The position numbers and the translations under genes were made by a program. Source: Balanoglossus misakiensis (Eukaryota > Animalia > Hemichordata). Taken from it: 64,000 bases of DNA. The stretch's first letter is position 1. Every line of letters starts with the position of its first letter. Location of the stretch: the NCBI GenBank assembly GCA_040954595.2, contig CM082580.2, forward strand, positions 2,284,783-2,348,782, given 5' to 3'. The notes beneath the pieces were generated by a model. It was not told the origin of the DNA. It saw nothing but the letters and a program-made list of their open reading frames with translations, and made no database searches. This document shows, in pieces, positions 1-64,000 of this stretch.

Positions 1-361
1 AAATGTGCGATAAATAAAACATACATGTATGTAGTGTGACTGAATGCGAATACGATTCTTTCTCAATGTGGTTGTGAGCTGCATCACACTCGTCTTCGAC
101 TCGTATGATTCGGCTCACAACTACACTCGCGGCAATACGTCCCAACCAAGAGGTGATATCGGAGGATAACCTTACAATATCACCTGTAGAAAATACCTGT
201 CCATTATTTTGCCGTACGCAGTAGTATTATGCCGATATAGCATATTTAGCACTTTTTAATTCCACCGATGAAATAGTCGGGTCAGCATGGCGGTAACGAC
301 GTATAACCTTTCATACATCATAATACAATGGTTCTCACAAAACCGACTTTTCTCTACACAG

Positions 362-2135
362 TTAAAAGGAGCATTGTCACAGAACTGATGGCTAACGACA
401 TGCATTCTCTCCTGAAGAGTCTTCTGCAAAGGAGCGACTATTCCAATGCTACCGGAAAGCGTCTCCTAAAATTTTGTCTGCACGTCGCGAGAGCCCTTCA
501 GTATATGGCAAAAATGAAGGTACAATTTATCATGAACACCAGGCTTGTTTTTAATTGTTGGAAAATTTAACTATGCAGTAAATTGTTCTTGCATTAATAA
601 CCACAAATACATGTACATTTGTACATGAAGTGTCTGGATAGGCATACAATGATATAATTGTAAAACATTTCTTAATAGGTAGTACATCGTGACATTGCTG
701 CACGTAACGTTTTGATATCTCTTGAGGACACAGCCAAAATTGGTGACTTTGGGTTGGCCAGAGACGTATACCAGAATTTAGTTTATCATAGACATCCATC
801 AAAGGTCAGCTATTCAATTATCTAATTGACGTTATCTTCGATATATGTAATAAATACATAGTTCTTCTATATGACTATCAACAGCTCTCCCACTATGCAA
901 TAACATCATATATTCTAATCTTTCATTTATTCGCTCGCTGTACAGTATGGTTGCAAATTGCCCCTGCGTTGGATGGCACCGGAATCATTGACAGACAGCG
1001 TGTATTCCTCCCGAAGTGACATGTAAGTTGATATTTTTCAACTGCTATAACATGTAGTCCAATAGTTACAGTGTTGCATATGTTTAAATCGATTTCTTTC
1101 GTGAAAGTTCATTGCTATTAATTCAGTATATTGCTTGATTTTTACTATAGGTGGTCGTACGGAGTATTCCTTTGGGAAACTGCAACCTTAGGTAATGTAA
1201 CTTTCAAATCAAACGTTTGCCACGAACTTCCATTGGATTAGTTCATATTTACTTTAAATTACACGAAATAAACAACACAGGGCCATCATTAAAGACGCCT
1301 TACCTCACCAGGTAAAGCCAATGCTCCATACTTGTCATTACATTTACCCCTTGTCGGTCTGTTACTTGGACTGCCGCATCGACTTGGAACAATTCTGGTG
1401 ACAAGTTTTTCACAATTAAGGACTCATGGATTTTAACTGTTAAGAACATGGCCATACCCAAGGCACCAGTCTAAATCAAAGGCAGTCATTAATATCATCA
1501 TAACCTATAACTTCTCTATGCTGTACTGTTTAGGAGGTATGCCTTACGATGACATTGGTGTCGGCGAATTGGCTGACAGATTACAAAATGGCTACCGTCT
1601 GCAGATACCGCGGCGCTGCTATGAAGGTTTCTACTGTTTAATGAGACGATGTTGGAAGATTGAGCCAGCAGACCGAATCACGGCAGCCATGGCCGTTGAT
1701 TCCGTGATTATGTTCAGAGATGATGAAAAGGTCTCTAAATTTCTTATGTTGTAGTATGTTTAGGCGGGAACGTGGCATGATAAGAAAAAAAAGTTACGTC
1801 GAGACATCTCCCAATTTTAAATTTATTATAAATACATTGGAAAAACGAATAGATGGTGAACAACCCACACATTTTAGAACTAGTGTATTGTGAGATTAGG
1901 CGACACTAAATTGAGATTATTTCTTGTGCAGTGATCACCGAACGCATTTCATTCTAACGCCAGAATAGTTTTGTAAGGGCGCATGGTTTATATATTTGAG
2001 TAAACTACCATTGTATACGTATTCTTGTTCGTAAAATTCATCGATTCACAGATGTCAATCCCTTTGTACTTACATCGACCATCAAGCCATCTTTATTTTT
2101 CTCTCTTTCAGGGAATATTTAATGTCACAAAGTGA
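362..2135 (+). CDS. Receptor-type tyrosine kinase, 3' exons of the catalytic domain (5' part outside window)
   Basis: GT-AG exons 362-519, 679-804 ([22 protein letters not shown]), 946-1022 ([12 protein letters not shown]), 1151-1191 (WSYGVFLWE) and 1534-1730 (GMPY..GYRL..CW..P.DR). Probable last exon 2112-2135 (GIFNVTK*). Confidence 0.9.
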
Positions 2136-5100
2136 ATGGTTCACCTTTATTGAAAAGAATGACAAGAAAGAAAATACTGTACCTTAATAACAACACTTAT
2201 GTAAACTTCAACACTACAATTGCATCGACTTATGGACTTATAAGGGAAAGGACGCAAAACTGGGCATGTCGCCTGTACAAAATCAGAGGCCACCCCTCAG
2301 GGTGGATGGGGAGAAGCATGGGAAGTAACGTGCCTTGTTCAAAGACTCACCTAGGGTTTGGGCCCACGATAGTTTGGATAGTTCGATCATGAAATCGTGA
2401 CTGTAGTCAGTAGACATCACTAGTAAATATCAATCAATCATTCATTCATTCATTCATACATTCAAAACTACTTTAACAAAAAAAGTCTAAATTTCGGCTT
2501 TTTCCAAAATAATTGTCCACGTGAGTGAACATAGACTGAATTAATTAAACTACTCGTTGATTTGGAAAGTACAAGTAGTTTTTCGGTAATTCTTAGAGTT
2601 CAAACATTTAGAATTATGTACGAGATTGTCTACGACATATAACTTAGGTGAAATTAGTGTATCTCGGGCTATTATAGTGGGAAAGAGTGTTGAGCCGTAG
2701 ACGCCTTACATGCCTGCACCCTCACAGTTCAAACTTTGGTGAGTGAAGGTCCGCGAAGACGATTGCTGTCGTGGATCACGGTCATTGCGACTGTAATCAT
2801 CTGACTTTGGTCTGGATGAAATGTCCCCAGGAACAATCAATGCGTTGCTCTGAAATTGTAGATACACACACTGGAGGTCGTGCACATGTACCTGTAGAAG
2901 ACATGGATTCCACGTACATGTATGACTCACTGCAAGGTCATTTAGCTAAAGCATTGTTCAATTTGCCAGAATTACGCTCACTGGTCTTTTCATGGAAGTA
3001 CTTGTCACTACTTTTTGGTGAAAATTCCTTTGTATGCCTGACAGATGTTTATTTATTTTGTACATAAAATCCCCACAGCAGATACATTGAATAAACGTCA
3101 GTTTGTCTAGGCCACGGTTGTCATATAATCCCATATTTATCTATATCAGGAAACGTTTCAATTCCTCTTAAACTTAAGTTAACTAGAACAGTCACACCCT
3201 CCCAAACCTGTCGTACTTTAGCTATTGATGTATCAAAGTTCAATTGGCCATGCAAGATCACGTGCTATGCAAAATCACATGATTTTAAATGTGGCAGACT
3301 AACATGGCTACGATCCGCCTTCCAATCTTTTGAGAGATTGTCAGGGATTGAGCAATGACTCGTATTTCATTTGTCTTCTTCATTATTTTTTTTCAAATTA
3401 TAAAACATACACTGAAGGAATAAAAGTTTTTAAACGAAAATGAAAATATAAGTATGACACTTGTAGCTTATGGGACACTGCCACATAATAGTTCACCAAA
3501 ATTAATATGTAAGGCACGTCATACTGAATTCCTGGTAGTAATCAGTGGGAGGGGGCAAAGGTCACGTACAGGACTGCTATGTCGAGGGAGCTCGAGCGTA
3601 AGGCTAAATTCCTTCGATTGACAACGGCAGGGCACAAAGGTTACTGACGTGGCGTGAATCGCTGACTGGACTTGTTTGGAAATCACGAGACTGTAACTGG
3701 ATAAAAAATTGTATACTTTAAATAATCTTCGAAATGCTCTCAATTCTGTCTATGAAATGACATTGCCTGATAATATATCAAGATGGCCCCAAAATTAAAG
3801 AAATATCAGTACAGTCGAAAATTCCCGCGTCGTTTTATTATTAATGGACAAAAAAGCGGAAGACGTGGGCCAGCAGTTACCCACACCTTCATTGTGTGAC
3901 GTCACGTCAAAGTTATGTCAGTAAGTCCTACCTGCCAAGAAACGGCAGGTAATACCAGGAAACACTGTCAGGAGATTCTACTGAATTTGCATTCACCGAA
4001 CAGTACAAGACAACCTGAGGCCACTTGCTTCATTTCGACAAGGGAGTCCAACTCGACAACTGCCCGAAGAAGTCGCCACAAGAAAAGCCACACCGGTCGG
4101 CGGAGAACGACGTCCATATACAATACAGGTACGCTAGAATGGTCCTTTTCGTGTTACCGTTTCAGGCATTTCTTAGTTATTTCGAAAATGGAGCGAGCGA
4201 TACTAAAAGTGGCGGTGCTTTGTTCTAATTTCTCACAACTCGTTTAGAATACAAGACATCCTAATTCAGGTATTTAACAACGCACGAAAATACACATCGC
4301 ATAAAAACTGGATTCTCGCCCGGTTTAAAAATTAACGAATACTATGACGGGGGTACGAACAGAACAGTGAAATCATGACTTAATATAAAGGCATGACGGA
4401 AGAATGATAATTTTGAGACATGTTTGTAGTATGCAATATTATTAAATTTGAGAAATTGTTGCTAAAATTCCATTCATTAGTCTCTTTTGTATGGTACATT
4501 TGTTGGTTGGCAATTGTTCGGGACAGGGGCATATATCTACATTTCAGAGAATAATTATATAATTAAATCCGACACAACTATTCTGGTCACAAGTTCTTTC
4601 TGAGGGTGACCTCCCTCGCATAATTGATCTGTAACTTATTCTCTTTTTGCGTTTTGATATTGTTAAACGCTTGTTTGTATTTAGCCTATTCTGGCCTGGT
4701 TTGCCTCTGAACCCGGAAATACTGACCAGTCCGAGAGGGAAGCTCGTTGCTATAGTCACCAATGCATAATGCGGTGGACTTAAAACCTGTGGAGCGCGTT
4801 CGGCTGTTTTGTTTACACACGGGAACAGCGTGTCCTACATTTTGCCCAAAACACGACTGTTCCGCCTATATTTCAGTGCACTTCGCAAAAATAAACTGCG
4901 CTGCCAATCCTCGGCGGCCAAAGACATTATATTTGTTAAACACTGGTCGCGTACAGATTCCCGCACGCGTATACGCACACGCCACACATAAACTCAGTAC
5001 CGGGGGTGACGTTTATATCCGTTGCCTTCAAAGTGTGCCCTATGCACGAGTCCGTATCAGAGATAGTCGAGTAAATTTATTTTCCACTGTACGTCATGAG

Positions 5101-5166
5101 AATATAATATGAGTTTAATTTTGACTGACCATTTATTTAAAAAATGCGTCTTATTTGCAGTCAAAC

Positions 5167-6009
5167 ATGGCGAATTTTATGCAAAATATCATGGCGGCCT
5201 ACCAGATGTATATACAAGATGTGATGGAAGAGTATGAGATTGAGCCAGACGACGTACCGCGGCGATTCAAACGCCAAAGCGCACACGGCAACTGCCGCTC
5301 TGCTTGTGGAAACTGCAAGCAATCTTGGGGTTCCCATCTTGGATGGCTTACCTTCGACTTCAAAGCCCAGAGGATCCATAAATTCTGGCGGCAAAAGTGC
5401 AAAACGTGCCAACGACCAAAGATTATGACCTTCAGCGATGCGGAGCTCATTAGGATGATAGAAATTGCACTGATTAGGTGAGGGGTGGTATATCTCATTG
5501 GACTCTTTACTTTACATTGAATTTCTATGAAGGAACCTGCGATCAAGACACTAGATCTTATTTGCTCACCCCCTCTGTACAATGAAATTGCTTGACGGAT
5601 TGTACGGGACCCCGTTGAAGTCGACGCGTTTGACATAACTGTGTAGACATACATATATTTTGGTGCAAATGACGAAAGACATTTTAAGATACTTATAGGA
5701 AAACATTTTGCTGATCCCACTTCCTAAACTTCGATTGAGGTGCTTTTATTTTTTTAGTCTGAGACATGTCCCTAAATAATCGACATAATTTTAATAATGT
5801 TATACTTCCTATATTATAACACTGTGTATTTGATACTCAGGTTGATCCAATTTATGAACGGGGTGCACCCGGCACAGTTACAGGATCGGGAGAGACCTTC
5901 GGACGAAGATGACCCGGATGCAGACACCGACCCACCACATGAAATGAAACTTTGCGAGAAATGCCTCTGGGGAGCGCGAAGGTGCTGGCGGAATTTGCGC
6001 AGACGATGA
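5167..6009 (+). CDS. 3CxxC-type zinc-finger protein (receptor-transporting protein/ZAR1-like), paralog 1
   Basis: Exons 5167-5477 and 5841-6009 joined by a phase-2 GT-AG intron. CGNC..W.S..W..F......QKCKTC ... PHEMKLCEKC..G..RC matches the zf-3CxxC pattern. Confidence 0.8.
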
Positions 6010-7050
6010 TGACGTCACGGGAAAATGTAGACGCTGTTGCTCGTAATGCACCCGGATATGAGAGTTTATCACCGTGGCGTCCATCACACTATTAAATCGT
6101 ATGGCCATTAGTGTACAGAGGTCGATTTCGTCTTATTTGATTTGATTTGATTTGTATACATTTGATTCAGATTAACTGTACGAATACTACATTTCTGGAG
6201 AATGAATGGGTGGGCTTTTCAGTCAAGAGTTGTACGCAGGACAAATCTCCCCAATAATATGCAGAATCTCTATAGATAGGGCAAGAGCATAACATTTAAA
6301 TTTCTTGTGCAATGGACCTTTACAAATTGATGTTATTTACAGGGCGGCGACAAGGAAAATATATTTAAGCATCCTGCATCCTTCCATTACGTTTTAAGAC
6401 TTTCTAAACTAACTATCGACGAAAAATCCATCGACATCGTGAGAAATTGATAGGGCAGGAATGAAGTACATGTAAAGGAAATGATGTTTGATCAACAGTG
6501 ATAGAGAGCTGAAAACAATTACTATATTGATATTGAATTCCAAAATAGTTATCCTGGTATTAACGCGCTTGTAATGATAAAATAAATCAGTCATTCCCAT
6601 CTATCGTTCCGCCAAAAATCCCAATTTAAATATCACCTTTATGCGTATAAGGCTAGTAGTAAGCATATGCACATAGCAATACAGCTCAGCACAGCCCAGA
6701 AAAATCACACAGAACAACGCCATGTCCGCGAAAGAAAAAATTATGTGGACCTATGCATCTCACAAATTCCGACCCTTCCTGGTCAAACAGCCTGGTATTC
6801 AAAGTTTTTTAGGCTTCAATTGTATGCAATCAAATTGTGGGTGTGCGAATATGGGTTTGATACAGTATAAAAACAATGTCCATTTATTAATGCTGGCTTA
6901 AATTGCTATCAGCAATCGGGCCAATAAAGACACAATCGCATTCCGCTGGGCGTGCTTGTTCACACGGATTCACAAGCAGCCGATTAAATTGACAGTACGG
7001 CTTTTTTTCTGTTGCATTGTTAAATAAAATGGCTTTTTATTCATCTTGTA

Positions 7051-7454
7051 TGGAAAACCCCTGCGCGTCATGTCTTTGGCGGGGTTTTCCCTTACCAGGT
7101 CAATTGAGGTCACAAGCGTATCACTATCATACGTTGATAGCAGCGACAACTATATTTAATACCTCACAGTAATCGTCCACTTATACACAAGAGATTGAGT
7201 TTTAAATATTAAAAAGAACACAGCAGCTCCAAAGAACCCGACCAGTCTATCAGCAACCCACTTTCACTTTATGCGAGGTGGGTATTTCCACCGTGGAAAT
7301 ACCCGTGATTATTATTCACGCTAAAAATAGCCACCGCTATATGCCATATAATTTGTGGGCACTCTCATTACAGTGTGTGTAACACCTGTTCAACGAAGGT
7401 CATTATCCGCATTTACTTGTGGAGAGCACTTACGTATCAGATCTGGCATCTGAG
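7051..7454 (+). promoter_or_regulatory. Putative immune-inducible promoter and non-coding first exon of 3CxxC paralog 2
   Basis: kB-like sites GGAAAACCCC (7052) and GGGGTTTTCC (7081). IRF-type CACTTTCACTTT (7259-7270). Palindromic GGGTATTTCCA-CCG-TGGAAATACCC (7280-7304). TATA-like sequence near 7346. Donor GAG|GTAAGT at 7454/7455 with acceptor at 9090. Confidence 0.45.
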
Positions 7455-7570
7455 GTAAGTCTTCTGTACACTAAACAGCGTAAAGTCGATGTCGTTCGGT
7501 CGCAGCATACAAGTATCATACGTTCACATCAATGCAGGTATGGGGTGAACATGCAATGCATACATGCGCG

Positions 7571-8280
7571 CTAAAATAAATATCGCAATGCCCTTTTAAT
7601 ACTTAAACTGTTTACGTACAGACTGCCCACGGTGGTCGGCGCCGGTCGCGCGCGACCAGCACTCTCAGGCGGTGACCAGAACAAAAAGGTCGCGACCATT
7701 ACTATTGCTGATTGCTGTGATATTGCTGTGATACGCGCATTTTGGCGTGAGAAATTTTCTTTTTCGGCGGTAATCAAACACATGGGAGGAGTGAGTTAAC
7801 AAAGACACCCGCTAAACTGTCGATAACAAGGTCATGCGCGTTCAACTGACCGTGCAGGTACATCGGGTCTACAGCTCGATGCAGCCGGCTGGGTCCCGCG
7901 ATCGCGCGCGACCATCCACTCTTGAGATCGACTCCAAAGTCGTTGTCACGGTCGAGATTGCTAATGGCCTTGATCGGTATGAAATTGTAGTCTTCGAAAC
8001 CCCAAAAATCGGCATCATTGTTGATGTCGCCGTCATGAAAATGTCCATTGAAAAATTGCCTGTCTTCCAGGTTTACAAAGCAAGGAAAGACGCATACTGT
8101 CAAAGGTCACGTAATTAGGTCAGGTCGACAACACTTTACATCGAGCTCATGAATATTAATAATATAATTAATATTCATGAGCGCGACCACCACTTCTTTT
8201 TGGCTCGGCAGAAATATTCATTTTGGGGCGTCGCCGAGAATTTAAATCTATAAAAGTCCTTTTATCGATTTGTATTTTAT
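7571..8280. mobile_element. Possible non-autonomous element in an intron
   Basis: GC-rich block with recurrent GCGCGACCA motifs (~7650, ~7906, ~8181), an AT-rich palindrome at 8143-8184 and weak terminal inverted similarity. Confidence 0.3.
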
Positions 8281-8754
8281 GGAATACTTATAGAAATCCA
8301 CAGGTCGTTTAAAATCGTGAATCTACAAATTAAGGGGTCATGACCCGAACATGGAAGAAGGAAGGTCACTTATTATAATTAAACTTCGATCGAAAAGACT
8401 TCTTCATAATCCAATTAGTCTAGCAAAAGCGGCTTGTCACATGTTTGTTTGTCCTTAGTCGTTGATTGCGGCATATTATTCAAACAGCAACATTGTCCCG
8501 GGAATATAAAAGCAGAAAGCACAGACAGTAAACACAATGTCTATGACAATGTATATGACATCACTTAACCGCCCTTGGTGCGCATCATAGTTTGTTGTCT
8601 GGCTACACCGCGCATGGTACGAACTCCCTGGATCCATGACGTCAATCGCATTTGTCCTGGTGAAATCGGATGTTACATTAAAATTTTCGATTTCATATTT
8701 GAATTAGACGAGTACAATAACCAAACGGTGTTCGGAGTCCTGTTGAATTGGTTA

Positions 8755-8810
8755 GTTGTTGGTTGGTTGGTTGGTTGGTTGGTTGGTTGGTTGGTTGGTT
8801 GGTTGGTTGG
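8755..8810. repeat. (GGTT)n microsatellite
   Basis: Direct reading of the sequence. Confidence 0.95.
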
Positions 8811-9097
8811 AGTACAGGTTTAGTGATGTAATGGGTGCCACATCCAATGTGTATGCACATGCTTGGTAGAATCTTCACAAATCCGAGATAGTGTCCGTAG
8901 GAATAAAAATATAGAAGTATATGTATATGTAATTGACGTTTTTCTACCATTTTCAAAAAAGCGTATTAAAAACTCAAAAACAAAATAAAATGCAAATATT
9001 GAAGTACTAGAACATATTGTATGACGAGAAGCGGAGTTTAAGATCTTATACATGCAGGTGATCGGAATATTCTTTCTCTGCTATCATCAGGTAAAAC

Positions 9098-10007
9098 ATG
9101 GCGAGATTTATACGAGATGCAATGGAGGAATATGATATAGAGAAATACGAAGTCTCTCATGAATTGAGATACCAACGCGTGTACGGCCGTGGCTACTGCC
9201 AATGTGATGTGTGCAATAATTCCTGGAGTTCTCAGCTCAGCTGGATTACCATCGACTTTCGAAATTTGTACATCTATAAAAGATGGGAACAGAAATGTGC
9301 AACCTGTTATCAACCCAGCCCTATGAATTTCAGGGAAAAGGAGTTGGAACGAATAATAGACATTGCTGCAAAGAGGTGAGTGTCCAGTGGCGATATAAAC
9401 GACTAGACTGGAGACATTCCTTCGTGCATGCATTTATTGTCTAAGATATAGATAAGACCACTGTCATGTAGAAAACTATATAGGCCTATGTATGAAGTGT
9501 TTTATTGTGTGAGGTCAACTCTATCTCCGTCACTAACGTTTGCAGAGTTAACTCTGAACAACAGCAACTTCGCCCAGTTTAAAAGGGGAACGTGTATTTG
9601 TTTCCTGTCATGAGAGTATGGACCGATTATAGTGTATTATGCAGCATTTAATAAACTGCAATTCTAACTTGTTTAATGCAAAGCAAGGGTTTTGCAAAAA
9701 TGTTACAGAGAGATGAATATGTATTGATATATTCCAGAACAACCGGTATATATCACGAAGTTGTATGCCTATATACATGGTGTTAGCAGAGACTAAAGAC
9801 CAGTGAGTCAATCATTCAAAACAAATAAAATGCAAGCCTGACATGTAAACTTCAATTGTTACATGTAGATGTGTTGCCTTGATGAATGGTGACTACGTTG
9901 CCAGGAGAGACGATGACGCAGCTGGCTATAGGGGAGGACCTCATGCAAGTGAACTCTGTGAGAAGTGTCAGTATGGCCGGAATAAGTGCTGGACTCGAAG
10001 ACATTAG
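9098..10007 (+). CDS. 3CxxC-type zinc-finger protein (RTP/ZAR1-like), paralog 2
   Basis: Exons 9098-9375 and 9869-10007, with the intron at the same position and phase as paralog 1. CDVCNNSWSS..W...QKCATC ... GPHASELCEKCQYGRNKCW. Confidence 0.8.
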
Positions 10008-10985
10008 AGGCTTTGCACAGAATAAATTTGGCCACGAGTATATATCAGTGTGATGTCCGGGGAGGGGTTATTGACAGCCGACAACGACGGAGTTCCACAG
10101 AAGTGATGTTTATTGAATGACAACCACACGGGCACTAAAAGTTACAGGAAATCACGTATGCAGACCACGTGACAATCACGTGACTATGACGATACTACCA
10201 CAACCAGCAGACGAACCATAGAAGTTATATGAACTACATGGAAACTACATGAAAGAAACACAGTCCGGTCGCCGGGATGAACAACCTGAAAAGATTGACA
10301 AGCACTACTAGTGCCTTCGGGTTTGAGATGTTCATCACGATACTGAAGTAATTCTTTTAAATTCTCTTCCTAGCGTATAGGCAATTATGCTGTCAGTTTA
10401 GAAACTCTATTTTTCTTTCTGACTCAAAAATAGTAGTAAATGTTTTTATGATGACAAATTATTAACACAGTTGGTAAAAACGACATATTCTGAATAGATA
10501 TTCACTAACTCCATTACATTTAGGGACATGTACAAGTATATTAACGTCAGAGACTTTTCTTGTATTTATAGAGCGATACTTGTCCGTGTAACAACACATG
10601 TCATATTCTATAATTCCTAAATGATGACAATCCTGTTACGAGGTATACATTCTGTATACTTATTGTAGCTTCTAATTCAAAGTTATTCATTCTATATTGA
10701 AGTTTGCTTATATTGATTTCAAGTATTTCAAAATTTAAAGTGATACCATAGAGAGAACAACATAGATTAGCTTCCGGGTTTCTTTCTAAGTATCGTAAGC
10801 ATGCTGAAAATTGAGGGGAAAACTGAAGTTGGGGTCGTTGAGTTTTGATTTTCAGTACAGAGCTGAAAAAATGATGTTACCCTGAGAAGGTCGTCGATTG
10901 CTTAATAATAAGTGCATACTGTGGCCATAGTTGTCATGTTCTCAGATTACCATTTGGGTTCAGAGATGTAAGGTTACATCATTAA

Positions 10986-11069
10986 CCCTTTCACCCCGCT
11001 TCCCTCCTTAGAGGTCCAACCTGACCACAGAAAACAATGGGGTTCGACGGAACCATGGTGGTGAAAGGG
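10986..11069. mobile_element. Tiny piggyBac-like MITE
   Basis: TIR CCCTTTCACC...GGTGAAAGGG, flanked by TTAA and TCAA. Confidence 0.5.
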
Positions 11070-11183
11070 TCAAAGAAATCTTTGCTGAAAGTGAGACATA
11101 TTCATATAGTTGTGACATAATTGTACATGGTGTGCTCATGCAAGTGTCACACAGGGATGGTCATGTACTTTTATGTGGCTTAC

Positions 11184-13197
11184 CTGTAAATTCCAGCGTA
11201 TAAGAATCTGAGATGCCGTCTTCTCGTATTTCATGGCAATCTCTTTGACAATGGCATCATCAAGCGCTAGACATTTGGACAGGGGACAATACTCCTTCAT
11301 ACATAAAATAATATTTGAATACATATTTAACATTTAAAAATAACAAGTTATTACATCTAAAATATACTGACACTTTCTTTTCCATTATAAAGCAGTCCAA
11401 AAAAAATAATTTTCTTATTTTCATATTAATGCTATAAACAAAAATATGTATACATAAAAGAAATAATAGCCTCCCCTGAATACTTGATGTTGCCAGTATG
11501 CAAGGGCAGTGGTCACACACAATGTAAAATCTGGCCACGATGATGCTTCAATGACCCCGACGAGTGCGTTTCGGGGTCATTAAGTATTGAAGCATACACT
11601 TGACCATTATAAATTAAACACATCTTCAAAATGGTCATATGTCATACATACATACATACATACATACATACATACATACATACATACATACATACATACA
11701 TACATACATACATACATACATACATACATACATACATACAGAGACAGACAGACAGACATGAATATGAGTGAAAGCAAAATATGATGTAAACATATTGATT
11801 GAGCACAGTAAAGTCACAAGAGGTCACAAGAGGTCAGGCGATTTTAATGCCATGCAGAAACTCACCTGAACACATAGGCTATGTTGTTGTTGCGACAAAA
11901 CTATCTATTGGGTGGGGAAGAATAGGTCAAAAGGTCACTTACATGGAAACTAGCAGACCAATTAAATGCTTGTTTTTACAGAAATTTAACTTATGGATGA
12001 TATGGGTTTCAAAATGTTTAAAGACCATGTGATGTCATGTGATGTGACATAATTTTATTTTTAAATTTAAGAAATGGTACATTATTCCAACCACATGAGA
12101 TGATAAGACCATAAAAGTACCTGGTTGACATGTGGTGCCACTGTCCACACTTCTCTGAGCTCTTCTAAGTGGTCAATTTCAAAGTTACTGTGAATGAACA
12201 ATGTATTCTGTTGTAACTCTCTCAAATTCACTTACTGATAATCTAATGTCATTAAGGTCTTAAGACTGGGGGGGGGGGGGTTAAAGTCTTCCTTTGCTAA
12301 GCCATGACCCCAAGCTGACAAAGACAGTCTCACCACACAAGAAGGCAGTGAGAACCTTGGCATCAGCATACTGGTATATTCCTAGGTAAATCTACAAGGA
12401 ATACCGGTATCTGTAAAGTGTACAGGCACACAGATTATGAGATTTATGTAAACTAAATGGATGATTAACTTGATAATGATTTAAATGAAAAACATAGGGA
12501 TTCCAACATGTAAATATTCAATGTCAACAAGAACTAGTATGTGAAACAGGAAGTGAAAGTTGCCCCTTTCAGATCATGAGGATGTGTCACACACTGCAAA
12601 TAAACATATGTTTTAAGAGACACGCCATATCAAGTGACATGAACACTGAACACGGAGACCTCATATGTTAACTTTATGTATCACAGTGAAAAAGCTTGAC
12701 AGTAATTTTTGCTCAAGAATTATGGTCTGGCACAAGTGATGGTCAGATAACCGTGTACTTGTCACAATTCAAAATGGCCGCAACTGCACAGTCAAAGCAG
12801 CTCATGTACCATCAGAGTTAACCCACTGACAGCCTATGGTTAAAGTTTCCCACACAAAAAAATCTATAGTTCAATGCAGGTGATAGCAGGGATTTGCAGA
12901 ACAAAAAAAAACATTTCTTGAAAAAAAATAGATTTTGGAAGCTCTTCTTTTAATAGTGTTCAATGGGACTTCCATTATAATGTAGGCAATTTAAACAATC
13001 AATAGCATCGTCTACAAAAATCAACATGCAACAAATCTGTCTGCCTAATTTTTATGGTGCTGGACCAGGGGGGATAGGGAGTCCGACCAGAACCGGACTG
13101 TAAAAGCTACTGAGAAAAAGCCAGAATCCATCATTACTTTCCCTGTAAAGTTCTCCTGGTGGGCAAGTTGGCCAGTGAATGAAGTACAGGTCTGTGT
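11184..13197 (-). pseudogene. Aldo-keto reductase family exon remnants
   Basis: Exon 11294-11184 reads EYCPLSK..LDDAIVKEIAMKYEKTASQILIRWNLQ|GTAAG. Segment ~13197-13150 reads DLYFIHWP. Other AKR exons were not found. Confidence 0.55.
11643..11738. repeat. (CATA)n microsatellite
   Basis: Direct reading of the sequence. Confidence 0.95.
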
Positions 13198-14206
13198 CAA
13201 AACAAAACAAATAAAATCGTTTCAACATATTCTCTGTACAGATTAAGGATGCTTTCAGTAATGTAATTATCAAACCCCCAAATGTAAACATTTTCTTAAA
13301 TCTCGGACACAGGGGAGCTCATCTTAGTACAGCACCGAATCACTATGGATACAGTGGTCATGTGACATCCTTTTTGGGAATCTTCGAAATTCAGTTTTTA
13401 CCCAGTTTTGCTAATCAATCATGCGCTATCAAACTTTAACAAATAATATATACTTGTCACTTGCAAAGAAGATTTCTACAGTAACAAAGGTGGCGAACAC
13501 TAAGATTTTCCAAAAATAAAGCAGTAAAGATTTCCATGGAACTCAAGAAAGCTATGATAAATTTGTGAACCCTTCACAAGAAAATATGTGGAGTTTTGAC
13601 TGTACTAAGTACACCTATGCACCTTTCACGTTTCATTAACTGCAGTGGCAGGAAGCCCTGCTGCTCTGGCTGTGAACACATCATACTGCCAACTGACAGC
13701 CACGCGTGCTTGAACCAATGAATTTCAAAACAACATAAAAATTGTGTGTACGAGTTACCCATGTTGTCTTAATTTTTGTATCAGCTCTAACAAATATGGT
13801 TTTCGATGCCTGAGTGATGGTTCTGGATAAACTGATGTATGCATGCATATCAACACAGACGCCCATCTGTGATTTCCAGGCTTCGTTTGCAAGGAAAGTA
13901 AACAACAGGAAGAGAACATTAAAATACAATGGCATCGTCGATGAAGATGTAAAACCTGATATCAACAAATGGCTTTATGTGATAACAGGATCGCGACTGA
14001 TATTTCACTATTTTTATCACTTCCGGGAAGTCGTTTGACATATATTTGAATGAAACTCTCAGTGCTGACAGGTAATGTATTCTGATTGGCTAAACTGCAA
14101 CGTTGATAAGCCTTAATTATCCTGCAAGCATTTAAATACTGCCATTCCACAAAAATTAAAATCACTTCTCTTTAGAGCTCAGGTGACGACTTCACACCAA
14201 AACACC

Positions 14207-16621
14207 ATGGCATTCAGTCTACCCACTCTGTATTTTCTCCTTCTCGGAGTTGCGATCGGCAGCTCACAACCAGCCCGTGGTACAATCAGAGAATCATTTG
14301 GAGGACAGGACGGCCATCCATCGCACTCTCACGGTACATGTAGTGCGGCGCAAGAAATTTCAGACAAGCTTACATCTATGAAAGCGGACTTTCAACAACA
14401 GCAGTCGGACATACAACAGTTACAAGCCCTTTGCAGCAATGCTTCGAGTGAAATTTCAGACAGGCTGACATCTATCCAGGCGGACTTACAAGAACTACGA
14501 TTCGCACTGAATGAATCCACCAAAGATGACAAAACAGAAAAGGGTCCTCCAGTGGAAGGCTTTAAAGGCTATCCAAAAGGTAAGTAACCACTGGATGTTT
14601 TATCGATCATGATGTATGCGTACACATACTTTGCCAGAGAACATTGTAAACATGTACATCTATCCGTACTTGCTTTTTTACTGTCATATGACCGATGTTT
14701 ACACTTGCATTCAAGACAGCCATGTTTCCAAATAGAATATAACCCTCAACATTTGCACTGCTATATAGGTCATAGGGCAAGGATTTAACATCTGAAATGA
14801 AATTAAAATATTGATGTCTCATCCGTAAACCTTTCACTAGCTCAGTGTGTTGCTAGGAGGAGAACCCACTAATGCACGAACCCGGATTGAAAATGGAATT
14901 ATGATCAGTAAAATTGAAATTATTGTCATTTCTTTTATATAATTAATTCTGGATTTTTGGTTTCTCATTTGTATGTATAATGAAACTCTGTAGTAAAATA
15001 TAGGAGTCACCACATTTGTTTTCATAATACAAGGTCACAAATTATTTCAATAATTGAAGAAAACTCCTCAGCATTGTATAGGCAAAATATTTAGCAAAGT
15101 TTATCTCGAAAGTGGGCAAGATGACCATACGATTTTATTTGACCGATGAATTTAATTTTATTTGACTGAGCTAAGTGTAAAATTTCCTGAAAATGACAAT
15201 AGCAGAAGAGAGTTTTAGAGCAATCTCAATGTAATCCTTTGGGAAAAGACACATGTGCACAAGTTCACGCAGTTTACGTTCTGCGCGTACATTATTTATA
15301 GGCACTTTATTACTTCCTGTTGACCAGTTGACTCCTTGAGTACCCATTGCAAAATTTGACTGAAGCGTTGGCGAGGTCGACCCACTTTTTTCACTCTCGT
15401 GTCCACAAGCGGGATGGGGGCAGGTGTGTGTTGTTGAACATTGATTCACTAAATAGCCACAAGTACATTAACATAAAAGGTGTCTTGTATCAAACTTAAT
15501 TAATGGAAAAAGGGCAGCGACAGAGAGACTTTGTCCCTTGTATGAAGAAAAAAATGGCGCTCCTATGGTACATGTGAATTTAATGTAAATTCAGTTGTCA
15601 GTCAGTCAGCCAGTTGATGATAAAGTGAACAACCAACTGTTAATTTCATTGGGTCGACATTGAAACAGTAAGTTAAACTGCAAGCTACTATTATTGCTTA
15701 AATGGCTTTGTCCATGGAAACTCACACAAACGTACCATTTCTAATCACTTTCTACAAAGTAAACAGCTACAGAAAAAAAAACGATTAAACACAACTCATT
15801 CTTTTTTTCTGTATTTGCTTTTATAACATCTTATCATAAATTTGACAACTTCTGATAAACCAGAAGCAAGCCTGTATGGCATTTAGTCTCTTCAAATTAT
15901 TTTCAATTAAACATTGTTTTTTCCTTAACAAAATTATCAATGGATGGTGCATTTATTTTCAGACTGTAACCATGCCTACCAACAAAATGGAAGAAGCCAT
16001 CTTTTTGAAGGAGTCCACCTGATTCAACCAGAAAACTACCCAGAACCCTTTGCAGTTTACTGTGAAGTCCAGGATGGTGCTGCCTGGACTGTGATACAAC
16101 GACGGCAAGACGGATCAGTCGACTTTGCCAGGGACTGGCAGACCTACAAATTGGGATTCGGAGACGTAACGGGCGAACACTGGCTGGGAAACGAAAAGAT
16201 CTACTATCTGGTACAAAGCGGTGGCTACAGACTCCGCATTGACGTCCAGGATTGGGGAACGGAGACAGTTCTACACGCAGAGTATGGAGTCTTCGGCGTT
16301 GGAAGCGAGTCCTCCAAGTACGTGCTGTCGGTGGGGAATTACTCTGGCACGGCTGGAGATCACATGGCTTATCATGATGGACAGAAGTTTAGTACCAAGG
16401 ATCAGGATAATGATGATCACGCCAACCATTGCTGCGCTTGCACTAATGGATGGGGTCGTGGTGGGTGGTGGTACAGGACTTGTCATCGCGCTAACCTTAA
16501 TGGCGTTTACATACAAGGTGGCACGTATAATGGCTGGTATGGTCTTTCATGGGGGCATGTACAAGATCATTCTCAGAAGAGAACTGTTATGAAGGTGCTC
16601 AAAGGAAACTCAACGTTGTAA
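14207..16621 (+). CDS. Secreted fibrinogen C-terminal domain protein (FReD; ficolin/angiopoietin-like)
   Basis: Exon 14207-14579 encodes a signal peptide and coiled coil. Exon 15963-16621 encodes WTVIQRRQDGSVDF.R.W..YK.GFG...EHWLGNE, FSTKDQDND and GGWWY..CH.ANLNG. Phase-1 intron. Confidence 0.92.
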
Positions 16622-18789
16622 CTCACCAATTCAATTTTCAAACAAGTTCGTTCTCCGTACTGATACATACTGTACACTCCAAAATACTACATTAACGTAA
16701 TTTGTACATCAACAGTTAACACGAACCTTCGACTAAATCACAGCATAACTGTACTGAAGCTGCACATATTTCAGATTGTTTTTACCTCATGATTGCTTAT
16801 AGCAAACAGTATTTGGAAAGCGTTGTAAAAAGGACAGGTACATGAGCCTATACATACCATGTACATGTAGTTAGTAATAAACTATATATGGCATTTCTTC
16901 CGAGTTTTTAGTGTTTATAATATACATGTATGCTGTGCAAAGAAAATTTATGCTGTTTTAAACACCCATAAGAATTTCACAACAAAGTATTTTTTCTTCA
17001 TTTTCTCTCCTTTTTCTTTGCAGATTCTCTTTTGTGTGCAACTATGTTAGAAAGTAACATGTTGGTGTAATTTTTAAGTTGGGTCAAAGTTGGCTCTGCA
17101 TGGCAGGACTGTGTGTCTTACGTCGATGCCTCCAAACCAATGTGGACCCACTAATTGTTGGACCAAAGCTGGACTTCTGTAGTCTGGGTTTGGGGGGAAC
17201 GGGTTACATGTGTGCCCGGCCTCCGGGTAACTCGGCAAGTTTTATGCAGTGTCGTTCTGTGATCTCGGCAATGCAAGTGGAAGTGATTCAAGTCGGGATT
17301 TACTGAGCAGTTATCAGAGAGAACGGAAATTTGAAAAAAATGGCCGGATTTCTGTTTCCCTCTACTTCCCATTCAGTTCCCTCTCAGTTTTCCAAAAATG
17401 AAATTGTTATGGTCCGATGTGAAGTGTATCAGTTTTTTGCCAACAATGTTATCACTTCCCATGTGCCTGATGCTTACACTTCGGCAAATGAAGTTTCATT
17501 GAGGAGATTGTCTCCCCACATATTGAAAATAATAGAGACTTTGCTGGGTAATCAGGGATTTGATGACCAAATAAAGGGAGTGTTACATGTATTTAACTGT
17601 TGCAATATCAAGTATTCTTTACTATCAATCACGTGATCTGGCCATGGGACCCACGGCGTTGTCATTTCCAGCTGACTGGCATGCAATATTTCGGCATCAA
17701 GAAAAAGTTTTTCCGAGTATGTTTTTACTTTAAAACCGCAACACACGTAACATGTATCGGGTATGTTGCCTCATCAGCCTCATGGAGTTTCGTCTAAATA
17801 GTCTTTGTCTGGACCACGTTGTTGAAGTAGCCCGTCATCTGGAAATTTGAATGCGAACGTTACTGCCGCCTGAGCGCGTCTGACGTCATTTGATATCGAA
17901 GAATAGATAATGGTATGTTCCCCTTAAAATCCAATCTCAGCCATTTTTTACAGGACAGCAAGGCCAGTGCTGTAGTCATCCATAATTATAAAACCTCATC
18001 TTTTGCATAATAAATCTGAATCTACTTTTTTTAGCCATCAATGTTTATGTTATTAATTAATGAAACTTTGCAAGAGAATTGAAATGCTAATCTGAATGCC
18101 CAGTTGGTCTGTGTTGCAAAATATGGCCGGAAAAATCTCGTGTAATCTCCTTTGCAAATGCATATCTGGCATGCCCTTGACATTTATTCACTCAACAAGA
18201 TATTTCAGGCCAAGGTTAGTGATTGACCGTTTACAGGCTACTTTGGTCCTTTCGTACCCCAAGTCCGGCGGCCACAGTTTGGATATTGTGATATATCTGG
18301 GATATATTTATGGAGAGCACAAGAGGACACAACAGACAGTTGTTCATTCAACTTCAGGGAGACCTGTAGTACCGTTTATTACTACGCATGCGCACACTAC
18401 GTCATCATGAACACATGCATACACACTCCACGTGAACATTTCAGTCAGTCGAACAGCCAAGGGCTCATTAATATAAATTATACAGCGTTCTAATTCAAAA
18501 TTGTGGACCGTTTGATTTCCGCTCACTGTACACGGTGAAATTGTCGCTGAACGGTGGTCGTCTTTGATCTTCGACTGTGGCGTCAAAACAAAACGAATCG
18601 GCAAAATCTTTGCTGGATGAAAGGTTAGTATAACCCTCTATACTAATGGCTATTTTTCGTGAACTTTTTTGGTGTAAAATGCCATGTAAATCTCACTTCT
18701 GAACTGGGGTCGATTTGAATTCTGCGCGGCACCGTTAACACAAGGTTTATACCCTCTAAAAATTTCACACATGAAAGATTATGATCACA

Positions 18790-19200
18790 ACTTGATATTC
18801 CGAAAGTTTTAAGTGTGTAACCAAACCAGTGAAAACTTTGGGTGTGTACTTTGGTATAATGAAATTGAGTGCAAAAGACTTAACTGGGACGGGAAAATTT
18901 CTTTGCTGGAAAAATGTTTACATTCTTGGAGCCGTAGGCAATTAACTATGTATGGTAGGATTGTCGTAACAAAAGCTTTGGCAATGTCAAAAATTATATG
19001 TATTTGTCCTCCGTAATTGGCATGCCGAATGATATATGTAAAAAGGTGCAGGGGTTGATTGACAACTTTGTAAACCGCAAGAGAATTCTGTCAAACAAGG
19101 TGCTTGAAAAAGAGCATTGCAAGGGTGGTGTTAAACATATTAATGTGATGTGTCAGGTGCAAGCATTGCAAGCAATGTGGGTCAAGACTAGACTAAATAT
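18790..19200 (+). mobile_element. Degenerate L1/Tx1-clade LINE ORF2 fragment
   Basis: NWDGKI..LEKCL.SWSRRQLTMYGRI.V.KAL..SK and KGGV..IN motifs from the region after the RT domain; frameshifted. Confidence 0.6.
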
Positions 19201-19689
19201 CAGTTCACAAAAACTCTGCACAGTGCAGACTACACAATTGTCAGTCAAACTAAAACCACACAGACTACTCCTACACAGACTGGAAAATGCCTGTTCAGTA
19301 ATACTCAAACAATAACAGTTAATGAAATTTACCTTTTTAATTTTTATTGTCAAATAAATACAATATAATATATAAAAGGTAACAACTGAGGAAAGCAAGA
19401 TTAATAAAGGAAACTCCTGAATGCAAAAAAGTGTGGGAACTGGCCACCAACCACACTACAGGCAGTAAAACACCGATCGATCAGCACAGACGCACTTCTT
19501 TCTTCGTTGTCTCCTGAAAGACAAAGAAACAAACTGTAAGGCGTACGATAATTATTGGTGAAGTTCTCAACAAGAGATTTGAGAAACACTTGCTCCGGTT
19601 TCCACACACACACGACACTGCTGCAACAGTGCACGCCAAGCAAGGAATGATGCTGCCCGGGAAACTTTCCCTCCGGCGCGCTTACTTAA

Positions 19690-20032
19690 AGGGACAAAGT
19701 CTCTCTCACTGCCCTTTTTCCACTAATTATGTTTGATACAAGACACTGTTTATGTTAATGTACATGTGGATATATAGTAAATCTACATTCGACCACACAC
19801 AACTTCCATCCCACTTGTAATATGAGAGTAAAAACTCGCCCAAAATGAATAAATGGTAAAGAACGATTATTCATTTTGGCGAGTTTTTTCACTCTCCTGT
19901 CTATAAGAGGGATGGAAGTTGTGTGTGGTTGAACGTTGATTCACTATATATCCACATGTAGAATAACAAACGGTGTCTTGTATCAAATATAATTAATGGA
20001 AAAAAAGGCAGCTAGAGAGAGACTTTGTCCCT
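19690..20032. mobile_element. Foldback MITE with TTAA TSD (Kolobok-like ends)
   Basis: TTAA|AGGGACAAAGTCTCTCT...AGAGAGACTTTGTCCCT|TTAA with long imperfect inverted arms. Partial relatives at ~15420-15538, ~21225 and ~25720. Confidence 0.75.
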
Positions 20033-21473
20033 TTAAGGTCTACGATGACGTCTGGACACCTACTGTCCCATCATTGCGCCAAAAATCATGTCCAATCAGA
20101 GCTCTCAGCAAGAAAATTACGAAATTGGACCGGGACATAATGATCTAAAATAGCTTGCCACAGTCGCGCATTCGCTACTTCCGGGTATGGATTCCTTCCG
20201 CCGCCATGTTAGAACACGGTACATACACACACTCAGTAAACAGGCGTTCGCAATTTTTCCGGACCTTGAGCAGACTAAAAATACGCAAATTTCGATAAAA
20301 CAATAATCAACTCAACGATTTATGTCAATTTTCGATTTTTAAAAACCGGCACGCGGGGCAGTGTTGAAAATCACGGAAAAATCGTGAAAGTCCGTACGGG
20401 CACACCACTCGAAACGCGTATAACCTAATTCTTTGGACTAACAATGGCGTGAAATATGATAGAAACAGCAACTTACCAGGTATACGTCAGTTTCGGGATG
20501 AGAATTATTCTTCTAACGCAGTATTAAGCTGGAAAAGTGAGATTATCGGTACCTCGGGAAAAAATCCTAACGGACACATACTTAAGCACGGGGGCGCTGT
20601 TCATTTGAAATGATTTTATGCAAATGCATGTAAATTAGGTACCCTGAAATCAGACTGTTGACGGCGTTTCTGAAAAGCCAAAGGTGATTGAGAGCGCCCT
20701 CTTGAGAGGCAATATCACACAGTCTTGGAGCAAGACTAGCACCGCGTTCGATTATCTTACCCGGGGAGCCCTAAGTGACGTCATGGGCCAAACCCGGTGT
20801 TGTGCCGAATTCGGCCCCATGCCGAATACGTCCCGCGCATGCTCGGGTCATCAGTAACATGTGTCTGAAATATTGCATTTTCTTGTGTGAAAGTTTTGCC
20901 ATCCAACGTGCATGTAAGGCTGTGCATGAATGTACATTGTACTGCACTGTAAACTTGGACATTGCATTACCGCAAGGATTTAATTTCATTCCACCAACAA
21001 ATCAGGGCCATGGGCAGATATTCACCCATTTAGGCCGAAACCATCACTTTTAGCTTTCAATAGTTAACATGATTAGTTGGGGTCTTAATCGGCAACGGGG
21101 CTGAATACAGAATTGCATTTTGTTATTCATAATTGTTGATTAGTATATATCACTTTCAGATGATTTTGTACAAATTCAAAAGACTTAACTGAAACTTAAT
21201 TACAACTTTTTTTCAGCAGAGTATTTAAAGGGACAAAGTCGCTATCTATGCCTTATTTTGGTTACTTTTGTTTTATATGAGAAGTTGTCTGCTGTCATAC
21301 TGCCCTTAAATACTATATTTTTTTATTTCATCAGTAATATATGTTAAGGAAAGGTTAAACATCATTATTTTTTTGTCCTTTTTAAAATTATTTTATTCTA
21401 CCTTTACTTGATTAAAAGATTAAAGCAGCTTCTCAATTGAATTGTTTTAACAAAGGCGCTCTCTGATTATAGA

Positions 21474-22713
21474 TTCTGATGGAGTATGATGAATTGCCTC
21501 AGCCTGGAGCTCCAAATACTAGGGGAAAGCGCCCTCTAACAGCTGAGAAACAACTGCTGATGTTTCTGTGGTATTTAGGTAAGATTTATGTGTATATTAT
21601 ATTTAAACGTGTATGTACATGTATACGTTTATAGTCAGAATTTACACCTATTATCATGAAACCTATATTTATTTGTCTTCTGGCATACTGAGAACTTGTC
21701 TTTTTTGCTTGCTTTTATTTTTATTCAATCATTCAAATGTAAAGTTTTTAAATCAATAATTGTTTACATTTTTTTATTTCTTTTTGAATTTTCATTGCAT
21801 TTGACCTTTTGAGGATTAATCTCAAATACAATTGCTGGTTTCCTCTGTTTACTTAAGAATTTATATTGACTACTTCTACAATTGAATGTATTTAATGGAT
21901 AACTTCAACAAAAGTGATTTTTTTTAGGGAATAATGAAACCTTCAGGTCGATTTCGGATCGCTTTGGAGTCTCGCGATCAACAGTTCACTTGTGCTGGTC
22001 GCGGATACTGAATATTGTCATTGAAAAGTTGGTGCCACGATACATTGTATGGCCACGTGGTGAAGATGTCCAGTCCACTGTTGAAGGCTTCAGTCACATT
22101 TCACACTTGCCATCTGTGCTGGGGGCTGTGGATGGGATGCATGTGCGCATAAAGGCACCTCTTAACCATTCAGCTTCTTACACAAACAGAAAAAAATTTC
22201 ATTCAATAAATTTACAGGCGGTTTGTAATTCTCGACTGCTTTTTACAGATGTTTATGCTGGATGGCCTGGGAGTTGCCATGATGCGCGGGTTTGGAGGAA
22301 CTCGCCACTCTCATAATGAAAATTTCCCACCCAACACCCATCTTGTTGGGGACAGCGCTTATCCATTGACATCATTTCTCATGACACCCTTCAAAAACTA
22401 TGGACACCTAACTATGGCACAAAGAATTTACAATATTGAACTAAGTAGAGCCAGGCAAGTAATTGAGAGGGCGTTTGGGCAACTGAATGGAAGGTTCCGA
22501 AAACTAAGGGATTTCTGTGCAGATGACATAGAGCTAGTTGTCAAGGGTACAGTTAGTGCCTGTGTCATGCACAACATCTGCTTGATGAATGATGAAGAGC
22601 TTCTTGAAGAGTTTCATGAGGATGATGTCAATGATGACATAATCATGCCCTTTAACAATGATGAAGTGGGTATCCAGCGACGAGCAGAATTGATGATGTT
22701 CCTCAATCAATAG
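21474..22713 (+). pseudogene. Harbinger (HARBI1-like, DDE_Tnp_4) transposase, frameshifted
   Basis: Exon ~21474-21578 (EKQLLMFLWYLG). Exon from 21928 carries FRSISDRFGVS, GAVDGMHVRI, GWPGSCHDARVW, LVGDSAYPL and IERAFGQLNGRFRKL. Frameshift and stop near 22315. Confidence 0.85.
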
Positions 22714-23405
22714 GAAAATACAATAGCAGCTTGCTGGATTCCATAAATGAGGATAGTAAAAGGGCCAGTAGCTTCTGGGTTTATAATTCACGTCCTGATA
22801 TAATATATAGCATAGAAGTCTTGTATTTCCTTGGCTTTAACAACAGTGTTACAATAAATCCAGTAGATCTGTTCATCTCACTCAAACTGAATAATCACAC
22901 AATTGTATTTGGTGAAATATTTTTCTTTATTGAACAATCAGGCCAGTAGTTCTGAGATATACAATAGCTATTAAAATACTCAAGCACTCATTCCAAAGAC
23001 TAACATAAGCAGTGTTTTAGTTAGAACACTATACAGTGAGGATATCACAGTTGTGGAACTAGGGCTTTTAGCTCAGCCTGAAATATTTGTTTCAAAGAAA
23101 TATCATTTTAAAAATACAGAAAGAAAATGGGAACTAATTTGATATGACAACAAATTATTGGGAAATAAAATTAATTTGCTTATTACTTGTGCTCTGCACA
23201 ATGTTTTGCCAGTATAGAATTTTTTTTATATTGTTTGCCCTGCCTGGCAACTTTCATGTCTTGCCCACCTATATCAGAACATATCTCTAACTTTGGGAAT
23301 TGTGATATATATGTCACATCTTTTTTCTACTTTCTTGTGCATTGTAATAAAGTGCTTTCAAACCAACATATCTGTCTATGGACATTTTTCTTAAGTGGCA
23401 CCACA

Positions 23406-23720
23406 TCTGCTGTCCCCCAGTCTATACAATCTCCCTCAATTCAGACAATAAATAACTAGAATTATAATTCCACAAAAGTTTAAACTGTATAAATATTTCA
23501 AATAGTATTACAATAACAGTCAACATCTTACCAGTCTGATCAAGTACCTATTACTTTTGATTTCCAGTAATTTTTCTCTTGCTGTCCCTCAGTTTACACA
23601 ATCTCCCCCAAGTAAGATAATAAATAACTAGAATTATAATTCCACAAAAGTTTAAACTGTATAAATATTTCAAATAGTATTACAATAACAGTCAACATCT
23701 TATCACAATATCAGTCTGAT
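23406..23720. repeat. ~170-180 bp tandem duplication
   Basis: TAAATAACTAGAATTATAATTCCACAAAAG...CAACATCTTA occurs at ~23450 and ~23620. Confidence 0.8.
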
Positions 23721-23866
23721 TGATTTGCAGTAATTTTGCTCAATTCATCTACAACAGCATGCTGAAACAGCCAGCAGTTTGTGAACACAGATTGTATACT
23801 TTTACTTTAATGAGTCATTGACAATGCCCTATCTGAAATTGTGTGTCAACAACAGAGCTAAAAAAG

Positions 23867-25610
23867 TCACAATTTATCAATTAGTTTTGACAGCAGCTCT
23901 TTGTTATCATTGTGCATCTGTCTGAGCACCCCAATGACTTCTGTATTACTCTCCACTATCAATTCTTTCATTTCATCAACCATTCGTTTTCCCCGTTTCT
24001 TTCTTTTGGGTTGTATTTCTGGTTTATTTTTTGGTGCAACTGAGGAAACATTCCCCCCATTATCATCATGCTCATCATCATCATCATCAATTTCTGTCAC
24101 TGTTACATTTTCACTATCTGTATGTGTACAAGCAGAAACAGGATTTTTACTGCCAACAGTGAACAAAGGTCTGACAGAAGGGTCATCTCCAATGACGCCA
24201 AACATTGCATCCTCATATATAAACTTACGTTTACCTGTACCAGTTTTATTTGAATACTGGATGTGATCTCTGTATTTTTTTCAGCGATTTCCATTTATCC
24301 ATACATTTCTCATGAGTTGTATTTATGGAAAATGTGTTATTAATTTCATTAGATATTTTTACCCATACTGGTTTCTTTTTTTGGCACAATCAAGGTCTGT
24401 ACTATTTTTCTTTACAAGATCAATGAGAAAACGTATTTGGTCTTCTGACCAATCAAGCCTTTCTACAAAGGGACTCATTACAATACATGTATTGTTTTCT
24501 GATATGCTTGGCTGTGGCTTGCTTGGCGTACTACTACATTTCTGTTGCTGTTGAGCATTACTCTGCTGTTGTGCTATTTGCTGGCCATGTTCTACACTCT
24601 TCTCCAATTCAGTACTCTGCTGGGTTGTACTTTGTTGCTGCTGTTGTGATGTACTGTGCTGAGGTGATGGTGAGGTTAGGCTGCATTCACAAACACCTCT
24701 GGAGGGGGGGGCGGGAGAATTCAAATTTTTTTACCGCTAATTTTCACATGCCCCCCTTCCGAACTGCCAATATTTTCAAATCCCCCCCTTCCGAACTGCC
24801 AAAATTTTGAAATCCCCCCCCCCCCATTTTCTTTCACAGAGCAAAACACATCACCTATCTATCTTGTAAAAAGAAAAACAGCGCTCCCATGAAAAGAATT
24901 TGAAGCTGATGTTTCCCCTCATCAGTGGGTATTAAAACTGAACATTGTTTTTATTTTTTAAGTACATATATTTGTATTCTGTGTTGGGAGACATTGTAAA
25001 CCGAGAATTGAAGGGGGTGGGTTTGGGAGGGGGTGTCCCCCTCCCACGTAAGAAAATTTTCTAAAATACAGAGCTCAAAGTTGCATTTTAATGAACCCGG
25101 CAAAAGCAAATTAACTCAACTACCGGTATGTTGGGGAGGACAAATTTAACCGTCACCGCTCAAAGTTATCATGGGGTGGGGCAAGTCCCCTGATCTGGGA
25201 CACTAGATAAACCAGTCAATGATTGAAAGGTGTTGATGAATGGAGGGGGTGGGTGTGGGAGGGGGTGTCCCCCTCCCACATTAGAAAATTTTGTAAAATA
25301 AAGGGCGCGAAACTGCATTTTTGTGGACTCAAAATAAATATTTAGTCGTTAAAGTTTTCAAGTCCCCCCCTTTCAGTCCCTAAATTATTTCAAATCCCCC
25401 CCTTACATACCCTCAATTTTTTCAAATCCCCCCCCTCAATTCTCCTGCCCCCCCCCCCTCCAGAGGTGTTTGTGAATGCAGCCTTACTGTTCCTGATGCT
25501 GCAGGTGACTTCTTAGCCTCTGGTGTACTTGGTACACTCTCCACATGCAGATGAATTGGCTCTAGTACCGGCCCATCAGGCAATCCATCTATTATAGGTT
25601 GTAACAGGTT
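23867..25610 (-). pseudogene. Harbinger Myb/SANT-like partner gene, disrupted
   Basis: WSEDQIRFLIDL..., KWKSLKK.Y..H...KTG, acidic linker and C-terminal coiled coil. Frameshifts near 24370-24280. Interrupted by the MITE at 24679-25483. Confidence 0.7.
24679..25483. mobile_element. PIF/Harbinger-type (Tourist-like) MITE
   Basis: TIR GGCTGCATTCACAAACACCTCTGGAGGGGGGG with a TTA TSD (24676-24678 and 25484-25486). Confidence 0.85.
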
Positions 25611-26120
25611 TGTATCTAATAAAAATGATAGTAAAAGAAATATAAAGCCCATTAGCAACATTTATCAAAATGACCGATTGAGTTCCTTACTTTACTCAGT
25701 CTACTTTTTGTTTTCTAGCTTAAAGGGACACTAATTAACATTGAATTGTGAAAATGATACTACGATGTTCATGTTATGAATAAGGTGTTCTGATCAATAT
25801 AATTGTTCTGAAATGTTCCTCAGAATTGTTTCTTTCGGTGTGTTTTTAGTGGCAGCGTGTCATTTTATGACAACCATATCTGCATTTAAAACAAGGGAAA
25901 AAAAGAAACGCGCATGACTGCGTCATTTTTTAATCCACCGAAGTATGAAAAACATTTTATTTTATATTTATGTCCTTATAACTAAAAAGTTTAAATTACA
26001 ATAAAATAACTGTGAAAATAGAGGTAACAATGCATAAAGCAATGGAGTTCAAATGTAGTTGCATATAACATGCACTGTAGATACACGACTGCAGCCCATA
26101 GTTTTTCCCATTATTTACTT

Positions 26121-26440
26121 AGGCAAAAAAAAAGATAGTGTGGTTCCTGACCTACCCTAATTTTTACCTACCAGCCCTAAACTTTTTACAGTCAAAGAAA
26201 CGCGGAAGTTAGTAATTATTGTAATTTACATGTAAATTAGCATGAAATTATAACAAAATTACGAAATCTCGAGCAGGTGTTATAAATGACATCTATGAAG
26301 GAACTGATCAGAGCTGTATCAATATTTTGGATGCCTTCAAAACACGCAAAACGAATAAAAAAATGAAAAATAAAGATTTCCCGGCCTACCTACCCTATTT
26401 TTGAAAAACATGTTATCGGGAACCAAACATTTTTTTCAAC
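26121..26440. mobile_element. Possible short MITE
   Basis: A-rich...TGGTTCCTGA at the left end and TCGGGAACCA...T-rich at the right end, with internal CCTACC motifs. Confidence 0.35.
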
Positions 26441-27241
26441 CAGAAAAATCGTTGGGGAAATAACGAGCTGCAGTCCTGCATCTACTGCAGACGACAACGG
26501 GGACACAGCTTCATCATTTCATGTATCACTATATTCCATAGGGAATTGACGGTAGTCCAACCTAAACTATCAGCTTCTATTGCTGTACGTAAATGTGCAA
26601 ATGGAAGCTAGTACAGTAAGAATGACAAAACCGCGAAATAAATATCATCAAAACTTCGTCAAATTACGACATTTTGCGCAATAGCAAATACGCATACACC
26701 GCATACGTCTTATTCAAGTTGTTGTCAACTGAATTCAAAATAATGCCATTATTGGCAATTTTGCTTCGTTTTAGGGGTAAAAAATTTCAAAAAATAAAGC
26801 ACTCGTTAATGACTTACTTTTCATAACCACTTCCAGCTTTGAAGCAGGTGTTACAAAAGTAATTTTTCGGCCTTTGTTGATCGCTGTAAAAGTTGCTGTT
26901 TTGTCGTCTGCCATTTTTTCCCCGGGGAGATCCAATCTCCCCTTGCTCGAGAGCAGGGGCAGGAAAAACTCCCCCGAGGTACCCCGAAAATGACGTCATG
27001 GGATAATCGAACGGAACCGATGTTACCTTGGGTCACCCGAGGGCGCCTCGAGGCGGATAATCGAACGCACCCCAGGTGTAACGATGTACACGCTTAAAAT
27101 TCGAATACAGAGTGCGCGTGCCACACAAACAGACGTTGACGTGAAGCCAAACTCTTTTCCACGTGAACGTCTAACGCGAACGCGAACGTGGGTTCTCCGC
27201 GTCCACGTTCACGTAAAAACGTGTAGCCGAACCTGTCTATT

Positions 27242-28371
27242 ATGAAAATTGGTACGGCGAGCAAAATCTGTTACGCAGCCTTGGCAGTAACAACTATTGG
27301 TTTCATCTTGACGTTTACAGTTCTGCATATCAACGAGTACAATTTAAATAGCCAGCCAGCATCACATTTGAAAAAGAATGCTACGAGCGTCAGTAGACCT
27401 TTGGACACCCTGAAAAGCTACCAGTTAAACACAACATCATACTACAGGGAGAAATTCGATGGTTTATGTTATGTTAACGACGGAGAGTCTTTCACAGTGG
27501 TAGAAGAAGTGAGTGAGGCTGAACTTCAAAGACGTGGTTGTGAACGCCGCCTGCCACAAGCACTTCTGGTTGGTGTCAAGAAATGTGGAACTAACGCACT
27601 CAGATTTTATTTAAACATTCTCCCAGACATAGCGATGCCTCAGGCAACCAAAGAAGTTCACTTTTTCGATCGGCACCATGGTTTCGGACTGACATGGTAT
27701 AGAAGCCGAATGCCCTACAGTGCAACTGCTGAAATGGTTAATATTGAGAAAACTCCTACATATTTTGTTTTCCCCCAAAATGGTAAACGACGAACTGTCA
27801 CCCAAAATGAAAATAATGGTTATTGTCTGTGATCCTGTGAGACGTGCAGTTTCGGACTTCCAACATGAATACCATGCAGTGCATAATAATGAATCCCTGC
27901 GAAATCGCCGAAACATTCGAAGAATCTCTTTTGGAGCCCAAAAAATCCGACATCGTCAACTGTTACAATGAACTAGTAGACACTGGTATTTATGTGAAAC
28001 ATATTGTGCGATGGTTGGATTACTTTCCCCGGGAACATATTCATATCGTCGACGGTGGAAAACTCAAGTCGTCGCCAGTTGCAGAGTTACAGAAAGTGGA
28101 AGATTTCCTACAAATAAGACCTTTTTTTGACGAGCGCCATTTTCACTTTAATCAGACAAGAGGTCGCTGGTGTCTAAGATATCCATTTGACATGTGTACT
28201 GGTAGCGGCCAGAAGCATCCACGCGTTGATGATAAGGTTATTAGGGTTCTAAGCGAATTCTTTTCACCCTACAATCGCCATCTGAGTGATGTTCTTCGTC
28301 AAAATTTCTCGTGGGTTAATGACACGCAGATGCTGCCATCTTGGAAGATGAACAACAAAAAATCAGTCTAA
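27242..28371 (+). pseudogene. Heparan sulfate glucosamine 3-O-sulfotransferase-like, intronless, two frameshifts
   Basis: N-terminal TM anchor, LPQALLVGVKKCGTNAL (5'-PSB), EVHFFD, EKTPTYF, VCDPVRRAVSDF (3'-PB), WLDYFP, ELQKVEDFL. The protein runs across three reading frames. Confidence 0.85.
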
Positions 28372-31300
28372 ACGTGACTAAATTTAAAGGCAAAGTGATA
28401 AACAAAAGATTGGCAAGTTTGGATATTATTATATGGATAATATAATACATTATAATTATGCGGATATTCATCAAGACTATCAATTTGCATTTAAACTTGA
28501 AGATGGCATAATCCTGTGTTGATTCAGAGATGGTGAAACTACGTTCTCATTTCAATGAATATGTTCACTTATTATATGAATTTTGCATGTGCATAATGTT
28601 CACTGCAAACGGGATGTACGGTATTTGTAAACGTTTCTCCTGTAATTTGGGGCAGCCACATAGAAAACCCACAAAAGCTATTGAAGTAATCTAATCAGTG
28701 AATCTTTACCACTATTTGCGAGTTACATACGCATTATACAAGCGCACTTCGGGTCACAATATTCACAATGGGTTTGTCGGAAGAGTATAACAATTGGATA
28801 TAATATTGGTTTATTTGTTAAAGGTTTCGTGCGGGGACATTTTACATATAATTCATAGTAGTCTTTGTTATGAGCTTTAATTGTTTTGAATTTGCTCTGT
28901 GGTGTGACTTTTCTGTTTATAAACCTACCATAGGTACTGTTACTACCGTTCAAGAAGACACTCAACCGTTCAGGTTGTATCAAAATTATTATACATCTGC
29001 ATGTGCACGTGGCCAGACTCTTTCTTCTCTTGGAACAATATATTGTTACGATCTGTATAAAGGTCAAATACGATTTCAAGGGTTAATTAAGCCAGAGCTC
29101 GGGAATGTCAATGTTTGATAGTATTTGATTTTATGTATTTGAAGTAGATAGGGAGAGCGGGTGTTTAACTGACTGCTCTGATTCCCAATCATCACCGAAC
29201 TGACTTTGTTATATAACACTTTATGTAAATTGGTACGTATAGAGTTGACTGATGTCCAATGAAATTGTAACACATTGTATTTGTGATATTTTACATTATT
29301 AACCACGCCTTGAGAAAAGTAATTATAAGAGAACTTTGTTTCCAAAGTTAGGAAGAAATAATCTAACGGGAGATGGGAGTACCTCAGGCTACTGAGTTCG
29401 TTCCCTTCCTCATGTACTTTACTGGGCGTATTTGATGTACTATATAATTCCGGACAATAAATGAACGTGAATCAGATACGTGTCTCCGTGGATCACTGTT
29501 CTCGTCAGAGCCCGATACCTCATCGCTACAGATTCCCCAATGCATGAACATCATGAGAAACCAACCGTAATAATATGTGCTATTGCACTGCGTCCGGCAT
29601 AATAATAGTGACTCACAACACACAAGACAACAAATAAGCCCTTGTTCAGTTTGAGTGAAATGTTGCCTCTTCCAGGAAGAAATGCTTCCAGGTGCACATA
29701 TTTGGTTCGGCCATATTTGTCTGTAATCTGCACTAGGCTTGACCTTGGTTGGGGTTTCATTTCAACCTCGTACACGGCTTCGCCTGAGTTTTTTACATTT
29801 TTTCAACGAACCAGAAATTCCCTGAAGCACCTTGCTGACGTACAATGTCTACCACTAGAATAACTTTAACTTTACATGTTTCTAGACAAAATGAAAGAAA
29901 ACTGTTTCTTACATTAGAAGACAATTGCAGTTGGCATCCAGGAGACAACGCATCCTCAATTTCCGTTCATTCGCTTTCCATAACCGATGGTTTAAGTGCA
30001 GTATCCTCAATGAGGCTACAAAATTCTTGAAAAACACAGTTCATATCGTCATACCTTCACTTTCACTTGGCTGTCGGAAATTGCTCCGTGTAATGAACAG
30101 GTCGCTGCTGTCACCACGTTCGGCCATGTTATTCGTAGGTCAACGACTGAGGCTCAAATGACGGAAGCAGCACTTCACTGACCATCTGGCAAATGAACTG
30201 GCTGGCAACTAACGAATCAATATCGGTCATTCATCAGGTGCATTTTGTGTAGCTTGTGATTGGTTGATATGATTGAGAAGTTGATTAGCATACTCACATT
30301 AACAGATGCTGTCTTAATGCTGTGTTGTGAGCTGGACAATTTATCCGTGTCGTGCAACCGTTCAGATTGAACTGTATGGGACTAGATTTGGTCATGTACT
30401 TCACATTAAATGTTATTCTACATATATTAAAGGTGTCGGCATGCATGCACTTAACTACAAAACATCTTGATATTGAGTTCACCTTATATTTTGACATGTA
30501 CTTTCTATTGACTTAATGTCCAATGGTATGCACTTTAAAGATTGAATTTATCGATTTCTGAATATCTAATTGTTGCACATGAGGGTATAAATAAATGTTC
30601 CATTGAAAATAACTACTACTACGACCAGTACTAAATTATGTATGGTACAGTTTTCCTAAAGGTTTGTATTTTTCTGTTGAGATAATACATATTGAAAACT
30701 GTACACTTTGATTGGAATATTTGTTTGAAAGCTGGCTTCGCGTATGTCACAAGCTATAACGAAATCTCCGGTATCTCAGCAACTGCCGTGTTTTATGTCG
30801 GCTGCCTTGTGTTCATTTTACTTACGCCGGGCTGATCAAAGATTCATTATGCGTATTTCACTGTAACACATATGACTGTAATCCACGCCAGAACTCTGCT
30901 CCAATTGGTGGGCGTACAAAGATGGGAGCTCACGACCCCACACCCCACCCCCACCCCGATTGGACTGGCGTTTACAAAAAGAATGTGTTTTAAGGGTATT
31001 TAGAGCATGCTAAGTTTGGTATTAGAAGATTGAAATGACATTAGAATCGTTAAGAGCAGGATAATACTTTGGTATGGTGAGGCTCGCAAATAGGTTCTTC
31101 CTATATACGATTGCTGAAAATTGCAAACATAAAAAAAATTGTGTGAAAGCACCTGAAAAATATTTACAGAAATAAACCCAATGCATTTGCCAAATTGGTG
31201 CTAAAATTTCTGGCAGGGATATTCAAATATCAAATTCAATTCGACTAAACTATCATAATTATTCATAGACTGCTCTTTGATAAGAAACTTCACATTCCAC

Positions 31301-31719
31301 CAAATTGGTCATTCCAGAACATCAGTGATGAAGAAAAGGCACTTTGTGTTATCTTAACAATCAAATGTACCATGTACCTATTTCCAATTAGACAACACAT
31401 TATTTTTAGATAAAAATATATTTTTGTTTCGTTAAACTAAATGTTCAATCTTTGCATTAATGAACACAGAGTTCATTCGTCATTACAACATGTTTCATGG
31501 TGATTTTCATATACTATTTTTGAGACAAACTTTTGAAAAATATAACCTACAAGTCTTATGAAATGTAATGTATAGCATTCTAGTGTAGTACCATTATAAA
31601 AATAACTAGTTTTAATTATTCTTAAATATGCATATTGATGGTAAAAGCTTTGAACGTTGGTAACTGTTAACTACAAAAAGGACTTTTTCGAGAAATGTTT
31701 ACCAGTATTCAACATGATC

Positions 31720-33155
31720 ATTCACATGGAATTTCATGAGACTGTGTCATCTGGATTTGGTTCAAATCAGAGATTTGCATATTTCTCTTCTGTCTGGGGA
31801 TGCAAGAAGCAGCCACCATTAGTAATGGGACTGGCATATCATGTGATGAGCTTGTGGACATCATTGTGGTGATGTGAAGCTCCACTTCCTCGTTTGAGTC
31901 TTGCTTTGGCTGGTGTTTTGCTGATGGGAAAAAAAAATTCGAGGTAAAATTAATTCTCAGGTAGAGGCAGCAGATTGCCCACTCTAAGTGCGCGTGACAA
32001 GCAGCGTCATAATTCTGGGACGCACGCCTGTAAGATCCATCACGCCCGAACAGCCCTTCGAGCTCAGCGCCCCTGTAGCTGTAGACCAGCTATTGCAAAT
32101 CACACCATTTTGCAGCTAAAACGCAGAAATCACGCAGAAAAATCCAATCCTAAATTTGACAGTCACCATGCTTGTAGCTGCTTCTGGGCAGGACATGATG
32201 TGCCCTATATATGCAATTTTGCTAATTTTAAGAGACAAGAACTGTACGACTCTTCCACCACCAGTTTTCCTATAGATTTTTACATGCAAAAAAACACATG
32301 CGAAAATATTTCTCACAAAAAGCTAAATTTGTACATAAACTAGGCCCTGTTGACAGGCTTGTGAGTGCGACAACACTGTGGTTGATATATAGAGCAAAAC
32401 GATCCTTTAAAAACAGCCCCAAATTACAGCTTTTATGTAGGCATAGCTAAGCTTGTTTAACATCAGATGTTGCTACAAAAACAGAGAGTAATCAGGGGTT
32501 TTAGGAGTACTTTCCATGTAACAGCTTTAGTTTGACCCTAATGATGAGGTGCAAAGGTGGAAAAACGGTGGTAGAAGGACTTTTTTGCAGCAGCTTTCTT
32601 TTCATCTTAGTTTAAAGGAATAAGCTTTGCAAAGTAAAATAATCCATCATACTTTGTGAGTGGCTTAGTGCTCTCTTTCTATGTCTCTTCATTTCCAACT
32701 ACAAGAGAATAATTAAAACAGATCATCACAACAACGGAGTGGAGAACAAATCATAACAATGGCTCTCACTGGAGGACAAATGTTTCCAATCCTGACAACA
32801 AATTGTATACATGTCAATAGACGTGAACCAGGTATCACAACTCAAACCCAGTCTGTCTTTCTTGAAACCATAACAATTTTCCCGACCAATTCTTTCTCAT
32901 AGAGAATGTTATATTTTGGTAGATACTATCCCATTCTATCATCAAACACGGGCAGTTAAAAGTTAGGTTACAGAACATCTTTAAATTTAAACCATGAAAT
33001 TCCTACCTGCCATCGCTTTGGTTGCTTCTTTGACTTCTTGGGCCAAAGCAGCTCTGACGGTCAACAACTCTTCTCGTCTATGTTTGTCCTCCCCAATCTT
33101 CCCTTTGACAGCCACTACTTCTTCCTCCTTGTCCATCTTGTACCAATCAGACATA
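31720..33155 (-). CDS. Possible exons of an unidentified gene
   Basis: Segment 33155-33007 has clean AG/GT ends (MSDWYKMDKEEEVVAVKGKIGEDKHRREELL...). A possible next exon starts at 31920. No recognisable domain. Confidence 0.3.
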
Positions 33156-34344
33156 CTGTAAAATAAGCATGCAAATTAATACAACGTAGAGTAAAATAAG
33201 TATGCAAATTACTTTCTCAGTGATCATGAAGTTGTCAGTCCAATGACAAGGTATATGTTAGTTGGTGACATAATCATCGGTTTTCAAAAGTATCACTATT
33301 ATCATGAGTTAATACACAGAGTAAGTGAAAATACCTTCCAAATTATATGTTTCAAATTAACAAAACTTCATGTCCATAGATCAAGTTAGGCCATTTATGG
33401 AATGTACCATCTACTGTCAGCATATCATTAATGCACAACTTTCTACAGGGTACACCTAGACTAGCCACTAGTCGCTTTGGGATAATTAAATCTCAATTTT
33501 TTTGTGTTTTGGGTGGTTTTTTGTCTTAAAAATAATTGCAATACTTTTTGCGTGTATGCTTGCCTTGAGCGTGTTTTTGGTAATGAGGCGAGTTTCGAAT
33601 TTGGGATTGAGCTTGTGGTTTCGGGTAGCGTCGGGCCTACACATAATGAAGCCCATAGACTTGGAGCAAGTCTGGGGTACACCTTATCCATTGTGTTACG
33701 ACTAGTCAGATCATTGTCATTTGAGGTGAATGACTTTTTCACTGATGCATGCAAAAAAAGACTCTTTTGGTTAGCAGTTATCGATCTGATACCTGACTAT
33801 GTGTGTAACAGTCAAGTAACAATTTCTACGAAGTTCAGCTGGTACCGGTACAGGGACAAATGTAACAAGGAAGATGTCCATGTGTGAACCAGCTGAATTA
33901 TCCATTTTTCCATAAAGTGTGTCTCAAATCATATGTTGACTGGCCCTATTTGGACAACAGCCTGACACCTATCTCTCATCAGGCCTGTGAGTCATGAACC
34001 CCACAAATGTCTACATTACTTCTTAAGACCATTGGATCATCCATTCCCCATGTACGTGAATCGCTCTGCCGACAGGTCGGTGTGTTCCGGGATGTGTTCC
34101 CGTCGTAATATGGTCCTCGGCGTCACACAGTCCTGTACGCAGGGCTAGTTCGTGCCCTGCTGGCTTGCTGCGACTCGTAACCTTACCATTCCTTCGACTG
34201 TACGTCAACAACATACATTGAACTTCCGATGGAGTGGTAGGACTAGTAATTGATAACAGACCCGCGGCAAGCCATGGGGTACTGATGTGGCACGGGAGCC
34301 AACTGCATTTGAATGATGTACCTGCCATATAATAATATATATAT

Positions 34345-37300
34345 CTGTAATGGAAATGGAGAAAGTACCTTATATTTTCTGTAAAATAGACATTTAATTG
34401 GCAAGCCGTCCTGCATCAATTATTAATTCAGTACATGCACTGAAGCGCCCTCACAGCTGGGTGTGTTGTGTGGTCAAATCAGAGTACTTTCTGCAATTTC
34501 AAGACAGATCTTACGTGCCATTGGAGAGCTCCACTGCCTGGTCATTCATACTGTTTTCATTCATTCATTGCGGCATCAATATATTTTATCTATTCTAGCC
34601 GAGGAGCTTGGCACCTGTTGAAATGAACTCATCTGCTGTGGGCCAGTTTATTGGTGGCAGTTGAGCAGAGGAGAGCACCTTCTTTCCCGGCACGCCACCA
34701 AGTAAAGTTCCACGCCGCCCACCACAGATGCCAGCATTCATTCATGCGAGTGAGTGTAATTGCAAATTTGCCTATTCTAGATCTGTAATGGAAATGGAGA
34801 AAGTACCTTATATTTTCTGTAAAATAGACATTTAATTGGCAAGCCGTCCTGCATCAATTATTAATTCAGTACATGCACTGAAGCGCCCTCACAGCTGGGT
34901 GTGTTGTGTGGTCAAATCAGAGTACTTTCTGCAATTTCAAGACAGATCTTACGTGCCATTGGAGAGCTCCACTGCCTGGTCATTCATACTGTTTTCATTC
35001 ATTCATTGCGGCATCAATATATTTTATCTATTCTAGCCGAGGAGCTTGGCACCTGTTGAAATGAACTCATCTGCTGTGGGCCAGTTTATTGGTGGCAGTT
35101 GAGCAGAGGAGAGCACCTTCTTTCCCGGCACGCCACCAAGTAAAGTTCCACGCCGCCCACCACAGATGCCAGCATTCATTCATGCGAGTGAGTGTAATTG
35201 CAAATTTGCCTATTCTAGAATTCTTACGTGCCATTGGAGAGCTCCACTGCCTGGTCATTCATACTGTTTTCATTCATTCATTGCGGCATCAATATATTTT
35301 ATCTATTCTAGCCGAGGAGCTTGGCACCTGTTGAAATGAACTCATCTGCTGTGGGCCAGTTTATTGGTGGCAGTTGAGCAGAGGAGAGCACCTTCTTTCC
35401 CGGCACGCCACCAAGTAAAGTTCCACGCCGCCCACCACAGATGCCAGCATTCATTCATGCGAGTGAGTGTAATTGCAAATTTGCCTATTCTAGATCTGTA
35501 ATGGAAATGGAGAACGTACCTTATATTTTCTGTAAAATAGACATTTAATTGGCAAGCCGTCCTGCATCAATTATTAATTCAGTACATGCACTGAAGCGCC
35601 CTCACAGCTGGGTGTGTTGTGTGGTCAAATCAGAGTACTTTCTGCAATTTCAAGACAGATCTTACGTGCCATTGGAGAGCTCCACTGCCTGGTCATTCAT
35701 ACTGTTTTCATTCATTCATTGCGGCATCAATATATTTTATCTATTCTAGCCGAGGAGCTTGGCACCTGTTGAAATGAACTCATCTGCTGTGGGCCAGTTT
35801 ATTGGTGGCAGTTGAGCAGAGGAGAGCACCTTCTTTCCCGGCACGCCACCAAGTAAAGTTCCACGCCGCCCACCACAGATGCCAGCATTTATTCATGCGA
35901 GTGAGTGTAATTGCAAATTTGCCTATTCTAGAATTCTTACGTGCCATTGGAGAGCTCCACTGCCTGGTCATTCATACTGTTTTCATTCATTCATTGCGGC
36001 ATCAATATATTTTATCTATTCTAGCCGAGGAGCTTGGCACCTGTTGAAATGAACTCATCTGCTGTGGGCCAGTTTATTGGTGGTAGTTGAGCAGAGGAGA
36101 GCACCTTCTTTCCCGGCACGCCACCAAGTAAAGTTCCACGCCGCCCACCACAGATGCCAGCATTTATTCATGCGAGTGAGTGTAATTGCAAATTTGCCTA
36201 TTCTAGAATTCTTACGTGCCATTGGAGAGCTCCACTGCCTGGTCATTCATACTGTTTTCATTCATTCATTGCGGCATCAATATATTTTATCTATTCTAGC
36301 CGAGGAGCTTGGCACCTGTTGAAATGAACTCATCTGCTGTGGGCCAGTTTATTGGTGGCAGTTGAGCAGAGGAGAGCACCTTCTTTCCCGGCACGCCACC
36401 AAGTAAAGTTCCACGCCGCCCACCACAGATGCCAGCATTCATTCATGCGAGTGAGTGTAATTGCAAATTTGCCTATTCTAGATCTGTAATGGAAATGGAG
36501 AAAGTACCTTATATTTTCTGTAAAATAGACATTTAATTGGCAAGCCGTCCTGCATCAATTATTAATTCAGTACATGCACTGAAGCGCCCTCACAGCTGGG
36601 TGTGTTGTGTGGTCAAATCAGAGTACTTTCTGCAATTTCAAGACAGATCTTACGTGCCATTGGAGAGCTCCACTGCCTGGTCATTCATACTGTTTTCATT
36701 CATTCATTGCGGCATCAATATATTTTATCTATTCTAGCCGAGGAGCTTGGCACCTGTTGAAATGAACTCATCTGCTGTGGGCCAGTTTATTGGTGGCAGT
36801 TGAGCAGAGGAGAGCACCTTCTTTCCCGGCACGCCACCAAGTAAAGTTCCACGCCGCCCACCACAGATGCCAGCATTTATTCATGCGAGTGAGTGTAATT
36901 GCAAATTTGCCTATTCTAGAATTCTTACGTGCCATTGGAGAGCTCCACTGCCTGGTCATTCATACTGTTTTCATTCATTCATTGCGGCATCAATATATTT
37001 TATCTATTCTAGCCGAGGAGCTTGGCACCTGTTGAAATGAACTCATCTGCTGTGGGCCAGTTTATTGGTGGTAGTTGAGCAGAGGAGAGCACCTTCTTTC
37101 CCGGCACGCCACCAAGTAAAGTTCCACGCCGCCCACCACAGATGCCAGCATTTATTCATGCGAGTGAGTGTAATTGCAAATTTGCCTATTCTAGATCTGT
37201 AATGGAAATGGAGAACGTACCTTATATTTTCTGTAAAATAGACATTTAATTGGCAAGCCGTCCTGCATCAATTATTAATTCAGTACATGCACTGAAGCGC

Positions 37301-40300
37301 CCTCACAGCTGGGTGTGTTGTGTGGTCAAATCAGAGTACTTTCTGCAATTTCAAGACAGATCTTACGTGCCATTGGAGAGCTCCACTGCCTGGTCATTCA
37401 TACTGTTTTCATTCATTCATTGCGGCATCAATATATTTTATCTATTCTAGCCGAGGAGCTTGGCACCTGTTGAAATGAACTCATCTGCTGTGGGCCAGTT
37501 TATTGGTGGCAGTTGAGCAGAGGAGAGCACCTTCTTTCCCGGCACGCCACCAAGTAAAGTTCCACGCCGCCCACCACAGATGCCAGCATTTATTCATGCG
37601 AGTGAGTGTAATTGCAAATTTGCCTATTCTAGAATTCTTACGTGCCATTGGAGAGCTCCACTGCCTGGTCATTCATACTGTTTTCATTCATTCATTGCGG
37701 CATCAATATATTTTATCTATTCTAGCCGAGGAGCTTGGCACCTGTTGAAATGAACTCATCTGCTGTGGGCCAGTTTATTGGTGGTAGTTGAGCAGAGGAG
37801 AGCACCTTCTTTCCCGGCACGCCACCAAGTAAAGTTCCACGCCGCCCACCACAGATGCCAGCATTTATTCATGCGAGTGAGTGTAATTGCAAATTTGCCT
37901 ATTCTAGAATTCTTACGTGCCATTGGAGAGCTCCACTGCCTGGTCATTCATACTGTTTTCATTCATTCATTGCGGCATCAATATATTTTATCTATTCTAG
38001 CCGAGGAGCTTGGCACCTGTTGAAATGAACTCATCTGCTGTGGGCCAGTTTATTGGTGGCAGTTGAGCAGAGGAGAGCACCTTCTTTCCCGGCACGCCAC
38101 CAAGTAAAGTTCCACGCCGCCCACCACAGATGCCAGCATTCATTCATGCGAGTGAGTGTAATTGCAAATTTGCCTATTCTAGATCTGTAATGGAAATGGA
38201 GAAAGTACCTTATATTTTCTGTAAAATAGACATTTAATTGGCAAGCCGTCCTGCATCAATTATTAATTCAGTACATGCACTGAAGCGCCCTCACAGCTGG
38301 GTGTGTTGTGTGGTCAAATCAGAGTACTTTCTGCAATTTCAAGACAGATCTTACGTGCCATTGGAGAGCTCCACTGCCTGGTCATTCATACTGTTTTCAT
38401 TCATTCATTGCGGCATCAATATATTTTATCTATTCTAGCCGAGGAGCTTGGCACCTGTTGAAATGAACTCATCTGCTGTGGGCCAGTTTATTGGTGGCAG
38501 TTGAGCAGAGGAGAGCACCTTCTTTCCCGGCACGCCACCAAGTAAAGTTCCACGCCGCCCACCACAGATGCCAGCATTTATTCATGCGAGTGAGTGTAAT
38601 TGCAAATTTGCCTATTCTAGAATTCTTACGTGCCATTGGAGAGCTCCACTGCCTGGTCATTCATACTGTTTTCATTCATTCATTGCGGCATCAATATATT
38701 TTATCTATTCTAGCCGAGGAGCTTGGCACCTGTTGAAATGAACTCATCTGCTGTGGGCCAGTTTATTGGTGGTAGTTGAGCAGAGGAGAGCACCTTCTTT
38801 CCCGGCACGCCACCAAGTAAAGTTCCACGCCGCCCACCACAGATGCCAGCATTTATTCATGCGAGTGAGTGTAATTGCAAATTTGCCTATTCTAGAATTC
38901 TTACGTGCCATTGGAGAGCTCCACTGCCTGGTCATTCATACTGTTTTCATTCATTCATTGCGGCATCAATATATTTTATCTATTCTAGCCGAGGAGCTTG
39001 GCACCTGTTGAAATGAACTCATCTGCTGTGGGCCAGTTTATTGGTGGCAGTTGAGCAGAGGAGAGCACCTTCTTTCCCGGCACGCCACCAAGTAAAGTTC
39101 CATGCCGCCCACCACAGATGCCAGCATTCATTCATGCGAGTGAGTGTAATTGCAAATTTGCCTATTCTAGATCTGTAATGGAAATGGAGAAAGTACCTTA
39201 TATTTTCTGTAAAATAGACATTTAATTGGCAAGCCGTCCTGCATCAATTATTAATTCAGTACATGCACTGAAGCGCCCTCACAGCTGGGTGTGTTGTGTG
39301 GTCAAATCAGAGTACTTTCTGCAATTTCAAGACAGATCTTACGTGCCATTGGAGAGCTCCACTGCCTGGTCATTCATACTGTTTTCATTCATTCATTGCG
39401 GCATCAATATATTTTATCTATTCTAGCCGAGGAGCTTGGCACCTGTTGAAATGAACTCATCTGCTGTGGGCCAGTTTATTGGTGGCAGTTGAGCAGAGGA
39501 GAGCACCTTCTTTCCCGGCACGCCACCAAGTAAAGTTCCACGCCGCCCACCACAGATGCCAGCATTCATTCATGCGAGTGAGTGTAATTGCAAATTTGCC
39601 TATTCTAGAATTCTTACGTGCCATTGGAGAGCTCCACTGCCTGGTCATTCATACTGTTTTCATTCATTCATTGCGGCATCAATATATTTTATCTATTCTA
39701 GCCGAGGAGCTTGGCACCTGTTGAAATGAACTCATCTGCTGTGGGCCAGTTTATTGGTGGCAGTTGAGCAGAGGAGAGCACCTTCTTTCCCGGCACGCCA
39801 CCAAGTAAAGTTCCACGCCGCCCACCACAGATGCCAGCATTCATTCATGCGAGTGAGTGTAATTGCAAATTTGCCTATTCTAGATCTGTAATGGAAATGG
39901 AGAAAGTACCTTATATTTTCTGTAAAATAGACATTTAATTGGCAAGCCGTCCTGCATCAATTATTAATTCAGTACATGCACTGAAGCGCCCTCACAGCTG
40001 GGTGTGTTGTGTGGTCAAATCAGAGTACTTTCTGCAATTTCAAGACAGATCTTACGTGCCATTGGAGAGCTCCACTGCCTGGTCATTCATACTGTTTTCA
40101 TTCATTCATTGCGGCATCAATATATTTTATCTATTCTAGCCGAGGAGCTTGGCACCTGTTGAAATGAACTCATCTGCTGTGGGCCAGTTTATTGGTGGCA
40201 GTTGAGCAGAGGAGAGCACCTTCTTTCCCGGCACGCCACCAAGTAAAGTTCAACGCCGCCCACCACAGATGCCAGCATTTATTCATGCGAGTGAGTGTAA

Positions 40301-42772
40301 TTGCAAATTTGCCTATTCTAGAATTCTTACGTGCCATTGGAGAGCTCCACTGCCTGGTCATTCATACTGTTTTCATTCATTCATTGCGGCATCAATATAT
40401 TTTATCTATTCTAGCCGAGGAGCTTGGCACCTGTTGAAATGAACTCATCTGCTGTGGGCCAGTTTATTGGTGGTAGTTGAGCAGAGGAGAGCACCTTCTT
40501 TCCCGGCACGCCACCAAGTAAAGTTCCACGCCGCCCACCACAGATGCCAGCATTTATTCATGCGAGTGAGTGTAATTGCAAATTTGCCTATTCTAGAATT
40601 CTTACGTGCCATTGGAGAGCTCCACTGCCTGGTCATTCATACTGTTTTCATTCATTCATTGCGGCATCAATATATTTTATCTATTCTAGCCGAGGAGCTT
40701 GGCACCTGTTGAAATGAACTCATCTGCTGTGGGCCAGTTTATTGGTGGCAGTTGAGCAGAGGAGAGCACCTTCTTTCCCGGCACGCCACCAAGTAAAGTT
40801 CCACGCCGCCCACCACAGATGCCAGCATTCATTCATGCGAGTGAGTGTAATTGCAAATTTGCCTATTCTAGAATACTTACGTGCCATTGGAGAGCTCCAC
40901 TGCCTGGTCATTCATACTGTTTTCATTCATTCATTGCGGCATCAATATATTTTATCTATTCTAGCCGAGGAGCTTGGCACCTGTTGAAATGAACTCATCT
41001 GCTGTGGGCCAGTTTATTGGTGGCAGTTGAGCAGAGGAGAGCACCTTCTTTCCCGGCACGCCACCAAGTAAAGTTCCACGCCGCCCACCACAGATGCCAG
41101 CATTCATTCATGCGAGTGAGTGTAATTGCAAATTTGCCTATTCTAGAATTCTTACGTGCCATTGGAGAGCTCCACTGCCTGGTCATTCATACTGTTTTCA
41201 TTCATTCATTGCGGCATCAATATATTTTATCTATTCTAGCCGAGGAGCTTGGCACCTGTTGAAATGAACTCATCTGCTGTGGGCCAGTTTATTGGTGGCA
41301 GTTGAGCAGAGGAGAGCACCTTCTTTCCCGGCACGCCACCAAGTAAAGTTCCACGCCGCCCACCACAGATGCCAGCATTCATTCATGCGAGTGAGTGTAA
41401 TTGCAAATTTGCCTATTCTAGATCTGTAATGGAAATGGAGAAAGTACCTTATATTTTCTGTAAAATAGACATTTAATTGGCAAGCCGTCCTGCATCAATT
41501 ATTAATTCAGTACATGCACTGAAGCGCCCTCACAGCTGGGTGTGTTGTGTGGTCAAATCAGAGTACTTTCTGCAATTTCAAGACAGATCTTACGTGCCAT
41601 TGGAGAGCTCCACTGCCTGGTCATTCATACTGTTTTCATTCATTCATTGCGGCATCAATATATTTTATCTATTCTAGCCGAGGAGCTTGGCACCTGTTGA
41701 AATGAACTCATCTGCTGTGGGCCAGTTTATTGGTGGCAGTTGAGCAGAGGAGAGCACCTTCTTTCCCGGCGCGCCACCAAGTAAAGTTCCACGCCGCCCA
41801 CCACAGATGCCAGCATTCATTCATGCGAGTGAGTGTAATTGCAAATTTGCCTATTCTAGATCTGTAATGGAAATGGAGAAAGTACCTTATATTTTCTGTA
41901 AAATAGACATTTAATTGGCAAGCCGTCCTGCATCAATTATTAATTCAGTACATGCACTGAAGCGCCCTCACGGCTGGGTGTGTTGTGTGGTCAAATCAGA
42001 GTACTTTCTGCAATTTCAAGACAGATCTTACGTGCCATTGGAGAGCTCCACTGCCTGGTCATTCATACTGTTTTCATTCATTCATTGCGGCATCAATATA
42101 TTTTATCTATTCTAGCCGAGGAGCTTGGCACCTGTTGAAATGAACTCATCTGCTGTGGGCCAGTTTATTGGTGGCAGTTGAGCAGAGGAGAGCACCTTCT
42201 TTCCCGGCACGCCACCAAGTAAAGTTCCACGCCGCCCACCACAGATGCCAGCATTTATTCATGCCAGTGAGTGTAATTGCAAATTTGCCTATTCTAGAAT
42301 TCTTACGTGCCATTGGAGAGCTCCATTGCCTGGTCATTCATACTGTTTTCATTCATTCATTGCGGCATCAATATATTTTATCTATTCTAGCCGAGGAGCT
42401 TGGCACCTGTTGAAATGAACTCATCTGCTGTGGGCCAGTTTATTGGTGGCAGTTGAGCAGAGGAGAGCACCTTCTTTCCCGGCACGACACCAAGTAAAGT
42501 TCCACGCCGCCCACCACAGATGCCAGCATTCATTCATGCGAGTGAGTGTAATTGCAAATTTGCCTATTCTTACGTGCCATTGGAGAGCTCCATTGCCTGG
42601 TCATTCATACTGTTTTCATTCATTCATTGCGGCATCAATATATTTTATCTATTCTAGCCGAAGAGCTTGGCACCTGTTGAAATGAACTCATCTGCTGTGG
42701 GCCAGTTTATTGGTGGCAGTTGAGCAGAGGAGAGCACCTTCTTTTCCGGCACGCCACCAAGTAAAGTTCCAC
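34345..42772 (+). repeat. Left terminal array: 10 x 163-bp A module interspersed with ~25 x 275-bp B unit
   Basis: A-to-A spacings are 438, 713, 988, 713, 988, 988, 713, 1538 and 438, i.e. 163+275n with n=1,2,3,2,3,3,2,5,1. Units are nearly identical. Confidence 0.95.
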
Positions 42773-44554
42773 GTGCATTCCTGGCCCTGGTTTTATTTAT
42801 GTTTACAGACAATATTGCACTTTTGTACAAGTATTTTAATCAACTATAAATTTTGAATGTGTCATTTACCTGAACCGGTCATGTTGACCAGAATGATACA
42901 TTTCTGCCTTCACTCACCCTATAAATATGTGATTGAGACATAGGTCATTTGCATAAGCTAACATACCAGAAAGTAAGCATATCTGATGTTTTCCCTGTGT
43001 CACTGCCATCAAAGTAAAAATTAGACGTTGTGTAGAGCAAACTCCAATTTTTTGTTCTCAATAAACATGGATGAATTACATAGAATGTGTTTGTTGTTTA
43101 CAGTCTTTAGATTATGCACTTTACAAAACGTTTCTGAGAAACAAGTGACTAACTAGTTTCTTTCCACTGTGGCCAACGTGGTTCACTGTTTGTGTCAGAA
43201 TCTCTCTGTTTTGCAAGGATTTTGAAATCTTAGTGGTGACATGCATAGTGAAAATCAGCTACTTTCAAATGTCCGTCATGTTCATGCTGTAATTGAATTT
43301 TCAAAGCTGGGCTGGCGTGTTTTTTCTTATTTACATAAGTATCACACTTTATACATGTATCTTCATGGGGTTTTCTGAGTCCCGTATTTAGGTCCTCTCT
43401 CACAATTTTACGAAATATCGTATAACTGACAGTTGTTCTTCCCAGAAGAGATTGGTTGGTTATGAACTTTCGGTGTAACTGCGATATACTGTGGTCCGGC
43501 GCCAGGTACGGTTTAATTCGAGGATTCCTGCAGTTGTGAGATTCTACAATTCTGTGCCTGCGTACGTGTTCAGTGATATCAGTCAGCAAATTTGGATTGA
43601 GTTTCCGACGATGCCTTTTGTGTCGGCCCCTTGCATCCGGCATCAGACCAGTAATGTTCCATGTGCATTCCTGGCCCTGGTTTTATTTATGTTTACAGAC
43701 AATATTGCATTTTTGTACAAGTATTTTAATCAACTATAAATTTTGAATGTGTCATTTACCTGAACCGGTCATGTTGACCAGAATGATACATTTCTGCCTT
43801 CACTCACCCTATAAATATGTGATTGAGACATAGGTCATTTGCATAAGCTAACATACCAGAAAGTAAGCATATCTGTTGTTTTCCCTGTGTCACTGCCATC
43901 AAAGTAAAAATTAGACGTTGTGTAGAGCAAACTCCAATTTTTTTGTTCTCAATAAACATGGATGAATTACATAGAATGTGTTTGTTGTTTACAGTCTTTA
44001 AATGACACATTAGATTATGCACTTTACAAAACGTTTCTGAGAAACAAGTGACTAACTAGTTTCTTTCCACTGTGGCCAACGTGGTTCACTGTTTGTGTCA
44101 GAATCTCTCTGTTTTGCAAGGATTTTGAAATCATAGTGGTGACATGCGTAGTGAAAATCAGCTACTTTCAAATGTCCGTCATGTTCATGCTGTAATTGAA
44201 TTTTCAAAGCTGGGCTGGCGTGTTTTTTCTTATTTACATAAGTATCACACTTTATACATGTATCTTCATGGGGTTTTCTGAGTCCCGTATTGAGGTCCTC
44301 TCTCACAATTTTACGAAATATCGTATAACTGACAGTTGTTCTTCCCAGAAGAGATTGGTTGGTTATGAACTCTCGGTGTAACTGCGATATACTGTGGTCC
44401 GGCGCCAGGTACGGTTTAAATCGAGGATTCCTGCAGTAGTGAGATTCTACAATTCTGTGCCTGCGTACGTGTTCAGTGATATCAGTCAGCAAATTTGGAT
44501 TGAGTTTCCGGCGATGCCCTTTGTGTCGGCCCCTTGCATCCGGCATCAGACCAG
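42773..44554. repeat. ~890-bp tandem duplication covering the 3' part and 3' flank of the Sola-like N-half gene
   Basis: GTGCATTCCTGGCCCTGG starts copies at 42773 and 43663. ORF 43230-43643 is a truncated copy of part of 44052-44843. Confidence 0.9.
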
Positions 44555-45281
44555 TTGAACAGTGCATCATTTTGCTTAGAACGGTTCTAGTCCGCCTCTC
44601 ACTAATGCCAAATAATTTCAGGAATGCATTTTTGCAGACAGTAACCGTTTCACCGCCTTCATTCACCAGGTGATAACGAACCGATTTCTTGTGTGACTTC
44701 ATCTGTATATCCATCAGTTTGTAGAGCATCAAGTTCTGTTCATTATACACGCGACCATCAAAATATTTTCTCGTGGTGCCTAAAACATGCGTACTCCCAA
44801 GCTTCCGCAGACAATAAGCGCGTTTCCAGTTCCAGATACCCATGACGCTTTGCGCGAGGTCACGGGGTCAAAAGGTAAAACTTTAGGTCAGCGTAGCAGA
44901 CGACATATTGTAAACAAACGTTGCGAGGCGAATTTTTTTGCGAATCTCAGTGAAACGAACTTTTGAGGTGAGTTTTTACATTGAATAACAAATTTAGTGT
45001 GCCATTCAAGGCATTTCGAGTCGAATCTCGCATTGTCACTCGAATTTTTGGCGACTTTCATAACTTTTTGCCGACGTGTATTTCCTTAGGCCTGAACGGA
45101 AACACCAATACGTACGGCCGTGAATAGCTAGGCACGTAATCGGTTCGTGTGGTGTTATATAGCAGACATGTAATTATGTTGACGACCGACCAATGCAGGC
45201 ATAAAACATTGCATAGACATAGACTATATAGGTATTTCTTTTTTTACCAGATTCTCGTGTGAGTGAATAGGAAGTTTAGGG

Positions 45282-46976
45282 ATGCCCACCTGTTCCTGTG
45301 CAGTGCATGGGTGCACTAATAATACCCATAAAATAAGACAATGGAGGAGGCAGTATTGCCAAATACACCACTGTCAATTCGACACAGGTAGATGTTTTTG
45401 TGACCCACCATTTACGCTATTCCCTTTCCCAAACAAAGAAAGCAATACAGAGGTGTTGAAAGAGTGGATTAGACTGATCAACCTTAAAGATGCTACTACA
45501 GGAAAGATTTGGGAACCAAACACATACAGTCGAGTTTGTTCACAGCACTTTGTTGACAGCAAACCCACCCAAGAAAACCCAAATCCAACTCTACACCTAG
45601 GTTATCCTGTAAAACTAAAGCAAACAAGGCGAAAAATAGAGAGGTCCACGTGTTGTTCCGCAGTTCCAAAGAAAAGGAAAACAGTTGAAAGGCCAGTAGA
45701 GAGAGAACACAATCCAAATTCAAGCAACCCTTCAAGTTCATCTGTTTTGTCCACTGAGGAATCACCAAAAAAAGATGAGAACGCTAGTGAAATATTAGTT
45801 GACTGTGAACACAAAAATGCTGCAGACACTTCATCATCAAGTGGAAATTCTTCACATCTAGATGACCACTCTTACTTTAGATCTTGTGACTGTAGTCAAG
45901 ATTGTAATTGTTTGGGGTGTCATGAAAAAAATGAGACAATCAAGGATTTGCTAAATAAAATTCAAGACCTTGAAGAATTGATTAGAATGAAAAAGTCAGT
46001 TGAGCAAAAAATCAGTGAAAATGGAAAACATATGTTTGAAAAATTATTGAAAGATGATTCGAAATGTAAATTTTACACAGGTCTACCAAGCATTGCTCTT
46101 TTCAATTTAATTTTTGATTACATTGATCCGAAAACCAGGAAAATGAGATATTGGTATGGTGTGAAAAATATTATAAGCACAAAAGTCCCAAGGAAGTTTA
46201 ATAAATCACCCAAAAAGTTTGGTCCCCAAAGAAAACTGGGTGGAAAGGATGAAATGCTTCTTGTCCTTATGAAGTTGAGATTGGGTCTTTTAAATAAAGA
46301 CCTGGCTGATCGTTTCAACATTTCACCTGCACATGCGAGTAGAATTTTCAATACATGGGTCAAAGTTCTCTCTAAAGAGTTGAAACAAATGATACGTTAT
46401 CAACCTAAAGAGTATGTTTTGCCAAACCTTCCAAAGTGTTTTCAGAAACATTTTCCCAGACTCGTCAGCATATTAGATTGCACGGAAATATTTATTGAGA
46501 GGCCTAGGGACTTGAAGCTGCAAGCTCAAACCTGGTCAGATTATAAGAAGCATAACACAGCCAAATTGCTGGTTTCTTGTTCACCAAGGGGGTCAATTAG
46601 TTTTATTTCTGGAGCCTGGGGTGGGAGAACTTCCGATAATTATATTGTGAGGAATTCTGGGTTTTTGGATTTTGTTGAACAAGGCGATCAGCATTTGGCT
46701 GATAAAGGTTTCACATTGAAACAAGATTTTTTGATCAGGGGGGCAAAACTTATAATACCACCTGGGGTAAGGGGGAAAGAACAACAAACTGAAAGTGAGG
46801 TTAAAATGACGAAAAAAATTGCAAATTTGAGAATACACGTGGAAAGGGCTATCAACAGGTTTAAACATTTTAGGATTTTACAAAATACTTACCCAATTTC
46901 TTTGATACCAGTAATAGATGATGTCATCACTGTATGTGCTGCATTATGTAATTTTTTACCACCATTAGTGCGATAA
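45282..46976 (+). CDS. THAP domain + HTH + DDE_Tnp_4 transposase (564 aa, intact)
   Basis: CAVHGC..FPFP..W..RVCSQHF..P.PTL (THAP); KFYTGL; LMKLRLGL..KDLADRFNIS; ILDCTEIFIERP; WGGRTSD; LADKGF; RIHVERAI. Confidence 0.92.
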   Translation: MPTCSCAVHGCTNNTHKIRQWRRQYCQIHHCQFDTGRCFCDPPFTLFPFPNKESNTEVLKEWIRLINLKDATTGKIWEPNTYSRVCSQHFVDSKPTQENPNPTLHLGYPVKLKQTRRKIERSTCCSAVPKKRKTVERPVEREHNPNSSNPSSSSVLSTEESPKKDENASEILVDCEHKNAADTSSSSGNSSHLDDHSYFRSCDCSQDCNCLGCHEKNETIKDLLNKIQDLEELIRMKKSVEQKISENGKHMFEKLLKDDSKCKFYTGLPSIALFNLIFDYIDPKTRKMRYWYGVKNIISTKVPRKFNKSPKKFGPQRKLGGKDEMLLVLMKLRLGLLNKDLADRFNISPAHASRIFNTWVKVLSKELKQMIRYQPKEYVLPNLPKCFQKHFPRLVSILDCTEIFIERPRDLKLQAQTWSDYKKHNTAKLLVSCSPRGSISFISGAWGGRTSDNYIVRNSGFLDFVEQGDQHLADKGFTLKQDFLIRGAKLIIPPGVRGKEQQTESEVKMTKKIANLRIHVERAINRFKHFRILQNTYPISLIPVIDDVITVCAALCNFLPPLVR

Positions 46977-47316
46977 AGTTTTTTTTATATGAAAATAAAA
47001 GATGTACGTTACTGCAGCTCTGGGTTATGTAAGTTATTTCCCCTGTTTAGTTGAAGACTACTCAAAGAAATCCCAGCAGAAGGCGGTCTGCCTATCCATA
47101 CGTTCTCTACACTGGGTTGTTGGGCATATAACTACGAGAAGTATTTCATTCGATATTATGCATATTTTAAGGATGGAGATTAAACATTGTCATTGTGGAA
47201 TGAAAAGTCAAAAACATACTGTCAAATTAACATGATTTTATTAAGTTTTACACACTTAAAATATTAAAATACATAAATGATGTATCATTTTGCAGAGGAA
47301 TCATGGATATATATAA

Positions 47317-50088
47317 TCATAATTCCACAGCAGAGGCTGTCCATTTGCAGGTGTGGGACTTAATTTCATTCAATAAATGGTGATTGTAGAAATATGCCAG
47401 ATTTTTTACAATTTTTTTCCAATAATCATGGTCAAATGTTATCCTTTCTAAGTGGTATCCATGCATAGAATAAACAAAAAAATCACACCACTTTTTTTCA
47501 GCAATTGCCATTTGACCTTGAACCTGGCTATAATATGAAGAAGTATGTTTGAGTTTTGTTACACCATTAGCAGATGTTAGGTAAATTAAATTGGTATGAC
47601 TTGGTACTGAATCTGATACTGATATAGGACATTTGCATTCCAACAGACCAATACCACAACAGTCACATTTGACTATTGCATCAGGGCTTGCTCCCAGAAA
47701 TATATTGTTTTTATCAACAAATAGACCACATTCAAAGAGATGGATATTTTTGTGACCATTTCCTTTCATAATTTTCAAATAGTTACTTTTAGCCACTGAC
47801 TCCATACGTCTCCCAAACTTGAGTGACCCAATGTTTGGATTGGGAGAAACACATCCAAGTAGCCTACAAGATAAGGACTTTGTCTCGATTGATTTTGGAT
47901 TTTCGGCCATCTGAATTGTGTTCACTTTAGTGTACACAGAGTGAAAATTAGATGCAGTTATACGCCCTTTTCTGTTTTCAATCCAAATCTCATTTTCACT
48001 TTGCCCAATTGTACTATTTTCAATAGCTGACACTGTTTCATTACTGTACTTTGGTAAATCACAAATATCAGTAATATCTGAGAAACTTAACAAGTCATGA
48101 AGTGTAGGGGGCAATGGTGCTGGAAAATTACCAACAGATGACTGGCTCAAATTGTCAAAAGAAGTGTCTCTCTCTGTAGATGTTTCAGAAAATATGACAG
48201 AACCTGGAGATACAACTTTAGCATTTTCAAGGAAAGTTTGAAATGTCATCCCCTTGTCTTTATTCCTCTTGTGTGGCACAAACAATGACTTCACAGCAGG
48301 ATTAATGGTGCTTGTGTGATCTGAAAAAATAATATCAAATACATATTCATGTATTGACCAATAATATTAAATGAAGTGGTCAAGTAGCACCAACTCTTGG
48401 ACACAATGTTCTTCAGTTCACTACAAACTAATTTTATATTCCGGCGTTTCATGGGCTTAATCCCACTTCATCAGGTTGAAATTGTATGGAAGCCAAAGTA
48501 TATACCGGTATGTATAGGATACCCCCCCCCCCACCCCACCCCACACACATACATACATACAACACATACAGGAAAGTAAGAACAAGACTTGGTTGCACAG
48601 CATTTCACACCATACTTTTTCTTACATCAGCTGTTCATTAGGTTTTGTAAAGGACTTCAAATTAATTTAGGTGAATATTACATGGTAATATGCCATTGAT
48701 GGCAACAGAGATACTACAGATTGCAATTTAAAGGTATACAATCACCTCCAATTTACATCACTCATGTATGGCTGAAATTGCGTATTAGAGCCTTCTAAAG
48801 AACATATGGTGGCGCTCTTGTTTTCGCGTGTGCCACCTAATGAAAATTTGTGATTGGCTAGATCTCATTTTGCCATGGTAACTATAGCTTATTTTCCATA
48901 GGTGACCGTATACCTTTAATGTTTTCAGAAATTATCTAAATAAGATTGGTGTACCAGATTTATCAGCATGTGGGGATTTCCATTCCATTTCTTTTATTGG
49001 TACTGGTTGAACAAGAAGAGTTTTACCAGATCCTCTCCATGTACAGGGTAGAGATGTCTGTGACTTGACCACATAACCATACTTCCAACAGAAGTCAATT
49101 TTCAAAAGTACTGCTGCCACATGATTGCATGATTTACCATATCTGTACAATACAATACAAAGCAAAGAGAGAGCATTCGTTAAATATTAAACTACTTTGG
49201 TTGGTTAATTTGAGAACTTTGAGCCAAATATGTGGCATAAAGAGAAATATTGAAGACATAATAAAATTATTCAGACTAATATTAACAATATATGAATAAA
49301 AATAAGTTATTGTGCAGTTTTTATACTTGAGTTAGTATAAATTATTTATCAGAGTCACTTAATTTTTATTGAGACTAGTAAGTAGAATTTAAAATGTCAA
49401 AATGCTGATATAACAGCATAGGTCAGTGAAAAAATATAGTTTTTCCCATTAAAAAAACATGTAAAGGTACTCACCCAGCTACACAAGTACAATGTGAACT
49501 TTTAATCACTCCCGTCTCTTTCTCAATAGCAACCCACAGTTCATGGGCACAATCTGCCAGTCTTTGTGATGGTGTACATTTGGATTTCAGGAAACAGTAT
49601 GGACTATCTTCGGAGATGTGGTGGTAATAAACCTCAAAAAGAAACTGTGAGGAGAAATAACTAAATGCCTTGCCCTCTTTGTAATCATTTAACAGCCTTT
49701 TCGATAAATTGGTCTTGCTGATATCAGTCTCATGTTCCTGCAAGTAATTTTGGATATCCGTTATCATAGTTGGGGGCCACATATGCATTGCTGTATTTTC
49801 ATTTTGCCATCCAGACGTCAAAGAGGTGAATGGATCTGGCAAAACACAGCCATCAGAAATGACCAATGCCATTTTATATTCTCTTTGGCGCGTTTCCTCC
49901 TTCTCTATGGCTGTTGTAACCAAAGGTGTCTTGTTTATATGTGCTGCATATGCTAGTGCCACCAACTCTTCTTTTCTCCCAGAAACAGGCAGATCTCTTT
50001 TCTGAAGAAATGCTTTGAGAGCTGGCACCTTCCATAATTTAAATGTGTCATACGTTAGCTCAGCCTCATGAATACTCTGAGATGACAT
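47317..50088 (-). CDS. SAP + SWIM Zn finger + YqaJ (lambda exonuclease-like) accessory protein
   Basis: Exons 50088-49475, 49142-48955 and 48320-47317. WKVPALKAFL..R.LPVSGRKEELV (SAP); CTCVAG-YGKSCNHVAAVL (SWIM); GRITASNF, LGASPD, LECKCP, YYSQVQGQM (YqaJ). Confidence 0.88.
48732..48915. mobile_element. TTAA-flanked MITE (Kolobok-like) in an intron of the YqaJ gene
   Basis: TTAA|AGGTATACAATCACCT...AGGTGACCGTATACCT|TTAA. Confidence 0.7.
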
Positions 50089-51011
50089 TTTTCTACAAGA
50101 GATAAATTAAAAATGTAGTTATAGTCACACTGTCAACAATACCTGGTGTTCATATAGAATATAAAATAAAGAAGCGTTTTTTTTCAAAATAGGTACAATC
50201 ACTCATGATTATCATGAAAATATTAATAAATCAAGCACTACCGCTGTCATTACATTTAAAGTTTCCGGTAGAATAAACGAGCCTTGACCATGATGACCTC
50301 ACGGTTTTGTACTGTAGTCGTGTACGTGCCTAGCTATTCACGGCCGTACGTATTGGTGTTTCCGTTCAGGCCTAAGGAAATACACGTCGGCAAAAAGTTA
50401 TGAAAGTCGCCAAAAATTCGAGTGACAATGCGAGATTCGACTCGAAATGCCTTGAATGGCACACTAAATTTGTTATTCAATGTAAAAACTCACCTCAAAA
50501 GTTCGTTTTCACTGAGATTCGCAAAAAATTCGCCTCGCAACGTTTGTTTACAATATGTCGTCTGCTACGCTGACCTAAAGTTTTACCTTTTGACCCCGTG
50601 ACCTCGCGCAAAGCGTCATGGGTATCTGGAACTGGAAACGCGCTTATTCCCTTGAACGCAGGCGCATTCCAAGGAAAGACTGTCAATATCTTGAAAAGGG
50701 CGATTTTTCCTTGGTTTTTGTCTCGGACACGTCTTTTTAGAATTCCTACGTGGCTTGTTGGCTCGAGCTGACAGTTCGGTTCTGCGTTGCTGCCACACAG
50801 GAATGGGTTCCCACGCATAAGCAACTCCCCGGCAGGCCATGGTCACAGCTGAAGTATTTGTTCAAGTACTGACTGACTAAACGCGGCATGGAACAAACGA
50901 ACGAACGAACGAACGACTTCACGTTCGGAAAAAAAAATCGTTGCGAGCTGTTGGGTGCCTCTATAGTTGTCGGCAACCGTTCTTTTTTATTGCTAACAAT
51001 GCTGTCAGAGC

Positions 51012-52026
51012 ATGGAAGGTGTGGTGGAAAACGAACAGAGGTTTTGTACGACCAACGATTGGATGGTGCTACATATGGACTTCCACAAGTCATTGCCGGT
51101 TCCTAAACTCAGCTCTGAAGACTTTTACTTTAAATCGAAATTGCAAATGAAGCTCCTTGGAATTTACAACGGGACAACGGAAAAGATGCATTGTTATGTA
51201 TGGACAGAGCTCGATAGCAGAAAGTCTCCCGATGAAGTTATTACCTGTCTAAATCACTTTTTTTTATAACTCGGGTGTGACCAGCAGACATGCAGTTATT
51301 TACAGCGACAACTGCCGTGCCGAATTCAAGTGTGGGAAGTTAATGTTTTACTATGACTATCTGTTACGAAAGGGCGTGTTTCGACGAATTGACTATAAAA
51401 CTCTTGTGGCTGGACACACGTACTCCACCTGTGACCGAGTTTTTGCGTCCATTGAAAGACATGCAAGTCGTTTCCAGAGTATAGAGACACCTCACGATTG
51501 GATATCTGTGATTCGAGGATCTTCTCTGAATGGGAACATTGGAGTTACGGAGATGACTCACAGAGACTTTTTCAATTATTCTGATTTCCTGAAAAATGAG
51601 TACGTTGTGCGTTATGCAGATACAAACAATGTAACTTTTTACTACCAAGCCATGCACTATTTTAATTTTGGAGAAGGAGAAAGGCTTGATACCGACGGCA
51701 ACCTCAGAACATTTAGTCATGCAGATAAAGTTTGGGTGAGAACATCTCTAGATCCAAGCGAGACCCCGATTGTAGTTGACTTTAGAAAGAAGAAGCAGAA
51801 CCGGCGTTTACAAGATTGTACGCTGAACAAACTTTATCAGGAACGTCGACCACTGGCGAGCAAAGTTTGGCGGGATCTTCAGAGTTTAGCCAAAAATTAC
51901 CTGTCTCCGGAGGCAATAGAATTTTATAGGAATCTACCGCTTCAGGAGAGTAGTGGCACCTCTGCAGACCCGTACGCCTTTCATGATGATGACGACGACG
52001 ATGATGATGATATGGGCGGTGGTTGA
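51012..52026 (+). CDS. Sola1-like transposase C-terminal catalytic (DDD) half; single +1 frameshift in a T8 run
   Basis: MDFHKSLPVP, FYFKSKL, CYVWTE, IYSDNC, LVAGHTYSTCDRVFASIER, P.DW..VI, K..DL. Removing one T at 51258-51265 fuses ORFs 51012-51269 and 51277-52026. Confidence 0.8.
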
Positions 52027-52390
52027 ACAAACTGTCCTTTTCATGACGACAGTGATTTTGGATATTTGATGTGCGTGCAAAGTTTATATGTAATATTTTC
52101 ACACGAACGAGTTTTGACTGAATTTGATTAAAGAATGTACTCGATAATTAACAAATGTGCTGAATCGTGGTTATTATGTTGTTAATTTTTGTTTGTTTGT
52201 TTGTTTGTTTGTTTGTTTTTTTTGTAAACAATTTCCGTTCATTCAACTGGCTACAAAGTTGGATTTTTGTACTGGGAAGCGATAAACTCGCACATCAAAA
52301 CCGGGGAGACTCGATCATTTTTCCCTGCAGGTAGCCTGAAAAGCACCCGGGCAGAGATTACGTCATATATGGTCCACTTTAATACGAAAT

Positions 52391-52430
52391 TATGCAAATG
52401 TGACATTTCACGGAAACGGCGTATATAAAA
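52391..52430 (+). promoter_or_regulatory. Octamer (ATGCAAAT) and TATA box (TATATAAAA) upstream of the SET gene
   Basis: Motifs lie ~95-130 bp upstream of ATG 52523. Confidence 0.45.
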
Positions 52431-52522
52431 GCGACCCTGGGCTATTGTTCGGAATGCGTCATCGACGAGAGAGTGACTGATAATTCTTCTACCTCGAGTC
52501 AACCATTCTGTATATACTGAAC

Positions 52523-53848
52523 ATGGCTAGCTGGCGCAGGAAGAGACAAGGCAATGTGCGGTCTGTAATCAACGAACGGCACCGCTCAGTTCAGTGTCCC
52601 TTTCTTCAAAAGTGGATCGGTGAGCAATTGGTATTTTCAGGTCGTTCAGAGGATGAAGTCCAGTCCAGTACTGTATTTGAGAGCTACAAATGTTGGGTTG
52701 AAAACTATTCGTCGGCGGACAATCAAGTAATGATTATGGTTACTAAAGCTCGATTTTTCAAGGTGAGAATGATCGCATTTTTCTTTCCCCCCCCCTCCCT
52801 CCCCCAAGGGACTCGTTTTCTGTCTCTTTTAAACCTGTAACTTAACGAAAAGGAAGTTTTTCACATATCTCTTCGTTGACACTATAGCAATTTGGAGCGC
52901 GGATGCTTCAAGAGAATAGCGTTACCAAATCAAAGTCGGCCGGGGTTAATATTTATAGAGGTGTTCGTCTGAAAGCTGGTTCGCGAAGAATCTCAACGGG
53001 GAAACCTGAGCACAGTGTACTTCAGACCAGGGCAAGGGCATTTCTTGATGACGCCAGCGTGACCGTTCCGATCGAGGTAAGAATGGTGTTTTGTTTGGAC
53101 TAGGACAATAGAACGTTGCAATGAGTGTGTCAATGGGTGTCCAAGTGCAAACGTGGTCTGCTTCTGTCCACAAATGCCATTAATTTTTGGCAGGATTTAT
53201 AAAATTGTCAATGACGAATACAAAAATGAAAAACAACAGTTAATAGCAAACTGGTAGGATTGCAAGGGCTTGTAAAACGGTACACACTGTACCAGGAAGT
53301 TTGCAACACTAATGAAGAATGTATATGATATATTTAGGTGAGAACTGTTCGCGATCGCCGGGACGCAGGACGGTGCGCGTTTTCGACGAGGGATATTCAA
53401 GCCTGGGACGTCGTCTGCGAATACCGGGGCACGGTTATTAGCGTTGAAGAAGCTAGTCGGCGTGATGAGCTTTACAGGGCAGAGGGGAAACGACCACGCA
53501 TGTTCCATCTCTACATTGGAAAGAGACACGTTGTGTGAGTGTATCACTTAGTCGAATATATGGTCATATATTGCAAAGCATCTGTCGAAATAGAAAACGT
53601 AATATTGTCTATATTTTCCTCATTAACGCAGCATTGACGGATACGATGTCCCAGCCGGTGAAGAAAATTTAGCAGGCCTAATAAATCACAGTCAGCAGAA
53701 CGCCAACTTGGTACCGGTTCGGATCGGAGAGCGCCTGGTTTTCTTTGCAACCAGGAATCTTTGTCAGGGAGTAGAGCTTTTGTATGATTACGGTGACGGG
53801 GGTGAAGAGGATTTCTTCAGTGGTTCTCAAACTTTTCCTGAAAATTAA
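52523..53848 (+). CDS. Winged-helix-like domain fused to a SET domain (SET8/PR-Set7-like lysine methyltransferase)
   Basis: In-frame exons 52523-52762, 52888-53076, 53338-53534 and 53632-53848. SET motifs GRCAFSTRDI, VCEYRG, IDG, LINHS..NAN, FATRNL..G.ELLYDYG. N-terminal W...VFESYK.W...F.K....IYRGVRLK resembles RFX/D5-type winged helix. Confidence 0.78.
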
Positions 53849-54752
53849 GGCATTAACACATCAACGCTTCGGGGTGTCGTAACGGCGGCAAGGCGGGGGG
53901 GGGGGGGACGTGAAAATGTTTGTATCAGGAACAAAATTCCCGTGCAAATCACCTTGATCCGGGTGGGTGGACTATTCGCGACAAATGTTGAAATCATACA
54001 AAGCATTTTACTTAATTAACCCATTTTTTTTTCATTTATTTGTTTACAGTTTACAACGTCATAGAGAAGTTGAACTAGAGACTGGATCAGCGTGGGTGAC
54101 ACTATAGTACACCAATGTTTTCTTCCGTTTGATTCAATTGTAATTTAAAACTGAGATTGCCTAACGCTTTCCCAGATTTTTTTAACCACTGAGAAACTGT
54201 GGGTTTTTTTCTGGGTTTTGGTGCGAGGTGATCTCAGTCAGTGGTGTTAATTTAATTAATCATTTTATTTTCCTATTTACGTCGACTGAAATGTATTTTG
54301 ATAGGTGATAGTCATACCATAAAAAAATCTTACGGCGCGACTGCCAAAATGTACATTTATTTGTCCGTTCCAAGTTATTTTGTGTATGTGTGATGGGTGC
54401 CGGTGACTGTGCAGGGTTGATTTCCCTAGAGCGACTGTTATATTCGTTTTCCAACGATGATGAATTTACATGTTATTTGCTTGGCATTTTGACGCAGAGG
54501 CACTTCTGAAAACACAAACCTATTAATTATGCCACGGGTGTAAATTTATCACATTAAAAGAGGCTTTAGACGTTTGCCGCGAGCTCCTGGTGGGCAGAAT
54601 CTTGTCAGCCCAAATTTGACTATAAGTACATAGCCAATGATATGACGCTCTCCCACATCCTTCGCCGCGCCTTTTCGCTGATTTACAGCATCTTGCGTAA
54701 ACACTGTCATTTGATCTTGCTTGGCAGAAGTCAACTTGCTCTATACTACATT

Positions 54753-55118
54753 ATGGCGGCCAAGCTCAACTGCATATCAGATAATGCCAAGGAGCGTTTG
54801 AGAGGCATCCTCGCCAGAAGGAGTCGCGTTTCCGGTGACTGTGTGCTCTGGACGGGTGCAGCTTGTCGAAACGGCTATGGCTCTATTACGTTCAAAGATG
54901 AGAACACTCTAACCGCCTATGTCCATCACATTGCACTCCTAATTAACGGAGTGCAATTGGTGGGCAGGCGGTTAGAGTGTTCTCATCTTTGCAACGAAAA
55001 GCTATGCATCCGCCCAGAGCACATTGTCCAGGAAACGCGACTCCTAAACATTTCACGAAAGACGTGCTTTAAATCCCCAAAAGGGGAGTGTCACCACGAT
55101 CCCAGGTGCCTAAGGTGA
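54753..55118 (+). CDS. His-Me finger (His-Cys box, I-PpoI-like zinc-binding loop) endonuclease
   Basis: CVLWTG..RNGYG.I..YVHH.A..LECSHLCNEKLCIRPEHI..E..N..R..C....CHHDPRC. Confidence 0.85.
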   Translation: MAAKLNCISDNAKERLRGILARRSRVSGDCVLWTGAACRNGYGSITFKDENTLTAYVHHIALLINGVQLVGRRLECSHLCNEKLCIRPEHIVQETRLLNISRKTCFKSPKGECHHDPRCLR

Positions 55119-55959
55119 GTAATCCTCTTCTCATTTGATATGTATTGTGTGACCCTGCAGTTGAAACGCTTTCATCAATAATTTGCGGCGCGTGGGTAAT
55201 CTCGGTGTTATTGACAATGCGAGATTTTATACATAAGGAACAATCTAGATTTATTTTAGAAGACACTGTTCTTTTAAAACAGCTAGCATAATACAGCTAA
55301 ATTTCGGAATTTCCGGACAATTTTCGGAATTCCTTTTAAATTTGACAAATTTTTCATCAGATATAAGTGTTACTATTTATTGGACATGTTTTTATCATTG
55401 TTTACTTTTTAAGGTCATTCTCACCCCCCCCCCCAAAAAAAAAGCCGCTTTAGGCTTCATGTTCAGTAAACAATCTGGAAAGTTCAGCTGAATTTTACAC
55501 TGATCACATATTTTTGGGAAGGTCTGGCGCAAAATAAAGGATGACCAATGTAAATCTAATGTCACATTTGTAAACCTCTAAGTATTGTACACCCATTCTA
55601 TTAAGTATATGCAAATGGTACGGATAATTTTTTCGGAATGTGGAATTCCGAAATTAGTTCGGAACGTGTTAGCTGTGAAGAGATCACCACTGAGGGTTGG
55701 AAGGCCTTGCCAGAAATTAACGCGTAAAGTACGCCCTCACAGGCCATGTAAACAAGGTCAAATAAGACCGTCTGGCAAACGAATGACGCGCCATTTGAGC
55801 CGAGCTGAGTTGGTCTGAGTTGCGTATCACACAGACTTAGGCTGAATGTCAGTGGAGTAACCAGTCCGTTTTAGATTTACCAATGATGTGAATTTAATTT
55901 CTTCACCCAGAAAAACAGAACACAACTTGTCTGCAACATGATGCTGACTGTGACACATG

Positions 55960-56830
55960 ACAGAGAAGTGGATCCGCGTTGTCAACACAGATGCCAGCAT
56001 TCAAAAGGGGAGTGCCACCTGCTGAAATCAACTCATCTGCTGTGGGCCTGTTTATCTGTGGCAACTGTTCAGAGGAGACAACGTTTATTCCGTGCAAGCC
56101 AACACCGATGCAAGCATTCATGTGAGTGAGTATCAGTACTGACCTTGTATTTGCTGAATAATTCATAATGCCTATTTTAGAATTCTTAGAGGCATTTGGA
56201 GAGTTCATTGCCTGGACAACCAAACTACACCCCTTAACAGCTGAAACAAAATGCGTATTGTGTTCATTCATTCATTGCATCAATATATATAGGCAACATG
56301 AGTATCAAGTAGCACTATTTGTTTACGATTGTATTCATGAAAACTTCCCACTAACAATTCCACAGTACTTCGTTAATATTGAACACATTTATCCAACAAG
56401 GTCAAAAGAAAAAGGGAATCTTCTGGTTCCAAAATACGCCACAAATGTGGGTCAACATACAGTGAAATATTATGGTGCTCAAATATGCAACATATCAAAT
56501 CTGTCTCATCAAAGTCATGCTTTAAAAAAGAATTGAAAAAGTATTATTTATCCATTTGACTGCTGTATTTTCAGAAGGAAAACAAACTGAATTTGGTTTT
56601 TCATGTACAAACTCGCATTAGTATCGCCCTGTATTAAATTCTGCAATTGTATGTTGTGTGGGGGACTGGACTCGACTAGTGTTACACAATTTTCTAGTCC
56701 CCTCCCATCTTATACCTATTGTATTCGTCATTCCTTTGTTAATTTTGTTTATTTGTGTCAGAATAAGGGAAATAAACATATTATTATTATTATTATTATA
56801 TTTTGTGTATTCCTAGCACTGGCCAATAAG
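55960..56830 (+). repeat. Diverged B-like unit interrupted by a LINE 3' fragment (~56290-56798)
   Basis: Shares CACAGATGCCAGCATTC, CTCATCTGCTGTGGGCC, TAGAATTCTT and TTCATTCATTCATTGC with B. The insert reads ..HIYPTRSK...YYGAQICN.. and ends AATAAA + (ATT)n. Confidence 0.65.
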
Positions 56831-58870
56831 CTTGGCACCTGTTGAAATGAACTCATCTGCTGTGGGCCAGTTTATTGGTGGCAGTTGAGCAGAGGAGAGC
56901 ACCTTCTTTCCCGGCACGCCACCAAGTAAAGTTCCACGCCGCCCACCACAGATGCCAGCATTCATTCATGCGAGTGAGTGTAATTGCAAATTTGCCTATT
57001 CTAGAATTCTTACGTGCCATTGGAGAGCTCCACTGCCTGGTCATTCATACTGTTTTCATTCATTCATTGCGGCATCAATATATTTTATCTATTCTAGCCG
57101 AGGAGCTTGGCACCTGTTGAAATGAACTCATCTGCTGTGGGCCAGTTTATTGGTGGCAGTTGAGCAGAGGAGAGCACCTTCTTTCCCGGCACGCCACCAA
57201 GTAAAGTTCCACGCCGCCCACCACAGATGCCAGCATTCATTCATGCGAGTGAGTGTAATTGCAAATTTGCCTATTCTAGATCTGTAATGGAAATGGAGAA
57301 AGTACCTTATATTTTCTGTAAAATAGACATTTAATTGGCAAGCCGTCCTGCATCAATTATTAATTCAGTACATGCACTGAAGCGCCCTCACAGCTGGGTG
57401 TGTTGTGTGGTCAAATCAGAGTACTTTCTGCAATTTCAAGACAGATCTTACGTGCCATTGGAGAGCTCCACTGCCTGGTCATTCATACTGTTTTCATTCA
57501 TTCATTGCGGCATCAATATATTTTATCTATTCTAGCCGAGGAGCTTGGCACCTGTTGAAATGAACTCATCTGCTGTGGGCCAGTTTATTGGTGGCAGTTG
57601 AGCAGAGGAGAGCACCTTCTTTCCCGGCACGCCACCAAGTAAAGTTCCATGCCGCCCACCACAGATGCCAGCATTCATTCATGCGAGTGAGTGTAATTGC
57701 AAATTTGCCTATTCTAGAATTCTTACGTGCCATTGGAGAGCTCCACTGCCTGGTCATTCATACTGTTTTCATTCATTCATTGCGGCATCAATATATTTTA
57801 TCTATTCTAGCCGAGGAGCTTGGCACCTGTTGAAATGAACTCATCTGCTGTGGGCCAGTTTATTGGTGGCAGTTGAGCAGAGGAGAGCACCTTCTTTCCC
57901 GGCACGCCACCAAGTAAAGTTCCACGCCGCCCACCACAGATGCCAGCATTCATTCATGCGAGTGAGTGTAATTGCAAATTTGCCTATTCTAGATCTGTAA
58001 TGGAAATGGAGAAAGTACCTTATATTTTCTGTAAAATAGACATTTAATTGGCAAGCCGTCCTGCATCAATTATTAATTCAGTACATGCACTGAAGCGCCC
58101 TCACAGCTGGGTGTGTTGTGTGGTCAAATCAGAGTACTTTCTGCAATTTCAAGACAGATCTTACGTGCCATTGGAGAGCTCCACTGCCTGGTCATTCATA
58201 CTGTTTTCATTCATTCATTGCGGCATCAATATATTTTATCTATTCTAGCCGAGGAGCTTGGCACCTGTTGAAATGAACTCATCTGCTGTGGGCCAGTTTA
58301 TTGGTGGCAGTTGAGCAGAGGAGAGCACCTTCTTTCCCGGCACGCCACCAAGTAAAGTTCCATGCCGCCCACCACAGATGCCAGCATTCATTCATGCGAG
58401 TGAGTGTAATTGCAAATTTGCCTATTCTAGAATTCTTACGTGCCATTGGAGAGCTCCACTGCCTGGTCATTCATACTGTTTTCATTCATTCATTGCGGCA
58501 TCAATATATTTTATCTATTCTAGCCGAGGAGCTTGGCACCTGTTGAAATGAACTCATCTGCTGTGGGCCAGTTTATTGGTGGCAGTTGAGCAGAGGAGAG
58601 CACCTTCTTTCCCGGCACGCCACCAAGTAAAGTTCCACGCCGCCCACCACAGATGCCAGCATTCATTCATGCGAGTGAGTGTAATTGCAAATTTGCCTAT
58701 TCTAGATCTGTAATGGAAATGGAGAAAGTACCTTATATTTTCTGTAAAATAGACATTTAATTGGCAAGCCGTCCTGCATCAATTATTAATTCAGTACATG
58801 CACTGAAGCGCCCTCACAGCTGGGTGTGTTGTGTGGTCAAATCAGAGTACTTTCTGCAATTTCAAGACAG
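56829..58870 (+). repeat. Right terminal array (B-B-A-B-B-A-B-B-A), same orientation as the left array
   Basis: A modules at 57282, 57995 and 58708 (713-bp spacing). The last A ends at 58870, abutting (AT)n. Confidence 0.95.
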
Positions 58871-59189
58871 ATATATATATATATATATACCATCACGATT
58901 TATTTCAAAGCTAATTCATGTATATATTTCTCATCAGACAATGCACACACCATAAATAATGGCTTAAAAATTGTATATTTAAGGGGGAGGGGGTCAGAGC
59001 TTTTTAAACTTTGCTGAAGTGTAATTAAGCTAATGCTAATCACCAATTGATCATGACACTGAAATATACTGGTCTGCAAATGACTTGGGACCCACTGTTG
59101 TCCACAGTTGCTCCACACACACTAGCAGTGACTGTGTGTTATCCAAGGAGTGCAGCATAATTCCCCTTCACTGAAACGATAGAAATAAC

Positions 59190-59310
59190 CTGTCCATAGA
59201 GACTAGGCGAATCTTGCTGCAAATGGGTTTCCTTTTCGTATTATTCTGTTTCTAAAATTGTTTAAATGCAGATTTATTCCTATGGTGTTTTTTGAAGAAT
59301 TCTAAATTAT
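59190..59310 (+). repeat. Dispersed ~115-bp repeat, second copy at ~62245-62360
   Basis: GTCCATA(A)GAGACTAGGCGAATCTTG...TTTTGAAGAATTC is present in both places. Confidence 0.75.
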
Positions 59311-60217
59311 ATAGGAACTCATTTTCTCTGAGTGGGCTCTGGCCTGAGTCTGGTCTCGGTCACTGTAGGCAATAAAGTCAGTCACTTGAATTCTACGTTG
59401 TCGTCCAGTTGAGTGGGTTATGGAAAAATAAATACGTAAACTCTCGTTTAGAACGAGACATTAATTTTTCGAAAGGAAAAACGGACAATTTTCACTACAC
59501 TGTTTATATTACTCATCTGCCATGTCATTCAAAACAAGGATATGTCTATAAAATCGTATACATGTACATATGACGCAGATGCGTGCAGTTTTAGGCTTAC
59601 TGTACAAATTGATTTAAACCTCTAGAGCTGCCACGTTTTGCATTATTTTCATGACTTTATTTTCCAACTTAGATAATCCAAATAAGCTAACTGATATAGG
59701 TATACAGTGTCAGTGAGCAGCCATCAGTCGTTTGACTGGGGTTGTGGGTCAGGCTTATTTCCCAAATAAGGTATATCCTACAATCACTCCACTGATATAA
59801 ATACCGACATGACAAGTGTCACTAGCTCCCCTTTAGAGTCTCATTCACTGTCAGTCCGTAGAGTCTAAATTCAGTCGGGGTACCACTCAGGATCGTAATA
59901 CTTTTAGTAACTGAGTCAGACACCAAGTATTCAATCTCCAACCAAATCTTTAATAATCATCCACTCACTTCAGCTTCCAATTCCATTTTCGAACTCCTCA
60001 AACGGTGTACATCACTCATATTTATATTGTCAAAATTCACTTAGTCAGCTTTCTTACAATGAGTCATCTTTTAAAATTAGAAAGTTCAATGCCTTCTACT
60101 TGATCATCCAACACGTGAGGTACGCTGTAATTTTGTGTAAACACCAATGTTACTTTTGGTTCCAGGGACCACAATAATTTTATTTATTACGTAACAAAAC
60201 TACAGGTCAAAATGAGG

Positions 60218-60645
60218 ATAATAATAATAATAATAATAATAATATTTAATTCTTAAAAAACGCTTTCCATGTAAAAAGACATCCAAAAGCGCTGTACATC
60301 GCTGCTTAAAAAGACAAAGACAAGTAAAATGCTAAAAATGTATAATAACAAAAAATAGACAATGGTTAAAAATGGATAAAAAAGTCATTCCCTGAATAAA
60401 AACGTTTTAAGGCTGGATTTAAAAACATTAAAATTCTCACTGCTACGGAGTGGAACCGGTAGCTTATTCCACAACCGTGGTGCTCCTGTAGAGAATGACC
60501 TGTCACCATAAAAGACTGTGTTAACTTTGGGATGATCAAGAATAAAAGAACAATCAGTTGTAGAACGAAGGTTACGGACAGAAGAACGAACACTTATGAG
60601 CTCCTTCAGGTACGACGGAGCCATATTATTTAAAACTTTAAAACT
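60218..60645 (-). mobile_element. 5'-truncated L2/CR1-type LINE 3' end
   Basis: APSYLKELI..RNLRS..GDRSFS..APRLWNKLP..FKSSLKTFLF followed by a (TTA)n tail. Confidence 0.85.
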
Positions 60646-61656
60646 TTTTATTCACGCTCTACACAGCACCACTAGAGGATATTATAGTAGGCCATAATCT
60701 TGACTACATGATGTACGCTGATGACACACAGATGTACATTATCTGCAATAAACCTGAAGATGTTAGCGCCGGCGTTAAAATGTGCGTTGATGATATTCGC
60801 GGATGGATGAGAAGTAACATGCTGGTGCTCAACGATAACAAGACCGAAGTTATTCATTTTTCATCACGCTTGAAACACGATATGGCAGAACTGCATAACC
60901 TCAGGATCGGTAAACTTAACATCACTTCATCTCCTTTCGTTCGGAATCTTGGTGTTATTCTCAACAGGGATGGCTTTATGTGTGAACATATCAGTCAACT
61001 TTGTAGGAACGCATATTTCTCTTTATCAAGAATCGGTAAAATTCGTAAATTACTCGACAAGCCCACTACCGAGAAACTCATTCATGCATTCGTTACCTCT
61101 AGACTCGACTATTGTAACAGTCTGTTCTATGGCATCTCAAATGACCAGCTGATCCGTCTGCAGTCTGTTCAAAATGCAGCAGCCCGTCTCGTCACAGGTA
61201 CACGCAAATATGACCACATCACCCCTGTTTTTATTGATTTACACTGGTTACCTGTGAAAGCTCGTATACAATTCAAAATTTTATTGACTACTTTTAAGAT
61301 TGTTAGAGGTGGTGCACCGCTTTATCTGACCGATTTAATTGATCTGTACGTACCGTCAAGAAATCTGCGATCTTCTGAGAAATTACGTTTAACTCCTCCT
61401 CGCGGATATTTTAATAAGTCCTATGGTCAGAGAGCTTTTTCGGTATGTGCCCCTTTGCTGTGGAATGCACTGCCTTCAGAAATTCGTTGTGCCAGAAATA
61501 CTACTTCTTTTAAACGTTGTTTGAAGACCCATCTTTTTAACAAGTTTTACTCGTAACTGCAGTAGTTGTTTTTTGTATCTTTTTAATACTTGTGTTCAGC
61601 GCACTGAGACGTTTGTGGAGTGCGTTTTTAAGAATTAAATATTATTATTATTATTA
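60646..61656 (+). mobile_element. 5'-truncated L2/CR1-type LINE (RT C-terminal part)
   Basis: YADDTQ, LNDNKTE, VRNLGV, SRLDYCNS, LHWLPV, LWNALP, LKTHLF and a (TTA)n tail. Confidence 0.92.
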
Positions 61657-61866
61657 TCGTCGAGTCGCCGCAAAACCAAAGTGTCCGGTTTTCCAAACAT
61701 CGAAACATTTCCTTCTCGTCGAACTGTTTGACTTTACACGAGGAAAAGTTGTACACCATATCACTCTCCCAATAACCATCAAAGATTGGTACAGGAAGAT
61801 CTGGTCCACACAGTGGTGGATCTGGAATGTACTTCTTCTGCGATACGTCACCTTTCCCGTTTGAAC
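61655..61866 (-). pseudogene. NXPE-family (PC-esterase, GDS motif) exon, truncated by a LINE
   Basis: The acceptor at 61867 is followed by SNGK...PLCGPDLPVPIFDGYWE...CKVKQF...CLENRTLWFCGDSTI, which runs into the LINE tail. Not shown in the ORF track. Confidence 0.6.
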
Positions 61867-62360
61867 CTTAGAAGGCAAATACAGATAATATACGGTCTCA
61901 CAAAGAAGATGACAAAGGGCATATGTTTACCAATCCCTCCCCCTCCTGTCGTACGACGTAGATTCTAACAAACAGATTATTGACGACCCAATGTCATATT
62001 ATGATTGCAATCAGCGGGCTCACACAATTGCGTATAGTATTGAGCGTACATGTATTAGTATTCAATCACACACGAAAATTTAAGATGGCGTCGCCAATTG
62101 TCGGTTCGAAATGTCCGGAATGCGTATAGGCCTTCTCTTTTGGAGAAAAGAAAGGTGAAAATATATTTACCTTTTATCTGAATTGTGATCGGGTTGGCAG
62201 CAAATGGAACCTTCATGTAGTCACTGAAACGATAGACATAACTTGTCCATAAGAGACTAGGCGAATCTTGTTGCAAATGGTTTTCCCTTTCGTATTATTC
62301 TGTTTCTAAAATTGTTTAAATGCAGATTAATTCCTATGGTGTTTTTTGAAGAATTCCAAA

Positions 62361-63058
62361 CTAACGGGCCACTTAAAAAAACGCATATGCACTGAGGTTG
62401 CAAAAAATAAGCACATTTTTAATCCCCCCGAAAAAGAATCGCGTCAAGGACACGGTGGTCCCATTGAGGGATTTCACAAGAAAAAGTCTACACCGGAGTA
62501 CATGGCCATATACAGACAGACAGACACACACACACACATATAGCGAGAGATCAATAAGCAAACACTGACTGACCCATAAGCTGCCAATGGCATCTGTAAT
62601 GTACATACACTAAATAGAACAGCTGCCCTCCTGAAAGCTTAGCTAGTTATGCAATCATGAAGGAATTTGCTGTATACATGTATATAAATCACAGGAGGGG
62701 GTTCCTGCCTAATTGAAACAACTCAATAAAGTAAATACACACCACTTTGCAAAGCAGTCTGACCAGTAGTTCTTGAGTTACTGAGTTTTGACCAAGTTCA
62801 CATTTTTCCAGCTAATGACAAATGTTCCTATTTTTTTTGCAAATTGCCCTGCGTTTTTTTTTTTTTCAAATTGCCTGTTGTTTTTTTTTTTTGGGGGGGG
62901 GGACAAATGTTCTTATTTTTTTTTTTTTTTTGCAAATTGCTCTGCGTTATTTTTTTCAAAATGCCTGTTTGTTTGTTTGTTTGTTTGTTTTTCGGGGGGA
63001 TTAAAAATGTGCTTATTGTTGCAACCTCAGTGCATCTGCATTTTAAGTGGCCTGTTAG
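62361..63058. repeat. ~70-bp inverted repeat pair (MITE-like ends)
   Basis: CTAACGGGCCACTTAAAA...AATCCCCCCGAAA versus TTTCGGGGGGATT...TTTTAAGTGGCCTGTTAG. Confidence 0.6.
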
Positions 63059-63567
63059 TTTTTGGGTGACACATGTGTGCGTTTTTTTTCCGGTGACAAA
63101 TATCTCCGTTTTTTATGGCTAACATGTTCGTGTTTTTCTATGTTTGCCTGTGTTCTTTGTTCTGGGGGTGTGCATTTTTTTCAAGTTGTAGTCTCTCTTT
63201 TTTAGTACAATGTGTGTTCTTTTCAATACTTAGTGTGTATTTTTTGTGGGGGTGAAGTGTGCGTTTCTCGTGAAAAATGTGCGCATGGTTTTTTTGTGAC
63301 AAATTAGTGATTTTTTTTTGCAACTGCCTTGTGGACGTTTTTTTGGTAAGCTTGGTGGGTTTTTTTTGACAACAGGTGAGATTTTCTTCTGTGTGTGTTA
63401 GTTTTTTTGTTTGTTTGTTTTTTGACTCCACGATGGATTATTATTTATACACTCGTTGATTTTTAAACCACCAATCAGTTTTTTGTGTTTTTTACGTATT
63501 TTTTTTTTAAAAGACATCAATTTTCTATAAAATAATGATAAATAATTTTGAAACACTTGGCGCGCCG

Positions 63568-63880
63568 TATGGGTTATAGCTCATGAAAATCATCAAAAAA
63601 TGACAATTTTTCGACTTTGAAAATTTTCAAAATTTCGTCGATTTTTGAAAAAAATCATGGGTTATAGCTCATGAAAATCATCAAAAAATGACAATTTTTC
63701 GTCTTTGAAAATGTTCAAAAATTCTTCATTTTTGATAAAAATCATGGGTTATAGCTCATGAAAATCATCAAAAAATGAAAATTTTTCGACTTTGCGAAAT
63801 CTCCAAATTTCGTGGATTTTTGAAAAAAATCATGGGTTAGATTTCGTCAGTTTTGGATATTTTTCATTGGTTATAGCTCA
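63568..63880. repeat. ~88-90 bp tandem repeat
   Basis: ATGGGTTATAGCTCATGAAAATCATCAAAAAATG repeated about 3.5 times. Confidence 0.85.
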
Positions 63881-64000
63881 AAAACGAGAAATTTTGGGCT
63901 TTGCCAACTTTGGTGTATTTGTCAGTTTTGGAATAGAACAGCGTTATTCCTACTTTGTATATAAGTAAGGTCACATTTACATCAGAACAATTTCTTTTGA

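Follow-up and report, generated by a model that had tools for sequence, protein, structure and literature searches.

Within the 64-kb window analyzed here (the whole stretch of DNA presented above), a unit of about 24.5 kb (34345..58870) is probably a composite transposon that belongs to a split-Sola lineage of DNA elements, similar to KolobokP elements in how it works but not itself a KolobokP. It likely moves as one piece, which would mean that a composite design known so far from one unrelated transposon lineage has arisen twice. A module called A, in the same orientation, lies at both outermost ends, and the exact first and last bases of the unit (34345 and 58870) are indeed those of this 163-bp module, as the preliminary description had proposed; its picture of a composite-like unit whose LTR-like end modules carry their own short inverted repeats also holds. 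The label "giant" is less apt, as the size is owed to the arrays and to a nested ISL2EU element, without which the unit measures 18.7 kb, with 10.5 kb of array. Both outer junctions read ATAT inside AT microsatellite, as had been noted, although the runs are short, at 10 nt on the left (34335..34344) and 18 nt on the right (58871..58888). This agrees with the AWWT target duplication given as a hallmark of Sola1 in the account consulted (PMC3845634), while the AT run of this one host site cannot separate a 2-bp from a 4-bp duplication. The inner A ends (n = 24) are bordered by AGAT/ATCT, leaving AT as the only sequence that every A flank shares, and the evidence falls short of a 4-bp ATAT duplication.

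Module A occurs in 13 copies of 99.4-100% identity, 10 in the left array and 3 in the right, and no solo copy lies outside the arrays within the window. Its termini are CTGT..ACAG, and its imperfect terminal inverted repeat of 24 nt matches at 19 of 24 positions, a match reached by one of 200,000 shuffles. The first A (34345..34507, + strand) is followed by the first copy of a second module, B (34508..34782, +), a 271-bp core with AT on either side. Arrays of the 163-bp module had been described; copies of A are present, but the arrays consist mostly of B (30 starts of the core), in the organization A-(B)n-A, and B is likely a miniature internal unit. The left array (34345..42773, +) holds 10 A and 25 B, the last B being cut at about position 207, and its variants recur as multi-unit blocks, pointing to block-wise duplication within the arrays. 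The right array (56797..58870, +) comprises a partial B, 5 full B, and 3 A, its final base being the last base of A. An older, diverged B-like unit (55983..56288, +; 67-79% identity) is interrupted by an insertion (56289..56800, +) with an (ATT)n tail and no Pfam hit, likely a LINE 3' fragment to judge from its motif. B-type sequence is thus old in the interior, where this insertion-split copy grades into the right array. B did not match RNA families and folded no better than shuffles (z -0.8), and the idea of a ribozyme satellite was therefore dropped.

The B-B joints read AATT in 16 of 18 cases, with one AATA, one short deletion, and no precise joint; AATT also occurs at the joint of the old B-like unit. 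The pattern fits that expected if A were excised through flank hairpins, leaving footprints complementary to the flank. Such hairpins have been described for enzymes of the hAT, Transib, and MULE groups. Counting against this reading, the structural model of the catalytic half of the transposase lacks an insertion domain and lies nearest to the Mos1 and integrase cores. Moreover, AATT falls within the AWWT consensus and is present in the old unit, so that the AATT joints may all trace back to a single event or be an ancestral trait. Joints linking interior positions to A ends (X2) were set aside, their sides being just 20-24 letters.

The preliminary description had placed a Sola1-like transposase between the arrays. 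A DUF7869 transposase domain is present, but the transposase is split into two divergent genes on opposite strands, and ISL2EU sits inside one of them. The N-terminal half, 318 aa in total across the insertion, consists of a 3' part (44052..44813, - strand) with ESHY and DTCxxC motifs and a 5' part with the start codon (50648..50840, -). The catalytic half (51012..52026, +) has an RNase H-like DUF7869 domain with three conserved Asp; in the window its reading frame is shifted by 1 nt within a T run near 51258, a change absent from the contigs of one sample. The 171 bp between the divergent start codons (50841..51011) are likely a two-way promoter. The N-half gene has its 3' part duplicated in tandem over about 890 bp (42745..43652, -), at 96.7% identity to 43636-44555, and the left array edge joins this duplicated piece through microhomology.

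Both halves are collinear with single-chain DUF7869 proteins of 600-800 aa. A full HMMER search matched the N-half upstream of the catalytic domain in 47 of 50 hits of at least 550 aa, and in none of the top 12 hits. This overturned an earlier impression, from a word-based search (0 of 3,494), that the catalytic half has no longer forms; the word-based search with the N-half had scored 0 of 87 candidates. In a quick tree, 35 stand-alone rows and the window protein form a single branch (SH-aLRT 97), while three rows labeled stand-alone fall among fused proteins; the stand-alone relatives are mostly machine gene calls taken without genomic context. Judged from these sequences, the split is not local decay: the closest catalytic relatives are stand-alone proteins that share one clade, in which the split is conserved. 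Cis-splicing of the two halves is excluded, since they lie on opposite strands in the window and in two related loci (L005 and L003). Relatives are multi-copy, with clusters of 13 and 20 members. The catalytic-half model (pLDDT 44.6) finds its nearest matches in the cores of Mos1 and integrases (Z 9.6, with an rmsd of 4.7 across 153 residues), and the N-half model (pLDDT 48) matched generic helices only. The FDLQ and GHT..ECD motifs of the fused relatives are of the Sola1 type, and it is on such motifs that the tentative Sola1 label rests.

The wHTH-SET gene and the His-Me nuclease gene described between the arrays are both there. The former (52523..53848, +; PF00856) is intact, encodes a D5-like winged helix and a SETD8-like SET domain in 280 aa, and has four exons (52523-52762, 52888-53076, 53338-53534, and 53632-53848). 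Among seven related loci, each a stretch of 1.3-10.6 kb in which no element end was recognized, a SET gene is linked in three; the order of the genes in these loci is unlike that of the window. One of these, the metagenome locus L005, has both halves and the same winged-helix/SET gene in a different gene order, with introns 2 and 3 of the SET gene at the same position and phase as in the window. The nuclease (54753..55118, +; 121 aa) is a His-Me finger (His-Cys box) protein with the S-H, H, E, and N catalytic motifs present; it matches PF05551 (E 1e-12), resembles I-PpoI (E 0.002), and is KolobokP-like when compared by eye with KolobokP nucleases. An imperfect 227-bp palindrome (54819..55045) lies within its coding sequence. 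None of the seven related stretches showed His-Me, A, or B, and a 146-bp palindrome in L005, tried as a His-Me gene, encodes no His-Me protein. The D5-like helix prompted us to weigh a viral or Polinton origin, which was rejected; no capsid, polymerase, or helicase was recognized among the interior frames scanned. In viral contigs, relatives were found in 0 of 14 stretches for the catalytic half, 0 of 8 for the nuclease, and 0 of 2 for the SET protein.

The nested ISL2EU transposon (44816..50645; 5,830 bp) has inverted ends of about 323 bp. Its AT duplication (44814-44815 and 50646-50647) at an A|AT|T target is confirmed, and the empty form is seen in contigs. It carries an open transposase frame (45282..46976, +) with THAP, HTH_Tnp_4, and DDE_Tnp_4 domains and a second gene region (47317..50106, -), in which a SAP frame (49471-50106) and a YqaJ nuclease frame (47317-48366) are likely exons of one spliced gene. 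The contigs and reads set against the window come from three runs of one sample, possibly the source of the window itself. Interior contigs of the unit have about four times the depth of the ISL2EU interior and depart from the window sequence at a few letters, which hints that the interior is multi-copy in this sample.

We propose that the two putative products of the back-to-back genes reassemble into a Sola-like transposase, which would likely recognize A by binding its 24-bp inverted repeats, co-location being the one tie between the two. Everything between the outermost A ends would have moved by cut-and-paste into AT-centered sites. Single A modules may also have been excised, leaving AATT joints via flank hairpins, and unequal crossing-over may rebuild and expand the arrays, perhaps triggered by the His-Me nuclease by analogy with the model for KolobokP. 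More speculatively, the winged helix could take the SET domain to element DNA, countering silencing or tuning the transposase, and a hairpin in the nuclease message could damp a harmful enzyme.

An alternative arrangement is that A, residing in a B satellite, is a small non-autonomous unit dependent on another transposase, and that the split-Sola/SET cluster forms a distinct element sitting inside one B, with ends of its own that were not seen, the A outline being incidental. The lack of A, B, and His-Me in the related loci favors this, as do tandem B-like units elsewhere in contigs (joints 56288 to 56016) and the approximately 110 bp of B shared by the left and right array edges, as if one B had been interrupted. 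We nevertheless consider it unlikely, given that both outer ends are exact at A ends within the AT run, that an old B-like unit is present in the interior, and that no other inverted-repeat ends flanking the gene cluster were found in the window sequence; a weak hint in the same direction is that the B-to-interior depth in contigs, roughly 25-40 to 1 (X1), is near the ratio of about 31 to 1 at the locus, as if B mostly traveled with the interior.

The ends and nuclease might instead be KolobokP-derived, the split-Sola/SET module having replaced the original transposase, with a Kolobok transposase elsewhere mobilizing the unit. The likeness of the nuclease, the absence of His-Me from the stretches seen around relatives of the Sola module, and an array form identical to that reported in the KolobokP description (PMC9587614) would be accounted for. 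Yet A starts with CT and ends with AG, against the RR..YY of that description, measures 163 bp where KolobokP repeats have about 450 or 660, and no Kolobok transposase remnant was found in the interior, which makes this origin improbable. An assembly error in the second array, or where arrays and interior meet, is very improbable, even though no contig or read of the one sample spans the unit and the arrays are more than 99% identical: the right array passes from an old diverged unit via an insertion to modern B, on the left the array meets a duplicated gene piece through microhomology, array variants fall in ordered blocks, and the AT run goes on at both outer sides.

Returning to the composite transposon, a broader reading, to which we give somewhat less than even credence, is that of an undescribed, widespread animal Sola-like lineage with a two-gene transposase and a DNA-targeted SETD8-like enzyme, one branch of which independently acquired the KolobokP design (terminal direct repeats, a homing-type nuclease, and multimer arrays), with flank-hairpin excision despite a mariner-like core and a self-complementary coding sequence controlling the nuclease. 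If true, terminal direct repeats and a His-Me nuclease have been paired twice with unrelated transposases, suggesting a repeatable strategy, and the unit offers an independent test case for the proposal that the KolobokP nuclease induces unequal crossing-over. With end recognition apart from catalysis, a eukaryotic DD(E/D) transposase that is split by nature would be of mechanistic and engineering interest, and elements carrying one would escape single-ORF annotation. The conserved winged-helix/SETD8-like passenger raises the prospect that a transposon sets a chromatin mark of its own, and the arrays may exemplify a transposon end seeding satellite DNA. The 227-bp palindrome that doubles as a catalytic gene lends itself to direct testing.

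Comparison with known elements places the unit between several systems. The nested element agrees with the definition of ISL2EU in the parts of Han et al. (2015; PMC4482050) consulted, sharing the THAP-HTH-DDE transposase, YqaJ gene, and AT-duplicated A|AT|T target; its inverted repeats of about 323 bp exceed the 6-259 bp reported there, and it begins with AA where known elements usually, though not strictly, begin with GG. As in Sola1, the outer A ends have terminal inverted repeats (19 of 24 nt matching) and the target is AT-rich; Sola1 has a single ORF (630 aa in a published example), against two genes on opposite strands here, with terminal direct-repeat arrays and SET/His-Me cargo as further features. 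Sola2 elements carrying cargo (Fanzor) are known, compared with SET and His-Me here, and the Sola2 core motifs DFxENY, SDG, and ATSHGKxxCD of the alignment in PMC3627910 differ by eye from the MDFHKSL, SDNC, and AGHTYSTCD found here. Literature searches, apart from Repbase Reports and the Sola description of Bao et al. (2009), listed no paper that joins Sola to terminal direct repeats, a split transposase, a SET gene, or a His-Me nuclease. HarbingerS is likewise a DNA transposon lineage with a SET-domain lysine methyltransferase gene (Kojima and Jurka 2014, as cited in PMC12730594), but it uses a Harbinger transposase, whereas the SET gene here accompanies split Sola-like halves and includes a D5-like winged-helix domain.

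KolobokP, already named in the preliminary description, is an apt comparison. The architecture had not been recognized there as a described one, which fails for the array form, since LTDR-(INT)n-LTDR multimers are published for KolobokP in the sections of Kojima and Bao (2022; PMC9587614) on which this comparison draws; these also report no strong target preference, at variance with the TTAA targets given in the preliminary description, and present nuclease-induced unequal crossing-over as a proposed model. Shared with KolobokP in that account are terminal direct repeats carrying their own short inverted repeats, an internal transposase accompanied by a small His-Me nuclease of the I-PpoI type, multimers whose terminal repeats are shared or absent, indications that single terminal repeats have been excised, and, if B is counted as a miniature INT, the correspondence of A-(B)n-A to LTDR-(INT)n-LTDR. 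The transposase is other than Kolobok-type, as had been suggested: the Kolobok enzyme is described there as DDD/E with C/DxxH and a zinc finger between catalytic residues two and three, whereas the last two conserved Asp of the Sola-like, two-piece DUF7869 enzyme are about 42 residues apart, with neither insert. The terminal repeats are shorter and end differently, as noted above, the arrays are built from a 275-bp miniature unit, and joints that in the reported KolobokP multimers keep one duplication or lose bases have here gained complementary ones (AATT). Relative to KolobokP as portrayed in those sections, the winged-helix/SET gene is an extra of the present unit, and the palindromic nuclease gene is likewise a feature found here.

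The candidate composite transposon carries a Sola-like (DUF7869) transposase divided between two genes on opposite strands, so that the Sola affinity proposed in the preliminary description stands and its single gene does not. The N-half runs leftward from 50840 to 44052 (318 aa, read across an ISL2EU insertion), and the catalytic half occupies 51012-52026 rightward; near 51258 the latter contains a frameshift of 1 nt, absent from the assembled contigs of two sequencing runs, X1 and X2. Searching 1.84 billion proteins with a profile for relatives of the catalytic half gave 6,453 matches, the best 150 of which were analyzed. Among these 150, the best 12 are short (187-376 aa) and never match the N-half, whereas 47 of the 50 matches of at least 550 aa do so upstream of the catalytic domain. 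The window genes are thus collinear halves of one ordinary transposase, divided past the helix that follows DTCxxC and ahead of the first catalytic strand. The Sola1 label itself is a provisional one, assigned on motifs regarded as typical of Sola1; judged by eye, the catalytic-half motifs differ from those of Sola2. A predicted model of this half, of low confidence (pLDDT 44.6), matches integrase and Mos1 cores (Z 9.6, rmsd 4.7, 153 residues).

The split appears to be an inherited arrangement. We built a quick tree from the 60 best-scoring near-full-domain rows among 182 proteins (the 150 matches and 32 cluster members, near-duplicates included), plus 4 added rows. The window catalytic half groups with 35 stand-alone rows in one branch (SH-aLRT 97), and the sister group of the split clade (P0024, P0040, P0028) has the catalytic domain without the N-half, two of the three showing a weak PHD-like Pfam match instead. 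Three rows labelled stand-alone fall among fused proteins, with both halves in one chain, and are likely gene-call fragments. One of the relatives bears a name, the Saccoglossus kowalevskii protein XP_002739486 (48%, 306 or 344 aa). Two clusters of relatives, with 13 and 20 members, lie mostly on separate large contigs, as transposon families would.

Seven metagenome loci, out of 142 pattern matches, contain the catalytic half. In L005 it faces a winged-helix/SET gene and the N-half, in L003 the two halves face each other, and in L001 and L002 it faces the SET gene. Gene order is unlike that of the window; since the halves lie on opposite strands in both, a single gene with the two as its exons is excluded. 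In the window, the SET gene is present as first described, and intact (4 exons, 280 aa), with introns 2 and 3 identical in position and phase to those of L005; we treat the resemblance of exon 1 to D5-type winged helices (Atlas score 0.97) as a lead. L001 holds a spliced, intron-less version at 1402-2217, facing the catalytic-half gene, whose protein matches SETD8/KMT5A structures. In their overlapping parts, L001-L003 and L005-L007 show 76-95% similarity, so that these six represent roughly one lineage, and L004 a second. We hold it very probable that a conserved split-transposase/SET lineage exists; the role of the SET protein is a matter of speculation. None of the seven loci showed the His-Me nuclease or modules A and B, and no element end was recognised in those stretches. 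L003 also has a 626-aa LINE-type reverse transcriptase-like frame (2585-4462) adjoining a truncated N-half.

The His-Me nuclease gene expected in the interior was recovered as a 121-aa frame at 54753-55118 that matches PF05551 and I-PpoI, retains the residues of the S-H, H, E and N motifs and by eye resembles KolobokP nucleases. The gene's coding sequence forms an imperfect palindrome of 227 bp (z -16 as DNA, -13 as RNA): the part for the variable N-terminus reads as the reverse complement of the part for the conserved catalytic region. Folding of 107 tiles across the interior gave a mean of -24 kcal/mol; the two tiles over the palindrome reach -74 and -60 kcal/mol. The antisense frames of the gene are closed. 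Either selection for a putative damping hairpin in the RNA or a quasi-palindrome perfected by template switching could account for this structure, and any role of the hairpin is speculative. In L005 a 146-bp palindrome (9888-10033, z -14) precedes the N-half gene by about 2 kb; His-Me coding was sought in it and not found.

The bounds of the unit, 34345..58870, hold, being set by the outermost copies of the 163-bp module A (34345-34507 and 58708-58870). The 13 copies in the window are 99.4-100% identical, all on the same strand, and their termini form a 24-nt inverted repeat (19/24 matching), equalled by 1 of 200,000 shuffles. AT runs of 10 nt and 18 nt lie outside the unit, and this single site is compatible with a 2-bp or a 4-bp target duplication alike; each of the 24 inner A ends has AGAT or ATCT beside it, leaving only AT common to all A flanks. 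Module B (271-bp core) makes up the bulk of the arrays, the left with 10 A and 25 B (the final B incomplete), the right with a partial B, 5 B and 3 A. B positions 1-207 open the interior and positions ~95-271 close it, as if B had arisen from the interior by deletion. An older B-like unit at 55983-56288 (67-79% identity to B), split by an insertion, has the AATT joint of the arrays and grades into the right one. Contigs link 56288 back to ~56016 through 27-34 other letters, placing older-type units in tandem arrays elsewhere.

We propose that both halves are expressed from the 171-bp gap and assemble, and that the assembled transposase would bind the ends of A, mobilising the unit through the outermost of these. 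Mobility of the A-bounded unit as a whole is likely, and we lean towards the core of the mechanism as stated. Cuts at both ends of one A would excise that A, with AT-[A]-AT becoming A-AT-T as each element-adjacent flank base gives way to its complement; PMC5873905 describes such a hairpin footprint for Ac/Ds. The B-B joints read TAG-AATT-CTT in 16 of 18 cases, with one AATA, one short deletion and no precise join among the 18. These AATT joints may, however, descend from one single event, which counts against hairpin excision. Known flank-hairpin enzymes carry an insertion domain, and the predicted core here lacks it, a further point against; we regard hairpin excision of A as less likely than not. 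B variants recur as multi-unit blocks, as expected from unequal crossing-over, and nuclease-induced unequal crossing-over is a published hypothesis for KolobokP multimers (PMC9587614).

The interior hints at a young multi-copy family: in X1 its contigs have a depth of 693-770, compared with 170 in the ISL2EU interior (depth not being a copy number), and relative to the window they show 3-4 changed letters plus gaps in 1.1-1.6 kb. The three sequencing runs come from one sample, possibly the source of the window itself. The ISL2EU transposon (44816-50645) is a later passenger in the unit; exactly these 5,832 bases are absent from one contig in X1 and one in X2, with 255 letters on either side. 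Its A|AT|T target with duplicated AT and its THAP/HTH/DDE_Tnp_4, YqaJ and SAP frames fit the definition in PMC4482050, although its ~323-bp inverted ends exceed the range published there. It is young, with an open transposase frame and a 3,291-base contig showing 0 differences. Within its second gene region, a short repeat of very high copy number lies at ~48727-48919 (X1 bin depth 76,728; 20-nt terminal inverted repeat), likely a MITE. The flanks of the unit within the window hold a 353-bp palindromic MITE-like element (19685-20037; partial second copy at 15386-15539), fibrinogen-C and sulfotransferase frames (15929-16621; 27227-28371), DDE_Tnp_4 and reverse transcriptase fragments (22210-22713; 60642-61556) and small tandem repeats with units of 88 bp and 32 bp (63569-63839, 24739-24820, 25355-25434).

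No description of this combination of genes and ends was found in the literature searched; Repbase, Dfam and Bao 2009 lay outside that search, and a prior Repbase entry is possible. SET-carrying transposons exist, HarbingerS being an example by the title of a reference in PMC12730594. The transposase is Sola-like, but departs from the one-ORF form of Sola. With B taken as a derivative of the interior, the A-(B)n-A arrays equal the KolobokP multimer described in PMC9587614, whereas transposase, termini and terminal-repeat length all differ from those of KolobokP. By analogy, the unit would work like KolobokP, yet it is not a member.

Follow-up and report, generated by a model that had tools for sequence, protein, structure and literature searches.

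With a probability that we put at about 0.8, the window, the whole stretch of 64,000 nucleotides of Balanoglossus misakiensis DNA analysed here, contains a broken copy from a lineage of DNA transposons in which two genes on opposite strands encode the Sola-like transposase between them and in which the two proteins likely form one enzyme, of which the front one is predicted to bind the ends of the element and the rear one to cut and join DNA. The split itself is inherited and is not a local flip. The element occupies positions 34345-58870 (24.5 kb) and is flanked by TA runs. An earlier reading made from the letters of the window alone (the sequence-only reading) had confined it to 44052..52026, leaving out two further genes, the terminal arrays and a frameshift. 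The same reading had recognized a minus-strand N-terminal half with its own stop, a plus-strand catalytic half of ~335 aa and divergent start codons with (AACG)n between them; how far these claims hold is apparent from the structure of the two genes.

The front-half gene starts at the ATG at 50840 on the minus strand. Its 5' part (50646..50840) is separated from its 3' part (44052..44813) by an insert of 5830 bp that interrupts the window copy at 50646, and the 3' part carries the VC, RGxH, SHY and DTCxxCD motifs, the final helix and the gene's own stop codon (44052-44054). Once the insert is skipped, a frame of 318 aa is open, in agreement with the sequence-only reading, and the joint 44813->50646 is read through in contigs of the same organism, in which the insert-free gene is present together with its stop and 3' flank; in run X1 the depth is 753 at this joint versus 170 for the insert body. 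A tandem duplicate (97%) of the 3' part and its 3' flank lies at 42756..43652 on the minus strand, and it likely belongs to the family, because contig depth over it is about twofold. The catalytic-half gene (51012..52026, plus strand) carries the residues D23, D99 and D141 of a DUF7869 protein. Its frame is closed in the window copy, in which an extra T in the run at ~51258-51266 shifts the frame by +1 after residue 83; the extra T is missing from the contigs listed for runs X1 and X2, for which the length proposed earlier stands and which encode an open catalytic half of 337 aa. The window copy is broken in both genes and the common form is open. The three sequencing runs derive from one sample, which may be the window's own source, and run X3, which covers only the nested insert, was left out of the evidence. 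Contig depth does not equal copy number; several copies of the element are presumably present in the organism. The ATG at 50840 (minus) and the ATG at 51012 (plus) diverge as described before, with 171 bp between them (50841..51011) that include the AACG repeat and may act as a bidirectional promoter, and each gene has a start and a stop of its own and is followed by a poly(A)-like signal.

The nested insert (44816-50645) is bounded by inverted repeats of ~323 bp and by an AT duplication (44814-15 and 50646-47) in an AATT target. Its first gene (45282..46976, plus strand), the frame of which is open, encodes a transposase with THAP, HTH_Tnp_4 and DDE_Tnp_4 domains, and its second gene (47317..50106, minus strand, several exons) encodes SAP and YqaJ domains. 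The AT duplication in AATT and the combination of a THAP-HTH-DDE gene with a YqaJ gene are those given for ISL2EU in passages of PMC4482050; the insert differs in the length of its repeats, which is 6-259 bp in the same passages, and in their AAG start, and it is named ISL2EU-type because those passages describe a GG start only as usual. Elsewhere in the window, we observed a Harbinger-type element at 21918-24730, with a frameshifted DDE_Tnp_4 gene on the plus strand and a second frame on the minus strand at 23867-24730, a LINE reverse-transcriptase fragment (RVT_1) at 60642-61556, and host genes for a fibrinogen-domain protein (14117-16621) and a sulfotransferase-domain protein (27227-28371).

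The two halves are complementary, as had been claimed: the front half aligns to the N-terminal parts of fused relatives of 450-1482 aa (best E 7e-24) and the catalytic half to their C-terminal parts, with no overlap between the two. As a single-sequence query the front half gave no match; the later profile search matched 151 proteins. Among the 120 of these that were listed, 97 contain DxCxxC, 76 of the 97 end 60-79 aa past the motif, and none is matched by the catalytic profile. One match is a named Acropora millepora protein, and by its placement in the Atlas the front half falls among unnamed eukaryotic clusters. The catalytic half, too, has short proteins as its closest relatives, one of them a Saccoglossus kowalevskii RefSeq protein, and another cluster of short catalytic proteins includes Porites proteins; 17 of the 18 that were inspected start 9-26 aa ahead of the first Asp, the ends of these and of the front-half proteins being automatic gene calls that may reflect contig ends or alternative starts. 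The Asp triad is found at D11 (26/28), D90 (29/31) and D132 (35/35) of the split alignment and at D402 (48/49), D478 (50/50) and D520 (50/50) of the fused one, and the split-type catalytic halves share an insertion, NFGxGE... No relatives were found in the viral contigs searched.

No solved structure was found among the sequence relatives of the catalytic half. Modelled alone, it reached a pTM of 0.88, and the first 165 residues of the model match integrase and mariner cores (Z 8-9, rmsd 3-3.7); 41 residues separate the second and third Asp, and the predicted model has no insertion domain. In the model of a fused relative, P0077 (mean pLDDT 82), a helix at 360-392 is followed by a loop at 393-395 and by the first catalytic strand at 396-403, and the end and the start of the split genes coincide with this loop. 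From these models, the split point is predicted to fall in a domain linker, the loop that connects the last front helix to strand 1 of the RNase H fold.

A scan run with the alignment from the coral side yielded 24 related loci, likely of coral origin judging from named close relatives. The front half is head-to-head with the catalytic half in eight of them (L001, L002, L004, L011, L023 and L024, with remnants in L014 and L016), tail-to-tail in three (L008, L009 and L015), fused to it in one distant locus (L022) and not seen in twelve; no separate front half on the same strand occurs in any of the 24. The opposite-strand layout, the recurrence of which the sequence-only reading had proposed as a check, is found in 11 of the 24 loci, several of which are near-copies, so that they represent about two head-to-head and about two tail-to-tail families besides the window. 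Several of the twelve loci without a front half are short, whereas two of them, L003 and L007, depart from sister loci with which they are nearly identical. The cut point is the same in many families. Three side observations concern individual loci: in L022 (675-5625), the fused DUF7869 gene lies on an AT-rich contig next to a 704-aa frame without a Pfam match; L002 contains a STING homologue (6093-7145) 3 kb downstream of the intact split pair; and L023 and L024, which are animal-type transposon contigs filed under a bacterial MAG, are likely host contigs contaminating that MAG.

Split and fused proteins are separated in two trees, both of which were quick searches with midpoint roots, run without bootstrap on chosen subsets of the matches. 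In the catalytic tree, 23 short halves including the window's form one group against 30 fused proteins (SH-aLRT 99), and in the front-half tree one branch separates 21 front halves from 16 fused proteins (SH-aLRT 99), the window's front half being a long branch flagged by the program. L001 with L023 (head-to-head) and L008 with L009 (tail-to-tail) show the same grouping in both trees, and the window's catalytic half groups with the hemichordate protein and not with the coral ones. The 24th short catalytic protein, P0008, which has an N-terminal PHD finger, falls just outside the split group, support being 72 if it is included; it may represent a second split, a fusion with cargo or one exon of a fused gene. 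Purifying selection acts on both halves: dN/dS, a second check proposed earlier, is 0.12-0.23 in the 5 of 21 pairs in which it could be measured, dS being saturated in the remaining 16. Both proteins were therefore needed, and this does not imply host domestication. The proposal of the sequence-only reading that one gene evolved by fission into two finds good support in the relatives, the trees, the purifying selection and the place where the cut is predicted to lie.

An inherited split need not mean a single enzyme. The front protein could be a separate end-binding regulator or scaffold, while the catalytic protein acts through DNA-bridged contacts or with another partner, and some of the coral pairs may be host-domesticated. 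L001-L004, which are 99% identical, lie near the STING gene and show no terminal repeats, have the pattern of a fixed host locus, and in L003 and L007 the catalytic gene is open and has no front half linked to it. We nevertheless regard this reading as unlikely, since the halves remain linked, share their end and start point and group alike in both trees, and since many of the front-half clusters contain from dozens up to hundreds of members, which fits mobile families better than single genes.

Lower still is the probability that trans-splicing joins the opposite-strand genes into one mRNA and so restores an ordinary single-chain transposase. In the window, an acceptor-like site directly precedes the catalytic ATG; it is composed of a T-rich tract and of the CTAAC and CAG that the sequence-only reading noted. 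The halves are also exactly complementary. Against this possibility, which that reading had kept open, the ends of seven front-half genes have no donor-like site at a shared position, and nine related loci have no shared acceptor before the catalytic ATG and all have an in-frame ATG at the same position; of the 8 genes that were checked, 7 show a poly(A)-like signal past the stop, and the acceptor-like site of the window could serve an intron in the 5' UTR or a spliced leader. A one-off inversion or assembly flip of a collinear gene, named earlier as the refuting case, is extremely improbable: this copy is broken in both genes and none of the 24 contig pieces listed (6225 more exist) spans the 20 bp at 50936-50956, where the pieces stop without overhang, but opposite-strand layouts recur in distant relatives with open frames, the contigs contain a front half with a stop of its own, and no strand-switching joint at 50936-50956 or at the gene ends is among the joints listed (6 more exist).

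The lineage probably goes back to a single ancestral fission. In the most probable mechanism, both genes would be transcribed away from the short shared region between their starts and co-expressed, the front protein would bind the ends of the element, and the catalytic protein would dock onto the front protein through the helix just ahead of the split point. Each of the two layouts, head-to-head and tail-to-tail, is a circular permutation of the other; both would result if the element passed through tandem or circular forms, and also from two inversions. Unequal crossover may enlarge the terminal arrays, perhaps with help from the His-Me nuclease in the manner proposed for KolobokP.

The left terminal array (34345..42773, plus strand) starts directly after the TA run and comprises 10 copies of a 163-bp unit and, interspersed among them, 25 starts of a ~273-bp mini-internal unit. 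The right array (56819..58870, plus strand) comprises 3 copies and 5 starts, respectively, and ends with a 163-bp unit that is followed by an AT run. Both arrays have the same orientation (13 units of 163 bp and 30 starts of ~273 bp in total), and the 163-bp unit is outermost on each side, the outermost left one (34345..34507, plus strand; CTGT...ACAG) being the left end of the element. Its inverted ends are imperfect, with 19 of 24 terminal bases complementary, a value equalled in none of 20000 shuffles. The ~273-bp piece matches both ends of the long internal region. At 17 junctions without a 163-bp unit (one with a change), the sequence is AGAA/TTCT, as opposed to AGAT/unit/ATCT elsewhere, and the two inner bases are the complement of those beside the 163-bp unit; these junctions represent either the footprint of an excision or an AWWT site in common. 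Known hairpin-forming enzymes carry an insertion domain. Hairpin excision was kept only as a lead for these junctions, given that the predicted model has no such domain, that a single event may have been copied to give all the junctions and that AATT could equally be a shared AWWT site. Degenerate copies of the mini-internal motif (81-85%) were also observed inside the right side of the element at 55900-56800, followed by a sequence that resembles the 3' terminus of a LINE, including a (TTA)n tail. L023 and L024 have arrays near the front gene with a ~160-bp unit that has inverted ends, and their larger array unit has its own inverted ends of 16-19 bp; the ~160-bp and 163-bp units have no similarity to each other (score 39, shuffled mean 39), and the match in array architecture is suggestive only.

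Two further genes lie between the transposase and the right array, and in run X1 both have the same contig depth as the transposase genes. The SET-domain gene (52523..53848, plus strand) consists of four exons with three predicted GT-AG introns and has an open frame of 280 aa. The gene is likely an old cargo, because 7 of the 24 loci (L001-L005, L012 and L013, from two families) carry homologous SET sequence in linkage with the catalytic gene. Exons 1-2 (52523-53076) end in a ...NIYRGVRLK stretch, which presumably resembles an RFX-type winged helix; a Pfam search with separate pieces of the gene gave no match to such a domain. The His-Me finger (I-PpoI-like) nuclease gene (54753..55118, plus strand) is intact and encodes 121 aa that match PF05551 (E 1e-12), with I-PpoI as the best PDB match (E 0.0035); it was found in none of the 24 related loci.

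The single-chain DUF7869 (PF25273) transposases, which we take to be Sola1, share with the split pair the Pfam family, the order of motifs over both halves and the three invariant Asp. For Sola1, a DDD triad was reportedly described by Bao et al. in 2009; this triad, the RNase H fold and the terminal inverted repeats are features in common with the window element. The Sola1 transposase of 630 aa and the 4-bp AWWT target duplication are documented in passages of PMC3845634, and the ATAT that flanks the window element on both sides fits this preference, although it represents one insertion, sits within the TA run and would fit a 2-bp AT duplication equally well. No definition of Sola1 motifs was found in passages of 10.1101/2021.09.26.461848, PMC5751038 and PMC4455052. 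The label Sola1 that had been given to the enzyme is plausible. Fused DUF7869/Sola1 proteins are encoded in a single frame of ~600-900 aa, whereas the window element has two opposite-strand genes, the NFGxGE... insertion, SET and His-Me cargo and terminal arrays; because of the two opposite-strand genes in place of one frame, we consider it a Sola-like variant and not a plain member of Sola1.

The layout of the arrays has a parallel in KolobokP (Kojima and Bao 2022), for which passages of PMC9587614 describe terminal direct repeats with their own inverted ends that form multimers; the window element, with 13 copies of its 163-bp unit, also contains a His-Me (I-PpoI-like) nuclease gene. It differs from KolobokP, according to these passages, in the repeat (163 bp with CT..AG termini against ~450 or 660 bp with RR..YY termini), in the transposase (by its motifs a split DUF7869 DDD enzyme against a DDE enzyme with a C/DxxH signature), in the additional SET gene and in the composition of the arrays, most units of which are the 273-bp mini-internal piece. 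PIF/Harbinger and the other PHIS elements also have two genes, one catalytic and one DNA-binding, but in passages of PMC4482050 the second gene encodes an unrelated Myb/SANT or YqaJ protein, whereas here both genes are halves of one ancestral transposase.

Transposases that consist of more than one polypeptide are also known from RAG1/RAG2, ProtoRAG (the genes of which are tail-to-tail), IS3 OrfA/OrfB and Tn7 TnsA/TnsB. RAG2 is an unrelated subunit that was added, the frames of IS3 lie on the same strand and become fused through frameshifting, and TnsA and TnsB are unrelated nucleases; to our knowledge, none of the RAG, IS3 and Tn7 systems is a fission onto opposite strands. The eukaryotic cut-and-paste transposases that we know of are single chains joining end-binding and catalytic domains. 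In the literature searched, outside Repbase Reports and the original Sola paper, no split Sola transposase was found, and a prior record is possible. At somewhat less than even odds, we tentatively propose that the element belongs to an undescribed, actively spreading animal transposon lineage that combines an obligate two-subunit transposase made by fission, an ancestral SET methyltransferase gene and a design of terminal repeats and homing endonuclease independent of KolobokP, with tandem or circular intermediates explaining both the arrays and the switch in gene order.

The element offers a second lineage for testing the KolobokP model, in which the homing endonuclease drives the growth of multimers and which, according to passages of PMC13565253, awaits confirmation. 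In annotation pipelines, the two genes would be entered as uncharacterised proteins with no relation to each other, as is the case for the entries from Saccoglossus and Acropora. A natural and long-lived split shows that the chain link between end-binding and catalytic domains is dispensable; it offers a test of how the enzyme ties recognition of the ends to cutting, and it points to a transposase in which the targeting part could be exchanged or put under separate control.
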